Positions 1 to 64,000 of a stretch of 64,000 nt of DNA are shown one piece after another. The notes beneath the pieces were generated by a model. It was not told the DNA's origin and did not search any database. It saw only the letters and a program-made list of their open reading frames with translations. Source of the DNA: a virus; the IMG/VR virus record IMGVR_UViG_3300017746_000001, positions 1 to 64,000 of that record; one strand, written 5' to 3'. Position numbers and translations under genes: made by a program. How positions within the stretch are numbered: position 1 is the stretch's first letter; the number at the start of each line of letters is the position of its first letter.

Positions 1-1
1 A

Positions 2-208
2 TGGGGGAGTGATCCTGCCTATGATAGATTGAGTGTTGCCGCACTAGGTTTAGGGTCGTACATACTATTTACACACTTATACAGCACTAAACAGCCTTTG
101 TCACAAAGAGATCAAAACAGAATTCGTAATTTCCTCCTACTCGGAGGCGCAGGTGCTTTAGCGACTGGAATGTTTCATGTAATTCCATATAATCTAAAAT
201 TGTTGTAG
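2..208 (+). CDS. Partial small membrane protein (5' end outside the window)
   Basis: Frame 2 is open from the window edge to TAG at 206-208 (WGSDPAYDRLSVAALGLGSYILF...FLLLGGAGALATGMFHV). It has two hydrophobic segments and is followed by the AGGTGAG RBS of the next gene. Confidence 0.6.
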   Translation, partial: WGSDPAYDRLSVAALGLGSYILFTHLYSTKQPLSQRDQNRIRNFLLLGGAGALATGMFHVIPYNLKLL

Positions 209-216
209 GTGAGAAA

Positions 217-444
217 ATGGAAAACTATCCCGCTAAATTCTATAATAAAGAAGATAATATTACACATATAGTGGGATATACTCTTGCTTTGGGTATACTT
301 GCTACTGGAGTCGTGGAAACGCTTCACGGATTTTATTCGTATTCGAAAGGCAATAAGACGAGTTTGTTACTTGGACCTGCAGTTTTTGTGGCAGGGGGCG
401 CACTTGCATATCTCTACTTGAAAGAAGCTAAGGTGATTTATTGA
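217..444 (+). CDS. Small two-TM membrane protein
   Basis: AGGTGA RBS upstream; two hydrophobic helices. Confidence 0.7.
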   Translation: MENYPAKFYNKEDNITHIVGYTLALGILATGVVETLHGFYSYSKGNKTSLLLGPAVFVAGGALAYLYLKEAKVIY

Positions 445-517
445 AACTTAGATTGTTAACAGATATAGTGGTGTGGAGAGTAGGCATGAGTTTACCAATG
501 GCAGGTGATGATTCATA

Positions 518-706
518 ATGAAGAGATTGTGGGCTGAACTACATTTGAGATATATTTGCCCTTCCTGTCCCATGCAGAAGCAAGCGAGCAGAGACATTAA
601 TGGAGAAGGGTCTTGTTACTGGAATACTCAATGGTCCAAAGGTAACTATGACATTCCCATGGTAATGGGCAGATGGTGGAATCCAAGCGATAGGAAATGG
701 AAATGA
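518..706 (+). CDS. Hypothetical Cys/Trp-rich small protein
   Basis: AGGTGA RBS upstream; CPSC motif. Confidence 0.45.
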   Translation: MKRLWAELHLRYICPSCPMQKQASRDINGEGSCYWNTQWSKGNYDIPMVMGRWWNPSDRKWK

Positions 707-715
707 AACTAAGAG

Positions 716-991
716 GTGAACTGTAAAATGAATCCAATCGATGTTGGCTATGGCCCTGTTCAATTTGAGAGATCTTTCAAATCAGTCCCTAAACCCCCAA
801 CCCCAAGTCTTGCAGGGTTGGGTTCTGGTCTTGGATATAATCCACCTAAAATGCTAGTAAATACTGCGGCGATAGGGTTAGTTGGTATTGGCGTTGCTGC
901 AGTAGTAATGGGCGACAAATCTCAAAGAAAAAGAAACGCAAAAATGGCTGCCGCTTTTGCTGCTGTAGCATTTTTCGCTATTTCATCTTGA
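716..991 (+). CDS. Small membrane protein with GLG motifs (putative virion protein)
   Basis: GAGGTGA at the 5' end, so the start may be ATG 728. AGLGSGLG precedes two TM segments. Confidence 0.7.
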   Translation: MNCKMNPIDVGYGPVQFERSFKSVPKPPTPSLAGLGSGLGYNPPKMLVNTAAIGLVGIGVAAVVMGDKSQRKRNAKMAAAFAAVAFFAISS

Positions 992-1600
992 TTTCTTGAT
1001 GAGTTTATCCACCATTTTCGAACTGATTTTACGCTTGTCGTCAAAGTGGTCTGAATTTCTCCACAAAGGCCATGTCCAGGATAACTCATCGACTACTGCC
1101 CCATGCCCTTTTCTCCTATCCACTTGCAGATGTAGTAGCTTCGCGTGAGCCCAATCAGTATCTTGATTACGATTAAAATAATCTGTAATGTAATCTAATG
1201 CGATATTTAGATCCGTTGTAACAGCCTCTATGCCCCAGTTAATGCCTTCTCTTTTCGTAGGGCAACTCTTCTTTGGACACCATACAGGAATATTGTGATT
1301 AAAGACAATGAATATGTCCTTGTATCTGCCTGTTAGTCTGTTCCAGAAAGACGGTTTTGATATTAAGTCAGGGTCCATGCCCATTAACATAGATTGCATT
1401 TCCTTCGCATGTTGGTCTTTCAGCCTCCTTATTTGTGCTTCATACCGATCTGCAACTGCTTGAGTCGCTTGTTGAAATGCCATCTCTTCTTCTAGATTTA
1501 CTAAGTGAGTTCCTGATTCATCCACTACTGGTAAAGTGTCTTTTTTGGCTGCGTTTCTAACCCTGGTTGAGTTAGTGCCTTTCTTGCCTTTTTCTGTCAT
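983..1600 (-). CDS. Hypothetical protein
   Basis: 205-aa ORF overlapping the upstream gene (ATGA coupling). Confidence 0.7.
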   Translation of the reverse strand: MTEKGKKGTNSTRVRNAAKKDTLPVVDESGTHLVNLEEEMAFQQATQAVADRYEAQIRRLKDQHAKEMQSMLMGMDPDLISKPSFWNRLTGRYKDIFIVFNHNIPVWCPKKSCPTKREGINWGIEAVTTDLNIALDYITDYFNRNQDTDWAHAKLLHLQVDRRKGHGAVVDELSWTWPLWRNSDHFDDKRKISSKMVDKLIKKSR

Positions 1601-2070
1601 AATTCATTCTCCCAGTCTTTTATTTCAATTGTTTTCCTAAATACATCGTGATTTGCCTTGCATACGCTACAACTGCCTTTGAAGGGTTGAGCGTTCTCAC
1701 AATGACCACACCAAAACATTCTTTTTACTTGATAATTAGGCATTTCGAACTCTTCCCATAGCATAGGTAATTTACTTATATTCCACTTTTCTCCTTTCCA
1801 ATCTTTTCCTTTTTTGTCTAGGTCTGAGGGAATCATGTATTCTGCATGACTTTTCTTTTCAAACGGACCCCATGCCATTTCTCTCTGTATCAAAATACCC
1901 AAAGGCGTGATTCTAAAATCTGAACCTTTTGACAATAAATCTATTGTTTCCTTAATAGTTTTCTTCGAGTATTCTTCTGGAAATTCTGTTTCGTTTTTTG
2001 AGGCTTTGCTTGAGTTCATAATGAACCATGCCGCGTTAGCCGTAAACGCTTGAAAGCCCTTCTTTTCCAT
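1597..2070 (-). CDS. Hypothetical protein with C-terminal Zn ribbon
   Basis: CGHC...CSVC. Confidence 0.7.
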   Translation of the reverse strand: MEKKGFQAFTANAAWFIMNSSKASKNETEFPEEYSKKTIKETIDLLSKGSDFRITPLGILIQREMAWGPFEKKSHAEYMIPSDLDKKGKDWKGEKWNISKLPMLWEEFEMPNYQVKRMFWCGHCENAQPFKGSCSVCKANHDVFRKTIEIKDWENEL

Positions 2071-2093
2071 CTAAATGCCCCATTATTGAAGAA

Positions 2094-2414
2094 TTATTCT
2101 TCTTCATTTGTAGTAAGGTCAACAGTTATTCCCAATCCGGTTTTAATGGCTTCAAGGGCTTCTGGGAAACTGTTTAAGAAACTAAGAATATCATCATTAA
2201 TTGCCTTCCTAGTTTCTCTGACCTTTTGCTTAATCAGAAGTTGAGTTAGATCCCAAGACTCTTGCATTACAATTGTTCTTGCTGTTTGAGAATCTAAGTT
2301 ATCAATCTGTAAAGCTCCACCCATTAGAGATTGCGTCATTTGTTGCAATTCTTTTTGCGTTAGAGTTACTTGTGCAGTTTCGGTGTTTTCATTTTCAGTT
2401 TCTTCGTTTGTCAT
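2094..2414 (-). CDS. Hypothetical acidic protein
   Basis: 106-aa ORF with a GAGGAGG RBS in the 3' end of the recombinase gene. Confidence 0.65.
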   Translation of the reverse strand: MTNEETENENTETAQVTLTQKELQQMTQSLMGGALQIDNLDSQTARTIVMQESWDLTQLLIKQKVRETRKAINDDILSFLNSFPEALEAIKTGLGITVDLTTNEEE

Positions 2415-2416
2415 GT

Positions 2417-3370
2417 TTATTCCTCCTCATCGCCCGCAGTCGCTTGAGATTCTGTACCACGGACATAGGAATTGTCGTTTAATTGTGACCACGATTTTAG
2501 GCGCTTCCACTCAAAATCTTTGACTGACTCATCACCATCAGCCACTTCTAAAAAATACGGAGCTACTACATCGAAACGACGATTATACATTCTCTCATCG
2601 TTATCGTTTGGGCCGTAAAGAGGAGGTTGTTGAAGTGCCTTTCCTGGTTCCGATATTGAACCTGCAATGTAAAGCGAGGCTCTACCTATGATGTTCCTTA
2701 CGGTACTTCTATTCCACACTAAACTGCCATTTCTAGTTCTATGCTGATTAATTACTAGGCTAGTAATTATCTTTGAAATGCCCCATCCTGCCGCAGTATC
2801 TTCTAAAATTTTTCTCACGATTTCGGCTTCTCTAGTCTCAGGCACTAAAAGACCAGGGGAGACTCTTGCCCCTTGAGTAGTGAAAGTATCGTCTATTTTG
2901 TACCCAAAAGGCGGAACACCAATCCATCTCCCACTTCTTTTTGCACCCTCTAATCCCATCTTTACACGGCTTGAAATTACTTCCCTTTCCATCTCTGCAA
3001 AGGCACCCATTACTTGTATGAAAAAGCGCCCCTGAGCAGTAGTAGTGTCCACTCTTTCTTCGGTTGAAACGAAGTCGCATTCTTTGGTTCTAAGGTCATC
3101 TAACCATAGAACCATGTTCCTCAAATTCCTGTGAATTCTGTCTAATTTGTATATGATTACGATCTTCCATTCTGTACCTGCGTTCTCCATCATTTCGATA
3201 TATCCTGGACGGTGTTCGAAGGCACTTCCTGAACCTGTGTCATGGTAGTGATTTACTACTTCATAGCCTTCAAATTCTGCCTGTTGCTTACATCTTCTAA
3301 GTTGTTCTTCTGGCGAATGGCCGTCTTCCTGATATTCTGTCGATATTCTAGTATATACTACTGCTTTCAT
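2417..3370 (-). CDS. Serine recombinase (resolvase catalytic domain plus recombinase-like DNA-binding region)
   Basis: Y-T-R-I-S-T catalytic Ser motif, DTGSG, RPG, KLDRIHR, FAEMERE..SRV..G, GxPPFGY and W.RSTVRNI. Confidence 0.92.
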   Translation of the reverse strand: MKAVVYTRISTEYQEDGHSPEEQLRRCKQQAEFEGYEVVNHYHDTGSGSAFEHRPGYIEMMENAGTEWKIVIIYKLDRIHRNLRNMVLWLDDLRTKECDFVSTEERVDTTTAQGRFFIQVMGAFAEMEREVISSRVKMGLEGAKRSGRWIGVPPFGYKIDDTFTTQGARVSPGLLVPETREAEIVRKILEDTAAGWGISKIITSLVINQHRTRNGSLVWNRSTVRNIIGRASLYIAGSISEPGKALQQPPLYGPNDNDERMYNRRFDVVAPYFLEVADGDESVKDFEWKRLKSWSQLNDNSYVRGTESQATAGDEEE

Positions 3371-3409
3371 CTTAAAATCCCCTTTTTGCGTTTTTTACCA
3401 AATATGCAT

Positions 3410-3865
3410 CAAATAGGGGGGGTTGAGGGCAATAATTGTCATTTTCTTACAACCCCCCATAAACTTCGTTTAGAACCATAAACGCGATGACTGTTTTTAC
3501 AAATGACATTAATGTTCTAATTCCTGCCATGGTTCCCATGCTGTCTAGTAACCTTCGTTCTAGCTTCCAGAACCAACTGCGATCATGTTTCATGGTTGAA
3601 CCTTGGAGGGGATAATGTCGTTTAACAGATGTGGTCGAATAATTAGTAAGGGGTTTATGCACCACAAACCCCCCTATGTAGGCACACATAACGCACAAAC
3701 CATGTGGTTCACCGCTTACAATTGGGGGGTTCACCCCTAAAATAGTATAATTTTTGTAAATCATTACTAATTGTTACTAATGTATGTAGTTGCATATTGT
3801 TGCACATTACGCAACTATAAGATATGGTTCTATGGTTATGCAATAACCATGCAAGCATAACAATA
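3410..3865. promoter_or_regulatory. Intergenic region rich in inverted repeats upstream of the recombinase (possible res/att site or origin)
   Basis: GGGGGGTTG (3417-3425) and CAACCCCCC (3450-3458); GGGGTTT/AAACCCC near 3651-3673; repeated GTTGCA/AACCAT words. Confidence 0.35.
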
Positions 3866-3978
3866 CTAAACGCTTAATTGACTATACTTATCCATTATAA
3901 CCAATGGACATCGTTGGTGCTTTGCTCTCGGCTTTAATTGCTGCAGTTTTGATAATCCTATGCATTTTCTTAATTATA

Positions 3979-4179
3979 CTAATTCTTGCTGTTGGTGCTG
4001 TCTGCATTTTTATCGGTGTTGTTTTTTTGGGATGGGTCAGGAATTCTATTATTTTCTGGAGCCACGAGACTTAGATCGTAAAGCAAACAATCTAGGCACG
4101 AATTATGCCTGGGGAGAATGGCTTCAAGTTGTCCACATTTAGGGCAATAGGTATTACATTCTGGTATAATCCAACTCAT
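3979..4179 (-). CDS. Small Zn-finger protein
   Basis: CPKC...CLDC; coupled to the upstream ORF. Confidence 0.55.
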   Translation of the reverse strand: MSWIIPECNTYCPKCGQLEAILPRHNSCLDCLLYDLSLVAPENNRIPDPSQKNNTDKNADSTNSKN

Positions 4180-4361
4180 GGACCAGCCTCTCCATCATAC
4201 ATCTCATGGTATTTGTCTATCCATTCTTTGTGATCCATCCAAATGCCATTTAGACCACAAGAGCCCCACCATGCACCGCAGGCTTTGACTCTACTACCAT
4301 CATCTCTTTCGAAATGCATCCATTTATCTGTAAGGCACCCCCTACAAACGAGTATTTTCAT
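4176..4361 (-). CDS. Small Cys-containing protein
   Basis: CRGC...CGAWWGSC; AGGAG RBS. Confidence 0.55.
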   Translation of the reverse strand: MKILVCRGCLTDKWMHFERDDGSRVKACGAWWGSCGLNGIWMDHKEWIDKYHEMYDGEAGP

Positions 4362-4371
4362 TGATATGCTC

Positions 4372-4671
4372 CTATGTAATTAAAAATGGAAATTCCAACA
4401 TTGTGATTAGTTGTTGCCTTTTTTCAGGGGCGGAAGATATGATTTTGAGTTTGTGTTCCGCAGGGATAGCTTCGCATACAGTAATTAAGTGCTGGACTCG
4501 GTTGCCGTACTTTACATCGTCTAGGCAATACTGACAAGGCCAAATTGTTCGGTTCATGGAAATCTTTGGGGGAGAAGTAAGTCTATGAATTGATTGGTCA
4601 AATACCCCTTCTTTTCCGTTCATTTCTGATTTTTTTCTTCTCTGCAATGTAACATTTTCCACACAAACCAC
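4372..4671 (-). CDS. Putative C2HC-type Zn-finger protein
   Basis: CQYC-x(11)-HLITVC; the true start may be downstream (ATG 4623). Confidence 0.5.
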   Translation of the reverse strand: MVCVENVTLQRRKKSEMNGKEGVFDQSIHRLTSPPKISMNRTIWPCQYCLDDVKYGNRVQHLITVCEAIPAEHKLKIISSAPEKRQQLITMLEFPFLIT

Positions 4672-4894
4672 CTAAGCCTGTCACACCTCTAGAACAAGAT
4701 CTAGGCTTCAACGAACCGCATTTGTTACAGGGCGTAGGCAAATTATCACTTCAATTACCTGTTGTTTTCATTTTCTATATGCCGTAAAGCATATTCTAGA
4801 GAGATTCTTTCACCGCATACTCCACAAGTGAGTGTTACCAAATTCCAATCCTCGTTACCGTCACATCGGCAACGAGTTTCGTGCATTTACTTAT

Positions 4895-5077
4895 TCACCT
4901 TGTATTCTTGTCAGATTGGACTTGCACACGAATGTCCTGTGCAGTACCTTTTAGGGTCTGCATAGCCTTTCGAACGCGAGTTCCAGCAGCAGAATTGCCC
5001 TTGTCGTGCTTTGCAGCATCGCTCTTGGCAGCAGTCAGTAGTTCAATCATTTCATCAACCTTAGTCTCTATAGACAT
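4895..5077 (-). CDS. Histone H1-like Hc1-family small DNA-binding protein
   Basis: 60 aa from ATG 5077 with KGNSAAGTRVRKAM, matching the KGNxAAGTRxRK signature of short Hc1-like proteins. Confidence 0.75.
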   Translation of the reverse strand: MSIETKVDEMIELLTAAKSDAAKHDKGNSAAGTRVRKAMQTLKGTAQDIRVQVQSDKNTR

Positions 5078-5100
5078 AAATAACCCTAAATGCTGTTGTC

Positions 5101-5562
5101 CTATAACTGTTCCTTGGTAAAAAGGGCGATTGGAGTACCATAAGGGGAGTTTCTGAATACGGAAAGGCCGTGATGCTCTATGATTCCTCCCTGACCCATT
5201 TTTGATTGCCAAATGTTTCTGCCTGGATATTTCTTATTCCTTTTGGCGGCATGAGTAACTTTGTAGCCATCACCTTCTTTTAGTGCAAAGAGAGCTACAT
5301 CGGCATTCATTTCACTACTTACAGGCCTATACCCATGTTTCTGATAATATGTTAAGAATTCACCCAAAGAGGATGTCCCATCATAGTTTAGATCTATTTC
5401 GTTCCACACCCACCTGTCAGATATTCCTAATGACCAGGCAATGCAATTGTAAGTATCATCAAAATCTGAAACCATGCTCATTTCGAGATGTGGGAAATCA
5501 TCCATGTAAATTTGCCACAAGGCAGGAGGGGTGCCAAATCCTAGGGGTTTTTTTGACCTCAC
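5101..5562 (-). CDS. Papain/NlpC-P60-like Cys-His hydrolase (putative peptidase)
   Basis: YNCIAWSLG, THAAK and WQSKMG motifs. Confidence 0.6.
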   Translation of the reverse strand: MRSKKPLGFGTPPALWQIYMDDFPHLEMSMVSDFDDTYNCIAWSLGISDRWVWNEIDLNYDGTSSLGEFLTYYQKHGYRPVSSEMNADVALFALKEGDGYKVTHAAKRNKKYPGRNIWQSKMGQGGIIEHHGLSVFRNSPYGTPIALFTKEQL

Positions 5563-5786
5563 AATAACACACTCCCGACTACCCCAAGAAGCATTAGGAA
5601 TTGAACGATTCGCCAGTTTAGTATCATTTCGTCTTTTCCTTTGTTAATTGTATCAAGAATCTTATCAACTATTTCATCAACCTTTTCTTCGGTTTCAGGA
5701 GATACATTGTGTTCAATCTTAGCAGGAATTTTGAACTGTAGAGTTTCTAGTAGGGTTGATTTTCGACTCATTCGGCCAACTCCCAA
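5559..5786 (-). CDS. Small protein with C-terminal TM helix
   Basis: C-terminal IVQFLMLLGVVGSVLL; likely start ATG 5771. Confidence 0.6.
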   Translation of the reverse strand: MGVGRMSRKSTLLETLQFKIPAKIEHNVSPETEEKVDEIVDKILDTINKGKDEMILNWRIVQFLMLLGVVGSVLL

Positions 5787-6127
5787 TCCATCTCTATTTC
5801 ATTCCACCTATACCTGTTCCCATCTTCTGGCATTTCAATAGGAGATTCCCAATTGCATGTGTCCTCGTTTAATAGCCAAGATAAATAGGGCCTTGGAGAG
5901 ATAAACGCATCTCTGTTTTTGTCATAAGTATAGCCTACGCCCGCGAACCTTTTTCTAAATGAGGCGCTATAACTTGTCTGAACCCATTCGCCACCTAGAT
6001 TTTTTTCTAGGAAGTTTTTGCCTAGTAGTTCGTTGTGTCTGCCGTCGGCATCTCTGATGTAATCATCATTTAATACAATTACACGCAATACGATTGATCT
6101 CCCATCTATTTCTGCAAAATGAGCCAT
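5768..6127 (-). CDS. Conserved viral fibre-associated protein (MAHFAE...WxQTSY...FRKxFAGxGYTYD type)
   Basis: Motif pattern commonly found next to Gly-rich fibre genes of aquatic viruses. Confidence 0.75.
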   Translation of the reverse strand: MAHFAEIDGRSIVLRVIVLNDDYIRDADGRHNELLGKNFLEKNLGGEWVQTSYSASFRKRFAGVGYTYDKNRDAFISPRPYLSWLLNEDTCNWESPIEMPEDGNRYRWNEIEMDWELAE

Positions 6128-6129
6128 AA

Positions 6130-7476
6130 TTACACTATCCTATATTTGATGATGACTGTCCCAGAACCGCCATTTCCGCCATCGCCTCTACCACTTGAGC
6201 CTGCACCACCGCCACCACCTGAATATTGACCGCCTGCCCCTCCATCCGAGCCACCAGAGGTCGTCTGAGTATTAGCAGTCGAACTTCCATCAGCACCGTT
6301 GTTTGTGCCGTCTTTTCCGCCTGCACCACCTGTTGATGAGCCTCTGTTAGATGCTCCGCCACCGCCACCGCCTTGACCTCCGTCCCCTGCAGCGCCACCA
6401 GTCCCATACCCAGAGCTTTCTGATTCTCCAGAACCGCCACCGCCACCGCCATAAGATTCGAATGTCCCAATGAAATTCAATTGGATTCCTTTTCCGCCAT
6501 GTCCGGAGGGGCCATCTTGACCGTCTTGGGCTGAACCTGCACCCCCTCCTCCTGATCTTGATGAAGAAGTGTCTCCGTGATTTCCTCCTTTGAATCCGTC
6601 ATTTACTATCATCCTCCATCCAGTTAGAGAACTTCCATCTTTTAGGCCAGATAATCCTTGAGCCCCTTGCCCTGGCTCTGGTTGACCACCACCGCCGCCA
6701 TTTGCTGCGCTGCCATCTGCGAAATCTAAAGGAGCATCAGAGGATTGGTCGCCAGTCTCTCCACCGCCACCACCGCCTCCAAACTTTGCTATTTCTTTGT
6801 GTGGGACATTTAATTCAGGCCATGCCCCTGCTAGATCTGCTTGTTGGACAACTGATGAGTTTGTACCTCTGGTGCCTTGAACAAATGGATATTCGCCTCC
6901 AGCACCCCCTCCACCAATAATTACTTGATAGGGTTCTGCGCTGAAAAGCCTTCTTTTCATGTGAACAACACCGCCACCGCCACCGCCGCCACCGCCGTCG
7001 GCTCCACCGCCGCCACCGCCGCCTACCATGAGAACATCAGCCCAACCTTGGGCTGTGACATCAAATATTGCCGTACCCGTAAATGTGTGAATTCTGTATT
7101 GAACACCGTTTTGTTCTGTGTATGTAGTTATATTTCCTCCTGTTGCCTGAATGTCGCTGACTGGAGGATCTTCTAAATGAAATCCTGAACCCAATACATG
7201 GATTACTTGATTTGCTGTTGGACTGACGATGTAAACCAATTTTGAATCTGAAACTTTCATACATAATCCTGAACCTCTTTTGAGAGGAAAACCTGTTGTT
7301 GAATTTACCTCTGAGTTCCCTATGAATACAACATCAGTATTGTCTCTGTCTGCTTGTACTTCTATGAAATCAACGGGGCCAGTCGATTCTAACGGCTGAC
7401 TGATGTTCGCCTCTTCGACTGTGGACTTGAATCGTATAATTTGGTTAGACAAATCTGCACCAATTACGAACTCCAT
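6130..7476 (-). CDS. Glycine-rich spike/fibre protein with N-terminal small beta domain
   Basis: YRIHTF, VGGGGGGG...GGGGGG and C-terminal GGSGTVIIKY. The N-terminal ~95 aa are paralogous to ORF 18992-19279. Confidence 0.8.
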   Translation of the reverse strand: MEFVIGADLSNQIIRFKSTVEEANISQPLESTGPVDFIEVQADRDNTDVVFIGNSEVNSTTGFPLKRGSGLCMKVSDSKLVYIVSPTANQVIHVLGSGFHLEDPPVSDIQATGGNITTYTEQNGVQYRIHTFTGTAIFDVTAQGWADVLMVGGGGGGGADGGGGGGGGGVVHMKRRLFSAEPYQVIIGGGGAGGEYPFVQGTRGTNSSVVQQADLAGAWPELNVPHKEIAKFGGGGGGGETGDQSSDAPLDFADGSAANGGGGGQPEPGQGAQGLSGLKDGSSLTGWRMIVNDGFKGGNHGDTSSSRSGGGGAGSAQDGQDGPSGHGGKGIQLNFIGTFESYGGGGGGSGESESSGYGTGGAAGDGGQGGGGGGASNRGSSTGGAGGKDGTNNGADGSSTANTQTTSGGSDGGAGGQYSGGGGGAGSSGRGDGGNGGSGTVIIKYRIV

Positions 7477-7489
7477 ACTTATTCCTCTC

Positions 7490-8059
7490 TCAATTGACCC
7501 ATTCCCAACCGTTTATGTCCGTAACATACGGTGAATACTTGTTAGTCAGTCTCGTTTGGTAGTTCGCTAGAGATTCTTCGTGAGTAAGCCATGTGTCGAA
7601 CCACGCAGCATCCCAACTACTTCCCTCTGGTATCTCCCAGGTGTTGATGTCTGCACAAATAACGGTGAATCGGTTATCTTTGGCACAATCAGCCCAAACC
7701 AAGTCGATAACATCTTGTTCCTTCTCGATTATCGTCACGCTTGTCACATCATCTGAAGCTAACAATGGAATGTTGATCATTCCAATTCCCAAACCTCCGA
7801 TGAGAATGTCTCCAGACATACGAGATACCAGCCAATCGTGTTCTGTGTATTCTGCTTCTGTGTCTTGCATTATGTTAACCCAGTTCGTACCCCAACTTCC
7901 AGAGTATTTTCTATACAGAACCGTGTAAGGGCCACCAGTCAAGCCCTTGTAGTCAACATAGGTGAGCCATGACTGTTCTCCTGTGGTTGTCGTGCAACTT
8001 TGTATCTTGTAGTCTCCGCTTTGCCCATCAAGGATTCCTGTTACTTCCCACCTACTCAT
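7490..8059 (-). CDS. Class I SAM-dependent methyltransferase-fold protein (spermidine-synthase-like)
   Basis: ILIGGLGIG, VTIIE...VIDLV, ICAD, WDAAWFDTW. Confidence 0.75.
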   Translation of the reverse strand: MSRWEVTGILDGQSGDYKIQSCTTTTGEQSWLTYVDYKGLTGGPYTVLYRKYSGSWGTNWVNIMQDTEAEYTEHDWLVSRMSGDILIGGLGIGMINIPLLASDDVTSVTIIEKEQDVIDLVWADCAKDNRFTVICADINTWEIPEGSSWDAAWFDTWLTHEESLANYQTRLTNKYSPYVTDINGWEWVN

Positions 8060-8063
8060 TCAA

Positions 8064-10010
8064 TCATCCCTGTAATTTCACATCCAATTCTTGGGCGCTC
8101 GTACTGCCTGTGCTGTTTGTTGCCGTGAAGTTAATGTCAAATGATAGTTGTTCTTCACTTTGCCACGCTAAGTAGCCTCTTCCACCACTTACACCATTCA
8201 CCCTGAATGATGCAGCAGGGGCGAGTGCAGTAGCAGTTCCGTCTTGTGCGGTGCTTTCCACCACATTGCTTATTGATGAAATTCCACTAGAGTCTTCTTG
8301 GAAGTTATCGACTGACCATGCGTAGGATGTTCCTCCTGTGGCTTCCCCGTAGGCATACACATACACTAGAGAATATCCTGATGTTCCGTTCGGGTGGACT
8401 GCATATTCGTAGGCATCTGAGGAGGAGAAGCTAACTGGGACACCTATTACCAGAGAGTTGCCCGAGAAGTTCGATCCATCCTCATCGAGCCATTGTGCGC
8501 TTGATTCTTGGTTCTGAAGCAATACAGCATTGGCGTAGCCGCCACTCGAAGCCGTTGAGATGCGCACGCTCGTAGGCGCAGACGAGCCCGCCTGCGTGGT
8601 TCCACTTGCTTCCGATGAGTATGCTCCATCTCCGCCAGGGTCAGTGAATGCCCTAACTCGGAAGTAGTATGTTGTGCTTCCCGTTAGCCCTGTAGCAGAA
8701 TAAGTAGTACCTGTTTGTGAAGCGATTTGGGAGAATCCTGAACCCGAAGAGGTAGAACGCTCTATCTTATATCCTGCCTCAGTTCCAGTTGGGTTGTTCC
8801 ATGATAGGTTGATTTGTGAGGAAGATATTACAGAAGCAGAAAGTCCTGTGACTTGATTCGGTAGTGTAAAGGAGTTGGCTTCTGATGTGAAAGCCCCATC
8901 GCCATTCGAGTCAACGGCTCTAACCTTGTAGTAATACCTAGTTCCTGCGCTTCTTCCTGTATCATTATATGAGTTAGAAGAAGGTGTAGCAATTTCTGAG
9001 AATCCCGAACCCGAAGAGGTTGAACGGTGAACATCGTAAGAGCTTGCCCCAGAAACAGCGTCCCATGAAAGATTGAGTTGCGTAGTGGATGCAGCCGTTA
9101 TTGCTAGGTTGTTTGGAGCGCCCAAAGTCCCTGCTACATTTATTCTCATTATGTCGTCGTCGTCTTGGTCGGTGTAAAAAATGTAAGTCCAGTCATCATC
9201 GAACCAAACCCCTGATAGTGTTGAGGCTTGTGTGTTTAATGAGTCTGAGGATGAGTCGAAAGTGGCTGTTGAAACATCCCAGGCTGTTGAGAGGTTGTAC
9301 TTGTGCAGTTTGTCACTCACAATATCTGCTACAACGAAGGCGTAGCCATTGCTCTCGAAGTGTATTCCGCCACAAGCAGTCACTTTACTTGAAATATCAA
9401 ATGTGTTAGTTAGGCTTGCTGTTGATAGGTTGTGAGCAGTGGATAGCGTGTATTGGTATACATTATCAGGGTTGTAACCGACTGCATACATTTCTGTACC
9501 ATCATTTTTCACAAATCCGTCATAAACCAACGCAATTTGAGAACTCGTGTTGAAATTGCTTACGGCACTTCCCCCTGTGCTAAGATCCCAAGCAGTTGAA
9601 AGGTCAAATCTATTTACATTGTTAGTAGAGCGACCAAATGAATAGACTTTGCTACCATCATCAGCAACAGATACCCCTCCAACAAGACCCTCTGGAGGAT
9701 TTATGTCCAAGTTGTCACCTGACGAGCTACTGACCGTTACATTCGAGTCTATCGTAAATGCTGTCCCCATATCATATTGGATAATGAAGTCGTCGAGAGT
9801 TCCCCCCATCGAACCTACTACCATGGTTGAACCGTCGTCTTTTACTACAATTCCACCCATGTAGGTACTTAAGTCGCCACCGTTGTAGTTCTGATCTGTT
9901 TGTGAGTTTCCAAGTCCTGAAAGTGATTTAGCCCAAATAGCAGGGTCAGGAGTAGCATTTGCAGTCTCCAATTGCTGAATTGATCCAATCAGCCCTGTCA
10001 TGTATGCCAT
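8064..10010 (-). CDS. Surface/spike protein: beta-propeller-like repeats plus two fibronectin type III domains
   Basis: Repeated YxLSTAWDxST units; LSW...Y.V.RS...YYYKVRA occurs twice. Confidence 0.8.
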   Translation of the reverse strand: MAYMTGLIGSIQQLETANATPDPAIWAKSLSGLGNSQTDQNYNGGDLSTYMGGIVVKDDGSTMVVGSMGGTLDDFIIQYDMGTAFTIDSNVTVSSSSGDNLDINPPEGLVGGVSVADDGSKVYSFGRSTNNVNRFDLSTAWDLSTGGSAVSNFNTSSQIALVYDGFVKNDGTEMYAVGYNPDNVYQYTLSTAHNLSTASLTNTFDISSKVTACGGIHFESNGYAFVVADIVSDKLHKYNLSTAWDVSTATFDSSSDSLNTQASTLSGVWFDDDWTYIFYTDQDDDDIMRINVAGTLGAPNNLAITAASTTQLNLSWDAVSGASSYDVHRSTSSGSGFSEIATPSSNSYNDTGRSAGTRYYYKVRAVDSNGDGAFTSEANSFTLPNQVTGLSASVISSSQINLSWNNPTGTEAGYKIERSTSSGSGFSQIASQTGTTYSATGLTGSTTYYFRVRAFTDPGGDGAYSSEASGTTQAGSSAPTSVRISTASSGGYANAVLLQNQESSAQWLDEDGSNFSGNSLVIGVPVSFSSSDAYEYAVHPNGTSGYSLVYVYAYGEATGGTSYAWSVDNFQEDSSGISSISNVVESTAQDGTATALAPAASFRVNGVSGGRGYLAWQSEEQLSFDINFTATNSTGSTSAQELDVKLQG

Positions 10011-10014
10011 TTAA

Positions 10015-13000
10015 TCACCCAATGAAAATCCACTTATTTGCTTCAACACTTATGTATGTTCTAGCGGTTTCATCAGCCATAGCGGAGTGGGATGTCCAGT
10101 TGGCAGATATTGTGTTTGAGTTGAGGACAGGAGTTGCTGCTCCGTTTGTGTTGTTGATAATAACAAATTGCTGCCCCACTTCTGCGTTTGCAGGTAAGTT
10201 AAGAGTTCCCCCTGTCCAGTAAATCGTCTTTCCTGAATCTGCATCTGTTAGAGTCGTAGTGCTACTGACCGCCTTAACGCTAGTCTTGTAGCCTTGGAAC
10301 ACATTCTTCACGACTGTATCGCTTGAAGTAATCACCACTTGCTCCGTTCCCGTTAGGGTAGCGTCGTTTGCTGCTGCGGAAATTTTCACTTCTGTTGCTG
10401 CGTTGAAGTTGCTGTTCCCTCCGCCTATACAGACTTTATTTGTGCCGTCTGAGTTGTACGCATACAAGCCCGCAACATCTTCCTCTGCATTGTGATAGTG
10501 AGGGGTCGAAATTGTCATCAGTTTGTTAGTGTCGTTCGTCCTTGATGCTGCTTCAATGTCCGAACCGAAGCTCACGGCAGCGTTTGTCATCGTTAGGCCG
10601 TTGGTTTGACCGTGAGTTGAATTGAACTTGAAGTTCGCATTCCGGTTCATTTTCCCGTTGGCATCCCATGTAGGAATCTCATCTGTCCCTGGGCTAATTC
10701 CAGAGACAGCAGGTATGAACGGCCCGCCACCGATGTAGGAGAGATAGGTAGTCATGTATTGTTCTAGATCAGTCATTACCGCCTTCTTGGTCGCTCCTGC
10801 AGATGTGTCCGAAATTATGATTCCATCGTTTTCGGCTATCGTGAAGGTAACTGTACCAGTATCAGCGTCAAGTTGGTTTAGTTCGTCTGAATCTGCTGTG
10901 ACCTTGACAGAACCTATTTTTAGCCCCGCCGTACCTGTTGACGCAGGGATTGTGACGATATTCGTAAAGGTAGGGCCGTCTTTGGGAGCGAGACTGGTTG
11001 TTGAACCTGTCATGTAACCTGCCAATTCTGTTATTGACACTTTCTTAAGAGCTGAAGCGTCAGTATCGTGAATTACGAAAGTGTCGTCTGAGGCAGGCGA
11101 AGCACCGAGGGCGTTCTGACCTGTAATGTCACTAGCGGTGAAGGTGCCGGAAGCAGAGCCTATGTATGTCGCAACATGGGACATGGCGACTTGTTTCATT
11201 GTTCCATCATCGTTCACTACTATGCGGTCTGCGTCTGCCAATGAACCGTTTGAGGCGAAGGCATCACTATTCGCTGAACCATCGAGAATGTTGATTTCCG
11301 TTGTTGTGATGTTTGCACCGTCTAATATCTCTAATTCCGCTTCCCCTATTACGGCAGAACCGATTGTCAAGCCTGCTGCTGTTACTACGCCGTTGAATGC
11401 GGCTGCGCCTGCTGCGCCCATATCTATATCTAAGGCGGTAATTGCGCTGCTACCATCAGTTCCCTTGATCGTGAAGTTCTTATCTGCTGTGCTAACTGTT
11501 AGTACAACATCTCCTGCACTCTGATTGGAGATTCCTAAAATTTCTGTGGTGTTGTCTTTGAATGTCCAATCTCCACCGTCTGCATTGAGAACAATATCGT
11601 GGGAAGCATCTATTATGAAATTAGAAGTTGTTGTTGATAATGTGTTACCATTCAGAGTTATATTATCGACAGTCAGTTTTCCGCCATCAAGTTGTGTCGC
11701 TGTTAGTTTGCCTGTGCTTGGGTTGTATGTGAGATTTCCATCCATTTCGAGCCCATGCGCACCCGTGGCGCTGCCAGCTCCGGCAACGAAGGCTATGAGG
11801 TTGCTCTCATTGGTGTCTTCGTTGTCTGTAATCGTGACTGTCGTTGCGACGGTTGCCGTAGTGGCGGTGGTTGCATTTCCGCTTGTGTTCTGATTTCCAG
11901 CAGTATTCACACCTGGAAGGTTGATGTTCGCTGTTCCATCGAAGGAGACACCACCAATGTTTCTCGCTGTTTCGAGGGCGGTTGCCGTGTCTGCGTTTCC
12001 TGTCACATCACCTGTTATTGCCCCTGCGAAGCCATCTGCGGCGGTTATTTTCCCTGCTGAAATGTCTGCGAGGTCATATCCTGTACCACCTGTGTTTACT
12101 GTAGTCCCTGGTTCTGTCTGTAAGCTATCGAAGAAGGTAAATGGATCGCCTGTTGCGCTTACATCTCTGAATATACCTGCGTATTTCGCCGTTCCACTTT
12201 CGCCATACTGACCATAGAAACCGAAATCCAAGGCATCAGCACTACTTCCTTGGTCTTTGGCAAGCTTGAGCATGGCATCTGCAATCGCAACAGTAGTCGA
12301 ATCGACTGTCGTCGTTGTTCCTTCAACCGTTAGATTCCCAGATAGGGTAAGATTGGTGAATTCGGGGCTGTCTCCTGTTCCGACACCTATTGATGTTCTG
12401 AGCGTAGCGCCGCTTTCTGCAACAGGGTCGGTGGTTCCGTCACCAACAATCATAGCGCCGTCGGCAAGAACGGCCATTGCTGTTATCGCACCTGTCCCTG
12501 AACCAAGGAGAATACCGCCGTTTGTTAGGGTTGTAGCGCCCGTTCCTCCGCTACCCACAGGAAGTGTTCCTGTGACATCATCAGCAAGGCTGACTGCGCC
12601 TAGTGTGATTGCTTGACTGGATATTGAGAGGTAATCGTGGCTTGATGTGACGAGTGTCACATCGGTTGAGTTGTCTGTTCCTGCAGCATCAACACCAATT
12701 GATGTTCTGAGCGTAGCGCCGCTTTCTGCTACTGGATCTCCTGTTCCGTCACCAACAATCATAGCGCCATCGGCAAGAACGCCCATTGCTGTTATCGGGC
12801 CTGTTCCAGAACCAAGGAGAATACCGCCGTCTGTTAGGCTCGTAGCGCCTGTTCCTCCGCTTCCGACTGCGAGTGTACTAGAAAGACCTGCAGCATTTCC
12901 ACTAATATTGCCAGAAGTAAGAGCAACTGTTCCGGCTGTCGCAGGCAGAGTTATAGTGACATCTGTAGTTGCGGCGGGTCCAATAAGCGTGACTTTGTTT

Positions 13001-16000
13001 GTGCCGTTGTCCGAATCTTCGAAGAATTGAATGAAACCTGCACTTGTAGCTCCGTTCTTGAGTTGGATTGTATTTCCATTTGAGTCTAGATCTCCACCCA
13101 ATTGCGGAGAACTGTCATCAACAACATCAGATATTCCACTTGCACCAGATATGTTGTCAAGTTGCGTCTGTATAGCAGAAGTAACGCCATCTAAGTAGCC
13201 TAGTTCTGTGCTTGTTACTGCTGATACAGCAACTTTTCCAGAAGCGTTTGAAACTACCGCCCTGGATGCCGTTAGGTTGGAGTCGTCTATCGTAGTGGCC
13301 GCACCTGTGATTGTTGCTTGCTTTGCATCCAGTTGCGTCTGTATGGCAGAAGTAACGCCATCCAAGTAGCCTAGTTCTGTGCTTGTTACTGCTGAAACAG
13401 CGACTTTTCCAGAAGCGTTTGAAACTACCGCCCTGGATGCCGTTAGGTTAGAACCTGTTATCGTTGAGGCCGCGCCTGAAACAGATGATTGCTTTGCATC
13501 TAATTGCGTCTGTATAGCAGAAGTAACACCATCGACATAGTTCAACTCTGTTGGAGTGGCTGTGATTAGAGGGCTAGTTCCTGGATTTGCGGCAAAGGCC
13601 GCTAGGAATCCTTCATCTGCTGTGCTACCCAAGTCAGGAAGCTTGTAGGTGTGGTCTGCTGTCGGATCCACTATTGAGAGCGTTGTTTCGTGGGCATCAG
13701 CAGTCTCCCCTTCAAAGACAATTGCGTTTGCGGCATTCATGGTCACGGTGTCAACTGTGGTTGTTGTGCCGCTAACAGTTAGATTTGGAACTCTGAGCGT
13801 CCCTGTAGATGGGTTGTAATATAACGCACCATTGTCTTCCAAAAGTGCATTACTACCATCGGTGAAAACCAAGTCAAGATTCGAATTTGCGTTGCTGTCA
13901 GATACAGTTACAGTTGATGCGAGAGTTGCAGTAGCGGCTGTTCCGCTTGTGTCTGCTGCGTTGTTAGGGATTGAGCCGCTAACTAGAGTGATGTTCCCTG
14001 TACCATCGAAAGAAACACCACCAATCGTTCGAGCAGTTGCTAAAGCAGTTGCAGTTGCGGCATTCCCGCTAGTGTCTGCTGCGTTGTCAGGGATTGAGCC
14101 ACTAACTAGGTTGATGTTCGCTGAACCATCGAAAGAAACACCACCAATCGTTCGAGCAGTTGCGAGAGCAGTTGCAGTTGCGGCATTCCCGCTTGTGTCT
14201 TGAGAACCAGAAGTATTCACACCAGGCAGATTGATGTTGGCTGATCCATCGAAAGAAACACCACCAATCGTTCGAGCAGTTGTTAGAGTTGCTGCACTTC
14301 CAGTAATGTTACTAGAGGTGAGGGCAACTGTTCCGGCTGTCGCAGGCAGAGTGATTGTGACATCCCCCGTTGCGGCAGGGCCGATTAGAGTTACTTTGTT
14401 GGTGCCGTTGTCTGAATCCTCGAAGAATTCAATGAAACCTGCACTTGTAGCTCCGTTCTTGAGTTGGATTGTATTTCCATTTGAGTCTAAATCTCCACCT
14501 AATTGCGGAGATGTGTCTTCAACGACATTAGATATTCCACCTCCGCTTGCTGAAATGTAGGTCTGAACATCTGACATAAGCACTTTCTTTGTTGCGTTGG
14601 ATGCAGATGCGTCACCTATGATTAATGAATCTCCATCGGCCAATGTAACGGAAGAACCCGAAGTTCCAGCGTCAAGTATATTGATTTCTGTTGCGTTCGA
14701 AGTTACACTTGTTAGGTCCGTTGGTCCGATAGATATGTTTGCTGAACCGTTAAACGACTGCCCTGCAATCGTTCTTGCAGTAGCGAGAACCGTTGCAGTA
14801 GCAGCATTTCCGCTTGTATCTTGATTACCTGTAGCATTAACACCAGGAAGGTCAATATTGGCAGAGCCGTTGAAAGACACCCCCCCAATGTTTCTTGCAG
14901 TAGCGAGAACCGTTGCAGTAGCAGCATTGCCGCTTGTATCTTGATTACCTGTAGCATTTACACCAGGAAGGTCAATATTGGCAGAGCCGTTGAAAGACAC
15001 GCCTCCAATGTTTCTTGCAGTTGCCAATGTTGTCGCCGTGTCTGCATTTCCTGTTACATCACCCGTTAAGTCTGCTGTAACGCTACTAAATTGAGGAGTT
15101 GCATCTGTCGATAGATCTTGGTTGATTACTGAATCCGCCTCGATGCTTAGAGCCCCACCTACCGTAATTGTCTTTGTAGCATTTACATCGAGAGTGAGGA
15201 CTGCGTTTGCTGCCGTACCTGCTCCCTTGAGTGTCCAGTCGCCCGTACCATCCGTTTTGAAGAATCCAGTTGCAGAACCGTTTTCCTCGATTTCTAGACC
15301 TGTTGCTGTTCCACTTCCTGCACTTCCTCCATCATTCAGAGTGATTAGTTTGTCAGCAATTAGCGTATTTGTTGTTGAAACCGTAGTCGTTGTTCCGTTG
15401 ACGGTCAAATTACCTGCGACTGTAAGTGCGCCTTCCAAAGCTACTGCTTTGTCGGAAGTAATTGTAACAGCCGTAGCGAGGCTGTTTGCAGAATTACCTG
15501 TTGAGCCTGCAGCAGTAGCGACCTGTAGTATGATTGAGCCACCCGCGCCCGTACCCGTACTCTGGCCTGCCGCGAGCGTGAGATTCTTTCCTGCCGTGTC
15601 GGTGCCGCTTACTGCGGTGGATGAAATTAGATTATTTGCTGAGTTGGAGAATTTGAGTGCTGAAAGAACTGCACCTCCAGTTATTATGTCTTTAGTTGCT
15701 GCCGCAGTAAGCAGGTTGTTATCGCTATCAGAGAATGAATCACCAGAGGCCAACAAGGTTTTTCCTGAAACGATGTTTAATTGAGCAGTTGAGGCTGTAA
15801 CCCCGTCTAACTTGTTTACTTCTGCCGTTGTGACTGTTGCGCCCTCTAAAATTCCAAGTTCTGTTTCACTTACATTTACAGAACCAATTCCTATTTCACC
15901 CGTAAATGTAGGATTTGCTATTGGGGCTCGAAGTTCAATTGCTGTTTCGTTGGCCTGTAAAGCCTGTTTAATCGTTTGACTATCAGAAATTGTAGAGCCT

Positions 16001-18984
16001 GTGAAAGTTCCAAGATGTGTTGAACCCGATGAAACACCACTAAGGCTAACTAATGATGTGGCGATTGAAGACCCTACATTCGTAAGAACGGAAGCATCAT
16101 TCAAGAAAGTGACTAGATTTGCCACCGTAGTTTTCTTCGTAGCGTTAGAATCCGAAGCATCACCGATTATGATTGCGTCGCCAGATGCCACCGCAACAGA
16201 TGATCCAGCACTTGCGTCAAGAAGATTCAGTTCGTCTTTATCGGCAGTAAGTCCATCAAGTATATTGATTTCATTAGTAGAGGCTGTAACTCCGTCAAGC
16301 AGATTTAACTCTGCTGTAGTGACGGTTGCATCATCTAAAATGTTTATTTCTGCGGCTGTAGCAGTAACTCCCGTTAAATTAGTCGGTGCTATTGCTATGT
16401 TCGCTGAACCGTCGAAGGAGACTCCAGCAATATTTCTAGCAGTAGCAAGAGTGGCTGCCGTTGTGGCTGCCGTTGCTGTTGCTGCATTACCACTTGTTGA
16501 TGCTGATAGAGTCTGTGCGTTAATTAGAGTTATCAGATCACTCAATAGAACTTTCTTGGTTGCATTAGAAGCATCTGCATCACCTATGATGAAGGCATCT
16601 CCCGTTGCTAATGCTGTCGTTGAACCACCCGAAGCATCAAGCAGGTTTAGTTCGTCTTTGTTGGCAGTAAGTCCATCAAGTATATTGATTTCATCAGTAG
16701 TCGCTGTCACCCCGTCAAGCAGATTTAACTCTGTTGTAGTGACTGTAGCTCCATCTAAAATTTCTAGCTCCGCCTCGAGAATGGCTGCTGAACCAATCGT
16801 TATTCCGGTGCCTGTCAAGACCCCTGACGAAGTAATAGCCCCAGAATTTATCGTACCAACACCACTCATGTTGTTTGTTGAGTCTGCAATCGTGATTCCG
16901 GTTGCTTGTGAGCCTTTTCCTGTCCCATCTGACTTAATTAGCACATTATCTGTTCCAAATGTGCTAGCGGCTGAAACTGCGTTAGATCCTCCACCTACAT
17001 TCGTCAGTACAGAAGCGTCGTTAAGGAATGTTACGATGTCAGACATTGCTACCTGTTTCATCGTTCCATCATCGTTGTAAACTACCCTGTCTGCTGCCGC
17101 TACGACTGTCGAGGTAGCAGAAGTTTCTCCATCCATAAGCGACAGTTCTGCAGTCGAGGCGAGGATTCCATCAAGCACATTAAGCTCGTTTGTCGAAAGT
17201 GTAGCCCCGTCTAAAATATTCAACTCAGCAACGGTGCTTGTAAGTCCTGCTACTGCATTTAACTCGGAAGTAGTGGCTGTAAGTCCGTCTAGTACATTTA
17301 TTTCTCCAGTTGAGGCTGTAACCCCATCAAGTCGATTAAGTTCTGCGGCTGTGGCCGTCATTGACACTCCACCAATGTTGAATGGAGTTGGAATAGATAC
17401 TGTTCCCGTGAATGTTGGATTAAGAGTATTTACAGAACCGTCAAGTTGAGATTGTATGTTTGAAGTCACCCCATCAAGGTAATTTATTTCTGTTGTAGTC
17501 GCAGTAACCCCGTCAAGCAGATTTAACTCACTTGTGCTAGAAGTCAACCCTGCTAATTTGTTTACCTCTGTTGTTGTTGCTGTTACCCCATCGAGTATAT
17601 TTATCTCACCTGCAGTTGAGGTTATTGCCGTTCCAGCCAATTGAAGGCTCCCTGCAGGGATATTTACGGCTCCGGTGAAGGTTGCCCCGCCTAGAGCCGC
17701 TTTTGCGTTTAATTGAGTCTGTATTGCGCTAGTTACCCCGTCAACAAAATTGATTTCAGTAGTGCTTAATGTAGCCCCGTCAAGAATATTCAATTCTGCG
17801 GCGCTTGATGTAAGACCTGAAATCGCATCACCTGGCGATTGAGCGCCCAAAAGTGTAAGAACGCTTGAACTATTAAGAAATGTCACTATATCGGACATTG
17901 CAACTTGTTTCATTGTTCCATCATCGTTGTAAACTACCCGATCACCTGCGGTAACTGTAGTTGAAGTAGCGTTGGTTCCGCCATCTAATACATCTAGTTC
18001 GGATGCAGTAACTCCTGTTGCCTTCAAATCTTTAGCGAAGTTTAGGTCTTCAACATCTCCTGTAAATCCGTCAAGTTTGTTCAATTCTGTTGTAGTTATT
18101 GTTGCTCCGTCAAGTATATTCAACTCACTGGTGTCAGCAGTTAGTCCATCAAGAGTGTTTAACTCAGTTACACTTGAAGAAAGTCCTGGCAGACTCGTGA
18201 GCGCGGATACGCCCGAGAGCAGATTTAATTCAGCCGTTGTCGCGCTAGTGCCTCCGACTCGGTTTAGATCTGCTGTCGAAACTGTAATTCCGTCAGTTAT
18301 GTTGAGTTCATTTGTAGTAGCAGTTACCCCATCAAGCAGATTTATTTCACTTACAGTCAAAGTTGCCCCGTCAAGTATGTTTAGTTCGGCTGCACTAGCC
18401 GTAACTGCAGTTCCACCTACTGCAAAACCTTCCGAAAGATTAGGAGTGCCTGTAAATGTAGGGGAGGCCAAAGCGGCTTTACCTGCTAGAGTGTTTGTGA
18501 TTGTAGTAGCAAAGTTAGCGTCATCCCCTAGAGCAGCAGCCAGTTCATCTAGAGTGTTCAATAGAGCTGGTGCGCCAGTAGTGATTGCAGTTATCGCTGA
18601 TGCGTTTGTGGCTATTCCTCCAAGCGTAGTGGCTACATCTGAAAAACCAGGTATTGCTACTTGACCTGTAAAGGTGGGTGCATCGATTGGCGCTTTTGAC
18701 GCTACTGAGGTCAATACAGTATCAACATTCGCATGAGAAGGCGTAGTTATCGTCCCAGTAAATGTAGGACTGTTAATAGGAGCGTATGTCGAGTTTGCTG
18801 TTGAGGTTGATATGAAACCTTTTGCATCTATCCGGTCATCAGTTGATGCTGCAGTCATTAAGACTGTGTTAGAATCTGTGAAGGATTCAGAAGAAATTTG
18901 AATAGCCGAGCCTGCAAAGTTGCTTACTGTAAGATTGCCTATGTCGTCAGCAAGGGTTGGCGGTGCAGAGTAATTTGATGGCAC
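10015..18984 (-). CDS. Giant repetitive fibre/adhesin protein (2989 aa)
   Basis: Many ~14-aa TxTxxE(L/I)NxLDG repeats and ATALATARxIGGVSFDGSANI repeats; Ser/Thr/Ala/Gly-rich. Confidence 0.85.
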   Translation of the reverse strand: MPSNYSAPPTLADDIGNLTVSNFAGSAIQISSESFTDSNTVLMTAASTDDRIDAKGFISTSTANSTYAPINSPTFTGTITTPSHANVDTVLTSVASKAPIDAPTFTGQVAIPGFSDVATTLGGIATNASAITAITTGAPALLNTLDELAAALGDDANFATTITNTLAGKAALASPTFTGTPNLSEGFAVGGTAVTASAAELNILDGATLTVSEINLLDGVTATTNELNITDGITVSTADLNRVGGTSATTAELNLLSGVSALTSLPGLSSSVTELNTLDGLTADTSELNILDGATITTTELNKLDGFTGDVEDLNFAKDLKATGVTASELDVLDGGTNATSTTVTAGDRVVYNDDGTMKQVAMSDIVTFLNSSSVLTLLGAQSPGDAISGLTSSAAELNILDGATLSTTEINFVDGVTSAIQTQLNAKAALGGATFTGAVNIPAGSLQLAGTAITSTAGEINILDGVTATTTEVNKLAGLTSSTSELNLLDGVTATTTEINYLDGVTSNIQSQLDGSVNTLNPTFTGTVSIPTPFNIGGVSMTATAAELNRLDGVTASTGEINVLDGLTATTSELNAVAGLTSTVAELNILDGATLSTNELNVLDGILASTAELSLMDGETSATSTVVAAADRVVYNDDGTMKQVAMSDIVTFLNDASVLTNVGGGSNAVSAASTFGTDNVLIKSDGTGKGSQATGITIADSTNNMSGVGTINSGAITSSGVLTGTGITIGSAAILEAELEILDGATVTTTELNLLDGVTATTDEINILDGLTANKDELNLLDASGGSTTALATGDAFIIGDADASNATKKVLLSDLITLINAQTLSASTSGNAATATAATTAATLATARNIAGVSFDGSANIAIAPTNLTGVTATAAEINILDDATVTTAELNLLDGVTASTNEINILDGLTADKDELNLLDASAGSSVAVASGDAIIIGDASDSNATKKTTVANLVTFLNDASVLTNVGSSIATSLVSLSGVSSGSTHLGTFTGSTISDSQTIKQALQANETAIELRAPIANPTFTGEIGIGSVNVSETELGILEGATVTTAEVNKLDGVTASTAQLNIVSGKTLLASGDSFSDSDNNLLTAAATKDIITGGAVLSALKFSNSANNLISSTAVSGTDTAGKNLTLAAGQSTGTGAGGSIILQVATAAGSTGNSANSLATAVTITSDKAVALEGALTVAGNLTVNGTTTTVSTTNTLIADKLITLNDGGSAGSGTATGLEIEENGSATGFFKTDGTGDWTLKGAGTAANAVLTLDVNATKTITVGGALSIEADSVINQDLSTDATPQFSSVTADLTGDVTGNADTATTLATARNIGGVSFNGSANIDLPGVNATGNQDTSGNAATATVLATARNIGGVSFNGSANIDLPGVNATGNQDTSGNAATATVLATARTIAGQSFNGSANISIGPTDLTSVTSNATEINILDAGTSGSSVTLADGDSLIIGDASASNATKKVLMSDVQTYISASGGGISNVVEDTSPQLGGDLDSNGNTIQLKNGATSAGFIEFFEDSDNGTNKVTLIGPAATGDVTITLPATAGTVALTSSNITGSAATLTTARTIGGVSFDGSANINLPGVNTSGSQDTSGNAATATALATARTIGGVSFDGSANINLVSGSIPDNAADTSGNAATATALATARTIGGVSFDGTGNITLVSGSIPNNAADTSGTAATATLASTVTVSDSNANSNLDLVFTDGSNALLEDNGALYYNPSTGTLRVPNLTVSGTTTTVDTVTMNAANAIVFEGETADAHETTLSIVDPTADHTYKLPDLGSTADEGFLAAFAANPGTSPLITATPTELNYVDGVTSAIQTQLDAKQSSVSGAASTITGSNLTASRAVVSNASGKVAVSAVTSTELGYLDGVTSAIQTQLDAKQATITGAATTIDDSNLTASRAVVSNASGKVAVSAVTSTELGYLDGVTSAIQTQLDNISGASGISDVVDDSSPQLGGDLDSNGNTIQLKNGATSAGFIQFFEDSDNGTNKVTLIGPAATTDVTITLPATAGTVALTSGNISGNAAGLSSTLAVGSGGTGATSLTDGGILLGSGTGPITAMGVLADGAMIVGDGTGDPVAESGATLRTSIGVDAAGTDNSTDVTLVTSSHDYLSISSQAITLGAVSLADDVTGTLPVGSGGTGATTLTNGGILLGSGTGAITAMAVLADGAMIVGDGTTDPVAESGATLRTSIGVGTGDSPEFTNLTLSGNLTVEGTTTTVDSTTVAIADAMLKLAKDQGSSADALDFGFYGQYGESGTAKYAGIFRDVSATGDPFTFFDSLQTEPGTTVNTGGTGYDLADISAGKITAADGFAGAITGDVTGNADTATALETARNIGGVSFDGTANINLPGVNTAGNQNTSGNATTATTATVATTVTITDNEDTNESNLIAFVAGAGSATGAHGLEMDGNLTYNPSTGKLTATQLDGGKLTVDNITLNGNTLSTTTSNFIIDASHDIVLNADGGDWTFKDNTTEILGISNQSAGDVVLTVSTADKNFTIKGTDGSSAITALDIDMGAAGAAAFNGVVTAAGLTIGSAVIGEAELEILDGANITTTEINILDGSANSDAFASNGSLADADRIVVNDDGTMKQVAMSHVATYIGSASGTFTASDITGQNALGASPASDDTFVIHDTDASALKKVSITELAGYMTGSTTSLAPKDGPTFTNIVTIPASTGTAGLKIGSVKVTADSDELNQLDADTGTVTFTIAENDGIIISDTSAGATKKAVMTDLEQYMTTYLSYIGGGPFIPAVSGISPGTDEIPTWDANGKMNRNANFKFNSTHGQTNGLTMTNAAVSFGSDIEAASRTNDTNKLMTISTPHYHNAEEDVAGLYAYNSDGTNKVCIGGGNSNFNAATEVKISAAANDATLTGTEQVVITSSDTVVKNVFQGYKTSVKAVSSTTTLTDADSGKTIYWTGGTLNLPANAEVGQQFVIINNTNGAATPVLNSNTISANWTSHSAMADETARTYISVEANKWIFIG
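14777..15020. repeat. Near-exact 120-bp tandem duplication inside the fibre gene
   Basis: GCAGTAGCGAGAACCGTTGCAGTAGCAGCATT...GCCGTTGAAAGACAC recurs at 120-bp spacing. Confidence 0.85.
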
Positions 18985-18991
18985 TTTCTAT

Positions 18992-19279
18992 TCAACTCCC
19001 GATGACATGCAATTTCTGGCTCGACGAGCCACTAATTGCATACACCAGGTTCGAATTCGAAATCTTGAGCGTCTGCGAGGCCCCTGCTGCGAGAGGGAAA
19101 CCGTTGCCCGTAGTAACTGAGGAAGAGTTGCCTAAGAAAATGATTGCAGAATTGTTTGCATCTGCTAGAATTGTCAATGAGTCTGCAGGAGCAGAAGAAG
19201 TTAATGCTGCTGCAGATGTTCCAACAGTTGATTGAAACTGAATTACTGCGTCAGGCAAACCTCCGAATACTCCACTCAT
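18992..19279 (-). CDS. Small beta-rich virion protein (putative spike/vertex adaptor)
   Basis: ADxxN...FLGN...GFPL..G...K.S.S.LVY..S...Q..HVIGS is shared with the N-terminus of 6130-7476. Confidence 0.75.
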   Translation of the reverse strand: MSGVFGGLPDAVIQFQSTVGTSAAALTSSAPADSLTILADANNSAIIFLGNSSSVTTGNGFPLAAGASQTLKISNSNLVYAISGSSSQKLHVIGS

Positions 19280-19285
19280 TTTTTA

Positions 19286-19879
19286 TCACCTCAGTACCTT
19301 TTTTTGGTATCTAACTACTTCGATAAAGTCTATGCTCAAGTTTTGCGAAGCATCTGTGTTAGATATGATTAGTCTTATTCTTTCTTTGTGAGGGTGTTGG
19401 TCGCTACCTCTGAACAAAGCGACCTTTTCATCCGTCTTATCGACAGTCAAGTGGAACATACCTGGAAGGTCTGATGGAAGGTTTAGATCTGTTAATGTGT
19501 CTAGCGTTAGATTCTTGACCCCCGAATCTATTCCGCCTTGTGCGTAGTTATCTAATTGTAAGAATATTGCTAGTTTTCCTGCACTTGCTGTTGAACCTGT
19601 GCTTGCCTTGATTAGAACATAATTTACTTGTCCTTGTTCTCTTTCATCGATTATCGTCAATGATTGCCCAGGAGTAAGGGTCTTATTGTCTATTCTTGTA
19701 GTAATATATCGATTTGAAGTATTATCAGCAGGAGTTTCCTTTGTTGCTAGACCTTGCGCACGCAGTCCTTCGGACGGAAGCCCAGGGAATGCAATAATAT
19801 CGGGTTCTCCAGGTTCTCCGATAATATCTGTGTAGCCATCTGGACCGACTTCAATCCATTCGCCACTCAACAAAACCAC
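19286..19879 (-). CDS. Putative penton/minor capsid beta-sandwich protein
   Basis: Alternating beta-strand pattern; lies between the capsid candidates and the spike genes. Confidence 0.45.
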   Translation of the reverse strand: MVLLSGEWIEVGPDGYTDIIGEPGEPDIIAFPGLPSEGLRAQGLATKETPADNTSNRYITTRIDNKTLTPGQSLTIIDEREQGQVNYVLIKASTGSTASAGKLAIFLQLDNYAQGGIDSGVKNLTLDTLTDLNLPSDLPGMFHLTVDKTDEKVALFRGSDQHPHKERIRLIISNTDASQNLSIDFIEVVRYQKKVLR

Positions 19880-19916
19880 CCCTTAAGAGGACAATACCCA
19901 CAATTCCCGTCACACA

Positions 19917-21278
19917 TCAGTTGTACCCCCTATGATTGTTTCTTGGGTCGGCCCCTTGCTCCGAGTTGCGTGAGCCAGTCGTGCCGTATAGAATGTTCCG
20001 AGTTTGAGAGGAGGTTTGCTCCGTCATTCTCTTGTAATCTTCGTAGGATAATTTTTGACCTCTGTTCTTCTGAACGAGTTCTCTCCAACCAATAGAAGGT
20101 GCGCTTTTGCTATCGCCCATCAGGTTGCTCTTTGTGAAGGCCGTTGGTATTATCTCGTATTTGAAGCGGCCAGACCTTCTGATCATTTCTCTTACTTCTC
20201 TTTCTGGAACAGGCCTTACTGAATATTTCCACCCGACCATAATTAGATATGGTGCTATCAATGGAGCGTTTGTGTGCCTATTCATAATTTGAAATTCGGG
20301 ACTTGTCTCCTCCCCAGCACCTATCCACAGGTCAAAGTGAGGGTTCAAGTCGGATTCGGAGCTTGAGTGAACTTCTATCATGCCGCTTTTCCCTTGAAGG
20401 ATTTTGTCAGAAGATATGTTCATTGAATTTACTTCGTCAGCAGCGAATCTGATAACTCCTTGGGGCTGAAAAACCCTCAAAGAAGGACCGATGACACCCA
20501 CCATTGTAGGTTTTGCTCCTGTTCCTATCTCATCCCCATCTACGGATTTGTTCGATACTGCAACTACCGAAGTTTGATCTTCGTATTCATGGGCTTGTAA
20601 CGAAGTTACGCTTCCCGCCCTACTAATCAGAGTAGGGTGTTCTGAAACCCCTATTGAAACATGATAAATTGGAGAGTCCGTACTTGTCCCTTTTGGTGTG
20701 GGTTCAAGAATATCGACTCCTTGTGGGTCTAATACTATAGCACCATTAGATGTAGATGCCGCAGGTAGTCTGAGAAGTGTCGCTTCATCCCCTACTGTTA
20801 TTCGGTCAGTCACGATTGTCTCAGCCGTTGTAATAACTGAGCCAGTTGCAGAGCCAAGATTCCCACCTGCTAGTGATTGAACCGTGACGAATTGGTTCTC
20901 TTGTCTGTATGCCTGCGCACCCAACAAGAGCGTATCTCCCACCGCAGGTGTGATAGAAGCGAGATTTGAGGCTTGGCTGTTAGTCCCTAGTTGGTTGGTG
21001 TCATTCAACTTGACTGTTACCGCAGATGAAGATACTGCAGAAATTGTGCAAGGTATTCCAAAGAAATGTCTTATTGATATTGGTTCGGCAGATACGACTC
21101 TGTGCAAACCACCATCTAACATCACAAGTTTGCCTGTAGCATACTTTCTGTCTAAGTAATTTCCCGATTGAGGCGATATTCTTCCCAAGTGTGGCCCACG
21201 AAGAACTTCGTTTGCTGCTCGAACATGCCCAGGCATCTGCTTGGACTTAGTTCCCAATTGTGCTGGAGTTAGTGACAA
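19917..21278 (-). CDS. Putative capsid protein, large paralog
   Basis: C-terminal region aligns by eye with 21291-22019 (QPQGVIRFAADE vs HPAGVARWSADE; NPHFDLWI vs NPNFAIWI; LIMVGWK vs IHLVGFK). Confidence 0.5.
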   Translation of the reverse strand: MSLTPAQLGTKSKQMPGHVRAANEVLRGPHLGRISPQSGNYLDRKYATGKLVMLDGGLHRVVSAEPISIRHFFGIPCTISAVSSSAVTVKLNDTNQLGTNSQASNLASITPAVGDTLLLGAQAYRQENQFVTVQSLAGGNLGSATGSVITTAETIVTDRITVGDEATLLRLPAASTSNGAIVLDPQGVDILEPTPKGTSTDSPIYHVSIGVSEHPTLISRAGSVTSLQAHEYEDQTSVVAVSNKSVDGDEIGTGAKPTMVGVIGPSLRVFQPQGVIRFAADEVNSMNISSDKILQGKSGMIEVHSSSESDLNPHFDLWIGAGEETSPEFQIMNRHTNAPLIAPYLIMVGWKYSVRPVPEREVREMIRRSGRFKYEIIPTAFTKSNLMGDSKSAPSIGWRELVQKNRGQKLSYEDYKRMTEQTSSQTRNILYGTTGSRNSEQGADPRNNHRGYN

Positions 21279-21290
21279 TTAGTTTCCCCC

Positions 21291-22019
21291 CTAAATCATG
21301 TTAGGGGAGCCACCTAGTTCAGCCGTTATAGCACCTGCATAGGGTAAGCCCTGTGGCACTATTAGCTTGTAAACGAGCCTTCCACCATTTATTCTTCTGG
21401 CCTCTTCTATGTCTGACTCTGCCATAGGGCTTAATCGAGCCTTAAAACCGACCAGGTGAATGACTGGATAATAAAGTGCCTCACCTGTGTCATTTAAAAA
21501 TCTAAAATTAGGTAGCATAGACTCAGATGACTCGATCCATATTGCGAAGTTTGGATTCGGGTCATCAATTGGGCTAGTGTTCACATCAATGAAACCTGTC
21601 TTATCATTTTCAGGCGCTTCATCGGCACTCCAACGGGCTACGCCTGCTGGATGCTTCAAAAATACCTTACCAGATATGTCTCCAACTTTAGTTCTAGCAG
21701 CGCCACCAATCGATTGTGTCGATGTAACGGTGACTACTGTAGCGTCGTTGGGGAATCCCACGCCATCATATGTACCTGTTCTTGATATGAACTTAGGTTG
21801 TCTGTATAGACATGGGACAAGACAGTATAGGTGATTTCTAAACGGTTCGAGGTCTTCATCCTCGAAGTAGCCGCTATCATAGGCATCACTTACTTCTGTT
21901 CCATTCGTGTTTCCTTGTGCGGTTACTACTAGATCGTAGGTAAGTCCTTCTACGCTGTCTACTGCGTAAAACTTACCACGGAGCTTGATAATAAAACCAG
22001 GCTTCAAGGTGTTTTCCAT
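21291..22019 (-). CDS. Putative capsid protein, small paralog
   Basis: Beta-rich; paralogous to the downstream 453-aa ORF. Confidence 0.5.
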   Translation of the reverse strand: MENTLKPGFIIKLRGKFYAVDSVEGLTYDLVVTAQGNTNGTEVSDAYDSGYFEDEDLEPFRNHLYCLVPCLYRQPKFISRTGTYDGVGFPNDATVVTVTSTQSIGGAARTKVGDISGKVFLKHPAGVARWSADEAPENDKTGFIDVNTSPIDDPNPNFAIWIESSESMLPNFRFLNDTGEALYYPVIHLVGFKARLSPMAESDIEEARRINGGRLVYKLIVPQGLPYAGAITAELGGSPNMI

Positions 22020-22117
22020 GGGGTTGTACCCCCTTACTGTCGGGCTTCTTCCAAAATTTACTCTTGCTATTTTCTCACTTCCTTTTGTTTATGTAATTAT
22101 AGGTGTTTGATTGTGTT

Positions 22118-22429
22118 TTAGCCAAGGGCTTCTTTTTTCATCGCTTTTGCGCTGTCTGTGAAAGCCTTGGCATATTCTCCTCTCTTCATTGCTGAATCGA
22201 ATTTATCTCTTGCTTTAGGGAATAATCTGGTTGCAACATAGTATGCTAGCATTGTTGTTCCAATACCTGCAAGGTATGAGCCTGCGTCTGGATCAACGAA
22301 TGGCGAATTGTTATTCGGGGCTTCTGCCCCTAATCCACCATGCCACTTGACTGCTCCGCCTCGAGTTCTAGGAGTAACTGTACCCCCAATCCCACCACCG
22401 AAGAAGTTGTTGTTCACCATCTTATTCAC
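22118..22429 (-). CDS. Small membrane protein with GG/LG motifs
   Basis: NNFFGGGIGG and HGGLGAE precede a TM segment. Confidence 0.7.
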   Translation of the reverse strand: MNKMVNNNFFGGGIGGTVTPRTRGGAVKWHGGLGAEAPNNNSPFVDPDAGSYLAGIGTTMLAYYVATRLFPKARDKFDSAMKRGEYAKAFTDSAKAMKKEALG

Positions 22430-22788
22430 CTATTCATGTAAAGATATGCAGCACCGCAACAAATTGCTCCCAATAGGGGAACCGTCGGTACAGCACCGAA
22501 GAAAGGAATGTTAGTAGTTGTTCCTCGCCCAAACGCAATCGAGTTGATTGCCTTCAATGGCGAATTGTTATTCGACGCTTGATTGACTGGTGCCTGAGCT
22601 ACTTGCTCTGTTGCGCCAAAAGCGTGATTCTCATGCATACCCATGTAGCCTGAACGGCCACCAGGATAACCAAGAGATCCGAATCCGTGACTCATGTTGC
22701 CAGAAAACATCTCATTACCCATTTGGCCTGTACGGCCACCAGGATAACCAAGTCCTCCTCTGATACCATCCATGATAGTCACATCCAC
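22426..22788 (-). CDS. Small membrane protein with duplicated LGYPGGR motif
   Basis: GGLGYPGGR and GSLGYPGGR; C-terminal TM. Confidence 0.7.
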   Translation of the reverse strand: MDVTIMDGIRGGLGYPGGRTGQMGNEMFSGNMSHGFGSLGYPGGRSGYMGMHENHAFGATEQVAQAPVNQASNNNSPLKAINSIAFGRGTTTNIPFFGAVPTVPLLGAICCGAAYLYMNR

Positions 22789-22847
22789 ATAAACAACCTG
22801 AGCCCCCCTAGATCCCGAAGAACCTAGAGAGATTCAAGTTGATACGC

Positions 22848-23339
22848 TTAGAGGTTGCTCCTAGCGTTTGCGTAAACGATTAATCGGTATGTGTCTGTTC
22901 CACTTACCGGAGTAACGGCTGAACCGTCATCTGGGTCGTGCATAGATACTAGGAGACTTACTGTGCCTCCATCGACTGATTTAACAGATACCGAACCTGC
23001 TGTGTCATATACTGCGCCACCGCCGTCGTCCCAGGCAATGCTGCCATAAGCTCCGACAATGTCTATGTCATCCTTGTTGTCTCCAGATCCGAAGACAACT
23101 GATACTGGGCTGCCTGCAGCCGCCACAGTTCCTAGAGTGACTGAACCTGCACCGTACACGACTGAAAATCCAGTCGTAGCACCTGCATTGGCTGTTGTCG
23201 CCCCTTCACCGTTGATGAAGAGTGCATCGCCGTTGGTCCACTTACCAGTTACATGCAGCAGGTGTAGGGCGGGCTTGGAACCAGTAGCTAGTTCGTAGCC
23301 ACCGATTGCGCTTTGTGCTAGAGTTCCTTGGTCTCCCAT
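22848..23339 (-). CDS. Beta-rich virion protein
   Basis: GAGGTGA RBS; Gly/Ala/Thr/Val-rich; in the structural cluster. Confidence 0.65.
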   Translation of the reverse strand: MGDQGTLAQSAIGGYELATGSKPALHLLHVTGKWTNGDALFINGEGATTANAGATTGFSVVYGAGSVTLGTVAAAGSPVSVVFGSGDNKDDIDIVGAYGSIAWDDGGGAVYDTAGSVSVKSVDGGTVSLLVSMHDPDDGSAVTPVSGTDTYRLIVYANARSNL

Positions 23340-23376
23340 TTCCTCTCACCTCACTCCTGACTGATCCCAAAAGGGC

Positions 23377-23973
23377 TCAGTTTAGTTCCCCACTAGATGT
23401 AGTTTGTTGAATTAATTCGTGATGTTGACCCACAACACAACCCACAACACGGATTTTCTCTGCTGAGAGAGCCGTAGATGCCTGGCGTGTTCTTACATCC
23501 CATGCAATTGTTTTCTCTGGTTCGACCACAAGTGGTTCCGTATAGAACACAAGTGGTTCCTCAAGAACGCTCATTATTGAATTTTCCACCACAGGGGTAG
23601 TAATTCCAGCGATTGACCATTGTGTTTCAACAATATTTAGCGGATTTACAGCGTACTGTAAACCTTGCATCATCACATATAGTTCCTCAAGGGTTTTGAA
23701 GTCCAGAGCTTTGCTTATCCATCCTGTGGATGCGCTCGTCTTACTTCCGGTGGTCCCAATGGCTGTGTTTGGAATTTGCCAAACACCTTGGGTGTCTAAA
23801 ATACTAAAGTGATCTGCACGCAGTCCACCTGTACCATATTCACCCTTTGCCCATATACCGCGGTTTTTTCCGCCCCAGTTAGGGTAGGCATAGGCAATGA
23901 AGCCATTGATCTGATCGAGGTAATCCGCGATCAGAGCAGCAGGTCTGTCAAAATATACTTTAAACATACTCAT
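23377..23973 (-). CDS. Candidate single-jelly-roll major capsid protein
   Basis: 198 aa and beta-rich (EPLVVEPEKTIAWDV, IRVVGCVVG). First gene of the structural operon with a strong RBS. The fold is inferred. Confidence 0.45.
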   Translation of the reverse strand: MSMFKVYFDRPAALIADYLDQINGFIAYAYPNWGGKNRGIWAKGEYGTGGLRADHFSILDTQGVWQIPNTAIGTTGSKTSASTGWISKALDFKTLEELYVMMQGLQYAVNPLNIVETQWSIAGITTPVVENSIMSVLEEPLVFYTEPLVVEPEKTIAWDVRTRQASTALSAEKIRVVGCVVGQHHELIQQTTSSGELN

Positions 23974-24048
23974 TTTTTTTTCATCTCCATTTTTTTAGGT
24001 GCGCCCTTCGACGCTGACCTTTCCTCTGACCATTTAGATATAAGGTGC

Positions 24049-24098
24049 GGTAGCCTCTCGTAGCATGGCGTAGTCCTCTCGTAGTCCTCTCGTAGTCC
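24049..24098. repeat. GTAGTCCTCTC direct repeats in a divergent promoter region
   Basis: GTAG-CCTCTC, GTAGTCCTCTC twice and GTAGTCC lie between the capsid operon and the RHH gene. Confidence 0.7.
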
Positions 24099-24142
24099 AT
24101 TGTTCCGAAGAGGTCAAAGGACAACCGCGCCTGAGAGTAATT

Positions 24143-24364
24143 GTGTCTAAGAAGGATCCGAAGGAACACATGATTCGAATACGGTTGAGTGGCGATGATT
24201 ATACCGATTTGAAATTTGTTGCTGAAGCTCTACAAATACCATTGTCCACTTGTTTTCGTATGCATGGCTTAAATGGGTTAAGAGAGAAAAAGAACGATTT
24301 AATGACAGACAACAGTAGACGACAGAGACACCAGGAAATGTTGAGGCAACAACTGGGGGAGTGA
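24143..24364 (+). CDS. Ribbon-helix-helix-type regulator
   Basis: IRIRLSxDDYxDLKxVAExLxIPLSTxFR. Confidence 0.65.
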   Translation: MSKKDPKEHMIRIRLSGDDYTDLKFVAEALQIPLSTCFRMHGLNGLREKKNDLMTDNSRRQRHQEMLRQQLGE

Positions 24365-24368
24365 TAAA

Positions 24369-24806
24369 ATGGAACTTCGGGGTAAGAAATGTCAGACCTG
24401 TGGACACATTACAGGGACAATGAACACTCAATGCGAAGAGTGCGATGGAATAGATCTAATTGATTATGTTCAGGAGATAGAACCAGGAGAGAGGGCTTTC
24501 TGGGGCGTTACAATAAGTAAGCCGATTGAAACTACAAAACAGGCATGGCAGTTTGAAGAAACAGTTCTGGCTAGTTCACTAAAATGGAGAGATTTCTATG
24601 ACGGCCATGCTGTCGAGGTAAGAGCTACTGTAGGAGAAGGAATAGAAGTCTCAATTATAGAGATGCATTGGTACTTCGAACAAAGTGATGCTCACTCTTC
24701 CGTAGATCTTCAAACACATTTTATTGGAATGAGACCAGGGCTGATGAGTGAAGCAGTAATTTCTGTCGAATTTTATGATGAGTTGATTATTGAGGATGTA
24801 GAGTAG
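24369..24806 (+). CDS. Zn-ribbon-containing protein
   Basis: N-terminal CQTC...CEEC; GGAGTGA RBS. Confidence 0.7.
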   Translation: MELRGKKCQTCGHITGTMNTQCEECDGIDLIDYVQEIEPGERAFWGVTISKPIETTKQAWQFEETVLASSLKWRDFYDGHAVEVRATVGEGIEVSIIEMHWYFEQSDAHSSVDLQTHFIGMRPGLMSEAVISVEFYDELIIEDVE

Positions 24807-24901
24807 TATGTGCGGGGTAATTCCTGTAAAGTGTCCTAATTACACTCATTGTCAAAGGTGGATAATTGCAAAGGGTTGCCCCCTTTGCGACAGATTGTAA
24901 A

Positions 24902-24991
24902 TTAACCTAATATTGGAGATACGCTCATCACCGTAAGAGCGAAAGATGCGTAAAACCCTATGAGTATTGCTAGTATGTGTCCTGAGTTCAT
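24902..24991 (-). CDS. Possible 29-aa single-TM micropeptide
   Basis: MNSGHILAILIGFYASFALTVMSVSPILG, translated manually. Confidence 0.3.
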   Translation of the reverse strand: MNSGHILAILIGFYASFALTVMSVSPILG

Positions 24992-25087
24992 TAGCCTAGT
25001 GTGTAATGATTGATTAATCAATGTGTGTTTAATAGACTTACAGGGTATTGAAATCCCTGCATCATCAGATATAGTTCTTCGAAGGTG

Positions 25088-25181
25088 CGAGAGAGTAGTC
25101 CGGTTGCAACAAACGACTGAAAGAAATACAGGCTAGAGGTGAACTACTCCCTCGGCTTTGGAAAAAATTCCCCTAGCTTGT
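25088..25181. ncRNA. Candidate pseudoknotted RNA element
   Basis: Interleaved complementary segments 25088-25099/25143-25154 and 25128-25139/25170-25181, plus a hairpin at 25101-25119. Confidence 0.35.
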
Positions 25182-25210
25182 GAGAGTATCATATTGTCAC
25201 CTGTTTTGGT

Positions 25211-25717
25211 TTACATTTGTATGGTGCTTACTTTATTCGCTAAATTATTCAGCAAATCGGGCTCATTAGAAGCCCTAGCGTTGTCAAGTAGCATAGCGTC
25301 TTCCATTGTTGGTTGAACTGCTGCAGACATTGAGCCTTGTGAAAGATATTCAGTCCTCTTGCCTATTTGCCCTACATCTAATTTAGATGCTAACAATGCG
25401 CCTGTGAAAGATACACTTGCGGTTCTTGCTCTGCGGAGCGCCCCTTTCTTCAAGTAGCCCATGTCAATTGCTTCTTTTTGGATCATGTCGGTAGCCAGGA
25501 GAGCCAGTCCTGATGTTAGGATGGCTCCCCCAGTAGTACCGTACACATTCCTAGCATACTTGGAACGGTAAGTGGTTTCGTTCATACCTGCCTGGGCGAC
25601 AAAGTTTGCCGCTTCCATAGCGAGTGCGAAGGCACCTAACCCTGCTGCACAAGTCCCTAGAATAACTCCGTTCTCTTTAGTGAGAACATTTTCTAGGCGC
25701 TTAGGTATTAACTCCAC
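25211..25717 (-). CDS. Membrane protein
   Basis: Two to three hydrophobic Gly/Ala-rich helices. Confidence 0.7.
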   Translation of the reverse strand: MELIPKRLENVLTKENGVILGTCAAGLGAFALAMEAANFVAQAGMNETTYRSKYARNVYGTTGGAILTSGLALLATDMIQKEAIDMGYLKKGALRRARTASVSFTGALLASKLDVGQIGKRTEYLSQGSMSAAVQPTMEDAMLLDNARASNEPDLLNNLANKVSTIQM

Positions 25718-25733
25718 TAGAACAACCCCCTAC

Positions 25734-27140
25734 TCAGAAGAGGTTGACTCTAGTTGAACCTAGGCTCTTTGTTCCAAAGAACTTGTTATTGCTGTGTGCT
25801 GCTGTGTTGTTAGAAGCCATAGCAAGAGCAAGGTTGTTAGTTACATGAGCGCCATGCATCATACCCATGTCGTGGCCTCCAGCCATCAACATGTTGTTAG
25901 AGTGCATACCGAACATATCGTTAGTCAAAGATCCAAGACCGCCACCAGTTCCACTTAGGAATGGGACACTTGGCATACCAAGAGCCGCGTAGTCACCTGC
26001 TGCTAATGCAGAGGCGTTCTGACCGATGCTTAGTGTCTGTAGGTTTCTAATCATGTCTGCGACAATGAATACACCAGCTACACCTGCTCCAGCCTTGACG
26101 AACTTAGTGTCAACTCCGAATCCCTTGCTTGCGACTGTGGAAAGACCAGACAAGAATGCTAGGTCAATAGCGGTGTCTAGTAAGACTCCACCATCTCCAT
26201 TTCCTAATCCACCTGCTGCGCTGATTGCTGGACCTGTGACATTGTTACCAATCATGTCCGATACATACGGAATGTTGTTTCGCATTGCGCCAGTTAGACC
26301 CATCATCATAAATCCAGCGAAGGAAGAGTAAGCAAGACCCTTCATTAAGTTACCAGAATCAGAAATTAGTGCGCCTGGGACTCCCATGAATCCTTCTTGG
26401 ACACCCTTTAGGTTGATTTTGCTTGGAAGGAATCCTAGGAAATCGCTACCCTTTACACTACCAGTTGTGAACTTAGCACTTCTGGATGTGCGGCGCTTTG
26501 CCTTTCTCTTAGTGGTTCGGCGCTTTGTACCAGTAGCTCTGCGAGTTCTCCAGCCTTTCTTTGCTGCTGCTGATCTCTTAGCCTTGGTCATGCGTGTAGT
26601 CTTTCTCTTAGAGGATGTGCGCTTTGCAGCAGTTCTCTTAGTGGACTTTCTGCGTACAGTCTTAGCCTTTCGAGAGCGAGCAGAACGCTTTGCAGCGTTA
26701 GATCTCTTTGTAGCCTTAGCCCTGCGAGTTCTCCAGCCTTTCTTTGCTGCTGCAGATCTCTTAGTCTTGGAAGGTCCTCTCTTTGTAGCCTTTCGTGTAG
26801 AAGCCCTCTTTGTGGACTTCTTTCGAGTTGCTGCTGCCTTCTTGGCTGCAGAAGAACGCTTTGCAGCGTTTCTCTTTCGAGTTGCTGCTGCCTTCTTGGC
26901 TGCGGAAGAACGCTTTGCAGCGTTTCTCTTCCTTGTTGCTGCTGCCTTCTTAGCGGCTGCAGACCTGGAAGCTTTCGTGCCGCCTCTACGGACGGACTTG
27001 CGGGCTGATCTCTTAGTTACTCTCTTTTTTGCGGGCATCTTTTTCACCTTGTTAGTAGTTCTTGGAGGGTTGACTAAAACCAATCTTCCCTCACTCATTG
27101 GATAGTGGGTCTTACCATCAGCATATAACCGGACTGTCAT
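25734..27140 (-). CDS. Histone-H1-like basic protein fused to a membrane-associated domain (putative core/DNA-condensing protein)
   Basis: About 190 aa of K/R/A/S/T repeats (SAAKKAAATRKRNAAKR, KKGWRTRRA), then hydrophobic helices and GGLGS/SLGS motifs. Confidence 0.8.
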   Translation of the reverse strand: MTVRLYADGKTHYPMSEGRLVLVNPPRTTNKVKKMPAKKRVTKRSARKSVRRGGTKASRSAAAKKAAATRKRNAAKRSSAAKKAAATRKRNAAKRSSAAKKAAATRKKSTKRASTRKATKRGPSKTKRSAAAKKGWRTRRAKATKRSNAAKRSARSRKAKTVRRKSTKRTAAKRTSSKRKTTRMTKAKRSAAAKKGWRTRRATGTKRRTTKRKAKRRTSRSAKFTTGSVKGSDFLGFLPSKINLKGVQEGFMGVPGALISDSGNLMKGLAYSSFAGFMMMGLTGAMRNNIPYVSDMIGNNVTGPAISAAGGLGNGDGGVLLDTAIDLAFLSGLSTVASKGFGVDTKFVKAGAGVAGVFIVADMIRNLQTLSIGQNASALAAGDYAALGMPSVPFLSGTGGGLGSLTNDMFGMHSNNMLMAGGHDMGMMHGAHVTNNLALAMASNNTAAHSNNKFFGTKSLGSTRVNLF

Positions 27141-27219
27141 ACTAAGTATCGTTGAAAACTACAATGTCGTCAATTGTCGTGGCGGAATGAATATACGACG
27201 ATGACCCTTCCTACACTAC

Positions 27220-27432
27220 ATGCGCACGAGAGGAAGGGAGAAAAAAGAAAGCAGGGTTTTGTCTTTGAGAATACCCGAAGAATTGTATTTGCGCATCAAA
27301 CAACAGGCTGATGATGAGAATAGAACGGTCAATAACCTACTTATTACATATATTATAGCCGATATTAATTTTTCAACATCAGAACATAAGGCTAAACTCG
27401 AAGGTAAAGACCGTAACCGTAGAAGAAGGTAG
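27220..27432 (+). CDS. Arc/ribbon-helix-helix DNA-binding protein
   Basis: VLSLRIPEELYLRIKQQADDENRTVNNLL. Confidence 0.8.
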   Translation: MRTRGREKKESRVLSLRIPEELYLRIKQQADDENRTVNNLLITYIIADINFSTSEHKAKLEGKDRNRRRR

Positions 27433-27440
27433 GTGGGGTC

Positions 27441-28205
27441 GTGGATAATCCTCCCTCTAGATTGATAAAACGCATGGATGCCCTTATTGACGGCATCAGA
27501 AGTGGTCATCTTGTGATTTGTGGTCAGACCAGATACGGAAAAAGCACAGCAGCCATGTGGTTCTATCTTAATCAGAATCTATTTGATGGTAGAAAGAGCG
27601 CAACACATATTTTCTTTGATACTAAACATGATGATGACATACTACAACATGGATTTGTCGCGAAAAGTATTGAGGACTTGACATACTATCTAAGTTTGAA
27701 GCCTAAAAGAATTATTTATCGGCCACCAGGGACTACTGAAAGAGAAATACACCTTACTAATGTTGTAAATTTGTTATTCAAAAATAAAGAAAAGGCCCGA
27801 TACAAGGGGTGTGCTTATGCACTTTTCATAGATGAAGTTCAATTGTACGCTCGTAAGGGGAGTCGCCACGAAGGATTGGAGAGGCTTTCAACAACGGGTG
27901 CAGGAAAGAGCATCCACGGCATTGTAATCGGACAGAGATTACAAGATATTCACGAGCAGACACTATCTCAATGCAATAGTCGTATGGTTTTCTTTATGCA
28001 AGAACGGCCTGAATACCTCAAATCTCGGTTGATGAGTGATCTAGTGAATTGGATGGACTGGTTGAAGGAGAATCCCTATTATTTTGCATTTCAAACTCTT
28101 GCGTCTGTGGACTGGCAATTACACGCCCCCGTCCCTTTACCCGCAAAACCAATCGACCCTTATTCCGATAAGTTCGCTCCGCCCCCTTCAAGAAGAAGGT
28201 ATTGA
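27441..28205 (+). CDS. A32/P9-like FtsK-HerA superfamily genome-packaging ATPase
   Basis: Walker A GQTRYGKS, FFDTKHD, Walker B LFIDEVQ and GIVIGQRLQDI...SQC. Stand-alone ~250-aa size is typical of tailless icosahedral viruses. Confidence 0.8.
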   Translation: MDNPPSRLIKRMDALIDGIRSGHLVICGQTRYGKSTAAMWFYLNQNLFDGRKSATHIFFDTKHDDDILQHGFVAKSIEDLTYYLSLKPKRIIYRPPGTTEREIHLTNVVNLLFKNKEKARYKGCAYALFIDEVQLYARKGSRHEGLERLSTTGAGKSIHGIVIGQRLQDIHEQTLSQCNSRMVFFMQERPEYLKSRLMSDLVNWMDWLKENPYYFAFQTLASVDWQLHAPVPLPAKPIDPYSDKFAPPPSRRRY

Positions 28206-28241
28206 ACCATTTCGGTATAATAGCTTCAAAAGCACCTGCAA

Positions 28242-29744
28242 TCAATTCATCTCATCCCTGAATGATTCTTGTATGGGCTTTGACTTTTGTATTTCATCAG
28301 TCCTAAGTAAAGATATTGCGTTTTCAGTTGCAGTCCCCATACTAGATAGAACTAGAGTCAACGGCTCTTGGACATGATTCATGTCTTCAATTGATTCGGT
28401 TCTAGGATTGACCCCTAGGTTTGGATTCAAGGATAATTCGAACATAGTATCAATTATATCCATTGAAGCCGTTTCTGCTAGAGTTTTTGGTATTACCATC
28501 AAGGCTTCTGCAAACGCTAGTTTTGCTAAGTCTGCTCTTGATGACTCCATTGGCTCGGAGTGTTTTATTGCTTGAGCCATTCTTGCTTGAATTGAACCCG
28601 CCCCTGGTACTGTCTTAGGATTCTTGGCCGTAATGTAAGCAACTCCTATGGCATCATCCATCGCTCTAGAAAATTCTGCTGCTGTTTGTTCTGTTTGAGC
28701 AGGTAGTATGATAGAGGCTACTTTTGTGTTGCTCCCTACTACCTGAATGTATGGATTGGGTCCTTCTTGCCCCCTTATTGTGCATACACCATCCCCTAGT
28801 TCTTCTTCCATTATGTCTGCAAGGTCAGTTACAACCTCACCTTCCGTTGCTTTGGCTACTCTGTGCATGTCACTTTTTCTGATGTTCCTTACTGCCATCA
28901 TTCCTTTTCTTCTGAAATGTTGTATGGCTTTTGAGTCCATTCCTTTCTGACACAATACGATTTTGATGCCCATGTCGTCAATTGCTTTCAGCCTCTCTTC
29001 CATATATGCTGCTTGGACTTGAGCTACTTGCGCTATTCTAGTAGGGTCGGCAAGAGAGATGTTAGCTTGAGGAGGCCCTAGTTCCTCATCTAGTAGCAAT
29101 ACCTTTCCTGAAAAGTTGGTTTCTTCTGTAGGGAAGGAGTTCTGCTTTAATAGGACAACACCTTCTATCAGTTCTGCATCGCTTGGATCGCCTGGACGAC
29201 CAATTAACTTGATATTATCTGGCGTGGCGGCTTCTGCGGCTTTAGCACATATGTCGCTTAGAATATCGATGTAGTCTTCCGCAGATTTTCCAGTAATGGC
29301 GGTCTTCGCTACTTTTTTTGCGGCATCATACGGTGAATCTCCCGTAGTGGCGTTTTGTTCTGCTACATCAGTTGCGATTTCTAATGCTGCACGATAGCCT
29401 TTGGTTATTGCATTTGGTTGAACACCCTTTTCTATCAATTCCCATGCAAGTTTGAGAAGTTCTCCGAGAAGGACTACTGTAGTTGTAGTGCCGTCGAATA
29501 CTGCTTTCTCTTGGGCTTTGGCGACTTGAGCGACAATTCTTGCCACTGGATCTCTGTCGTGCCTCATCTTTAGAATTGTAGCGCCATCATTAGTCAGTAG
29601 GAACTCTCCCATCCTATCGACGAGCATTTTGTCATGCCCCAATGGCCCTAGTGTTGAGCGTACCCTTTCAGCCACTTCTTGCGCTTTCTCGACAATGTGC
29701 TTCTGTGCATCTCTTCCCTTTAGTGTCTCAAACTCGTCGTCCAC
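28242..29744 (-). CDS. Group II chaperonin (thermosome-like) subunit
   Basis: STLGPLGHDKMLVD, TNDGATIL, DGTTT, AKTAITGK, VPGAG, FAEAL..IPKTLAE and AISLLRTD. Confidence 0.95.
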   Translation of the reverse strand: MDDEFETLKGRDAQKHIVEKAQEVAERVRSTLGPLGHDKMLVDRMGEFLLTNDGATILKMRHDRDPVARIVAQVAKAQEKAVFDGTTTTVVLLGELLKLAWELIEKGVQPNAITKGYRAALEIATDVAEQNATTGDSPYDAAKKVAKTAITGKSAEDYIDILSDICAKAAEAATPDNIKLIGRPGDPSDAELIEGVVLLKQNSFPTEETNFSGKVLLLDEELGPPQANISLADPTRIAQVAQVQAAYMEERLKAIDDMGIKIVLCQKGMDSKAIQHFRRKGMMAVRNIRKSDMHRVAKATEGEVVTDLADIMEEELGDGVCTIRGQEGPNPYIQVVGSNTKVASIILPAQTEQTAAEFSRAMDDAIGVAYITAKNPKTVPGAGSIQARMAQAIKHSEPMESSRADLAKLAFAEALMVIPKTLAETASMDIIDTMFELSLNPNLGVNPRTESIEDMNHVQEPLTLVLSSMGTATENAISLLRTDEIQKSKPIQESFRDEMN

Positions 29745-29798
29745 GAGTGTTTCAACCGTCTTTGCCGTTTAATTGCTATCTAATCTCAATGCTGAATG

Positions 29799-29889
29799 AA
29801 ACATTCTAGACGGAGTGACCGCTACCAACCGAACTAAACATACTGGATGGTGTGACCGCTACCAACCGAACTAAACATGCTAGACGGAG
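29799..29889. repeat. 37-bp-period direct repeat (~2.4 copies) upstream of the chaperonin
   Basis: GTGACCGCTACCAACCGAACTAAACAT is exact at 29815-29841 and 29852-29878, with CTAGACGGAG partial copies on the flanks. Confidence 0.85.
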
Positions 29890-29895
29890 AATGAA

Positions 29896-32800
29896 TCACG
29901 CCTTTGATTTGCTAATCTGTTCTGGAGACAATTGGTAATTCTTGAATTTAGCCTTGTATTCCGGTATTTGTTTGTTCAGAGCTTCATTGATTGACTTTGT
30001 TCTTTCACGCAAAGGTGCGTTTCCTTCGGTCTTGTCTAAGAATGCCCCCTCGGCTTCCACGAATATGTCCTCAATCTCGGATTCAATTTCAGTTATGTTT
30101 CTAGCAACTTCCTCACTATCTATACGATCTGTATTATTGAAGTGGAACCAATCTATTCTATCACCCATTACCGTGAAGTGGTCTTGTATTCCCAAAACCG
30201 TGAATAGGCCATGATATACTTTGAAATCATCAGGGCTTGTTTGAGAAGGCTCCCATGCCCTCGGGTGCGTATGGAAGAATGCTGTTGCCCCTTCTAGTAT
30301 GTAGCCAGTCACCATTGCCTCGTTTACTGTTTTTTTCCCTTTTCTAAAATGTAGTTTCCCGTCTTTTATCCAGCCAGATGCTTCTCCGAAGTCCTGTACC
30401 TTTTCTGCTAGTTGCATGAATAGTTTCTCTGATCCAATCGGCCCTCTCAGTTTTTCCGTCTTGAACTTCTGGCTCTCTTCGGATTTAGTCATCGTTTTAC
30501 CAAAGTCCTCTAGATAGTAAATCGCCTCTTTATCCATTCCAGGGTTTGTCAGATATTCCTTTACAGAGTAAGGGTTCTTTTTCTTGGTCTTATCCTTTTG
30601 CGCCTGAATTGCTTGCTTCTTTTCTTTACTGGTTTGAGGATGGGTTCTTCCTGAAAGAGATTTGATTAGTTTTTTACTTAGAACGCTTTGAACTTGTTTT
30701 ACCTTGTTCTTACTTTTTTGAGGCTGCTCCTGTTTCTTAAGTTCATTTTGTGGTGGAGAAGATGTGGGCTTTTGTGTATTTTGTGGTGGAGAAGATGTGG
30801 GCTTTTGCTTGGCTAGCCAGTCGTCAAACTCTTGCATACCCTCGCCTTGTTTTAATTTATTGAATATATCTTGAGGTATGTTCCCTTCTATCTTTGCCTT
30901 ATTTTTTTTGTTAAAGGCTTCCTTAAGTTCCTTTGGAAGAGGGGGCCGATGATTAGGATTGTTTTTGGGTTTTTTCTTCATCACTCCTCCAACTGATTTC
31001 AAATCCTCTATGATTTGCTCTTGTTCTTTCTCAGTCATCGTATGAACCTTGTATATGTATGCCACACTTTGTCTCAAGTGAATAGAAGTTCCTTCTCCGT
31101 AAGGAGTGTGCATCGTGAACCACATGTTGTCGAAGTTCTCCGACTTCCAAGAATAATTCTTCTTTTCTAGACCGATGAATGCGTCTAATGTGTCTTCGAA
31201 TTTTATTGGAACTCGAAGCGAGTATGAATGGATAGATGTTCCTTCTGGGGGATTTGTCTTAATTCTGAATGCCTTACTTACTGCTTCTGCTAACATAATA
31301 TAGTAGTCATGTATCGATAATTTTTGATTTACAAGTATTGCAAGTGCTTTATTGCCTGCAGACGATTGGAATTGTAGTCTCTTCCCCAATGCTGTGCTTC
31401 CTTTCAGATGCTCAGTTGCTACTTGTAAGCCCGTTGAATCAGATATGAAGAGAGCGATTTGGTCCATCAGTAGTAATGATGAGGCAGAACTGCTTGGTGC
31501 AACTACAGTTATGTCGAATTCTCCCTCTGATTGCATCAACTCTAGATATGTTGCACCGGAAGACATTGCTGCATTCTCTATAGTAGGGATTCCTGATGCT
31601 CGTAGTTCCCTACTTATTTGGTTCCCAATGACTTTTGTTTTACCTCCTGCATTAATTTGTATTTGTTGAGGTGGATTCACCTTCCAAGATTCGCCCAGTA
31701 GTGGATCTCCACCGAAGATAGACTCTCCCTCATCGGACTTCCTGGTTTGAATAGCCTGTTGCTGTAGCTTAGGACCACCCGTTCTTGGGTTTAGCCCACT
31801 TGGAATTCTAGTTCCCTTCTTTACTACATAGTTGTACTTCTTCTTATTGGCAATCCTGAAATCTCCTTCTATGTGCTTCTTGGCTATCTCTTCAAAGGTT
31901 TTCATGTCATTTTTCGCGGCGGTTTCGCTTGTGTAGCCTACTGTTGCTACGAACCAGGTGTCCTCACTTGGAGCATAGAATACCTTTCGCCCTGTTGCTG
32001 GATTCTCAATTTCTATTGCTTGACCAGACATTGATTGTGTTAGGGGATTGGCCTTGGGTTGTTTGTAGTCTGATTCCCAAGGGAACGGAACTGGTTCTCC
32101 CGCTAACCGCCTTGTATATTCTCTTTTTCCACCTTCGGAACCAAAGAATTCTCGCTCTCGGGTTTCATGGATATACTTGTGGCTGATTGATTGAGGGTTG
32201 TCGCAAGTACAATATCCAGCAGGAGGAGGGATTTTGGCTCCTTTGGTTCTAGGTTCTCCATCCCATGTGGATTCGTAAAATAGGCCGCCGCAAGTACAGC
32301 GTTCTATGCGTTTCCCGTTTTCATCTAAGAATACGGGGTTGTCTTGTACTGTTTGTTTCTCTAATTTTGCGTGGAGTTTTTTGATTCGAGGATGCCAAGG
32401 GATTCTTTCTCCTTTCTCGGCTCTTGCTTTCTTTCTTGCTTGTTTCCGTAATACTTCTTTTCCAGATTCGGATTTCAACAGGGCTTGGATTACTTTTCTG
32501 GGCAAGCATAATCGAGGTTTGCCCGATTTTGTTTGTGTGCCTTCTGCTCCGCATTTTTCTGAATAATCAATTTCACCTTTGTTGTTTACCTTTACAGATC
32601 TCCAGTCTTGACTTATCCAACTGAATGACTGATACCCTGGTGCCATAGGATTTGATTTGATTCCACTTCTCTCTTGCCACTCATACGACACATCATCCTC
32701 GTCTATTGGGCCTCCTGCAGCCCATGTGAAGCAGGTTCTTGCTGAATGGCACTTGAAGTGGTGCATCCAACAGTAGCCCAAGTAGCCGTCCTCATCCTCT

Positions 32801-35800
32801 ATGTCCTGGGAGACTGGCCCAGGCATACAGTCCAACATTCTTGGAGAAATGTCGAAAGCAACGCAGTTCGAACACTTTGACTTCTTGGCTGTAGCTACAT
32901 CTGTGTTCCAATGCTCTGCAGCATCTTCGTAGTATTTCTCGTCTGATAGGTTGAGTGGCCCGTATCTGATGTAGTCGGTCTTGATTGCACTATTCCTGTT
33001 CTTCGTGTTCAGTTCTAGATCTTGCGTAGCAGGAGGACAATCCATCGGAGGATTTGTCTTTGTCGGCCATTCAGATTTCGGCCTTCCAGAGCCGTAATCT
33101 TCGTCCCAACGGCCACCCCATGGGTCAAACTCTTCTTCGATGTATGCAACCTTAATCATTTCAGGAGAAATTGTGTCTGGACCCTTTGTTTCATCGTAGC
33201 CTTTGGTCCTGACAACATAGGATTCAGGAGGGTCTTTCATGTAAAAGGGCGTATCAGGGAGTGCGAAGATGTCTAATTCGCTTGCGTCAATTTCAAGCAC
33301 TACTGGCTTTTCATTATCTCCATCTTCAAAGTGATACAGCATCCTCGCTGCGCCTCTTGCATAGTCAAGAGCCCCACTTTTTGTTTTGGTCACAAATAAG
33401 CCGTGGGCTTTAGCAGAGCCGTCCTTTTTCCCCTCTTTCATGTATTTCTTTGCAAATCGCATTGATGTGCCGTGATAAAATGGGCCACTAGGTCTTTCTG
33501 AACCTTCAAGTTTGACGAAATTCGGAGGATTCCTATCTGCGGGGATTGACCCAGATAGACTTGTCTTTACTTTTAGTTCTCCAGTTAATGAGAACATAGC
33601 AAGATAGTGGTCGAAACTTTTCTTGAGAGATGGTTTATTCCATAAAATCCATTTCGATAAAGCACCTGCAGTAGTGAAATCTTCCCAATCTTCTCTTTTA
33701 GAATGGCGACTGTCGTATTGTTTCTTTCGCTCTGGATCATTATGTATTGTATAGTCCGAATAGGTCTTAGCACCAAAGTGAGTTGTCTTCTTTCTCCCGT
33801 CAGAGAATGAGAATACTGCTCGTAGCTTCTTATCCTTCTTCGGAGAACCGTCAATCACCACATGGACTCGGTTTAGTTCGTCTAGCTTATTCTTTAGCCA
33901 CCTGTATGTCTTGGGGGCTTTCTGTTTGAGTTTTGCTCGACCTTCACCTATTCCTGGAATGTAATATATGCTTTGATATTGCTTACTTGCTTCCTTGATT
34001 TTGTTTAGATCGTTTGACATCTTGCGTATGTTGCTTTCGTGTTCTTTGTCTGAATAGTAGGAGTCTGCTGTCGTCTTGGGCTTCTTTTTTGTTCTAAGCC
34101 CGATTGCATTCGGCTCATCTCGTATTTTCGCTTGACCCCCTTTTCCTTCTCTAAGGTCGTTGTCGCCAAATACGAAAAGAGTATTCTTGTTTTTCCTAAC
34201 ATACTCTGGTGTGATTTTCTTAGGAGGATTCATCTTGTATTCATCAACTTTTAATCCATAAGAACCATCAAGTCCTCTTTCAGTCAAGCGCATTGCGAGG
34301 AACTTACCTGCGTATGTTTCCCATACGAAGGGCGGTGCGTTGAGTGCAGAGGTAGCCATTCCCTCTGCGACATATGCTGGATATTCCAATTGTTCAAACG
34401 CTTGACGGTCCCCTTTAGCATATCGGTCTATTTGTTGAGGGCTGTATTCGAGTATTGTGGCTTCGTGCATAGCCTCATGTGCAATCGTTGAGACTGGTAT
34501 GTGATAGCCCCACCATTCGAGGAACCTTTTTTTATCTTCTTCTTGCATGTCAAATTGCTTTGCTAATCTGCGCCCAAGATGCATGATTGATACAAGGTCG
34601 ATGTTGCTTTCAAAGCCCTTTACGGGGATGATTTTCACATTATACACTTTACCGTCTTTGTAATTGACTCTTATAGCGACATGCCCGCCTCCTATTTCTT
34701 GAACACCGTCCTTCAATGAGATAACGCCCGTAGGGTTTGATTTTGTGGTTGGAACATACCTCATGTGATAATTAATGAATCCATTGTAGGATTTTTGCGC
34801 CCATCCGTCTTTTGCTACTGTTCTTTTTGCTACTGGCGCTCTGGTCACTTCTTCACCGCATGATTCACAAGTGTAGGTTTTCTTGTCTAATTTTTCTCTT
34901 TTTCCTGTACCGGATTGAATCCATGATGGATCTATTGAATCCCATTTTGCCACTAACTGTGCTTTTGGTTTCTTACACCCTTCATGTGTAGCGTACCAAT
35001 ACCATTCACCAGGTACAGACATTGTAGGAGGGTTTGTTATAGCCATGTTTGAGATTACCCTAGAGTGAATCTTAGATGCAGTCTGCTTTAGTTTGCCGTA
35101 TTTGTTTCTGATAATATAATCGAAGTTGTGTTTTTTGTAGTTTTTCTCCATCAAATTTCCTGATTTGATTCTTTGTTCAACAATCTTCTCTGGTTCTTTT
35201 CTTGACCTTATGATTTTTCTCCATTCATCTATCGGTCTATCGAGGGGAAGATATATCGAGAAGATTGGTGCTATTTCTGCTTTTCTCATTCTTTCTAGTG
35301 CCTTGAATGACTGATCTATAATCACGATAGGCGTTGCTGTCAAGTCAGATATTCTTCTCGCATATTTCTTCCCCCCGTAGTTCTCGAAGACGAGGTCTGT
35401 TCCGTTAGGAGCAGTAAATTCCCCCGATTCCCTCATCTTCTCGAACTTTGCATCAGTCACGGTCTTTATGTCAATGCCCTGCTTCTCATTGACCCTCTTT
35501 CCCCTTGTGGTGTATGTTCGGGCGAGGGAGGCCTTTTTTCCAAATAACTTCTTGAGTTCCTTCTGAACGCTGCTTTTCCCCATGCCAGAAGGCCCAGAGA
35601 TGGAAATAATCAACTGAGGCGGGAGTAGGTCTGCTAAAGGTGTGGGTGATACCTTTCGTGGTTGGACGGTGACAGGTGGGTTCCAAACTACCTCTCCTTT
35701 GGGGCTTAGAATCTCCAAGTGTGGAATCTTCTTCCCAAGTAGGGCCATTGCGTAGTTCCGGTGATTGCCTTCTCTGCCGATGCTTGGGTACATCAATCCG

Positions 35801-36351
35801 TTTTTCTCGATTGAATTCAACAATTCTGGTGACACCCATTTTCGTGCTTGCTTTCCAATTCTGACTTGATTCTGGTCTTTTTTGGATATTCCGAATGCTT
35901 CTTGTAATGCCAAGAATTTCTCATCAGTCATTTTGGCGACTTTGTAAGCCATTCTTAGGTCATCTGCCGATACAAGTTCTTGTATTCCAATGTGCCTCAA
36001 TTCATTAGGATTTATCAAGACTGCACGATATAGGGCGTCTTCTGCCTTTCCAGGTAATCCATAACCGCCATCTTCGATGCTTCTAAAGTGATGAATTGCG
36101 TCCTCTTTCAGTGATGTTCCGACTGGCCCATATTCCTTTTCCATTGCGATAATCATGCGCCCTGTTTCATCTCCAGGCAGTTCATCAAATTTGTAGATTC
36201 GTCCTGGTTCGAAGTCGAAGTGGGTTGTGTATGGTATTTCTTGTGGGTTGAAGGAAATCGTAGGAGATATTAGATCCGCATACAGCAGGTGCGGGTGCTT
36301 TATTGCAGCATTACCTGGAAAGAACGGTGAGCCTTCTCTCGGGTCTTTCAA
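29896..36351 (-). CDS. 2151-aa multi-domain polyprotein with NP-delimited modules
   Basis: EGNHR (ParB/Srx-like), ISGPSGMGKS+TTR (guanylate-kinase-like), CESC Zn ribbon, HEAMH, FVFGDN..GKGGQA, HFGA..YSDYT..H, YHGTS..GLFVT (ART-like), CPPATQD Cys/His module and HTHP..SPDD (JAB). Confidence 0.8.
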   Translation of the reverse strand: MKDPREGSPFFPGNAAIKHPHLLYADLISPTISFNPQEIPYTTHFDFEPGRIYKFDELPGDETGRMIIAMEKEYGPVGTSLKEDAIHHFRSIEDGGYGLPGKAEDALYRAVLINPNELRHIGIQELVSADDLRMAYKVAKMTDEKFLALQEAFGISKKDQNQVRIGKQARKWVSPELLNSIEKNGLMYPSIGREGNHRNYAMALLGKKIPHLEILSPKGEVVWNPPVTVQPRKVSPTPLADLLPPQLIISISGPSGMGKSSVQKELKKLFGKKASLARTYTTRGKRVNEKQGIDIKTVTDAKFEKMRESGEFTAPNGTDLVFENYGGKKYARRISDLTATPIVIIDQSFKALERMRKAEIAPIFSIYLPLDRPIDEWRKIIRSRKEPEKIVEQRIKSGNLMEKNYKKHNFDYIIRNKYGKLKQTASKIHSRVISNMAITNPPTMSVPGEWYWYATHEGCKKPKAQLVAKWDSIDPSWIQSGTGKREKLDKKTYTCESCGEEVTRAPVAKRTVAKDGWAQKSYNGFINYHMRYVPTTKSNPTGVISLKDGVQEIGGGHVAIRVNYKDGKVYNVKIIPVKGFESNIDLVSIMHLGRRLAKQFDMQEEDKKRFLEWWGYHIPVSTIAHEAMHEATILEYSPQQIDRYAKGDRQAFEQLEYPAYVAEGMATSALNAPPFVWETYAGKFLAMRLTERGLDGSYGLKVDEYKMNPPKKITPEYVRKNKNTLFVFGDNDLREGKGGQAKIRDEPNAIGLRTKKKPKTTADSYYSDKEHESNIRKMSNDLNKIKEASKQYQSIYYIPGIGEGRAKLKQKAPKTYRWLKNKLDELNRVHVVIDGSPKKDKKLRAVFSFSDGRKKTTHFGAKTYSDYTIHNDPERKKQYDSRHSKREDWEDFTTAGALSKWILWNKPSLKKSFDHYLAMFSLTGELKVKTSLSGSIPADRNPPNFVKLEGSERPSGPFYHGTSMRFAKKYMKEGKKDGSAKAHGLFVTKTKSGALDYARGAARMLYHFEDGDNEKPVVLEIDASELDIFALPDTPFYMKDPPESYVVRTKGYDETKGPDTISPEMIKVAYIEEEFDPWGGRWDEDYGSGRPKSEWPTKTNPPMDCPPATQDLELNTKNRNSAIKTDYIRYGPLNLSDEKYYEDAAEHWNTDVATAKKSKCSNCVAFDISPRMLDCMPGPVSQDIEDEDGYLGYCWMHHFKCHSARTCFTWAAGGPIDEDDVSYEWQERSGIKSNPMAPGYQSFSWISQDWRSVKVNNKGEIDYSEKCGAEGTQTKSGKPRLCLPRKVIQALLKSESGKEVLRKQARKKARAEKGERIPWHPRIKKLHAKLEKQTVQDNPVFLDENGKRIERCTCGGLFYESTWDGEPRTKGAKIPPPAGYCTCDNPQSISHKYIHETREREFFGSEGGKREYTRRLAGEPVPFPWESDYKQPKANPLTQSMSGQAIEIENPATGRKVFYAPSEDTWFVATVGYTSETAAKNDMKTFEEIAKKHIEGDFRIANKKKYNYVVKKGTRIPSGLNPRTGGPKLQQQAIQTRKSDEGESIFGGDPLLGESWKVNPPQQIQINAGGKTKVIGNQISRELRASGIPTIENAAMSSGATYLELMQSEGEFDITVVAPSSSASSLLLMDQIALFISDSTGLQVATEHLKGSTALGKRLQFQSSAGNKALAILVNQKLSIHDYYIMLAEAVSKAFRIKTNPPEGTSIHSYSLRVPIKFEDTLDAFIGLEKKNYSWKSENFDNMWFTMHTPYGEGTSIHLRQSVAYIYKVHTMTEKEQEQIIEDLKSVGGVMKKKPKNNPNHRPPLPKELKEAFNKKNKAKIEGNIPQDIFNKLKQGEGMQEFDDWLAKQKPTSSPPQNTQKPTSSPPQNELKKQEQPQKSKNKVKQVQSVLSKKLIKSLSGRTHPQTSKEKKQAIQAQKDKTKKKNPYSVKEYLTNPGMDKEAIYYLEDFGKTMTKSEESQKFKTEKLRGPIGSEKLFMQLAEKVQDFGEASGWIKDGKLHFRKGKKTVNEAMVTGYILEGATAFFHTHPRAWEPSQTSPDDFKVYHGLFTVLGIQDHFTVMGDRIDWFHFNNTDRIDSEEVARNITEIESEIEDIFVEAEGAFLDKTEGNAPLRERTKSINEALNKQIPEYKAKFKNYQLSPEQISKSKA
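30745..30807. repeat. 33-bp tandem duplication (QKPTSSPPQN twice)
   Basis: ATTTTGTGGTGGAGAAGATGTGGGCTTTTG occurs twice. Confidence 0.9.
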
Positions 36352-39305
36352 TCCAAAGACCCCCTCTGAGCTAGTAATGCCTCCTTCTCATCCTCCTCTT
36401 CGACAAATGCCCTGAATTTTGGCCTTGCTGCTCTCTCTATGTCCTTTGAGTCAGGTAATTTAGTTCGAGGGTGCGCTTTGAGATACCAAGGAACAGGTTG
36501 TAGCGAATCTAATCTAATCTCATTCACCGTTCTTCTCAGCCCGTATTTCTTTGGAATTCTTATCGTCTGAACCGCCCAGTTCTCAACAGTATCTCTTAGT
36601 TTCCCTGCTATTACTAATCCACCTTCATACCCGTCGTATCTTTCGTTCCATCCGATTATGTTCTTTACGAAATCCCTGTCCTTTTTCTTATCTAGGTTGA
36701 ATGTTCGGAGAATGGCCTTTCCAGACTTGTCTCCTGTGTGTTTGAACTTCCAAGGCGGAATCTGTCTGTGACTGGAGAAATTCGCTGTAGGAGGATTCAG
36801 GCTTGCTGCTATCAAAGCCTCAACGCTTGGTTCGAACTCATTAGGAATGAAGGGCTCAGGGCCGTTTATCTTGAACTGGTCAAGAGAAATGTCTGATAGG
36901 AACACTTTGCCTTTGTCTGTTTCGTATTCGGACTTAGCAGTAAGTGTTTCACCTTCGTCTACATTGAAGTCAAGCCCTTCAATGACGGATCTTATTCCAA
37001 CCACTCTAGGGTTGACTAAGTCAGGTAGTTGCTTTACATCAACGATTGAAATTCTTGAAAGCCCTCTTATTTTTTCTGGAACACCCCTAGGAGGAGCAGT
37101 TTGGCCTACAGGCATAACTGGAGATACTTGCATTTCTCTCATCCGGCCTGTTTCTGGGTCTTTGTACTTCATAGGAGGCGTTTCATCCCTCATCCTATCC
37201 TCTGCTGCTGACTTTGCTCTGTCCAAATTATCAACTAATTGAGTTGTTCGTGAATATATTGGTTGCATTTTCAGATTCATATTCTCGAATTCCACTTCAA
37301 GGATCAAATCTGACTCTAATGGATCCACAAATACCATGTTGCCGTCTTGATGTGTTGCGTATTCTGATAAATGAGATAGTAGGGCTCTCCTGTCTTGAAC
37401 ACTTATTCCTCTGAATGCCCCTACTTTACCTATTGAATTGAATAATGTTTTTTTCTTCTTTTTTGTTCTTATTTTTTCACCCGTATTTGCATCGATTACA
37501 GGCTTTTGTATTTCTCCTTCGCTTACTACTCCTAGGAGGACTGTTCCGATTTCTCCATTCTCGAACCTCTTTCCTTTAGCTTCGAACCCTAGAACTGTTG
37601 CTGTGGCTTTCATTCTTTTCTTGTAGTAAGATGTTTTACCTGCAACAATTACCCCTAGTTCGATTGCATTTCCATTGATTACTTCATCTTCGAATACAGA
37701 TAGTGCCTCTCCCGAACTGTGCTTTACAGGCATTATGTTCTCTCCGATTAAATGTGCAAGTTCCTCTAGGTCTTTCTTGGCATCTTTGCTGTTTATTCTT
37801 CCTTCGATGTGTAAAGTCACATTCTCCCAGTCCGAAGATTCGAAAGACAGGAGTTTTGCAGGTAGGTTGGGGTCAATTGTCGGCTTGGATGCTAAAGTTC
37901 CAAAGATTACTTCTTCTTTGCCCTCATCCATCATAGCGTCTATTTGCGCTAGTTGTATTATGCCTGCTCGAACTGAACCGTCTTTGAAACCCGCCATAGT
38001 TGAGCTTCCAGAGTTTGCATTTACTACTACGCTTCTTCCATAAGGAACCGCGAATGTTATTTCTGGGTCGTCAGGCAATATTTCTATTTCCTCTGTTTTC
38101 TCTCTCCTATGTTTTCTCTCGGCCTCGCCCAGTTTGTCATTGTTTACTTCCATTATTCGTTCTTCTTTGGGGATTTTTGATTCTTTAATCAATCCTGCCC
38201 CTCGTAAGAATGAGAACACTATCGGAGCATGCACACCTATATTGTAGGCCGCCACTAAAGGATGCCCGTCATATGCGGGATCGTATTCATCATTATGTAT
38301 TGGCACTATAGCATAGCCCATTCCAGTCAGATTGTGTGAGAAAAATCCCTTCTTGTTGCTTGAGGTCTTACTAGGAGGCCTAGGTATGTCTAAAGATAGT
38401 GGACTTAATGAACTAGATGTTGGATAACTTGCTTCAACTTTATCGGTTTTACCAGAACCCTCTAGCACCTTTGTACCGATGCTCTCGAATCCTACATCTG
38501 CCGCTACTGCTTCTGGGCTTTCATTTAGTATGAAAAGAAGCATTTTCCTCAATCCAGCACCGCAGAGCATAGTTTGAACGCCCTTTTCGTTAAGCCTTAA
38601 CTCGAAGTCTTGGGCGATTGCGACTTCTGGCCTTCTTATGTTCCTACTTGCAGTCAATTCTATTACAGTAATCCCCTCTATATTGAACCCCGTAGTTTCT
38701 GAGGACAATGCAGACTTCAACCTACCCTTCGTTACATTGAATCCTGCCCTGTCTTTCTCTTCCAAGATTCTTTCGAGATATGATAGAACTCTCTTTCTAT
38801 ATGTGTTGTGTAATTCATTCAACCTTTCGATTCTCATTAGTGTCTTCTCATCACCTAAGCCTTCGTTGACAACAGTTAGTAGGCTTACAGGGTATTTCTG
38901 AAGCTCTGAAAGGTTCGGACCCTCCCTAGATCTGCGGCTCTCAAGCCTATGCATGACTCTAGCATTCCCTTCGAATAACTCTGCTACCACTTGAATTGGC
39001 ACACCAGGGTAGTCCTCTTCCAATATGATAACTGGCCTCCCATGACCAAACTTCTTTTTCTTAATCCCCCATGAAATAGATGCTGTAGGCTCTGCGAGTT
39101 GTGCGCCTGGGGCTAATGTATTCGCAGTTCGAGGGAGAAAGAAATCTTTAGGAGATTTGGTTAGGAAAGCCCCGTTCCTTCCGGTTGAAGTTATTATGCT
39201 AGCCTTTGCTCTCTGGGCAAACTTGTCCTCGCTGAGTTGAGAGAACCTAAAATATGGGCTGTTCTTGAGAATGTAAGTAGCCGTTTCAGGTAAGCTTGTC
39301 TGCAT
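36348..39305 (-). CDS. Large protein with a degenerate ATP-dependent DNA ligase-like C-terminal/OB region
   Basis: ATVLGF..G..GTVLLGV...IGKVG...L...L..VDP...ILEVEF resembles a ligase OB domain. No clear adenylation KxDG motif was seen. Confidence 0.5.
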   Translation of the reverse strand: MQTSLPETATYILKNSPYFRFSQLSEDKFAQRAKASIITSTGRNGAFLTKSPKDFFLPRTANTLAPGAQLAEPTASISWGIKKKKFGHGRPVIILEEDYPGVPIQVVAELFEGNARVMHRLESRRSREGPNLSELQKYPVSLLTVVNEGLGDEKTLMRIERLNELHNTYRKRVLSYLERILEEKDRAGFNVTKGRLKSALSSETTGFNIEGITVIELTASRNIRRPEVAIAQDFELRLNEKGVQTMLCGAGLRKMLLFILNESPEAVAADVGFESIGTKVLEGSGKTDKVEASYPTSSSLSPLSLDIPRPPSKTSSNKKGFFSHNLTGMGYAIVPIHNDEYDPAYDGHPLVAAYNIGVHAPIVFSFLRGAGLIKESKIPKEERIMEVNNDKLGEAERKHRREKTEEIEILPDDPEITFAVPYGRSVVVNANSGSSTMAGFKDGSVRAGIIQLAQIDAMMDEGKEEVIFGTLASKPTIDPNLPAKLLSFESSDWENVTLHIEGRINSKDAKKDLEELAHLIGENIMPVKHSSGEALSVFEDEVINGNAIELGVIVAGKTSYYKKRMKATATVLGFEAKGKRFENGEIGTVLLGVVSEGEIQKPVIDANTGEKIRTKKKKKTLFNSIGKVGAFRGISVQDRRALLSHLSEYATHQDGNMVFVDPLESDLILEVEFENMNLKMQPIYSRTTQLVDNLDRAKSAAEDRMRDETPPMKYKDPETGRMREMQVSPVMPVGQTAPPRGVPEKIRGLSRISIVDVKQLPDLVNPRVVGIRSVIEGLDFNVDEGETLTAKSEYETDKGKVFLSDISLDQFKINGPEPFIPNEFEPSVEALIAASLNPPTANFSSHRQIPPWKFKHTGDKSGKAILRTFNLDKKKDRDFVKNIIGWNERYDGYEGGLVIAGKLRDTVENWAVQTIRIPKKYGLRRTVNEIRLDSLQPVPWYLKAHPRTKLPDSKDIERAARPKFRAFVEEEDEKEALLAQRGSLD

Positions 39306-42040
39306 CAGATGAAGCCTCCTACTTGCGTTATTGGCGAAACTTCACCCGTGTATACTGCAGGTTCTAGAGACATTGAGTCACTTTGCTTGCCATATGCTAT
39401 CAAAACAGCCATCAGGAATCCCTCTCCCCTTTCTTCCTCTACTGCAGAGATGAATGCGTCTACCATTTCAGCATATCTTCCAGGCTTGTAGTATGAAAGT
39501 GCCTTTGCCGTATGATAGGCTGCCGCTACTTCGGTAAATGCTTCTGTCGATAGGGGGTTGCTACCATAAGCCCATGAAAGGAAATCAGAAATCTCTTCCT
39601 TGTTTCTCTTACGATCTATCGCGGCAAAGTCGCTAGGTAGAGAAGGCATCCATGTAGGTACTGAAATTTTGAGTTTAGCCTTTGACTTTGCTAAGAACCT
39701 CAATACTGCTGCGAACGCATAAGGTTCAGGGGGGTCGCCTTCTGCATCAGTCAGTAAGGCTTTCCAGAACTCGGGCAGGTTTGCATCTTTCGCGTTCGTA
39801 CCTCTTGAACGCATTCTAATTGGATAAAACGCCAATCTGTAATATGACAATACTATCAATGCTAGATTGTTCATCAATGTGGTTTCTTTCAATTTAACAT
39901 CAAATTCAGTTGTTGGTGCTTGGAAGAATGTAGGCACCCCCGAATCATCGACTGCGGAAATCGAGATAAGTCCTAGTTCGGCAAGCGACCACACGCACAT
40001 TAGCTTCGCTGGATTTTTACTGTATTGCTCGAATACTAGCGATTGGCCTAACGCGGTGATACCTTCGTTTCTTTCAGATGACCTTACTGCTGCTTCAAAA
40101 ATTGTCACGAGTTGTTCGTGGTGCAACATCGCATGATATGTTGCAGGCCCAGGGGTGTCGTATGTCCCTATTAGTGAGGCTACTGCTATATCGAAAGGAG
40201 ATTTTGTCCTTTCTCTTTCTCCGATTGCGATAGAGTTTTTCTTTATTATGTAAAGCAAGATATTCCCTAGTGCTTGAAATGCCCTTGATAATCCATAATC
40301 CTCTTCACCAAGTTCGTCAGAAGATATTACTTGGTCTAGCATAAATATTCTCGAAACATACAACTCGTCGTAAACATTATCCAGAACAGGTTCGAATAAT
40401 GCATATTCACCTTGAGTGTATCTTCCCGCGCCCATTGAAGGATCATCTTTGGTTTCGCCCTCTAAAGGATTGTAAATGTGTTTCCATACAACTTCCCATT
40501 GTTTCAGACCCATATTCTTAGTTGCTACATTACCAAATTTTCTGCGGAAATTTTTATCTAATCGTTTCTCTATTTCTGATTCTGTTATCTTGGCTTTGTC
40601 GAGAACAAATCTTTGGTCATTGAAATATTCATTGTCAACATCACTTACCACTATTATTTTGTCATCAGTTATGTTTACGATTTTGACTGTTGTATATGCA
40701 GCAGTTTCAATATAATAATCTATATCTCTCATCTCGCTTATCAATTCATCTAATGCTTCGTTGTCGTTTTCATCCTCGTACTTCTGCTTAATGAGTAGCA
40801 GATTTGCTTCTCTATCATCCCAATCAAAATTTACATCAATTGACAAGAAATCTTGCATAATCTCTCTACCGTTGTCAGCCGTATATGCTAGAAGCATCCA
40901 GTTAGGTATATTGATTGTATCGTTAACAGTCACTCTATCTGTTGTGTATTCCTCTGTGGTTTTGTTGATATTACTAAAGATTTTGAAGTCCCCTCCAGAT
41001 TCAGCACCTCCAAGTATCATTTCCTCAATATATACGAAAACATCTTCTAATATTTCAGAATCAACGCAGTAGTATGCACCATATTTTTTTTCTCTTGGTA
41101 GTGTTTTGATTAGATTTGCTACACCCTTTTTGAATTTGGTTTTGCTGAAGCTTGGTAGCATCGAGTATATGTTCTGCAGAATTCCTATCTCAGTTGTCCC
41201 TGCACCGCCTGATGTTTCTCTATCCACAACGGCAGGCTTTGTTTTATCCGCTTCAATGGGTTCGTTGAATCTGATTGTTGTTTGAAGAGGAAGGATGTCA
41301 TATATTCTATCAATTCCTGTCTCATCCTCTGGTGCAAGATTGATTGCATCGGTAATAAGAGTTTCAATGTCTTCAGATAATTCAGATATTCTCTGGATTT
41401 CTTCTTGTTTCAAATTGAATGCTTCGTCGGCCTGTTTTGATAGCATTGCTGCTATATATCTTGACGCATAATAGTGTACTAACGGAGTTGAGGCGACTTT
41501 TTTCCCCCCATCTTCTCCTCTTTTGTTCTTTGAGTTTGGAATTGCTTTTTGGTATTCTTTTATTTTCTGGTCTAGACGCTTGATCTGTGGTTGCGTAAGA
41601 CCTGTTTTGTTCATTGTTGGTTTTTCTGGTCGAGAAATTGGTAGTGCAACCTTTAGGTTATTATCATTTAAATTTCTTATGTCCATCCCTCCGTTTGGCC
41701 TAGGAAGAATAGGCGACCAATCGGCAAAGTCTGTGTTTTGGTAGTTTGCATTTTTTCCTGAAAGGACTTCCTTTACAGTCCCATTAGTTTTTAGATTGTT
41801 TTCGTCTATGAATTTTCCGAAGGTATCTGCTTCAAGAAAATGAAGAGATACCAATGCAGACGGACCATCGAGGACTATGCCTTTGGCGTTTTTTCCTGCA
41901 GCGCCTTTTAGGTCTGGTATTTCCGAATCTGTGTCCATCAAGTCATTGTATTCTTTGAATGTTTGCCCATCTGCTCTTAATGTCCCAAACCCGACTTTGT
42001 GTTCGAGTGCTTTTTCGAGAGTATCAATGGATTCCGGCAC
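39305..42040 (-). CDS. Large hypothetical protein (911 aa)
   Basis: Long ORF coupled to its neighbours; no recognised motif. Confidence 0.8.
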   Translation of the reverse strand: MPESIDTLEKALEHKVGFGTLRADGQTFKEYNDLMDTDSEIPDLKGAAGKNAKGIVLDGPSALVSLHFLEADTFGKFIDENNLKTNGTVKEVLSGKNANYQNTDFADWSPILPRPNGGMDIRNLNDNNLKVALPISRPEKPTMNKTGLTQPQIKRLDQKIKEYQKAIPNSKNKRGEDGGKKVASTPLVHYYASRYIAAMLSKQADEAFNLKQEEIQRISELSEDIETLITDAINLAPEDETGIDRIYDILPLQTTIRFNEPIEADKTKPAVVDRETSGGAGTTEIGILQNIYSMLPSFSKTKFKKGVANLIKTLPREKKYGAYYCVDSEILEDVFVYIEEMILGGAESGGDFKIFSNINKTTEEYTTDRVTVNDTINIPNWMLLAYTADNGREIMQDFLSIDVNFDWDDREANLLLIKQKYEDENDNEALDELISEMRDIDYYIETAAYTTVKIVNITDDKIIVVSDVDNEYFNDQRFVLDKAKITESEIEKRLDKNFRRKFGNVATKNMGLKQWEVVWKHIYNPLEGETKDDPSMGAGRYTQGEYALFEPVLDNVYDELYVSRIFMLDQVISSDELGEEDYGLSRAFQALGNILLYIIKKNSIAIGERERTKSPFDIAVASLIGTYDTPGPATYHAMLHHEQLVTIFEAAVRSSERNEGITALGQSLVFEQYSKNPAKLMCVWSLAELGLISISAVDDSGVPTFFQAPTTEFDVKLKETTLMNNLALIVLSYYRLAFYPIRMRSRGTNAKDANLPEFWKALLTDAEGDPPEPYAFAAVLRFLAKSKAKLKISVPTWMPSLPSDFAAIDRKRNKEEISDFLSWAYGSNPLSTEAFTEVAAAYHTAKALSYYKPGRYAEMVDAFISAVEEERGEGFLMAVLIAYGKQSDSMSLEPAVYTGEVSPITQVGGFI

Positions 42041-42051
42041 ACCAAATCCCC

Positions 42052-42282
42052 TCAGACATCTTCATCTCTTGCTGCAGAAATCGCTCCCGATATAGTTTGA
42101 ATGATTAGCAGGTTAGCTACACCCAACGCTAATGCATAGAATCCAAATCGGACTGGATTTGAAAATATTCCAATAGGGCCGTAAAGTGCCTGATCTAATT
42201 CTCTAGAGAAGGTGTTTTGTATTGCGTTCACTTCTTTGTTCAAATCAAAACTCATCTTAATCCACCAACCATAGTTTACCAT
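42052..42282 (-). CDS. Small TM protein
   Basis: FGFYALALGVANLLIIQ; likely start ATG 42255. Confidence 0.6.
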   Translation of the reverse strand: MVNYGWWIKMSFDLNKEVNAIQNTFSRELDQALYGPIGIFSNPVRFGFYALALGVANLLIIQTISGAISAARDEDV

Positions 42283-42853
42283 CTGCTCTTTCTTCTATCT
42301 TCCAATCGCCACCAAGTATCATCATTATTCTATCATAACCAGGAGGAGGGCAAGTCACATACAACTTAGGTGGATCTCCACCCTCTTCTCCAAAATGATG
42401 TATGTAGTCGTCTTGCTCGCCATTCTTGTTAGTCTTACCAGATGTGTAGCCTATGAACGGGCAATCCCCCTCTCCTAGTGCCACTAAAGGACTGTTCTCA
42501 TCAGGAAGCCAAACTGTCTTTGATACGATTTCCGTTGGTTCTGCACCGTTGAATTGCCTATACAGGTCTATTGCATCACCATCGACTTTTGTTTTCTTGG
42601 ATTTCTTTTTTCCTCCAAGATGAGGATTCAACTTGGCCTTTACCTTCTTAGTTGGTAAAATCCACTTCTTTGATATTTTGTTGGGTGCTGTGCCGTCTTT
42701 GAAATTGACATCGTGGCCCCAGGACTTGAGTCCTCTGCAAAGAGCTTCTAATCCGAGTAAGTGGTGTGTGGCGTTAGAGTTGCCATCGAATGTGACTATG
42801 AAATCACCGTTCTTCTCTTCCATAGTCACCTCCCACTTCGACTTCTTTGCCAT
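42257..42853 (-). CDS. Two-module hypothetical protein split by an LNP motif
   Basis: GAGGTGA RBS; KLNPH followed by a LYRQFNG...YIHHFGEEGG module. Confidence 0.75.
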   Translation of the reverse strand: MAKKSKWEVTMEEKNGDFIVTFDGNSNATHHLLGLEALCRGLKSWGHDVNFKDGTAPNKISKKWILPTKKVKAKLNPHLGGKKKSKKTKVDGDAIDLYRQFNGAEPTEIVSKTVWLPDENSPLVALGEGDCPFIGYTSGKTNKNGEQDDYIHHFGEEGGDPPKLYVTCPPPGYDRIMMILGGDWKIEERADGKLWLVD

Positions 42854-42857
42854 TATA

Positions 42858-45800
42858 TCACCTCATTTCGTATTTTGCACCGCAGTCGTGGCACTTGTAT
42901 ATCCTGCCATTCTTCATCAATTTCACTTCGCTACCACATGGCTTGCTTCGCTTGGTTTTCTTGTAAGTGCATTTCAATTTGGGAGATGATTCCGCCCTAC
43001 TTGTGTATTCTCCTGACTTGAATTTATCATGGCCGCACTTCTCGCACTTGTCTTTGAGGCTTTTCATCGTCTGCCTGTGTCCACATTTTTGACATTCTGC
43101 AGTTATTGGGTTGCTCTTTGGAGGTTTAGTCATCTTGATAGCGTCTGCAGTAGCGATCAGAGTCAGAGTAACTGTTTGCGAAATCATCTCGTAGTCTACT
43201 TTCAAGTTGGCAACAGCGTTGCCTCCTTTTGCTTTCGCTCTGTCAGAGAGTTCTTGTTGCATACTTGCTATAGCCATAGCCATTCTTTTTTCGGCCATTG
43301 ATGTCCTTCCACCAATAAGTCCTCGGTATATGCCTTGAACTGTCTCGCCAATATCTTTTACGAAGTTTCTTCCGATTTGGACTTCGGATGAAACCAGGCC
43401 TTTGTTAGTGAACTTAGATGATGGCGCACCTGCGTAAATAGGGAGAACATTTGCGGGGTTGCTCTTTACCTCGCCTCGAGCGAATTTATTTTGAAAACTC
43501 TTTGAGAATTTTGGTTTTGACTGAGGTATCGTATTGAATCCTTTCTTGTTGGCTTTACCTATTTCTTTTTGAGATACTACGATATACACATTCCCCTTTT
43601 GCATTATCACATATTCTTGACCGTGTTCTGCCGCCACCATATCTTGTAGTGCTTTGGCATGATTTAATCCATTTGCTTGAAGAGAGGCAGGTAAAGGAGG
43701 GTTTTTCTTAGTTGGTCCTTTACCAAAATCCACATCACCACTTGACTTTATGAAACCAATTAATTTCTCTTTATTTTCTTTGTCATATCGGTCTACATCT
43801 TTCCAAAACTCGTATAATTTAAGGGGGCTTCCGGCTACTGCTTTATATTGTTCTGCAAGTTCCATTACTTTAGTCATGTCTCCTGTTCCCATTGCGTCCT
43901 TGCCTGATAGGAGGGCTCCCGTATTTGTCTCTACGGTGCTGTCATCTTCTTCGGTGGCTTCTGCTTCCTCTTCTTTTCTATCCGCTTCTGCCTTAGAGGT
44001 CCACTGGTCGAATTCTTCGAATACTGGGCCTGAGTTTGATTGGAAGTCTATTCCGGCCTGGCCTATTTTTCCGAGTAAATCGCTAGGAAGGCCAGGGCGC
44101 TCTCCGGAGTCTCCTTCCCATGTGTCTTTCCACAATTTCTTCGCATATTCTTTGTTCTCTTTTTTAGTCTTCGCCGCATCATCGGATTTATTATGATAGG
44201 CTGCAAGCTTCCTAAAGAAGTTGATTTTTTTATCATAGTCTAGAATATCTTGTGAAAGTTCTGTGCCGTATGGCATGATGCTTGCCCTGCTCGTTACCCC
44301 TAGACCTTCGATTGCTCTCTCTGCAATACTAGGTTCTTCAACCGCAGGCTCCGTATCACCTAGAGGGTTAAGCATAGTGTAAAGCAACAGAGTCTCTGCT
44401 TCTTTCAGATCATAGTTGTATAGTGACTTCGCTCTAGCGGCAATGATGAATAATAAGTCAAGGCCGTTAATCCTTCCTTGTGGGTCTTGTGCTACTTCTG
44501 CATACTCATCTAATATTTGCATTGTTGGGATGACCCATTTCGAACTCCAACCCTTCGGTTGTTTTCTAAATCCGCCCGAGAATAGAGGCACCAAGTAAAA
44601 TCCACTCGTGCCTTTAATCGGGAACGCTAGTTGCATTTTCACTAATTCATCCATCTTTCTTTTCTTAATTTTCATATTTTTTTGGTTATCATTACCATCA
44701 ACACCTCCTACAAGGAAGAGGTCTTCGAATGATTCTCCATCGACTCTGTCATTATTCGCCCTGTCTAAACTATAATTGATATTTCTACGAATGTTTGCTG
44801 ATGTGATTTTTTCTGCAGCGCCGAAATCCCTGAATCCAATGTCAATCACGCCTTTTGTAGATTCGAATGCCCTTGAGGACGCATTGAAGATTGCCTTTGC
44901 CGCCTCATTTTCATTTTGATTAAAGGCTGCAAGTAGTCTGTTTGCAGATTTTTCCGCGTTTTGTCTAACGAACACAGGTGTTGGGGTTGAATCTTTTTTT
45001 GACGGAGAGACTTCTCCAAGGAGGAAGTCCCACCATGCATTATATTTGGGTTTCTTTGGAGGCCTTTGGTTTTGCCCTAGGTCAAATATGTAGTGTATTA
45101 CATGAGGCTCTGTCATATTGACTGCAGTAGGAGCTATACTGTTCAGGAACTTTTCATTCAAACCTTTTGACTCACTTTGAGTGCCGAGATAAGGCGATAT
45201 TTTTTGCAAATATGGCACATTGTTTAGCCTTGTACCGTGATATGCATTAATTATCCTCGCGAAATCTTTCTGTGTTCTTTCTGTCCTGTCTATGTATTTT
45301 TCATGTCCCTTCAACAAACCGTCAATAAGTGTTTCACGGCTTATTCCTGTAGTTTCTAGATAATTGTCAATCTGTTCTCCACTTACTTCTCCAGGTACTC
45401 CGATTAATCTTGCCATGTCTTCATAACTATTGTAAATTCTAGTTCTGATTTGATCTCTAAGTTGTCTTGCATTTTTAGATGAGACAACTTCGGAACTTGT
45501 AGGTTTGAATCCACGAATTTGCGCTCTTATCCTCTTGTCTGTCGAACCCCTTAGTTTGATAGGTCGAGCAGATGGTGATTTGAAACCGGAAGTAATCTCT
45601 GCCATAGTACGGAATGTCCCTGCTTCATTCATCCTTTTTGCTTGATCTATCTTAGCCATATCGGGAAATAACTTTCTAGATAATTCAGATGACTCGAATC
45701 TTTCTACGGCCTCTGTCGCTTTAGTAGCACTTTCTTCTTCGCTCTCGAAAGGATTGTTCAAAATTATTTTTTCGCTTGGTAAGATGTATATTTTGTCTTC

Positions 45801-46064
45801 GTTGATTACTGCATTCATAGCAGACATCAAATCTATTTCTGTGAGGACTGTCATATCTTTTTTCTTGTTGTATCTCCCTTTTGCTATGACAGTTTCATTA
45901 TTTTGGAATCTGTCGCTTGTCAAAGAGCCCCCATGACCCTTTCTCTTTATTTCATCTCTCTTCATGGCTAATATCGGCATGAAAGCGGCAATTTTCCTGT
46001 CTTTGATTTTATCTCTTTCTTTCCTTGAGAAATTCAGAGGAGTTATTCGCCCTTTTACATTCAT
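42858..46064 (-). CDS. 1068-aa polyprotein-like protein with YbjQ/UPF0145-like and Zn-ribbon modules
   Basis: GLVSSE..IGRNFVKDI..GGR...A...GGNAV.NLKVDYE..A.ADAI is bounded by KSNP on both sides. C-terminal CQKC/CEKC/CHDC. Confidence 0.8.
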   Translation of the reverse strand: MNVKGRITPLNFSRKERDKIKDRKIAAFMPILAMKRDEIKRKGHGGSLTSDRFQNNETVIAKGRYNKKKDMTVLTEIDLMSAMNAVINEDKIYILPSEKIILNNPFESEEESATKATEAVERFESSELSRKLFPDMAKIDQAKRMNEAGTFRTMAEITSGFKSPSARPIKLRGSTDKRIRAQIRGFKPTSSEVVSSKNARQLRDQIRTRIYNSYEDMARLIGVPGEVSGEQIDNYLETTGISRETLIDGLLKGHEKYIDRTERTQKDFARIINAYHGTRLNNVPYLQKISPYLGTQSESKGLNEKFLNSIAPTAVNMTEPHVIHYIFDLGQNQRPPKKPKYNAWWDFLLGEVSPSKKDSTPTPVFVRQNAEKSANRLLAAFNQNENEAAKAIFNASSRAFESTKGVIDIGFRDFGAAEKITSANIRRNINYSLDRANNDRVDGESFEDLFLVGGVDGNDNQKNMKIKKRKMDELVKMQLAFPIKGTSGFYLVPLFSGGFRKQPKGWSSKWVIPTMQILDEYAEVAQDPQGRINGLDLLFIIAARAKSLYNYDLKEAETLLLYTMLNPLGDTEPAVEEPSIAERAIEGLGVTSRASIMPYGTELSQDILDYDKKINFFRKLAAYHNKSDDAAKTKKENKEYAKKLWKDTWEGDSGERPGLPSDLLGKIGQAGIDFQSNSGPVFEEFDQWTSKAEADRKEEEAEATEEDDSTVETNTGALLSGKDAMGTGDMTKVMELAEQYKAVAGSPLKLYEFWKDVDRYDKENKEKLIGFIKSSGDVDFGKGPTKKNPPLPASLQANGLNHAKALQDMVAAEHGQEYVIMQKGNVYIVVSQKEIGKANKKGFNTIPQSKPKFSKSFQNKFARGEVKSNPANVLPIYAGAPSSKFTNKGLVSSEVQIGRNFVKDIGETVQGIYRGLIGGRTSMAEKRMAMAIASMQQELSDRAKAKGGNAVANLKVDYEMISQTVTLTLIATADAIKMTKPPKSNPITAECQKCGHRQTMKSLKDKCEKCGHDKFKSGEYTSRAESSPKLKCTYKKTKRSKPCGSEVKLMKNGRIYKCHDCGAKYEMR

Positions 46065-48433
46065 TTTTTAGCCCCCCATCTAAGTGCTACTGGACCCATT
46101 TTCTTGCCACCCGATAGTCTAGCATCATATACTAGGCTACCATTTAGTTGTACTTGAGAAACATACAAGTTGCTTGCGTTTTCTATTCCAGGTGAATGAC
46201 CTTCTGATTGGAATTGTTTCGCTACACCTCGGTTGTAATTTACCTTTTTTGATTTGACTAACGGATCGTATGAACCCTTTACAGTTAAGTCTTTGACGAA
46301 AGTTAGATTTCCGAAATCTCTTTCTATTCGCTTGAGGAGTTTTCTGACTTGTGCTGTTGACTTTGAGCCTTTGCTAGCTACAAGCCTACCCGATGAAAGG
46401 TCGTGCTTGGCTAAAATTCTAGGGAGAATGATTCTGTGAGGCACTAAGTTCCCGTTGTCCTTTCTCTTAGCATAGAGAATTTGCATCTTAGGATGACCTT
46501 TGTCCACTTGGTTTCCACTTTTGTCTAATGCGGCTTGCAATAGTTGTTTGGAACCGTACTTCTTACCTCGCCACCTTAGTTTGTCCGGTATTTGCCCTTT
46601 GCCATAGTTATCATACAATTGCTTCAAATCCTCTTCCTTCACTACCTTTTTTAGATACTTCATAGATGGGTGCTTTTCGGTTAGAGTTTTCACATCTATT
46701 TGACTTCTTGGCACTACATCAATTGCTATGGCCTTACCTATTGCCCCCCTAGGGTTCTTCTTCACCTTGCCCCTTCCAGTCTCGGTTTGTCTCAAATCAA
46801 TTTCTCCACCAATTTCTGTGGCGGAATCTACTTCTTCTACTAATGCGGCATCTGTGAATGCGTCGCTGTAATTCTTCGCTCTCCCTAGATCTTCGACGAA
46901 GAAATCAGTAGGCAATATATAAAATGAATCTTCTTTCGCAATTGATGTCGGCCATTTCTTACCAGGCACCTTCCTCAAAGTTACTGTTAGAGTACCTTTT
47001 GGAACTAGGAAGTCGTTTTCTATACCTACTGAAAGGTTGGCGTGTATGATGAACCGTAGAGAAATCGAATCTTGATTAGGCCATTTTGAGAATATTTTTT
47101 TTTCAGGCGTGGATTTACCAGTCAATGCCGCATGGAAAATTGGGATCCAATTTGTTGTGAGATAATTTGCACTTGGTTTGATTGCTGTCAACCCCAATGT
47201 ACCTCTAGTGTTTTTGGTTTTAGCGATTTCAATGTTATCGTTACTGCCTCCCATTGCTAAGTTGCTTTGGTTTGCTGTTTTCATCACTTCATGCATTTTT
47301 GTTGATTTCCAACCATCTCTTGTCGGAGGCATCGACATATCTAGTGATACTAGCAAGGGCTCTGGACTTCCTTTGAATGAGATTTTCGCCTTGTTACTGT
47401 TGTTGTTGTTGTTGTTGTTGTTGCCGCCACCGCCACGATTACGATTGTGACTACTAGAAGCACTACGCCGATTGGCGACACTACCAGGGAGGTATGTCAA
47501 GGAAGATGCGGTGATTACGAACATATCCTTCAATCCTGTTTGGAATGTACTCAGATCCATTCCGTATTCATCTTGTATCGCATCTAGATTTTTCCTAGCA
47601 GTTCCTATTTCTCCCTTCTCGAATGCCTCAACAGCGTTTTTCGCTAGTTCGAATGCTTGGAAAATATGAGTCCCTATACCTTTTCCACTCGATGTCACTA
47701 TGTTTTTTGAGCTTTGAGAAAGTGCGATACTGAATTTCTGTAGGTTGCCATCCATAACAAGTCTCTTTAGGGCTTGAATTGCATCTATTTCCGAATCTTC
47801 CATCGGTTCTGGTCTTGGAAATATTTGCTCGCCAATTTGAGGGTCGTCTAATGTTATCTGAGCTATTGTATATCTGTTGTAAGAATTTACAGGCAGATTA
47901 TTTAGAATTCTTATATGAAGCCCAGGTAAGTCGTGAATATCTAGACCTCTGAAAGATTCCATCTTCTTAGAGAAATCTGGACATTGCGATATTATTTCTT
48001 TGTCCCAAGAAAGGTCAGAGACTTCGTTTCCTATTCTGAGTACACTCTTTTCGTTTGCACCCGTAATCATCCAGTATAGAAAATCCCCTATTACAGCCGC
48101 TTCGAATCTGTCATATCCATCCGGCACTTGAGACAAGTAGTTTGCATGGTCTCTATCACTATTGGACCAATCCTCTGCAAACTCGAACAATGTTTCCCTA
48201 ACAATTACAGGTAATTTTTCTGTATTGCTGTAATTCTTGATTTGTTTTTGTGTCAGAGAGTTTATCATGCCATACAAGTCATCTATTACAGGATATTTCG
48301 ATACTGTTGCTAGAGTTCTTTCCCTTCCTGGTTTTTTCAGCAATTTTGTTTTACTGAATGCCTTCGGTTGTTTATCATAGAATCTTTCTGAGTCTCCTAC
48401 CGGATTCTTCTTGATGACTTTCTTCCTTGGCAT
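46061..48433 (-). CDS. 790-aa hypothetical protein with two KKNP motifs
   Basis: KKNPVG near the N-terminus and KKNPRG internally; GGGG-poly-N linker. Confidence 0.8.
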   Translation of the reverse strand: MPRKKVIKKNPVGDSERFYDKQPKAFSKTKLLKKPGRERTLATVSKYPVIDDLYGMINSLTQKQIKNYSNTEKLPVIVRETLFEFAEDWSNSDRDHANYLSQVPDGYDRFEAAVIGDFLYWMITGANEKSVLRIGNEVSDLSWDKEIISQCPDFSKKMESFRGLDIHDLPGLHIRILNNLPVNSYNRYTIAQITLDDPQIGEQIFPRPEPMEDSEIDAIQALKRLVMDGNLQKFSIALSQSSKNIVTSSGKGIGTHIFQAFELAKNAVEAFEKGEIGTARKNLDAIQDEYGMDLSTFQTGLKDMFVITASSLTYLPGSVANRRSASSSHNRNRGGGGNNNNNNNNSNKAKISFKGSPEPLLVSLDMSMPPTRDGWKSTKMHEVMKTANQSNLAMGGSNDNIEIAKTKNTRGTLGLTAIKPSANYLTTNWIPIFHAALTGKSTPEKKIFSKWPNQDSISLRFIIHANLSVGIENDFLVPKGTLTVTLRKVPGKKWPTSIAKEDSFYILPTDFFVEDLGRAKNYSDAFTDAALVEEVDSATEIGGEIDLRQTETGRGKVKKNPRGAIGKAIAIDVVPRSQIDVKTLTEKHPSMKYLKKVVKEEDLKQLYDNYGKGQIPDKLRWRGKKYGSKQLLQAALDKSGNQVDKGHPKMQILYAKRKDNGNLVPHRIILPRILAKHDLSSGRLVASKGSKSTAQVRKLLKRIERDFGNLTFVKDLTVKGSYDPLVKSKKVNYNRGVAKQFQSEGHSPGIENASNLYVSQVQLNGSLVYDARLSGGKKMGPVALRWGAKK
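47398..47423. repeat. (AAC)n microsatellite encoding poly-Asn
   Basis: About 8 GTT units on the plus strand. Confidence 0.85.
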
Positions 48434-48443
48434 TGTATCACAC

Positions 48444-49775
48444 TCACAGGTCAGTAATTATTTCGTCAGTTGGTGCTGTCCAATCCATAACGGGGGTCTG
48501 TCTTTTTCTTCTCATCTTCTTGTCTGCGAATTTGTATTTCTGCCTTGTAGCATACATCTTGGAGATAAAGTAAAATCCTAATCCGGCTACTGCTATTCCT
48601 CCAAATGTAGTATGATTTGGATTGTTATTCGTCCAACCCGCAGTTCTCATAGGGGATGAGTAAAGTGCCTCATTCTTTTTTTCATGCATGGCTGCAAGTT
48701 TACCTGCCGCTTTGTGCCGTTGTGACGAGTGTTCTTCGTTTGTAACTAAGTGAGTATTTGGACTTCTAGGGTCGAATGGAGTAAACACGCTTGTGTTCGA
48801 GCTTTGCGCCCCTTGAGGTGTAGGGCCACGATAATTTGCGTTTTCCATTCCACTTACCCTTATCCCGTCGCCCGAATTATGTGTTGAGCCTAATTGAGAT
48901 ATTCTATGTTGGCGGCCAGAAGATACGAACATACCTCCTGCAAGAGTGGTTTGGGCCGCTTCTCTGTTTAGCAGAGACATTGCTTTATCCAATACTCTGT
49001 CCATTTGCCCCAGTATTATTGAAGGATCACTACTGAATTGTTTTATTGAAGCCATCTGTTCTGTAAATATACTACCTTTTCCAAGTAAATTTTCTATTTG
49101 CTGATAATCACCGTATGGAATTAGCGACTGTTTCTTTGATGACTTGGCTTCTGCAAGAATCATCTCTCTCGTAGTCATACGCTCGGCTACTTCTCCTTTC
49201 ATTGCAACAGCCTCAGCACCCTTAGAGGATGCGATTAGAGTCGCTTCTAGTCCTTCCAAAGCGGCCTTTGAGTTTGCAATCGCTATTTGCTTATCTTCAA
49301 TCGTACCGAATGCAGGAACCATTGAGAGCGCTTTATCTCTTGCTCTATCTATTGTACGGAGATCGTGGTCAGTCATACTTTGGAGCCCTGCTGAGTGTAT
49401 TGAAAGTAATTTATTCCATCCACCAATCAGGCTTTCTGTCACATCTTTCAACGGAATAACTCCCGATTGTGTAGCACCAAGTAAGAATAAATCGTGTTTG
49501 CTGTTGTGAGTAAGAGACAAGTCTGAAAGTATTCTTTCAATTTCATTTTTAGCATCTAACCATAGAGATTCACTACCTAGTAAATCTGCTCCTTCTGAAG
49601 CTACTGCCCATTCGGCTACTATGGCCTCAACTGCGTTTAATCTATCTGTTCCAACATACTGCCCTACACCTAATCTGGAGGCCATATTGTTGACTTCTGC
49701 CATCTTTGTTTCTATGGCTGTGTCTGCACTCATGTTATGCGCATAGGGGTATAGAGGATAAACTCGACCCGTCAC
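48444..49775 (-). CDS. Putative virion membrane-anchored protein
   Basis: C-terminal TM (GIAVAGLGFYFI); N-terminus MTGRVYPLYPYAxNM shared with the transglutaminase-like gene. Confidence 0.75.
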   Translation of the reverse strand: MTGRVYPLYPYAHNMSADTAIETKMAEVNNMASRLGVGQYVGTDRLNAVEAIVAEWAVASEGADLLGSESLWLDAKNEIERILSDLSLTHNSKHDLFLLGATQSGVIPLKDVTESLIGGWNKLLSIHSAGLQSMTDHDLRTIDRARDKALSMVPAFGTIEDKQIAIANSKAALEGLEATLIASSKGAEAVAMKGEVAERMTTREMILAEAKSSKKQSLIPYGDYQQIENLLGKGSIFTEQMASIKQFSSDPSIILGQMDRVLDKAMSLLNREAAQTTLAGGMFVSSGRQHRISQLGSTHNSGDGIRVSGMENANYRGPTPQGAQSSNTSVFTPFDPRSPNTHLVTNEEHSSQRHKAAGKLAAMHEKKNEALYSSPMRTAGWTNNNPNHTTFGGIAVAGLGFYFISKMYATRQKYKFADKKMRRKRQTPVMDWTAPTDEIITDL

Positions 49776-49786
49776 ACCGTTACGGT
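49731..49786. repeat. Copy 1 of a 56-bp gene-junction repeat
   Basis: 49741-49786 is identical to 61041-61086 (46 bp); 54 of 56 bases match over the full span. Confidence 0.95.
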
Positions 49787-50415
49787 GTTAATATTAATGG
49801 AGCGACAGTTGGAATGTAAAATGATGCGATATAACCCATTAAAAGCAATAATCCAATAGGAATTATGCCCATAAGAGGGTCTGCTAGGAATCGGAACAAC
49901 GGCAACCCTCCATAATCAGGTTTTCCGTCTTGATCTATGTCTAAATCTATATTGGTAAAGGCTTGAATTGGGGTTTGAGCCCAATCGGGAATCGGTAGGT
50001 CTTTTCTTGCGAAGTCATGGACTGTGTATCTTCCCCCTCCGTCTGTTGAATAAGGCCAAATCACCGTAGGATAGTATGTCGAGAAAGGCGCAACGATTTT
50101 CTTTTTCTGCCCATTCTTGAGTATGTGACCATCGTATGGACTTAATTTGTAATCCTTGAACATTGAAAATATATTCTTCGAGTCTCTAGCCGCATCTGTC
50201 TTTGAGAGCATCGTTACTGTCGTAGCCCCCCTTGAGACATCATCCACCCATGTCCTGTCACTAGGACTTGGTATAACACCTATGAGTTTGCTAACTGCAT
50301 CCTCTACTGATACTTGTATTGGGCCATAGCCGAATTCTCTTTTGTATAGGTGATTTATTGTATCAACCACATCTGACGCTTCATCAGAAAATTCCTCTCT
50401 AACCTTGTTAAACAA
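49780..50415 (-). CDS. Membrane-anchored protein
   Basis: C-terminal TM (MGIIPIGLLLLMGYIASFYI). Confidence 0.7.
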   Translation of the reverse strand: MFNKVREEFSDEASDVVDTINHLYKREFGYGPIQVSVEDAVSKLIGVIPSPSDRTWVDDVSRGATTVTMLSKTDAARDSKNIFSMFKDYKLSPYDGHILKNGQKKKIVAPFSTYYPTVIWPYSTDGGGRYTVHDFARKDLPIPDWAQTPIQAFTNIDLDIDQDGKPDYGGLPLFRFLADPLMGIIPIGLLLLMGYIASFYIPTVAPLILTP

Positions 50416-50426
50416 TGCATCATCCC

Positions 50427-51086
50427 CTAATCACCAGCAGTCACTTCAATTATTTCATCGGGTATGTCTGCTGCTGCTGCAAATAAGTTAGGTAATGATT
50501 TTCTTACAGCGAAAGAAACAGCGATTATTCCTAAAGGAACATACACAAGATTCCAAGTCCCTGCTAGTGCGTTGAATCCTGTCCTTACCCAGAAGTTATC
50601 GACTTCGTGCGCTTCGTATCTTGAACCGTCTTTCTGAGAGAATATATTCCATAGTCCAGGCATATAATCTGCTGCAGAGGTCCTAGATACTGTTGAAGGG
50701 AATATTTCTTCCGAAATAGAATTTATCCAATCCGTCCTTCCCTTTTGTGCTTGTTTGTAAAAGTATAGTGAGTCGAAGTCCTGTCCTGGAATCATTTTTG
50801 CCCATCCAGGATTCAGTAAGAGAGAATCGGCATTCAAGGGATCTGTGGGGTCTAGCATCCCTGGCGCATTTGCTGATGGGTCTTTTGGCGCACCGTCTTC
50901 GTTAGGGTCTACTGCGAATTCTAACCATGACCGAGGTTGAGGCATTGCATCAAGTCTCATCAAAAATGCACTATCTGTCTCCCCTGAAATTAGTTCTGCG
51001 TTGCTAAGGGCATCTTGCCTTGCTTCGGTTTCGTTTTGCCATGCTAAATATTGGTCTATCTTGTAAGGACTCATTGTTTGTGCCAT
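50427..51086 (-). CDS. Membrane-anchored protein
   Basis: TM LVYVPLGIIAVSFAV; DGSRYEAHE resembles DGGGRYTVHD of the neighbouring ORF. Confidence 0.7.
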   Translation of the reverse strand: MAQTMSPYKIDQYLAWQNETEARQDALSNAELISGETDSAFLMRLDAMPQPRSWLEFAVDPNEDGAPKDPSANAPGMLDPTDPLNADSLLLNPGWAKMIPGQDFDSLYFYKQAQKGRTDWINSISEEIFPSTVSRTSAADYMPGLWNIFSQKDGSRYEAHEVDNFWVRTGFNALAGTWNLVYVPLGIIAVSFAVRKSLPNLFAAAADIPDEIIEVTAGD

Positions 51087-51451
51087 TATCTTTGCCTCCC
51101 GTATGCTTGGTCAAAAGATGTACCGCTAAAGGTTTGATACACCTCTGGAGATTCGTTTCTCAATACTGAAAACGCTGTTGCCCATAATGCTAGTTCTTCT
51201 AGTGGTTTTAGACTTCTGGAATATTTGAAAAATTGTTCTTTTTTGACAGACCGAGCATCATCTAAGGTCATTAAAGTAGCTAATGCTAACAATCCTGTAT
51301 AGGGGTTGATTGTTCCTTCGAAAACGAATCGTTGCGGATTGACTAACAAATTCGACAGGGCAAATCCGACTAGAGGGAAGGCAGGAATCATCTTTCCTAC
51401 TTTTCCTAGCTTGGTCATCTTCCTCACCTTCCTTGTCTTTACTTCACTCAT
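51086..51451 (-). CDS. Small membrane protein
   Basis: Hydrophobic segments; GGGTGA RBS. Confidence 0.65.
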   Translation of the reverse strand: MSEVKTRKVRKMTKLGKVGKMIPAFPLVGFALSNLLVNPQRFVFEGTINPYTGLLALATLMTLDDARSVKKEQFFKYSRSLKPLEELALWATAFSVLRNESPEVYQTFSGTSFDQAYGRQR

Positions 51452-51455
51452 CTAA

Positions 51456-52124
51456 TCACCCCGCTATGAATCCCATCGTGTCTGGATCTTCCGGCTCGAC
51501 TATAGGAGCGTAGAGAATGTCACTTACTGGCTTGCCATCCCATTCCAGCGCACCTAACGAATCGAATGCCTTTGTTCTTCCAAGCCCTTTGTCCACATCA
51601 TTTCTGCCTTGCCCATAAACGCCTTGACTAACGCCTGTTGATTGACCTTGAGATTGACCTTGAGATTGAGAAGTAGTGGCTTGCATCGTCGAGCTTGTTG
51701 TCTTGTACTCGACTTGGCCGATTTGAGCAGGGTAGCGGTTCAACCAGAGGCCGATTGGGTCCTCCGAGTATAACCATCCCTTCCCACTACTTGTGGAGTC
51801 TATTCGAGGTAAAGCACCCCCGCCCTTCAAAGCAGTTGTCACACGATCTAATGCTGCATCTATGCCTGCAGTAACACGCAGGGACATTCCTGAATATAAT
51901 GCACCATCGAAATCCTTCTTGATTAGTGTCTTCCCTAAAAATGTGTCTTGTCTTCTCAATTCGTGCTTTGTCTGTTCAATCCATCTTTCTATATCGGGTA
52001 TCGAAGATGCTCCTGGTACGATTTGACCCCCTTCTATAGTGGATTCGGACTGTATTACGAATGTTTCAGTCGCTACTACTTCCCCAGAAGAATTCTTAAT
52101 GACTGCTCGGACTGTTTTACTCAT
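51456..52124 (-). CDS. Hypothetical protein
   Basis: SQGQ repeats; KGLG and DSLG near the C-terminus. Confidence 0.7.
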   Translation of the reverse strand: MSKTVRAVIKNSSGEVVATETFVIQSESTIEGGQIVPGASSIPDIERWIEQTKHELRRQDTFLGKTLIKKDFDGALYSGMSLRVTAGIDAALDRVTTALKGGGALPRIDSTSSGKGWLYSEDPIGLWLNRYPAQIGQVEYKTTSSTMQATTSQSQGQSQGQSTGVSQGVYGQGRNDVDKGLGRTKAFDSLGALEWDGKPVSDILYAPIVEPEDPDTMGFIAG

Positions 52125-55078
52125 AATCTCGGCACCCCACCTGCTGCGATTTCTCTCATAATTCTCTCGTGTTCTGCTGCTGTTGCGGCTTTACCCTCTT
52201 GAGATGCGGCATAGGCTTCTGCTGCTGCCACGGCTTCTGCTACTGCGGCTTCTTTAGCAGCAATTTCATTGTTTGATAGTCCGTTTCGCCATGTGATGTA
52301 GCCATCTCCGTCTGTGTTCATTGAAGCTATTGTTGAAGGTAGGCCGTCGCCTGTGTTGTTGTTATTTGCTGATGCGTTCTGCGTAGGCAAACTGTTCAAT
52401 ATGTTTTGAACTGCTTGTGGCAGTTGAGATGTTGTGTTTGTTGCTTGATTATTGGCTATCTTTTGGAATCGCTCTGCTTCTTGGAGACTATTGATATATG
52501 ACTTTACGGCACTTTCAGCACTATTGGATGTGCTAAAACTATCTTGAAGGGCTAATACTGATGAATAATTAAAATATTCTCCGTTAGAGGCTTCGGGCGG
52601 ATAAAGCGTGTATGCCCAACCCCTGTTTTGCCCCATAAAATTAGACAGGTCTGCTATTTCATAGTAATAGCCCATGTAAGAGCTTGGTCCCGTTTGTATT
52701 GGGGGTACTGGCTTAGGCGTTGGCTGTATTGGTCCTGGAACTATTGGAACGGTTTCTTCCTCCACATCTTCTATAAAAGCAGTAAATTCTTCGGGACTAC
52801 TTAACACTTCCACGGAATTAGTTGGGTACGCGACAATATCTTCATTACCCACAGGATAGAATACTAGAATATCTTCTGCTGATGTTAGATTGTATGCTCT
52901 CTTATATCCAATTTCCGATACAGCAAATCTCTGCTTACCTGCAATATCAAGCGGAGAATCTAGGTCATAAGCCCCCATATACTGTACTGTTGGGCTAGTT
53001 CCTCTCTGAACTGCGATCCTACTTACCTTCCATTTTGTTCCTGCAGGTGTCGGGTCTATCCCTAATACTACTGGCCCTGTTGATTCTTGAGTTATCTCAA
53101 TGGTTTCGTTAAATGAAATACTTGGTTTCGTTGTTTTTTCAACTTGGATTGTCTCCATCGCTTCGCCAATTTCCACTTCGGCAGGCAAAGGCGGTAATAG
53201 GACTTCGAAGTAATCGAAAGCTTCCTCATTACTTGCTGTCCCTGCTGCGTTCGGCCAACCCTTATCGATAGCAGTAAGGCTTCTGATAGCATAAATTGTA
53301 TTGGTTTCTGCAGATTTACCAGTAGGCAATCTTGGAATTGGATTTTTTAGGTTATAATCGACGATTGTCAATGAACTGTCAATCATTTTTACCCCTGCTG
53401 CACCTATTGGCGTAGTGTCTCTTTCGCTTGTATCTCGGAAGAAAACCCCTGCAGGTACACTAAATGTCCCTATTTTGTTATCGGTTTTTTCCCCTGTTTC
53501 GGTTTGAGATATAATGAATGCATCATATACACCAGGAGGAAGCACCACAGATGCAACTCCTGACAGATCTGTTGCAGTAGTGATTGTATCTCTTGCTGAA
53601 AGCCAAGTATTTTCATTTGAGGGGCGGAATTCAACATTCATCAACCTTACAGGGATTTTATCGTCGAAGTCTAAGGCTTCTCTCGCTGCTTCTCCTGCTG
53701 TTGATTGATATTCTTCTTGAGTGATTACCCCATCAGAGTTTCTGTCAGCTTGTTCCCAAAGTGCTGTTTGCTTCAATCTAGATATTTTCAGCCTTAGCCT
53801 TACAGTTTGATGGTTTGGTAAATCTGAAATTTTATTTAGGGTTGACCATTTACTGATTACTTGGCCGTTTTCATTCATTACTAGATGCATCGGTACTGGT
53901 TCTAGGTAAATTGGGACTCTTACTTCGTGTGAAGTCCCCATTCCTGTAAAAGAAAACACTTGGTTTGTTAGAACTTGTCCGGACTTAGGGGGTGAAATGC
54001 TTCCTTTACGGTCATTTGGACCGCGAGATGTATTACTGTAAGTTTTCAATCGTGCGTCCGACCATGCAGACTGGGTATGAAGCTCTGGAACTAATACTTG
54101 GACTCTAAATGTGCCTCTGTGCGGTATTTCATCGTTTATTTTGTATCTAAATAATTGGTGTTGGCCGTCTGTTGAATCTATATCGTTTTCAAAAAGCGTC
54201 GCACCAGAAGGAAAGTTTCCAGGGTCTTTACCCGCATTTGTTCTATCGTAAGCCTCTCTTAAGTTGATTGCGCCTTTTACACTTACCGCATACGGTAAAT
54301 TCTCTATCTTGTTACCTTTCTGATCTATGAATGTGATTTTGAATCTTGAATAGGGAGTGTTGGGTAGTAAAGTCTCATTTTCGTTTGAAGAGAAGTTGTT
54401 TAGTGACCCTTCATATTCTGACATTTGATATGCACTTCTTACTACTCTGTTGGCTCTTAAGATTTCAGCAATGACATTAGGCTCGATATAATCCATCAAA
54501 ACAGACTCTCTCATATCTTTTAGGGCTTGCATTCTTACTTCTTTTGGATAAGACCTATAGTAAATAGCAGCGTTTCTGTATGCAGTTTCTTTCCCCCAAA
54601 TGAACCCCTCTGGGAATCTTAGATCTAATGCAGTCTTTTGCGACCCCATGTGATTTACTCCTGGCCTTTGCAATTCTTGGATTAGTGGTTTTTCGAAACT
54701 CTCTAGTGAAGTTAGAATTGAATCTAAATCTTGGAAGGATGTGGCTAACTGTACCTTTACCCCCGTTGATGATCCAGAACCATGACCAGATATAGAATAT
54801 TGTTGGAATTTGGCATATGCGGTTTTAGCATCTCTTTCAACAAAATTTGTGCCATCTGCTGAATTATCAAAGGTTGTGGGGTACAACTTCTTTTGTTGAG
54901 GTGTTGTGTAGTTTTCCACTATGATATAGCATAACCCACCACTTTCATGTCGAGCAGAAAGTAATGATAAGTTTTCTTGATATTTTGCTACACTCCAATT
55001 ATAATTTGCTGTACCGCTACCTGAATTCGAAGCGCTACCAAGCGCTCTCAATCTCAAAGAACGGTAATCTGCTTGCAT
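52121..55078 (-). CDS. Large putative virion protein (985 aa)
   Basis: RALGS near the N-terminus; EF-hand-like DRNSDGVITQEE; beta-rich. Confidence 0.75.
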   Translation of the reverse strand: MQADYRSLRLRALGSASNSGSGTANYNWSVAKYQENLSLLSARHESGGLCYIIVENYTTPQQKKLYPTTFDNSADGTNFVERDAKTAYAKFQQYSISGHGSGSSTGVKVQLATSFQDLDSILTSLESFEKPLIQELQRPGVNHMGSQKTALDLRFPEGFIWGKETAYRNAAIYYRSYPKEVRMQALKDMRESVLMDYIEPNVIAEILRANRVVRSAYQMSEYEGSLNNFSSNENETLLPNTPYSRFKITFIDQKGNKIENLPYAVSVKGAINLREAYDRTNAGKDPGNFPSGATLFENDIDSTDGQHQLFRYKINDEIPHRGTFRVQVLVPELHTQSAWSDARLKTYSNTSRGPNDRKGSISPPKSGQVLTNQVFSFTGMGTSHEVRVPIYLEPVPMHLVMNENGQVISKWSTLNKISDLPNHQTVRLRLKISRLKQTALWEQADRNSDGVITQEEYQSTAGEAAREALDFDDKIPVRLMNVEFRPSNENTWLSARDTITTATDLSGVASVVLPPGVYDAFIISQTETGEKTDNKIGTFSVPAGVFFRDTSERDTTPIGAAGVKMIDSSLTIVDYNLKNPIPRLPTGKSAETNTIYAIRSLTAIDKGWPNAAGTASNEEAFDYFEVLLPPLPAEVEIGEAMETIQVEKTTKPSISFNETIEITQESTGPVVLGIDPTPAGTKWKVSRIAVQRGTSPTVQYMGAYDLDSPLDIAGKQRFAVSEIGYKRAYNLTSAEDILVFYPVGNEDIVAYPTNSVEVLSSPEEFTAFIEDVEEETVPIVPGPIQPTPKPVPPIQTGPSSYMGYYYEIADLSNFMGQNRGWAYTLYPPEASNGEYFNYSSVLALQDSFSTSNSAESAVKSYINSLQEAERFQKIANNQATNTTSQLPQAVQNILNSLPTQNASANNNNTGDGLPSTIASMNTDGDGYITWRNGLSNNEIAAKEAAVAEAVAAAEAYAASQEGKAATAAEHERIMREIAAGGVPRL

Positions 55079-55081
55079 TAC

Positions 55082-57883
55082 TCAACCCCACCTGTGACCT
55101 TGTCTTGGATCTTCGAAGCGATGTGCGCCGCTTGTTCTTGTCGAGGTTGTAGTCGATGTCGAAGCTCCGAGACCTGCATTATCTTCTCGGTGGAATCTTC
55201 GCGGGTCATGGCTAGTTGAAGTGGTGCTAGATGTGCTACCTAATATTGGCCTTCTCCCCGCTTGGATGTTTCTTGCTATAGATTGCTTAGTAGGTATTCG
55301 AACAAGTTTGTTTCTATCCATTCCATGATTTATTATCTTAGGCTTTGGCTTTGGTAATATTTTTTCGACATTCTGTTGAGAAGGTAATCTTGCTATTGCA
55401 TTAGCGACTTTTTGCGCTGGACTTCTCTTATTGACAGGTTTTACTATTGGCCTGACCGTTGGTGCCTTTTGAGGTGGCCCTGGATTGACGCTTGGAGGAA
55501 CTGGCCTTGCTTTAGGTGGTCCAGGCTTTACTGTTGGCGGTCTGCTTGGCGGTATTGGCCTTGCTTTAGGCGGAGGGGCTACTGGCATCGGTTTTCCTTG
55601 AGGTGGCGCTATTGGCTGTATTAGCCCTGGATCTATTGGAATAGGTAATGGCCTTTTGTTCCCGTTAGCAGGAGGAGCCCCATTTGGTGGCCTTGGCCTG
55701 ATTATAGGAACGGGCTTAGGCTTAGGCTTAGGTGTTGGCTTTGGAATTACAGGCGGCATAGGCCTAGGCTTTGGCTTAGGCTTAGGTGTTGGCTTTGGAA
55801 TTACAGGCGGCATTGGCAATGGCTTTGGCTGAGGCTTAGGCGTTGGCTTTGGAATTACAAGACTTCCACTGTCTATCCATTTTTTAGCTTCTTGGAGGCC
55901 GCTATGTCTTGTTATTTTGTCATATACTACTTTACCTGTTTCTCCCCTTTGCATTGAAACAATGACTGTGCGCTCCTTATCTCCTGTAAATCTTCCATAG
56001 GCGTTCTGAGTGGGCATTATACTTGCATGAAAAATTTCATATCCTCTGTAAACAGAACGATTTGCCTCTTTCATAAAGTAAGAAAGTTCCTTTTGTCTCA
56101 GGAATGCATCTGGCATTGGCTTAGGCTTAGGCTTAGGCTGAATAATCGGTGAAGGCAACGGAGTTACCTGTTGTCGATTCATAAAGCGTTTGATGTCATT
56201 TAGGTACATTTTTGCTTTTGGGAATGGTCTTCCATCATTCATTATAGGCTTCCACATTTCGGGCCAACTATCCAACGGACCAAGGTAATTTTGGTTATAG
56301 AAAGTGGGGTTCATTCCCGTATCACTTAACATGAATTTTGCAAATTCTGGAGATGTCAATAACTTCAAGTTCTGCTCGCCTAAATTCGTAATCAATTTTT
56401 CATGTTGGTTAACATAAGATTGTAATAGCCGTTGTTTTTCATTAGCGGCTTTCTTTTCGTTTGCGGCTTTCTTTGCTGCGGCTGCTGCTGCGGCCTCTTC
56501 TTGCTTCTTCTTCTCTTCAAGCAATTTTGCCTGACGGGCTTCGGCTTCAAGTTGAGCCTTCAAAGTGGCCTCTCTAGCCTTTCTAGCTTCGTTTGCCTTT
56601 CTCTTGGCTAGTGCGTTGGCTTCTTTCTTTGCTTTGTTCGCTGCGTTCTTTCTCACCTTAGCCTCTGCTTCACGAATTGCGGCTTCTGCGGCTATTTGAG
56701 CGAGTTTTTCTCTTTCTAGTCGTGCTGCTTCTCTCGCTCTTGCTTCTGCTTCGAGTCTTTGCTTCTCAGCGAGTTCTGCCTCTACTCTCTGCTGCTGTGC
56801 GATTCTTTGTAATTCGAGTTCTTTTTGTCTCTGGTTAACTACTGGATTTATTGTAGGCTGAGGAGTTACTAAAATTTGGTTCGTAGAGTTTCCAGTTATG
56901 ACATTACTCTCATTCATTCTTTGATTTAGAGTATTGTTGGCCTGCTGTACGAAGTTCGCTGCCCAATCTAGTTCGTCTTGGTCTGCCATTGGATCTGCAA
57001 GAGTATCTATTGCGGCATTTCTAACTTCAACTAATTCTTTTATCGGCATTGCGTTAGTATTCACAGGTGCAACATCAGGTATAATTTCGTTAGCCACTAA
57101 TTTGTTTGATGTAACCGCCTTTGTAGCATCTCTAAGATCCGCAGACACCATGTTTTGTGCCGCGATTAAGTTCATCTCTCCATTTACAACTGCAGTTACT
57201 ATTTCTGCTGCTCTTTGCCTATCATACCCTTCACTTGTTAATGATGCTCCAGCATTTCTAGCGTTGCTTAGAATGTAGTTTTTGGCTGCAGATACAGGTA
57301 TTCCTTCGTCTATTGCCCCTTCAACCCTAGTCCTTACCGAGTCCGATAATTTAGCAAGTGCATTAACAACCGCAGGAGTGTTTGAAATATCGCTCCAGAC
57401 ACCATCTAGGCTCATTCTTGTCCCAAGTAATTTTGAAGACCTCATGTTTTCAACAGTATTGAGTGCTGCATTGAAACTGGAAGGCGCTGAATTTGATTGT
57501 AGTCGGTCCATGATACTATCAGTAGCTACATCTGTGTAGGCATTCTGTAGTTGTGCTTGTCTGATTTTACTTTGTGACACCATTCTACGAGGCCCGTCTA
57601 ATTCTTGGCTGACTGCTAAGGATTCCTTGTACCCAATAGGCCTTGGACTTAGATTTAATTCATCTCTACCATAAAAACCGTCTTGGTTTAGGGCTAAGGG
57701 AGATTTTGCATACAACACTCTATCTAGGTTTTTTACAAGTCTTTCTCTTCTTGAAAGATACATTGCCTTTGTCATACGATTTTCCGAGTAGGCTCTTTCT
57801 AATTTGTTTATAGCCTTCTGCGTTGCTTCAAGTTCGTTTTCTGTAATTTGGGTGTGGCTTCGGTTGTTAAACATCTTTTTCAC
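55082..57883 (-). CDS. Coiled-coil and Pro/Lys-rich protein (933 aa)
   Basis: E/A/K/R-rich helical segment, PKPTPKPKP repeats and two C-terminal LG-(S/T)n-DPR units. Confidence 0.8.
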   Translation of the reverse strand: MKKMFNNRSHTQITENELEATQKAINKLERAYSENRMTKAMYLSRRERLVKNLDRVLYAKSPLALNQDGFYGRDELNLSPRPIGYKESLAVSQELDGPRRMVSQSKIRQAQLQNAYTDVATDSIMDRLQSNSAPSSFNAALNTVENMRSSKLLGTRMSLDGVWSDISNTPAVVNALAKLSDSVRTRVEGAIDEGIPVSAAKNYILSNARNAGASLTSEGYDRQRAAEIVTAVVNGEMNLIAAQNMVSADLRDATKAVTSNKLVANEIIPDVAPVNTNAMPIKELVEVRNAAIDTLADPMADQDELDWAANFVQQANNTLNQRMNESNVITGNSTNQILVTPQPTINPVVNQRQKELELQRIAQQQRVEAELAEKQRLEAEARAREAARLEREKLAQIAAEAAIREAEAKVRKNAANKAKKEANALAKRKANEARKAREATLKAQLEAEARQAKLLEEKKKQEEAAAAAAAKKAANEKKAANEKQRLLQSYVNQHEKLITNLGEQNLKLLTSPEFAKFMLSDTGMNPTFYNQNYLGPLDSWPEMWKPIMNDGRPFPKAKMYLNDIKRFMNRQQVTPLPSPIIQPKPKPKPMPDAFLRQKELSYFMKEANRSVYRGYEIFHASIMPTQNAYGRFTGDKERTVIVSMQRGETGKVVYDKITRHSGLQEAKKWIDSGSLVIPKPTPKPQPKPLPMPPVIPKPTPKPKPKPRPMPPVIPKPTPKPKPKPVPIIRPRPPNGAPPANGNKRPLPIPIDPGLIQPIAPPQGKPMPVAPPPKARPIPPSRPPTVKPGPPKARPVPPSVNPGPPQKAPTVRPIVKPVNKRSPAQKVANAIARLPSQQNVEKILPKPKPKIINHGMDRNKLVRIPTKQSIARNIQAGRRPILGSTSSTTSTSHDPRRFHREDNAGLGASTSTTTSTRTSGAHRFEDPRQGHRWG

Positions 57884-59472
57884 TCCATTAAAGAATCTGA
57901 AAGGTGCTGCAGTAAATCTGCCACCTCAGATAGTGGTTCGCTCTTGCCTATTTCTATAGGGCCAAGAGAAAACAAGGGATCTCTCTTCTCCATTGAATCA
58001 TCTCTTTGGCCGAAGTCAATTATTTCTTCAATCATATTTCTGTATGATTCTGTTCTTTGCGAATAAGTCATATCTCTAAGTGCCATTACTCTTGCTGTTC
58101 CAGGCACATAATCTAGTAGCGTTCCAAGTCTTGCAACCTGTTCTAACACTAGCACCTCATCCCTGTCTAGATAATCAGATACCATGTCTATTGCTGACAC
58201 GAATTCTTCCATCTTTGCAATCTTCTCGGCTGAAATCGCCTTTTGCATGTATATTGATGAACCCTGCGCTGAAACTGCTGCTTCTTGAGCCAATCTTAGG
58301 TTAGCGAAAAGGTAGTTTTCTATGTCAATGTATACACCCGATAGGTGATTGACCCACATCCTTACTAAATCAGACTCGTTTTCAGATACAATTAGGTTTT
58401 GAGATTCTTTCAATTCTTTCATTTTACCTGCAAGGAACTCAACATCGGCTGAGAGTTTAGCACCTTGCTCCCTTACAGATTGTATTTCTGCTTCGTTATA
58501 CAAGTAATTTGCCTCACTTTTTCTCAATTGTTGTAAGATTGGATTCAAAAGTTTCATTTCACTAGATAATTGGGCATTCAGAGTTTTGATAGCAGAATTC
58601 ATTCCGGTAGCATCGCTATATGTCGCTTGTAATCTTTGGACTTGTATTCCTAATCCTCTGATTCTTTGAGAAAGTTCCCCGTTTGCCTTACCTAGTTCAG
58701 TTAGTTTCTTTGATGCGTTGGCATGAGACATTCCGTCCTCTTTTCTTACTGCATTGGACATTACTGATTGGTAGTGTTCGATTTGGCTTACTACTGAGTT
58801 ATGCTGACCCTCTGCGCTTTTCAATTCCTTTGATAGTTTTGATATTTCTTTTGCTGCTTGTTGCGAGTAAAGTATGCCTTGGCTTATTTGGTCAATTTCT
58901 GCATCCAAGACTGCAATGTTTCGTTGCTTTGCCTCTACTTCTTTCCTCATAGCAGTAATAGCCTCGTAGCTGATGTAATCTTCTTCTAGATCAGCCATTC
59001 TGTTCACTAGACTACTCATCATCTGTAGTTTTGCGTTATATTCTGTCTCAATAGTTGCCATTTCTTGCCCTACTGCACCAGACATAGAGCTTCTCTGCAA
59101 TAGTGCGTTAATCATGGGCTCGAATGTTGCTGAGGCGATTTGTATTCTTCCTAAGTCCCTTGAAGGTTGAATTGCAGGTAGCGATGTCCCTCCTATTCCG
59201 TGAGCAGGGATGTATTGATTCATAGCCAATAATTCACCTATCTTCCATAGTTTTTCCCCGACTATTGCTTTGTAAGCACCGTTAGATATGGCTTCGATTT
59301 CTGCAAGAGTAGGGGCTATGTCGAACTTTGAGAAACCCGTCCTTACCTCTAATGCTTTTGGTAATTGTTTGTATATCGATTGCCAAAACCCATAGTAAGG
59401 AAATACACCTAATGGTGGTGCGTTACCTGGTACATCTATCATCAGACCTGATACTCTATCTTGTTTCTTCAT
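57880..59472 (-). CDS. Long coiled-coil protein (530 aa)
   Basis: Extended heptad pattern. Confidence 0.75.
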   Translation of the reverse strand: MKKQDRVSGLMIDVPGNAPPLGVFPYYGFWQSIYKQLPKALEVRTGFSKFDIAPTLAEIEAISNGAYKAIVGEKLWKIGELLAMNQYIPAHGIGGTSLPAIQPSRDLGRIQIASATFEPMINALLQRSSMSGAVGQEMATIETEYNAKLQMMSSLVNRMADLEEDYISYEAITAMRKEVEAKQRNIAVLDAEIDQISQGILYSQQAAKEISKLSKELKSAEGQHNSVVSQIEHYQSVMSNAVRKEDGMSHANASKKLTELGKANGELSQRIRGLGIQVQRLQATYSDATGMNSAIKTLNAQLSSEMKLLNPILQQLRKSEANYLYNEAEIQSVREQGAKLSADVEFLAGKMKELKESQNLIVSENESDLVRMWVNHLSGVYIDIENYLFANLRLAQEAAVSAQGSSIYMQKAISAEKIAKMEEFVSAIDMVSDYLDRDEVLVLEQVARLGTLLDYVPGTARVMALRDMTYSQRTESYRNMIEEIIDFGQRDDSMEKRDPLFSLGPIEIGKSEPLSEVADLLQHLSDSLME

Positions 59473-59786
59473 TTCAACGACCTCTTGTTTAAGTAATAAT
59501 TTAGTGCCAGACCTAAGACGACACCTGTAACGATTGCATTTCCGGTTGTCAAATTGATTGCCCCTAGTTTGGGTGTCTTGAAACTAATTGGTATTGGCAA
59601 CCTTGTGCGCACCGCATTTTGTGAGATTGATAGATTGTTTTCTTCGGCAGTCAGTCCCATGTTAGATCCGAACAAGTAATCCGGCTTTGTCAATATGTTG
59701 GATTTGGAGAATGCTCCTGGTTTCGTAGCGAAGTTGTTTGGAGTTATTTCTCCGTTTCTTATTGCTTGATTGCCCATTATGTTCAT
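59469..59786 (-). CDS. Small membrane protein (KLG before the TM)
   Basis: KLGAINL followed by a TM; AGGTGA RBS. Confidence 0.7.
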   Translation of the reverse strand: MNIMGNQAIRNGEITPNNFATKPGAFSKSNILTKPDYLFGSNMGLTAEENNLSISQNAVRTRLPIPISFKTPKLGAINLTTGNAIVTGVVLGLALNYYLNKRSLK

Positions 59787-59899
59787 TATTGTTCACCTTC
59801 TGTAATTCGGGCGTAGCCTATTCCTGCTAAGGCCGATATTAGCAAAAACGCTGTTGTGCCGTTGCTAGTTATTTCTCGGATTGTACCTAGTGTACTCAT
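59786..59899 (-). CDS. 37-aa single-TM micro-protein missing from the ORF track
   Basis: MSTLGTIREITSNGTTAFLLISALAGIGYARITEGEQ; ATGA and TAATG overlaps with both neighbours. Confidence 0.7.
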   Translation of the reverse strand: MSTLGTIREITSNGTTAFLLISALAGIGYARITEGEQ

Positions 59900-60291
59900 T
59901 CGTTATCCCCCTCGCTGAAATATTGATACGACTTGTAGGCTCCAAACGCAAGAATTGTCCCTACACCAATCAAACCGACTGTTTTTGATGCGTTACCTAA
60001 TCTGCCTCTGCTTACTTTTGGTTTGTCAATACTACCAAGAGAGGGCATTTGAACCATATTTTCACTCGGAAGAGGTTGAGGGTTTGTTCTTGGCGTGTAA
60101 GCGAATTCTGGAGGTATTGGCCTTGCGGCTACTTTTGGCGGATCTAGGTTAATCCCTGATTGGTGACTCCCCATTCTTTGAGGCGCTGCAGGTTTTCTTC
60201 CTACATGAGACATCCCTGATAATTCCATAGGCATTTTAACATTTGAAGTTTTTTCTGCTCCTTCTAGTTGCGCGTGTAATCTATTCATCAT
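59896..60291 (-). CDS. Small membrane protein (SLG/RLG before the TM)
   Basis: PSLGS and GRLGNA, then VGLIGVGTILAFGAY. Confidence 0.7.
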   Translation of the reverse strand: MMNRLHAQLEGAEKTSNVKMPMELSGMSHVGRKPAAPQRMGSHQSGINLDPPKVAARPIPPEFAYTPRTNPQPLPSENMVQMPSLGSIDKPKVSRGRLGNASKTVGLIGVGTILAFGAYKSYQYFSEGDNE

Positions 60292-60292
60292 A

Positions 60293-61075
60293 TCATCTGA
60301 ACCCCTTTGGTATGAGTCTATTCTCCTTTGGCGTTAAATCGTAATTCTCCACCAGAAGAGGAATGTAACTAGAAATTCTGACTGATTTCCCTAGCTCGAA
60401 AGGATGAATCAGTTCTACAGGAAACCAATCATGGCCGAACATTGGGTTTGGACTAAATGTTTTTGTCGCTAACATAACATGAGAATATGCTCCTTTCGGA
60501 CCCCCTGCATCCACTATAAGCAACATTGACGGATAGCCTGCCGCATTTAGGGCGCATGCACACGCGGCTGCTATATCGTCGCAATCCGCGCCTGATTCGC
60601 CCGCTTGAATATCTCTGATTACTTTTGGTGGGCTTTGAAAATACTCTACCGAATACGGGTCTTTTTGGTATCGATAAGAGCCTTGGTCGCCATATAGCAG
60701 AGGCTTTCCGATTTCATTGTTGCCTACATTATTATGATTAGTGCCTTGGAAATACGAAACGATTGCTTGTATTTCACCCAATTCATCGTGGTTTCGTAAT
60801 TTTTTTGTATTGAAGAGGCGACGAGTGAATTGTATCACTTCTGGGTCTGCAACATATTTTGATGCCATTTCTTGAAGTATCCTTATTGTTCTTTCGAACG
60901 CTCTTGGATCACCATTGAAAGTAAATCTTGCTTGTTGTTTGACACCACCCGATGTTGAGACACTATGGCTTTCGTCAGCGCCCCATCTTGCTCTTGCGAT
61001 AGGGTTCGAAAATGCTGCTAGCCCCTCACCCATGTTAGTCGCATAGGGGTATAGAGGATAAACTCGACCCGTCAC
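60293..61075 (-). CDS. Transglutaminase-like Cys-His-acid protein (candidate maturation protease)
   Basis: Y.KDP..VEYFQSP, GADCDD, SHV and WFPVEL. GTG start at 61075 is inferred from the duplicated junction. Confidence 0.8.
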   Translation of the reverse strand: MTGRVYPLYPYATNMGEGLAAFSNPIARARWGADESHSVSTSGGVKQQARFTFNGDPRAFERTIRILQEMASKYVADPEVIQFTRRLFNTKKLRNHDELGEIQAIVSYFQGTNHNNVGNNEIGKPLLYGDQGSYRYQKDPYSVEYFQSPPKVIRDIQAGESGADCDDIAAACACALNAAGYPSMLLIVDAGGPKGAYSHVMLATKTFSPNPMFGHDWFPVELIHPFELGKSVRISSYIPLLVENYDLTPKENRLIPKGFR

Positions 61076-61086
61076 ACCGTTACGGT
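61031..61086. repeat. Copy 2 of the 56-bp gene-junction repeat
   Basis: Matches 49731-49786. Confidence 0.95.
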
Positions 61087-62501
61087 TGTTCAAAATCTGA
61101 AAGTATCATTTGCCCATCTTCGATTGTGATTCCTCGGCCTTGAAGTGATTGTTCGAATCGTGTTATCGCCCGACCCATTCTTTCTGTAAAAGCGGCTCTA
61201 TCTGCCTCAAATGTATCATTCCATACTGCATTACGCCTTTCTTCTTCGCGTAATCTTCTCTCTTCTTCCCTGGTAATCATTTCTTCGTATGTGTTATTCA
61301 TCTTCTCAATAAGGTTGAGTAGTTGCGTTTGCATGTTATCTGCTATTCTTGTAGTAGTGTTAACTGCGTTTTCCTCGATGATTTCTATTTGCTCGCTAGC
61401 AAGTTTACCTACATTCTCTCCAACGCCTTCAACGACTTTCATCAACGAGTCTAGTGTCATAACAGGGTTTGCTTGCATGGCGGCTTGCTTGCCTGTTTTT
61501 GCATCTAAATGAACTATGTTGTCCTTAAGCAAGTCGTGAGAACCGTCTGCCGTGATGCCATCGGCCATCCGAAGCATCCTTGGCTCGCCTGATTTCCTCC
61601 TTCTGATGACTTCTTTTGCTAATTCAGGGTCGTACCTAGATACTCCGAACTCCATTTCTTGTGAGTTCTTTTGCTTAGGGAAACCGAATGTCCACCCGTA
61701 TTCTTTAGACAATTGCCCCATTATATCCCATAGGACTTTTGCAACCCTTTGCTTAATTGTATCTTCATCCATAGCTTCTTCGGCAGTTACAGGCATTCGC
61801 CCAGGCATCGTTAGCCGTACAGGGTGTCCATCACACCAGTCACCATATACTAATCCTTGATCAGTTTCCTTGACCTTCCTCTTAAAATGCACTTTCCATG
61901 TTCCGACTTCCGTCTGTATTTCTGGAGCATTGAACGATTGCCACCCCCTAACGACCCTTCCCGATGGCCTAACACCCATTCTTTCGAGTTGCTGTATGTC
62001 GAATTGATGCGCTTTTCCGCCTCTAGCCCCGTTTGTATCGATTGGGAGGTTCCAATCTAGGCGGTGAATGTCGATTACAGGCATAACACCCCCTGGTAGT
62101 GGTGTCCAGACTGCCTGCTCACGATGAACCCCCATATTAGACTGCAACTTAGTGATGTTATTCTCCATTTCAACGCTTCTAGCCCCTGGCTTGTATGCCT
62201 TGAACCTCAAACTAACAGAGCCTTTTCTTACCTGTTCAAGCTCCTTTTGATGTTCTATGTAGTTGTTGGACTGAACGATGTACTGCTCGTCAATCAATTT
62301 CTTTATCCATCTGCTAGTTGTTGACTTGTTAATCTCTAAGGTTCGAGTAATGTTAGCAGCGATCTGCCCCTCCCGAATTATTAGATAGTAAATTGCTGCC
62401 TTTTTCGTCAGAGTTCTTCCAGTAGCCCACCAAGTTGCAATCATGGTTGCGGTATCTGATGTCATGTGCAACTTGGCCTCCTGGAAGTTTGGCGGGTGCA
62501 A
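61080..62501 (-). CDS. Winged-HTH protein with C-terminal coiled coil (possible replication initiator or regulator)
   Basis: AANITRTLEINKSTTSRWIKKLIDEQYI is HTH-like. Central DIHRL and DGSH motifs; likely start ATG 62465. Confidence 0.6.
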   Translation of the reverse strand: MHPPNFQEAKLHMTSDTATMIATWWATGRTLTKKAAIYYLIIREGQIAANITRTLEINKSTTSRWIKKLIDEQYIVQSNNYIEHQKELEQVRKGSVSLRFKAYKPGARSVEMENNITKLQSNMGVHREQAVWTPLPGGVMPVIDIHRLDWNLPIDTNGARGGKAHQFDIQQLERMGVRPSGRVVRGWQSFNAPEIQTEVGTWKVHFKRKVKETDQGLVYGDWCDGHPVRLTMPGRMPVTAEEAMDEDTIKQRVAKVLWDIMGQLSKEYGWTFGFPKQKNSQEMEFGVSRYDPELAKEVIRRRKSGEPRMLRMADGITADGSHDLLKDNIVHLDAKTGKQAAMQANPVMTLDSLMKVVEGVGENVGKLASEQIEIIEENAVNTTTRIADNMQTQLLNLIEKMNNTYEEMITREEERRLREEERRNAVWNDTFEADRAAFTERMGRAITRFEQSLQGRGITIEDGQMILSDFEQP

Positions 62502-62801
62502 GTTGGTTCATAATACTACTGTGGCTGATAATGTATAGAACTTGCTTTCTAATTAAACTAACCTTGCATGGTATACCTTGTTTTTTACCTTTGTTTCTCT
62601 TCGATATTATCGGCCTTTTCCTCTTGGTAAAAAAAAACAAGGTATTGCAACCTTATTTTGTAAATGGTTTTTACCTTGTGTATTCAATTTATGGTTAAGG
62701 TAGTTGTTGTTCAATTAATGCAGATGTTAGATTTCGCCCTATGAAAATGATTGCAACCATACAAGCATAACTGAATGAATGCCTTGATACGACAATGACG
62801 C

Positions 62802-63173
62802 TTGACATGGTTCGTGCTGAAAGCGGAACAAGTCTTACTAACTGATGGAGTATCATTCGAAAATGTCTGGGTAGTGCCAGGAGATATTTCTATTCATGTC
62901 GTAACTCCTGATGGAGCAACACTAGATATTACTAGAGAGCAGGTTAAGTGGGTCAAATATACTGACGAGGTAGCTCAATGGATGACTCGCACTCTTGCAA
63001 TGGGGCTTATGGTCGATACATTCGAAGATGTCCAAGAAATATTAGAAGATCTAGAAGTTAGGGCCAATGAAGTACAAGACTATATCAGAAATCTTCACGA
63101 AGGCATGAATGAAGAATCTAATGAGGTTCCACAAGAACCCGTTACAAAAAGTAACAAATCCCCCTATGAGTGA
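62802..63173 (+). CDS. Hypothetical protein
   Basis: 123-aa ORF, first of a divergent operon. Confidence 0.65.
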   Translation: MTWFVLKAEQVLLTDGVSFENVWVVPGDISIHVVTPDGATLDITREQVKWVKYTDEVAQWMTRTLAMGLMVDTFEDVQEILEDLEVRANEVQDYIRNLHEGMNEESNEVPQEPVTKSNKSPYE

Positions 63174-63481
63174 TTATCATGTCTTTTTTCGAACAAAATA
63201 GCGATGATTTGAACCAAAGGTGTTTCAGAGGAGTCACCCTACTTACACATATAGCAGAAAATCCTGTGAAAAACGCACATCTAATAGACGATGTGATTGA
63301 ATTAGCAAGAGGCTTAAAGTTAGCATTAAATGAAAGGGGATTCGAAGGCGATGGAAAACCTATCCCTGAAAGTACGCAATTAGATGTGGTGGACCTAATA
63401 GCGTTGAAAGCAGTTTCCGGTCTGAAAGATTATTTCGCAAATAGACTGGTGGAAAACACCGATGAGGAGGATGAAATATGA
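63170..63481 (+). CDS. Hypothetical protein
   Basis: Coupled ORF. Confidence 0.65.
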   Translation: MIIMSFFEQNSDDLNQRCFRGVTLLTHIAENPVKNAHLIDDVIELARGLKLALNERGFEGDGKPIPESTQLDVVDLIALKAVSGLKDYFANRLVENTDEEDEI

Positions 63482-64000
63482 GCAACGAACAAATGAAAGC
63501 AGAATTGAACAGATACTTTACGGCTGTTGTCGATGAACAATACTTGAAACAATTCCCAGATATAAGCAGCCCAATGGGAACACCATTATTTTATGATGAT
63601 GCAGGAGTTTTGCATGCAAAACATATCTCAGAGAAAACCGGAATGACTGAAAACGCAGTCTTACAATCTTTTGAGGCGTGGAAAAATGTAGGGAACACTC
63701 CACCTACAGAGAAGCCTATCTCTTCTAGCATAGGCACCAGAGAAGGAGTAAATGGCAGAAGAGGAGCAATTGCTATGCCTCAAGTCTCTCCATTAGAAGT
63801 ACAAAGAAAGGAAAGACGAGAGGGTAGTATATTATCTTCCGTCAGAGATGATATGGGCGAAGTATTAGAACTTAGAAGATTGGAAAACGAGTTGGCTAGA
63901 GAGAATTATTCACATCAACCACCACCTAATGCCGGACCTACAAGCGATCTTACGGCAGTCATAACGGCTTTGGCACCCTTATTGAAGCAAGATAGGCCAT
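63478..64000 (+). CDS. Partial hypothetical protein (runs off the window end)
   Basis: ATG 63478 after GAGGAGG; frame open to the end (MSNEQMKAELNRYF...). Confidence 0.7.
   Translation, partial: MSNEQMKAELNRYFTAVVDEQYLKQFPDISSPMGTPLFYDDAGVLHAKHISEKTGMTENAVLQSFEAWKNVGNTPPTEKPISSSIGTREGVNGRRGAIAMPQVSPLEVQRKERREGSILSSVRDDMGEVLELRRLENELARENYSHQPPPNAGPTSDLTAVITALAPLLKQDRP

Follow-up and report, generated by a model that had tools for sequence, protein, structure and literature searches.

The question raised by this locus is what kind of particle is built by a virus that encodes its own thermosome and no recognisable head-tail machinery. The window, the 64,000-nt stretch of DNA analysed here, is one half of a virus record of 128,784 bp. 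A direct terminal repeat of 123 bp occupies positions 1..123 (unstranded) and again 128662-128784 of the contig, with the first 100 bases recurring at offset 128661, and since the same 123 bp stand at both contig ends, the genome is complete, either circular or terminally redundant. The record is classed under 'direct terminal repeats' in IMG/VR and has a CheckV value of 100%. A first-pass annotation made from the sequence had proposed an unusually large, tailless archaeal virus, and the size holds for the complete genome, which is several-fold larger than those of its known cousins SH1 (30,889 bp), PRD1 (14,927 bp) and SPV1 (20,222 bp; PMC8459092). We read the segment 18992-29744, together with the fibre genes that extend to ~8064, as the morphogenetic module of a tailless jelly-roll dsDNA virus, complete at 128.8 kb, that infects a marine archaeon, at a probability of roughly two in three (about 0.68). 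This supports the first-pass annotation in its main lines, as the modelled capsid candidates did adopt jelly-roll folds and neither Pfam nor the PHROG families listed showed an HK97-type gene set on the contig, while for the membrane and the host we infer rather than observe.

The gene block at 18992-29744 has a single gene order in all 31 metagenome loci compared, as far as each locus extends. Its capsid-sized, beta-rich reading frames had been singled out between 19286 and 23973 as possible jelly-roll proteins, and two of them, a 242-aa protein (21291..22019, minus strand) and a 198-aa protein with an N-terminal helix (23377..23973, minus strand), were modelled with AF2. The 242-aa model had a pLDDT of 79 and a pTM of 0.75; confidence in the 198-aa model is no more than moderate (pLDDT 65.7, pTM 0.64), and three of its five models had a pLDDT below 45. 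Both are predicted to be jelly-roll-class beta-sandwiches of the single jelly-roll kind (Helvetiavirae- or SPV1-like), as had been expected. A VIA comparison with 48,161 representative chains put the SPV1 capsid chain 6oj0_T first among those that match the 198-aa model over its whole length (Z 7.7, rmsd 3.7, 135 of 178 residues aligned), 1.1 Z above the next match, and a second comparison again placed SPV1 6oj0 first (Z 7.6, 136/178 aligned). The same SPV1 chain was the best whole-chain match of the 242-aa model (Z 6.6, 139 aligned), whose matches are jelly-roll sandwiches; these Z values are all middling (<8) and indicate the fold class, with no kinship implied. The 178-residue chain is presumably VP4, judged by the many identical chains in 6oj0. 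Foldseek returned nothing at E ≤ 1e-3 for the 242-aa model against PDB and BFVD, and at that threshold gave two matches for the 198-aa model, each to a large protein of several domains (a glucanotransferase and Cry1Aa). Since nucleoplasmin, GOLD and CUB sandwiches score level with most capsid chains, the comparisons show the fold class and leave both proteins as candidates for the capsid role.

As candidate major capsid proteins, these two are also the most constrained products of the block. The 198-aa protein is the most conserved (94-99% identity in close loci, 50-73% in distant ones; 65 homologue clusters) and the 242-aa protein the second most (93-96% and 60-68%; 43 representative matches), above what the ATPase (41-60%) and thermosome (47-49%) retain in distant loci. 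Adjoining the 242-aa gene lies that of a 453-aa protein (19917..21278, minus strand) that is its paralogue (BLASTP 7e-19, 30% over 175 aa), with an insert of about 200 aa in the middle and a conserved C-terminal tail; its relatives measure 457-1016 aa and those in distant loci retain 29-44% identity. It is a candidate for a tower-bearing capsomer subunit or for a vertex or spike base. Within the particle that we favour, the shell would consist of single jelly rolls, the bulk of the capsomers being most plausibly the 198-aa and 242-aa proteins. The 453-aa paralogue would share their lattice, with its variable insert serving as tower or vertex base. Downstream of the paralogue pair, a 197-aa protein (19286..19879, minus strand) kept in synteny at 28-94% identity, for which profile comparison with the 198-aa and 242-aa families gave no link, is a candidate for a vertex protein or a minor capsid protein. 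A conserved 95-aa protein (18992..19279, minus strand; PHROG 30212, 1.3e-6, function unknown) is encoded between the fibre and the capsid genes. These two could form the vertex and receptor-binding complex together with the adjacent repetitive 2989-aa fibre protein (10015..18984, minus strand), a candidate receptor-binding spike that keeps its place in synteny and is replaced by short proteins in distant relatives. A 648-aa fn3/Ig-domain protein (8064..10010, minus strand; Pfam fn3, 5.3e-19) adjoins the fibre. A Gly/Ala/Val-rich protein of 163 aa (22848..23339, minus strand; 72-93% identity in closer loci), without a match in family searches, is a candidate minor structural protein by its syntenic position.

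The remaining genes of the block suggest what may lie beneath the shell. Membrane proteins had been described as many, which held only in part. By a strict hydropathy criterion (Kyte-Doolittle, mean over 19 residues at least 1.6), a TM-like segment is present in 2 of the 16 ORFs of the range, at 22426-22788 and 25211-25717; hydrophobicity short of the 1.6 mark is seen in the 103-aa ORF and in the C-terminal half of the 468-aa one. The first of these segments is C-terminal (residues 94-112) in a 120-aa protein which, with the 103-aa protein (both within 22118..22788, minus strand), is a candidate virion membrane protein by hydrophobicity and synteny; the second covers residues 18-36 of a syntenic 168-aa protein (25211..25717, minus strand). 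These few small hydrophobic proteins would be consistent with an internal membrane. The 468-aa protein (25734..27140, minus strand; 29-91% identity in relatives) has a very basic, repetitive N-terminal half, with 102 Lys and Arg, and a Gly/Ala/Met-rich hydrophobic C-terminal half, a composition that makes it a candidate DNA-condensing protein tied to the membrane, so that a condensed DNA core might lie below it. RNA-library contigs from four studies span 20.7-24.0 kb and 25.0-27.1 kb, the latter across the 468-aa gene.

The A32-like ATPase recognised by the first-pass annotation proved to be a one-domain protein of 254 aa with no nuclease part (27441..28205, plus strand), which its profile matches assign to the PRD1 P9/SH1 ORF17 family and not to the terminases. 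Pfam gave only AAA_22 (0.0063), and PHROG 2666 was matched by the window ATPase (1.1e-12), two distant relatives (3.9e-12 and 6.7e-12), SH1 ORF17 (3e-76) and PRD1 P9 (1.1e-64), with phrog_7035 as a second match common to all five. In hhalign, the ATPase family matched SH1 and PRD1 together at 92.6% (E 4.6e-7, 166 columns), PRD1 P9 alone at 92.1% (E 6.1e-7, 193 columns) and SH1 ORF17 at 59.3%, and the control comparison with the HK97 TerL gave 0.2%. Across 10 relatives, both Walker motifs (A, GQTRYGKST; B, FIDEVQ) are invariant. The gene is present on 16 of the 31 loci, and the remaining 15 end before its position. In the favoured reading, the DNA would be handled by this A32-like ATPase (FtsK-HerA), in place of a terminase-portal machine.

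The arrangement resembles that of SH1, whose ATPase shares a PHROG with that of the window, and in which a small and a large capsid-type gene likewise adjoin each other, with small membrane-type genes among them and the ATPase gene on the opposite strand. Capsid chains of the Helvetiavirae match the 198-aa model at middling values (HCIV-1 5.1, P23-77 5.0, HHIV-2 4.8, SH1 4.7) that again speak to fold. Sphaerolipoviruses lack a tail and carry fibre or spike genes downstream; the window virus would have no tail either and would probably be icosahedral. It departs from the sphaerolipoviruses in that its small and large proteins are paralogous in sequence, in having the unrelated 198-aa protein as a third jelly roll, and in a genome (128.8 kb against 30.9 kb for SH1) in which Pfam recognises a thermosome, RNA polymerase parts and PCNA of the virus's own. 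PRD1, which stands for the Bamfordvirae with A32-like ATPases, shares the ATPase PHROG and the P9 profile match and also keeps fibre or spike genes near its capsid genes, but its 14.9-kb genome encodes one capsid protein, a double jelly roll, whereas the models from the window are single jelly rolls.

An SPV1-like (Portogloboviridae) particle was considered as well, in which single jelly-roll hexamers and pentamers would cover a membrane round a nucleoprotein coil of the 468-aa protein, the genome being enclosed at assembly, with no pumping into a shell already formed, and the ATPase having a lesser or other role. The shell of SPV1, an icosahedral archaeal virus, is made of single jelly-roll hexamers (VP4) and pentamers (VP10), and inside it are a membrane and a basic nucleoprotein core of VP1 (PMC8459092), to which the Lys- and Arg-rich 468-aa protein would offer a candidate counterpart; its chain is the best whole-chain match of both models, and the terminal overlap of the window genome fits a circular molecule. 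We nevertheless regard this arrangement as unlikely, because a P9/ORF17-type ATPase is conserved throughout the family of the window virus while the ICTV profile lists no ATPase among the assigned functions of SPV1 (PMC8459092), and because the Z margin over the sphaerolipovirus capsid chains is about 2.5 and lies in the middling range. SPV1 also differs in its 20.2-kb genome and its hyperthermophilic crenarchaeal host.

Much less probable is a head-tailed, magrovirus-like member of the Caudoviricetes, whose HK97 capsid, portal and terminase would have diverged beyond the reach of Pfam and PHROGs, whose jelly rolls would serve as tail, baseplate or decoration proteins, and whose ATPase would have another role. 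An HK97 capsid or portal that has diverged strongly can escape profile searches, and for many large ORFs (443-1068 aa, at 36-62 kb) no fold is assigned. There are strong matches to PHROGs of the 'tail fibre/tail protein' type (best 4.9e-97), one of which, PHROG 7911 'tail protein', falls on the 2989-aa ORF; PHROGs annotated as 'major tail protein' match the fn3 protein at 8064-10010 through their Ig-like ends; and ESM Atlas clusters, including that of the 198-aa protein, bear automatic 'Uroviricota' labels. The tail-type matches sit, however, on the fibre and on an fn3/Ig domain (residues ~263-480 of the 648-aa protein, to which its PHROG matches are confined), modules that are not tied to tails. 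Terminase, portal, HK97 capsid and tail tube families were absent among the 14 Pfam families found in 56 window ORFs of at least 60 aa (E ≤ 1e-3), among the 22 found in 103 ORFs of the other half (E ≤ 1e-4), and among the PHROG families listed (the best 25 of 32, 44 and 37, beyond which weak structural matches could lie), and protease, sheath and tape-measure families were absent from the 159 ORFs by Pfam and from the PHROG matches listed. The earlier failure to recognise a terminase, portal or tail-tube gene in the window therefore extends, by Pfam, to all 128.8 kb. The sole packaging-type ATPase is, moreover, the 254-aa protein described above, without a nuclease domain and at 0.2% against TerL, and no HK97-capsid virus is known to use the P9/ORF17 family.

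Thermosome genes are themselves known from head-tail magroviruses (PMC5434244). The group II chaperonin noted at the end of the block is a thermosome subunit of 500 aa (28242..29744, minus strand), which was confirmed by Pfam Cpn60_TCP1 (1.6e-101) and by a PDB sequence search in which all of the best 60 matches listed were thermosome or CCT chains (top 1.3e-78). Homologues adjoin the block in 13 of the 31 loci, and it is a core gene of the virus family. The chaperonin phylogeny proposed by the first-pass annotation does not place the virus within Poseidoniales: virus-type sequences form their own deep clade, and the window protein is 34-37% identical to cellular thermosomes. Retained next to the block across the family, it most likely would fold the beta-rich structural proteins. 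Magroviruses A-C of Marine Group II are likewise marine, with genomes of ~65-100 kb and a thermosome in some, but their thermosomes are reported to group with MG-II homologues, and they have a full replication set and a block of MCP, portal, protease and terminase that is easily recognised by sequence (PMC5434244). None of that block was found in the window virus, nor was DNA_pol_B in its 128.8-kb genome.

The lineage had been thought possibly undescribed, a view that has to be softened, as relatives were probably recorded earlier as 'magrovirus group D', with structural genes then reported missing. Group D (Philosof 2017; Xu 2023) is characterised by a DNAP, thermosome, resolvase and RNA polymerase A and by no known structural genes (PMC5434244, PMC10160649, PMC11706807). 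A 101-kb relative (G002:C22) carries DNA polymerase B, RNA polymerase A, resolvase and thermosome alongside the block, and so matches the published content with jelly-roll and ATPase genes in addition. The window genome has the thermosome, a resolvase and an Rpb1-domain-5 protein but lacks DNA_pol_B, its likeness to group D being one of gene content only. For group D, Xu et al. 2023 raise the idea of a plasmid and report its enrichment in the cellular size fraction (PMC10160649). A corresponding capsid-less mobile element with exapted jelly-roll and ATPase genes, to which a serine recombinase at 2417-3370 (Pfam) kept in relatives and the occurrence of relatives in archaeal and bacterial MAG bins would be agreeable, is very improbable here given a record classed as virus with terminal repeats, DNA found in runs labelled viral metagenome (all flagged as possible sources of the record, and so not independent), and an ordered block of two or three jelly-roll proteins, packaging ATPase, small hydrophobic proteins and giant fibre under strong constraint down to ~30-50% identity. 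For the tailless jelly-roll virus that we favour, the archaeal-type genes and the bin labels together point to a marine archaeon as host.

Smaller features of the annotation stood in part. The motif GGTGA, described as the ribosome-binding site, occurs within 20 nt upstream of the start (taken as that of the longest frame) in 2 of the 16 ORFs of the range and in 15 of 159 genome-wide, against 1.1% of random 20-mers, so that it is enriched yet not general. Among the ribbon-helix-helix regulators, one has a profile match, to RHH_5 at 27271-27342 (E 1.3e-5), which falls short of the Pfam cut-off; the other, a 73-aa product of 24143-24364, is RHH-like by eye only. The latter gene is paired with one for a 145-aa acidic protein with a CxxC...CxxC pattern (24143..24806 for the two, plus strand); neither protein had a match in a family search, and both are kept in relatives. 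The gene for the RHH_5-matching protein, of 70 aa (27220..27432, plus strand), immediately precedes that of the ATPase in the same orientation and adjoins it in 16 of the 31 loci.

The virus record is a single contig of 128,784 bp, of which the window is the first half; its first 123 bases are repeated at the end, it is classed under direct terminal repeats, and CheckV gives a completeness of 100. Since the genome is complete, the entire sequence could be examined beyond the 64-kb window, and 159 non-overlapping open-reading frames (ORFs) of at least 60 aa were counted, 56 in the window and 103 beyond it. The region at 18992-29744 is supported as a large virus's set of morphogenetic genes, encoding jelly-roll proteins, an A32-type ATPase and a thermosome kept across the family, and the virus is apparently tailless and archaeal; its architecture, membrane, host and the roles of individual proteins are what we infer. 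The first-pass annotation had read the region as part of a large, tailless, membrane-containing archaeal virus with its own thermosome; that observation as a whole was confirmed and its interpretation supported, including the large size (128,784 bp compared to 30,889 bp for SH1). A more specific reading, to which we give a probability of about 0.45, slightly short of even, is that this is the first morphogenetic module for a widespread family of 100-130-kb marine archaeal viruses, including the "MCP-lacking magrovirus group D", which would build tailless, probably membrane-lined single jelly-roll shells and pack their DNA with a PRD1/SH1-type ATPase.

A head-tail particle is unlikely on the gene content, because no head-tail hallmark families were found by Pfam or among the PHROG families shown, and the ATPase is not of the terminase type. 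The first-pass annotation had seen no terminase, portal or tail-tube gene in 64 kb, and over the whole contig none of these, nor an HK97 capsid, was found by Pfam or among the PHROG families shown. Pfam searches gave 14 families in the 56 window ORFs (E ≤ 1e-3) and 22 in the other 103 (E ≤ 1e-4), with no terminase, portal, HK97-type capsid, protease, tube, sheath or tape measure in either set, and no such families stood among the best 25 of 32, 25 of 44 and, for the 22 larger ORFs of the second half, 25 of 37 PHROGs. Whereas Caudoviricetes and magroviruses A-C carry a terminase large subunit with ATPase and nuclease parts, the 159 ORFs gave no terminase besides the mislabelled PHROG 2666 (for PHROGs, among the families shown). 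PHROGs named "tail fibre" or "tail protein" do match strongly. One of them, phrog_7911, was placed in the 2989-aa fibre ORF (10015-18984, minus strand), while phrog_6722 was not found in the six frames of the genome, though hmmscan had matched it at 4.9e-97 in some window ORF. Matches to "major tail protein" PHROGs are confined to residues 263-480 of a 648-aa protein, a stretch with an fn3 domain. On the fibre side, a 119-aa protein (5768-6127, minus strand) matches PHROG 7759 at 1.1e-41 and a 448-aa glycine-rich-domain protein (6130-7476, minus strand) matches PHROG 2295 at 4.8e-21; deposited phage genomes therefore share parts of the genes on this side. Window ORFs outside the 29 scanned individually matched Pfam DUF7831 (5.6e-36), DUF7689 (8.3e-22) and DUF5754 (6e-14), and further window matches were to PHROGs 3299 (2e-87) and 21552 (8.9e-60), both of unknown function.

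The claim of an A32-like ATPase was borne out. The 254-aa protein (27441-28205, plus strand) has only a weak Pfam match, to AAA_22, and matches PHROG 2666 at 1.1e-12. As this family carries the label "terminase large subunit", the annotated packaging ATPases SH1 ORF17 and PRD1 P9 (GenBank) were scanned too, and both proved to be members (3e-76 and 1.1e-64, respectively), as did two distant relatives of the window protein, with an identical second-best match in all five proteins. In hhalign, a ten-member profile of the ATPase aligned with SH1 ORF17 plus PRD1 P9 at 92.6% (E 4.6e-7, 166 columns), with P9 alone at 92.1% (193 columns) and with ORF17 alone at 59.3%, compared to 0.2% for the HK97 TerL control. 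The Walker A (GQTRYGKST) and Walker B (FIDEVQ) motifs are invariant in 10 relatives and fall opposite GTGKS and DEA in the alignment with the SH1/PRD1 profile. It is a one-domain P-loop protein without a nuclease domain, within the ~200-260 aa of the PRD1 P9/SH1 ORF17 class. Shared membership of PHROG 2666, the hhalign result with its HK97 TerL control and the invariant Walker motifs together confirm, at the level of sequence, its assignment to the PRD1 P9/SH1 ORF17 type (A32-like, FtsK-HerA). A tblastn search with the ATPase against 50,697 phage records gave no match, and a PDB sequence search returned nothing meaningful (best E 0.36).

Beta-rich, capsid-sized ORFs had been noticed in the block, and the models of two of them, the 242-aa and 198-aa proteins, proved to be jelly-roll-class sandwiches, each with a capsid chain of SPV1 (6oj0_T) as the best whole-chain match. 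The 242-aa protein (21291-22019) is a paralogue of the 453-aa protein (19917-21278; BLASTP 7e-19, 30% over 175 residues). Its relatives in 1.84 billion representatives numbered 43, 19 of them at E ≤ 1e-10, with lengths from 46 aa, the shortest being fragments, to 1016 aa; what they have in common is one strand at the N terminus and a block of ~120 aa at the C terminus, and the inserts that separate these differ greatly. In two relatives (P0025 and P0040), the called protein joins the C-terminal part of the small-type jelly roll to a domain like the 197-aa protein, which could reflect a fusion, read-through or an error of gene calling. The AlphaFold2 model of the 242-aa protein, made from the relatives' alignment, is all-beta (pLDDT 79, pTM 0.75). 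Foldseek gave no match for it in PDB or BFVD at E ≤ 1e-3, and the weak rows were jelly rolls (furin P domain, tymovirus and bromovirus coats, ASFV p72 and SH1). With an aligner independent of Foldseek, 36 chains reached a Z of at least 5, all of them jelly-roll-class beta-sandwiches, and the SPV1 chain matched best (Z 6.6, rmsd 4.0, 139 residues aligned), with which a second look agreed.

The 198-aa protein (23377-23973) has 65 homologue clusters, and its model is less confident (pLDDT 65.7, pTM 0.64; three of the five were poor) and shows a sandwich preceded by a helix at the N terminus. Among 48,161 chains, the best match was again the SPV1 chain (Z 7.7, rmsd 3.7, 135 of 178 residues aligned), with the next row 1.1 lower; in a second look, SPV1 was at the top at Z 7.6, followed by nucleoplasmin cores (Z ~6) and then by the capsid chains of HCIV-1 (5.1), P23-77 (5.0), HHIV-2 (4.8) and SH1 (4.7). 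All these Z values lie below the Z 8 mark, in the aligner's middling range; they are enough to establish the fold class and to suggest a nearest neighbour but do not show homology. For the 453-aa protein, the alignment suggests one roll with an insert, compared to the two rolls in the one capsid protein of Bamfordvirae. No relatives of the 453-aa protein or of its alignment were found in IMG/VR viral_contigs scans, which says little, as such scans may omit records close to that of the window. A prediction of the 453-aa and 242-aa proteins as a complex, run without controls, scored 0.01 against a mark of 0.32 and is evidence neither way. Comparison of the 197-, 198- and 242-aa families by hhalign gave no link, and the ESM Atlas gave no informative neighbour.

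The same block was present at 31 loci from a metagenome scan, whose ORFs were compared with the window genome by BLASTP, and a single gene order was found in every one of them, as far as each extends. The order starts with the thermosome, followed by the ATPase and an RHH gene on the other strand, the 468-aa basic protein, a 168-aa TM protein and two small other-strand genes, and continues with the 198-, 163-, 120-, 103-, 242-, 453-, 197- and 95-aa genes before reaching the fibre. Sixteen loci include the ATPase and 13 the thermosome; the rest stop short of those positions. Downstream of the fibre region, even the most distant loci keep a serine recombinase (2417-3370, minus strand; Resolvase 5.4e-36), and three small unknown proteins (5101-5562, 1597-2070 and 983-1600, all minus strand) are kept in order with it. 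In distant loci, identity is 60-68% for the 242-aa protein, 50-73% for the 198-aa protein, 41-60% for the ATPase and 47-49% for the thermosome, with 29-44% for the large paralogue (457-1016 aa long) and 28-41% for the 197-aa protein; short proteins stand in place of the giant fibre. These differences are consistent with a shell that is conserved and exposed parts that vary, and for that reason the 198- and 242-aa proteins are taken as the bulk capsid candidates. The large paralogue would be a candidate tower-bearing or vertex subunit. Adjoining the thermosome, a 2151-aa ORF (29896-36351, minus strand) has 42-81% identity in relatives and is presumably the source of the guanylate kinase matches (Pfam 9.9e-12, PHROG 1815 5.9e-15).

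Among known tailless viruses, the closest likeness in modelled fold is to SPV1 (Portogloboviridae), whose capsid proteins VP4 and VP10 are single jelly rolls and whose 6oj0 structure gave the best whole-chain matches at Z 7.7/7.6 and 6.6, below Z 8; however, SPV1 has no packaging ATPase among its assigned functions and a circular genome of ~20 kb (PMC8459092), whereas here the ATPase is conserved and the genome is 128.8 kb. The layout is similar to that of SH1, in which the ATPase lies on the opposite strand to the adjacent VP7 and VP4 genes with small membrane proteins among them. Helvetiavirae have two single jelly-roll major capsid proteins, upright in pseudo-hexameric capsomers, and an internal membrane; here, there are two modelled sandwiches and a third protein that is a paralogue of one of them, with only Z 4.6-5.1 to VP4/VP7-type and VP16/VP17 chains, and the genome of 128,784 bp far exceeds the 30,889 bp of SH1. 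The known tailless jelly-roll viruses of bacteria and archaea are small, at 14.9 kb for PRD1 and 30.9 kb for SH1 (GenBank records) and 20.2 kb for SPV1 (PMC8459092), and a complete 128.8-kb member would mean that the architecture does not set the size limit. If our reading is true, jelly-roll viruses of prokaryotes independently grew to "large virus" genomes equipped with their own chaperonin, PCNA and parts for transcription, in parallel to the eukaryotic path from small tailless viruses to giant viruses, and the lineage would merit classification as a new family or order, at the least, alongside Helvetiavirae and Portogloboviridae.

The proposed link to magrovirus group D comes from gene content. 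In Philosof 2017 (PMC5434244), group D has a DNA polymerase, thermosome, resolvase and RNA polymerase A, with no closed genome or morphogenetic block, and its nature is left open. In two later papers, of 2023 and 2025, the lack of an MCP and structural genes is repeated (PMC10160649, PMC11706807), and the earlier of them, by Xu et al., suggests a plasmid-like element (PMC10160649). The window genome has three of the four marks, namely, the thermosome, a resolvase-type recombinase and an Rpb1 domain-5 protein, and no DNA_pol_B. All four are on one contig of a relative, G002:C22 (100,964 bp, from a Flavobacteriales MAG bin), which has DNA_pol_B, an Rpb1 domain-5 match in a 1621-aa frame, a resolvase and a 512-aa thermosome (29% identical). 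The same contig also encodes a 333-aa small-type jelly-roll protein, a homologue of the 198-aa protein (51-54% identity) and the ATPase (31% identity); its loci L045-L050 lie at 39624-54104 and 63988-83187, and only 11 ORFs match the window genome at 1e-5. This relative combines the full group D gene content with the capsid module, and its identity with group D, drawn from gene content, is a well-founded proposal. Our literature search found no paper on jelly-roll or A32-type genes in group D-type elements. Because a relative with the group D gene content carries the jelly-roll and ATPase block, the question of virus, plasmid or something else, open since 2017, becomes directly testable and, if the reading is true, would be settled.

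The gene at 28242-29744 (minus strand) is certainly a group II chaperonin, as the first-pass annotation had it. It matches Pfam Cpn60_TCP1 at 1.6e-101 over profile positions 1-489 of 490, and all 60 of the best PDB matches shown are thermosome/CCT chains, none of them GroEL, with T. acidophilum thermosome alpha at 1.5e-77. A tblastn search at 1e-10 against the 50,697 phage records gave no match. Of 772 homologues at E ≤ 1e-50, the best 120 were examined; among these, rows at 42-100% identity, most of them 494-527 aa, are on contigs of up to 130 kb, and bit scores then drop from 391 to 280 at cellular thermosomes (~540 aa, 34-37% identity), the first named being Poseidoniaceae, Thermoplasmatota and Poseidoniales, closely followed by Bathyarchaeia. 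A FastTree phylogeny was built from 46 of the 120 rows, leaving out 74; rows were labelled "virus-type" by their length, their identity and the size of their contig. All 16 rows so labelled fall in a single clade on a long branch (SH-like support 100), and the phylogeny that had been proposed as a check gave the virus-type thermosomes a group of their own but no placement among Poseidoniales-labelled rows. In contrast, magrovirus thermosomes are described as close to MG-II homologues (PMC5434244). Since the virus-type thermosomes form their own clade, the chaperonin is an old core gene of the family. A chaperonin beside capsid genes through the whole depth of the family would be a clear case in which to study how capsid assembly in archaea depends on a chaperonin. 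A second group of short thermosomes, also on a long branch (512-516 aa; P0182, P0199, P0226, P0234 and P0236), lies apart from both the cellular rows and the virus clade, and the 512-aa thermosome of G002:C22 may belong to it.

The thermosome was rejected as a host indicator, as the virus-type clade lies outside the Poseidoniales rows and so does not fix the host. The predicted proteins taken together, namely, the thermosome, PCNA and the Rpb1 domain-5 and Rpb5 proteins, suggest an archaeal host. The bin labels of three genome_contigs loci (two archaeal, one Flavobacteriales) and two named homologues ("Euryarchaeota archaeon" and "Poseidonia sp.") are weak host evidence.

The lesser signals of the first-pass annotation held in part. 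Many TM proteins had been claimed, but under a strict test TM-like segments were found in two of the 16 ORFs of the range, and these are the sole hints of an internal membrane. GGTGA ribosome-binding sites precede two of the 16 ORFs of the range and 15 of the 159 in the genome, compared to 1.1% by chance, and RHH regulators came down to one sub-threshold RHH_5 match; both are weak items.

RNA libraries from four studies yielded contigs over 20.7-24.0 kb and 25.0-27.1 kb, including ones of 2,359 nt (20968-23326) and 2,907 nt (21105-24013); as DNA may be in the libraries, they do not prove transcription, and the uncovered parts of 17000-31000 (the fibre, the ATPase and most of the thermosome) are no finding. 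Depth is highest on 23312-23849, though depths cannot rank genes, and 14 DNA runs with this stretch, all flagged as possible sources, were not counted. The 468-aa protein (25734-27140, minus strand) has a very basic, repetitive N-terminal half (102 K+R, with AAKKAAATRKRNAAKRSS-type repeats) and a hydrophobic, Gly/Ala/Met-rich C-terminal half; in RNA-library contigs from two studies, its gene lacks 96 nt (26591-26688) inside the repeats, probably a repeat-number variant. In one RNA-library run (X19), a contig stops at 22799 in a loose stretch of 15 T on the plus strand, which reads as an A-run on the coding strand 49 nt past the stop of the 163-aa gene and could be a 3′ tail or a library artefact.

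Follow-up and report, generated by a model that had tools for sequence, protein, structure and literature searches.

A modular viral polyprotein whose conserved Asn-Pro seams resemble processing sites

An uncultured 129-kb marine virus (an IMG/VR record with direct terminal repeats and a CheckV completeness of 100%) encodes, within the 64,000-nucleotide stretch of DNA analysed here (the window; IMGVR_UViG_3300017746_000001:1-64000), a 2151-aa protein whose unrelated modules are separated by a short motif centred on Asn-Pro (NP), hereafter the seam. At these NP seams, related viruses have acquired, lost, and rearranged modules. The conservation of the motif between unrelated domains looks like a cut-here code, and comparison of sequences suggests, with a probability of about one half, a modular polyprotein of the polyvalent type in which the seams are putative processing sites, with a JAB-like module as the foremost candidate for the protease.

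Asn-Pro in the polyprotein and its relatives

The preliminary description of this DNA had counted 19 NP dipeptides in the 2151-aa ORF where chance would give about 5. The count was confirmed: 5.5 are expected from composition, none of 2000 shuffles reached 19 (Poisson p 5.6e-6), and NP has the top z-score among all 400 dipeptides of the ORF. The 14 sites it had listed individually are all present, 1-3 nt from where it had placed them. The longer motif [KR]xNP occurs nine times (0.87 expected; p 3.6e-7) and NPP seven times (0.35 expected; p 9e-8). The expectation that homologues keep the NP held as well, in that NP is enriched in each of 50 large relatives (z 2.9-6.6). For 50 further representatives (<50% identity), the counts were 562 NP (178.5 expected) and 239 [KR]xNP (26.6 expected); as relatives share phylogeny, such counts across them are not independent events.

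Table 1. Features of the window (positions counted from its first nucleotide)
Feature	Position	Strand	Remarks
Histone-H1-like basic protein	25734..27140	-	LVNPP at aa 24; outside 29896-48433
Thermosome-type chaperonin	28242..29744	-	directly downstream of the polyprotein
Modular polyprotein ORF, 2151 aa	29896..36351	-	TTG start codon; MKDPREG opens the homologues at this position
Polyprotein NPs 1-10, N codon starts	36247, 36010, 35680, 35032, 34735, 34228, 33529, 33052, 32650, 32338	-
Polyprotein NPs 11-19, N codon starts	32197, 32047, 32002, 31789, 31675, 31252, 30958, 30574, 30544	-
Conserved 34-aa N-terminal leader	36250..36351	-	..DPREGSPFFPG..HPHLLYADLISPTISF, then directly NP35
Module B, guanylate kinase	35029..35676	-	NP224 to NP440; Pfam match aa 251-417
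Module C, small Cys-rich segment	34732..35028	-	NP440 to NP539; Pfam matches weak only
Module D	34225..34731	-	carries HEAMHE
Module E, DUF7831 + DUF5754	33526..34224	-	NP708 to NP941; DUF7831 aa 711-821, DUF5754 aa 831-883
Module F, YHGT-containing segment	33049..33525	-	weak ART-PolyVal match (E 0.18)
Module G, Cys-rich domain	32647..33048	-	NP1100 to NP1234
Modules H, I, J, K, L and K/Q/P-rich tract M	30571..32646	-	each NP-bounded
Module N, C-terminal, JAB/MPN-like	29899..30570	-	double seam KKNP...TNP in front
1068-aa ORF	42858-46064		[KR]xNP 3 vs 0.41 expected, p about 0.006-0.008
C-terminal part of the 1068-aa ORF	43107..43703	-	KKNPP (aa 788), KSNP (aa 869), KSNP (aa 985)
790-aa ORF	46061..48433	-	KKNP at aa 10 and aa 560 (48404, 46754)

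The polyprotein divides into 14 NP-bounded segments (Table 1). Guanylate kinase (GK), DUF7831, and DUF5754 are identified by Pfam and a JAB-like fold by prediction; domains added in relatives are DNA/RNA ligase, NUDIX, GNAT, glutaredoxin, and DUF5824. As had been proposed, the NPs lie mostly at domain borders: GK fits between two of them, DUF7831 begins 1 aa past NP708-709, and only 2 of 92 NPs fall inside Pfam matches, compared with 19.0 expected. An exception is the DUF7831/DUF5754 joint near aa 826-833, which lacks an NP, so that not all domain joints are NP-marked. Module swapping at NP among homologues, likewise anticipated, was equally evident. Within 10 aa of an NP lie 291 of 381 homology breakpoints (76%; null 20%), and within 5 aa lie 52% of 2050 HSP starts and 48.5% of 1966 HSP ends (null 7.8%); 24% of breakpoints are without an NP, and 40% of NPs are without a detectable breakpoint. 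The median length of a segment from NP to NP is 113 aa, and at least 80% of each partner is covered in 70.7% of the 15,922 homologous segment pairs. Within alignments, NP is retained in 57% of cases, at a flank identity of 36%. Three of eight loose ends of RNA-library contigs of relatives fall on NP codon pairs. Three outcomes had been named beforehand as speaking against the idea, namely NP at background frequency, NP inside domains, and NP lost in homologues; none of them was observed.

Module order is shuffled among relatives, and single modules are 97-99% identical within proteins otherwise 30-65% identical; one order, J-K-L-M-(I)-N, is retained among closer relatives. The module that follows the leader at NP35 differs from relative to relative. 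Module D, for which Pfam and PDB sequence searches gave no match, carries an HExxH motif and has no copy in any of 49 other relatives. For Module G, 77 of 81 matches elsewhere lie in stop-to-stop ORFs of at most 330 aa, the ends coinciding with NP1100 and NP1234; outside this lineage, it is found mostly in small ORFs without NP flanks, and only L038 has NP on both sides.

The seam consensus is (V/I/P/A)-(K/R)-x-N-P-(P), with positions -3, -2, 0, +1, and +2 all specific. Pro is enriched at +2, +4, and +6, and occupies +2 in only 30% of 1036 seams. The Asn codon is AAC or AAT and the Pro codon CCA, CCT, CCC, or CCG, in keeping with the codon usage of the genome, and the codons to either side differ; the variation of the seam codons places selection at the amino-acid level and, together with that of the flanking codons, means that no DNA word is conserved. 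The leader MKDPREG...TISF-NP is common to 21 of 51 proteins, and very short leaders ending in a seam are found in P0022 (MNKTNPP) and L104 (MNHEPRSNP). The single modelled seam is disordered in the predicted structure. Position specificity, short leaders, and this predicted disorder favour a putative linear recognition site over a plain linker.

The JAB/MPN-like module, neighbouring genes, and the virus

Module N is the most widely kept module of the polyprotein family. Residues E63, H100, H102, S112, and D115 (module numbering) do not vary among the 16 sequences compared and form the motif E..HxH..SxxD, with a spacer of 9 residues between HxH and S; the spacer of the canonical JAMM motif (E..HxHx7SxxD) is 7. 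The strict motif is present in 49 of 50 representatives, 48 of which have an NP at the module edge. A profile of the module retrieved no more than 82 clusters from 1.84 billion proteins; 52 of them (50 new) are at least 600 aa long, and the remaining, short ones are probably fragments. The predicted structure (pLDDT 86.9) matched PfJAMM1 best (Z 6.2, rmsd 3.8, 108 aa), followed by Rpn11 and Cap3 (both 5.9). JAMM/MPN matches ranged from Z 6.2 to 5.1, all below 8 and hence middling, and RadC (Z 5.2) was within ~1 of the proteases. Foldseek with the same model returned nothing at E <= 0.001 (best E-value 0.034). Module N matched no Pfam family at E <= 5, the JAB model included, a PDB profile search with it yielded no JAB, and PF04002 and PF14464 (RadC, Prok-JAB) gave nothing at E <= 1 across four related records. 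Motif and predicted fold, at modest Z, thus make Module N a candidate JAMM/MPN-like metalloenzyme.

The motif had also been said to recur in the neighbouring genes. All cited sites are present, but only the ORF at 42858-46064 is significantly enriched, and recurrence across all neighbours was overstated. In that ORF, the seams lie at 43701 (KKNPP) and at 43458 and 43110 (KSNP); a YbjQ-like module (Pfam aa 888-975) is located between NP869 and NP985 and is followed by a small DUF7129-like Zn-ribbon segment. Enrichment in 46061-48433 is borderline (two [KR]xNP, 0.36 expected, p 0.05), KLNPH is found at 42626 and SLNPP at 36795, and the 985-, 911-, and 198-aa ORFs show no significant NP enrichment. 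The C-terminal part of the 1068-aa ORF is the only stretch among the neighbours in which the seam is clearly present. The H1-like protein has the leader ...G(T/R)LVLV-NPP just ahead of a K/R-rich tract, and six of six homologues start ...LVLV-NPP. The order polyprotein, ORF of ~508-529 aa, H1-like ORF recurs in five related loci, where the middle ORF is known by its length alone.

The thermosome-type chaperonin makes an archaeal virus plausible, but identity to the closest named relatives among cellular organisms (Poseidoniaceae, Poseidoniales, Thermoplasmatota, Bathyarchaeia) is just 34-38%. The genome also has a serine recombinase and an Rpb1-domain-5 ORF beside this chaperonin gene. Magrovirus group D, as reportedly described by Philosof et al. 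in 2017, is defined by a family B DNA polymerase and has thermosome, resolvase, and RNAP A genes; a PF00136 search of the complete record found no DNA polymerase B. Genes for a capsid, a portal, or packaging cannot be recognised in the viral genome, and Pfam gave no S78 prohead protease.

Processing of the polyprotein and other explanations

The polyprotein consists of a conserved 34-residue leader and at least 13 independently folding modules, the last being the putative JAB/MPN-like metalloenzyme. If the seams are processing sites, a protease would recognise them in trans by their linear motif and would most likely cut at or beside the Asn-Pro bond. The modules would thereby be freed as separate proteins, and short leaders, including that of the H1-like basic protein, would be removed as well. 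The leading candidate for this activity is the JAB-like module of the polyprotein itself, on the grounds that it is kept more widely than any other module and is confined to NP-seamed proteins. Most proteases tolerate Pro at P1' poorly, which counts against cleavage between Asn and Pro, and known JAMM proteases cut after Gly-Gly tails, which counts against the JAB candidate.

The seam might instead be an uncleaved inter-domain linker or insulator, with NP(P) ending one fold and starting the next in one giant multi-enzyme chain; ribosomes might slow at the Pro-Pro step and let modules fold in turn, perhaps helped by the adjacent viral chaperonin. Such a chain would fit the position of the seams between folded units, the disorder of the single modelled seam, the enrichment of Pro at +2, +4, and +6 as in extended linkers, the thermosome-type gene next to the polyprotein, and the recurrence of the gene order. 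Two polyvalent proteins, N4 vRNAP and TraC1, are moreover reported to be delivered unprocessed (main text of Iyer, Burroughs, Anand, de Souza, Aravind 2017; PMC5512222). However, conservation of five positions over hundreds of unrelated junctions is unlike ordinary linkers, the seam also follows very short leaders without an upstream domain (P0022, L104, the H1-like protein), and most seams lack the Pro at +2; an uncut chain is rather unlikely.

Recognition of the seam might also require no protease. Self-cutting through cyclisation of Asn to a succinimide, the chemistry of asparagine peptide lyases, would agree with Asn and Pro being the two invariant residues (Asn by motif definition), but spontaneous Asn-Pro scission is slow in free peptides. 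Several self-cleaving proteins, virion proteins included, cut exactly at Asn-Pro (PMC3207474, PMC10328401); the cases described in PMC3207474, however, depend on a folded domain in which an acidic residue is placed close to the Asn. The seams of the present proteins connect modules unrelated to one another, their flanks are not conserved, the modelled one is disordered, and NPTH occurs in 0 of 1036 seams, which renders self-cutting improbable. Little probability is likewise assigned to the seam being a docking or packaging tag that lets a non-proteolytic partner (capsid interior, scaffold, chaperonin) bring the chain, or its modules, into the particle without cutting. Recurrence of a short linear motif along the chain, and its place after N-terminal leaders in at least two other proteins, would suit a tag, as would the fact that 10 of the 14 DNA runs with near-identical sequence are labelled viral metagenome, all 14 being flagged as possible sources of this DNA. 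Yet one tag per protein would be enough, which leaves its presence at every module border unexplained, and no capsid or packaging partner can be recognised. That the seam is a mere by-product of recombination, a DNA microhomology for module exchange with no role in the protein, is very improbable: homology breakpoints and loose ends of environmental contigs do coincide with NP codons, but the codons of the seam and of its flanks vary.

Comparison with known systems

Large dsDNA viruses and phages mature their particles by comparable codes, such as L/I-x-E for T4 gp21, with removable targeting leaders, and S/A/G-x-E for phiKZ gp175; other maturation proteases are adenovirus AVP, ASFV pS273R acting on pp220/pp62, and poxvirus I7L. 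Shared with these would be a short consensus at product ends, N-terminal leaders, and a basic DNA-binding protein with a leader, and the leaders of the polyprotein and the H1-like protein may resemble removable core-protein propeptides of other large viruses. The code, by contrast, is Asn-Pro, the products would be enzymes and not core shell proteins, and S78 is absent by Pfam. The 2A 'StopGo' peptides (D(V/I)ExNPGP) found in eukaryotic RNA viruses contain NP as well and separate products of one ORF by a mechanism known only for eukaryotic ribosomes. Identity with 2A was rejected, as NPGP occurs in only 2 of 1036 seams and the upstream 2A consensus is absent.

With the JAMM/MPN+ proteins (PfJAMM1, Rpn11, CSN5, AMSH, CBASS Cap3) and RadC, Module N shares the motif and, by prediction, may share the fold; unlike them, it has the longer spacer and no Pfam JAB match, and neither a ubiquitin-like partner nor a Gly-Gly tail can be seen. 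Asparagine peptide lyases and other proteins that cleave themselves between Asn and Pro, as described for FlhB/YscU (at NPTH), reovirus mu1 (Asn42-Pro43)/aquareovirus VP5, and RsgI, resemble the present case in that the scissile dipeptide would be Asn-Pro and that some members are virion proteins. The proteins so described cut once, in cis, inside dedicated folded domains, whereas the seam is repeated, linear, and placed between unrelated modules.

Closest in architecture are the polyvalent proteins of phages and conjugative elements, which undergo extensive domain shuffling and carry 2 to 15+ unrelated domains of different activities per polypeptide (Iyer et al. 2017; PMC5512222). Members of this class enter the host packaged with the DNA, and their signature domains include MPTase, ART, RadC/JAB, and DdrB-ParB. 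Like them, the 2151-aa protein is virus-encoded and unites many unrelated catalytic domains in one chain; it has a putative JAB-type module and a weak match to ART-PolyVal. Its domain set and that of its relatives (guanylate kinase, ligases, NUDIX, GNAT, glutaredoxin, DUF7831/5754/5824) and a host that may be archaeal are unlike those of the polyvalent proteins described there. The same authors regarded the RadC-type JAB of polyvalent proteins as a likely nucleic-acid enzyme, which counts against a protease role of Module N, and suggested that an embedded peptidase, the zincin-like MPTase, frees domains by autoproteolysis, where the candidate here is the JAB-like module. The main text of PMC5512222 describes no conserved junction motif and contains the word 'linker' 0 times; the 2151-aa protein has such a motif.

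The Asn-Pro seam in the polyprotein and its relatives

The preliminary description had counted 19 Asn-Pro (NP) dipeptides in the 2151-aa polyprotein; all of them were found, as was each site it named individually, with coordinates that deviate by 1-3 nt at most. Its claim that NP and K/R-x-NP exceed background also holds. From composition, 5.5 NP would be expected and none of 2000 shuffles reached 19 (Poisson p 5.6e-6), [KR]xNP occurs nine times versus 0.87 expected, and NPP seven times versus 0.35. As a guard against cherry-picking, all 400 dipeptides were ranked, and NP came first in the polyprotein and likewise in 29 pooled non-redundant relatives (474 versus 166 expected). The shuffles together with the ranking rule out a chance origin of the excess. 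Among 38 other ORFs of the window tested, a 2989-aa ORF served as internal control (NP five versus 4.3 expected).

Recurrence of the seam in neighbouring genes was only partly borne out: the 1068-aa ORF is enriched ([KR]xNP three versus 0.41 expected) and the 790-aa ORF borderline (two versus 0.36), but the 985-, 911- and 198-aa ORFs are not enriched. The YbjQ-like module ending the 1068-aa ORF has KSNP on both sides, and in two other virus lineages, where it resides in different large ORFs, it is again flanked by NP; use of the seam is therefore not confined to a single gene, but does not extend to every gene originally named. A 316-aa ORF elsewhere in the virus record, with RVNPKDNPPP near its C-terminus (NP four versus 1.1 expected), may represent another use of it.

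A length-matched search yielded 50 large proteins (1324-3518 aa; contigs up to 140 kb) with modules in common with the polyprotein, all 50 being enriched in NP (z 2.9-6.6). A profile of the C-terminal module, compared with 1.84 billion representatives, returned only 82 clusters, with 52 proteins of at least 600 aa; 50 of these are new representatives, mutually <50% identical, and contain 562 NP versus 178.5 expected and 239 [KR]xNP versus 26.6 (z of at least 3 in 43 of the 50). In all, these are ∼100 large proteins (the 50 relatives plus the 82-cluster set), and 1036 seams were counted in 79 of them. Position −3 of the seam favours V, P, A or I, position −2 is K or R in 45% and L in 13%, position −1 is free, Asn and Pro occupy positions 0 and +1, and Pro follows at +2 in 30% and is enriched at +4 and +6. 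The 2A-like NPGP (2 of the 1036 seams) and the FlhB-like NPTH (none) are ruled out. That homologues retain the dipeptide was confirmed, as NP is conserved in 57% of cases within alignments, the flanks being only 36% identical.

NP had also been described as lying at domain borders, and indeed only two of 92 NP in five proteins are inside Pfam matches, versus 19.0 expected; each of the 21 Pfam matches, or the joined domain pair to which it belongs, has an NP just outside it, usually 1-25 residues off. In an all-against-all BLAST comparison of 29 proteins, NP was no more than 5 residues from 52% of 2050 alignment starts and 48.5% of 1966 ends (null 7.8%). Of 381 breakpoints supported by at least three partners, 291 are no more than 10 residues from an NP (null 20%). 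When 79 proteins were split at NP, 1115 segments resulted (median 113 aa), and in 70.7% of 15,922 pairs of homologous segments, each of the two is aligned over at least 80% of its length. The pattern is not without exceptions: 24% of breakpoints are without NP, 40% of NPs are away from any detectable breakpoint, and the joint between DUF7831 and DUF5754 has none.

Module exchange and leaders

Swapping of modules at NP among homologues, which the preliminary description had proposed as a check, is evident from their order, which differs widely; guanylate kinase and DUF7831, for instance, precede the Cys-rich module G in the window and come after it in the related locus L038. Since some modules are 97-99% identical within proteins whose backbone is 30-65% identical, their exchange appears to be recent. 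Among RNA-library contigs of related strains, three of eight match-end points fall on NP codon pairs. At the seams, AAC and AAT both serve for Asn and any of the four codons for Pro, in keeping with the rest of the genome; because the codons vary, a DNA-level recombination word guiding the exchange is ruled out. The polyprotein is thus built as a chain of modules, which are exchanged at a linear seam that is under selection. In one relative (L104, on the same contig as L038), the polyprotein is spread over a 2811-aa and a 1113-aa ORF (stop-to-stop) overlapping by 19 nt, which may reflect a frameshift, faulty assembly or a genuine split.

The seam also follows leaders. The first 34 residues of the polyprotein, ending in ...TISF-NP(P), are 88-94% identical in 21 of 51 proteins, and the modules after them differ. 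Very short leaders precede the seam in one large relative (MNKTNPP; P0022) and in the second ORF of L104 (MNHEPRSNP). In the histone-H1-like basic protein encoded downstream, a short conserved leader ending in ...G(T/R)LVLV-NPP is followed by a K/R-rich tract in six of six homologues (the window protein and those of L092, L095, L100, L103 and L104); for the window protein, the real start is probably an internal Met (MSEGRLVLVNPP). Genome-wide, NP within the first 40 residues is not more common than expected (12 of 108 ORFs versus 9.8).

The coincidence of seam and module border is clearest for module G, which is encoded in >590 IMG/VR stretches and is a very widespread accessory gene, here embedded in the polyprotein. 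The 80 loci retained contain 81 matches, of which 77 are in stop-to-stop ORFs of at most 330 aa, with ends matching NP1100 and NP1234 of the polyprotein, and the small stand-alone ORFs are 62-81% identical to it. Among those matches, NPP is present on both sides only in polyprotein L038 (2811 aa stop-to-stop); fusions of module G in unrelated viruses have no flanking NP. Stand-alone and embedded copies alike contain no internal NP, which renders a depletion test uninformative. One GenBank phage record annotates module G as a high-potential iron-sulfur protein. GenBank phages contain single modules as small genes only, none of 101 records covering 80% of the query.

A JAB-like module and the possible meaning of the seam

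Few modules are retained as widely as module N, which is present in 40 of 49 relatives (the next ORF carries it in L104). Residues E63, H100, H102, S112 and D115 are retained in 16 sequences with identity down to 24%, giving the motif E..HxHx9SxxD, which in its strict form is present in 49 of the 50 representatives, with NP at the N-terminal edge of the module in 48 of 49. The AlphaFold2 model from a 19-row alignment reached a pLDDT of 86.9 and a pTM of 0.85, with disorder in its first 10 residues, where the seam lies; an earlier model from a 9-row alignment (pLDDT 57.6) was set aside. Foldseek gave no match at E ≤0.001, its weak list being mostly Jab1/MPN chains, and an exhaustive VIA search placed JAMM/MPN on top (PfJAMM1 with Z 6.2, rmsd 3.8 and 108 aa; Rpn11 5.9; Cap3 5.9; BRCC36 5.6; RadC 5.2; AF2198 5.1), all Z values lying under the tool's caution line of 8. 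The ESM Atlas returned sub-threshold leads only (Prok-JAB 0.88, Toxin-JAB1 0.85) and, for modules J-L, nothing. Searches of the PDB by single sequence and by profile returned nothing relevant, and IMG/VR scans found 0 loci (single protein) and 1 locus (first alignment). The fold searches lend modest support, and none of the Pfam JAB, RadC and Prok-JAB models matches; the module is therefore named JAB-like, after its motif and predicted fold, and is a candidate protease. RadC-type JAB domains of polyvalent proteins are regarded as probable nucleic-acid enzymes by Iyer et al. (PMC5512222). Complex prediction for the JAB module with Zn and a 36-aa seam peptide scored 0.02, which speaks neither for nor against binding. 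In a 140-kb relative, a neighbouring ORF of 1459 aa contains a second, different segment with HTHP (HTHPRDTFKPPMFPIISGHD), which may be a second JAB-like module. Module D, bearing HEAMHE, was rejected as the family protease: none of 49 relatives has a copy, and it has no Pfam or PDB sequence match.

We put the probability that the seam is processed in some way at about one half. As a processing site, it would be read in trans; this reading draws on the five specific positions, the location in disordered joints between unrelated folds, the co-occurrence with a dedicated metalloenzyme module found nowhere else, and the short leaders, where nothing is present that needs a linker. An uncleaved linker or folding pause, against which these leaders also speak, is possible, if on the unlikely side. 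That the JAB module is the enzyme acting at the seam is unlikely. Canonical JAMM enzymes bind a Leu-Arg-Gly-Gly tail, and a cut at N|P would place hydrophobic-(K/R)-x-N, a tail of like shape, at P4-P1. In its fullest form, in which an embedded divergent JAB/MPN+ metalloprotease would cut (hydrophobic)-(K/R)-x-Asn|Pro and equip these dsDNA viruses, which are marine, ∼130 kb in size and probably archaeal, with a genuine system of polyprotein expression, the proposal is doubtful. Dozens of accessory enzymes, which are separate small genes in other viruses, would then be made as one chain behind one leader, perhaps packaged, and released at a universal seam that would also permit recombinational module exchange without loss of function.

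The preliminary description had left the choice between a cleavage site and a packaging or docking tag; the tag we consider improbable. Self-cleavage by Asn cyclisation carries a similarly small chance and fits poorly, because in the Asn|Pro self-cleavers known so far (FlhB/YscU, mu1/VP5, RsgI; PMC3207474, PMC10328401) the cut depends on a dedicated folded domain, whereas the seam joins arbitrary modules. A mere by-product of recombination is scarcely credible, given the varied codons for both Asn and Pro.

Genomic setting, host and comparison with known systems

The complete virus record (128,784 bp; the window is its first half) has a terminal redundancy of ∼124 bp, is classed in IMG/VR as having direct terminal repeats, and has a CheckV completeness of 100%. 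The polyprotein starts with TTG, and homologues have Met at the same residue (MKDPREG...). As this start codon and the stop of the 985-aa ORF overlap by 4 nt, translational coupling within the gene array is suggested. After Pfam and PHROGs searches, most neighbouring ORFs are without a name. Pfam matches to HK97 capsid, S78 protease and A32 ATPase were found neither in the record nor in two complete relatives (127.6 and 140.3 kb). Its serine recombinase and its ORF with an Rpb1 domain-5 match are reminiscent of the MCP-lacking "magrovirus group D", as described in the accessible parts of PMC5434244, PMC10160649 and PMC11706807, but a family B DNA polymerase gave no Pfam match in the complete record.

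Near-identical DNA is present in 14 sequencing runs; 10 carry the label viral metagenome, but all 14 are flagged as possible sources of the record's DNA. Error-free short contigs of the polyprotein gene occur in four RNA libraries, which is compatible with, but does not prove, its transcription; in these Logan contigs, transcript ends, strand and level are not readable, and uncovered parts of the gene carry no meaning.

The chaperonin directly downstream of the polyprotein is of the thermosome type (332 bits to thermosome alpha versus 61 to GroEL). Viral members of its clade are 42-100% identical, followed by cellular thermosomes, the nearest being from Poseidoniaceae, Poseidoniales, Thermoplasmatota and Bathyarchaeia. 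The earlier assignment to an archaeal virus thus agrees with the chaperonin type and its archaeal nearest cellular relatives; because the latter are only 34-38% identical, an archaeal host is plausible but unproven. In L092, L095, L100, L103 and L104, the place of the chaperonin is taken by an ORF of ∼508-529 aa.

Locations of the features discussed (window coordinates unless a record or locus is named)
Feature	Location	Strand	Remarks
Array of large genes		−	790, 1068, 198, 911, 985, 2151 aa; then 500-aa chaperonin, 468-aa basic protein
Polyprotein ORF	29896-36351	−	2151 aa
Stop/start overlap, 985-aa ORF and polyprotein	36348-36351	−	
Module G	32647-33048	−	aa 1102-1235
Module N		−	aa 1928-2151
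NP codon pairs at match-end points	32336, 32653, 34732		RNA-library contigs
Chaperonin	28242-29744	−	
Histone-H1-like basic protein	25734-27140	−	
Serine recombinase ORF	G000 (complete record)		
ORF with Rpb1 domain-5 match (E 3e-19)	G000:C1:69544-72063	+	839 aa; outside window
ORF with RVNPKDNPPP	G000:C1:116130-117080	+	316 aa; outside window
Overlap of the two polyprotein ORFs	L104:7355-7373		
ORF with HTHP-containing segment	L105:5269-9645	+	1459 aa

Polyvalent proteins are already in print, as is the idea of their domains being released by an embedded peptidase, in a paper whose accessible text makes no mention of a conserved junction code (PMC5512222). Targeted literature searches, with most subscription journals outside their scope, returned no description of an Asn-Pro-seamed polyprotein. 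The seam is a family-wide, statistically overwhelming junction code in a marine, abundant and almost unannotated group of viruses. If cut, it would represent a new protease specificity, a new strategy of gene expression and module exchange, and possibly a compact, portable cleavage tag; if uncut, it would still mark domain boundaries universally and with unusual strictness, and would help to divide dark viral proteins into their domains. Polyproteins expressed with a cleavage code typify RNA viruses and a few dsDNA viruses of eukaryotes; for prokaryotic viruses, to our knowledge, the record comprises only limited processing of head proteins and a still hypothetical self-processing by polyvalent proteins.
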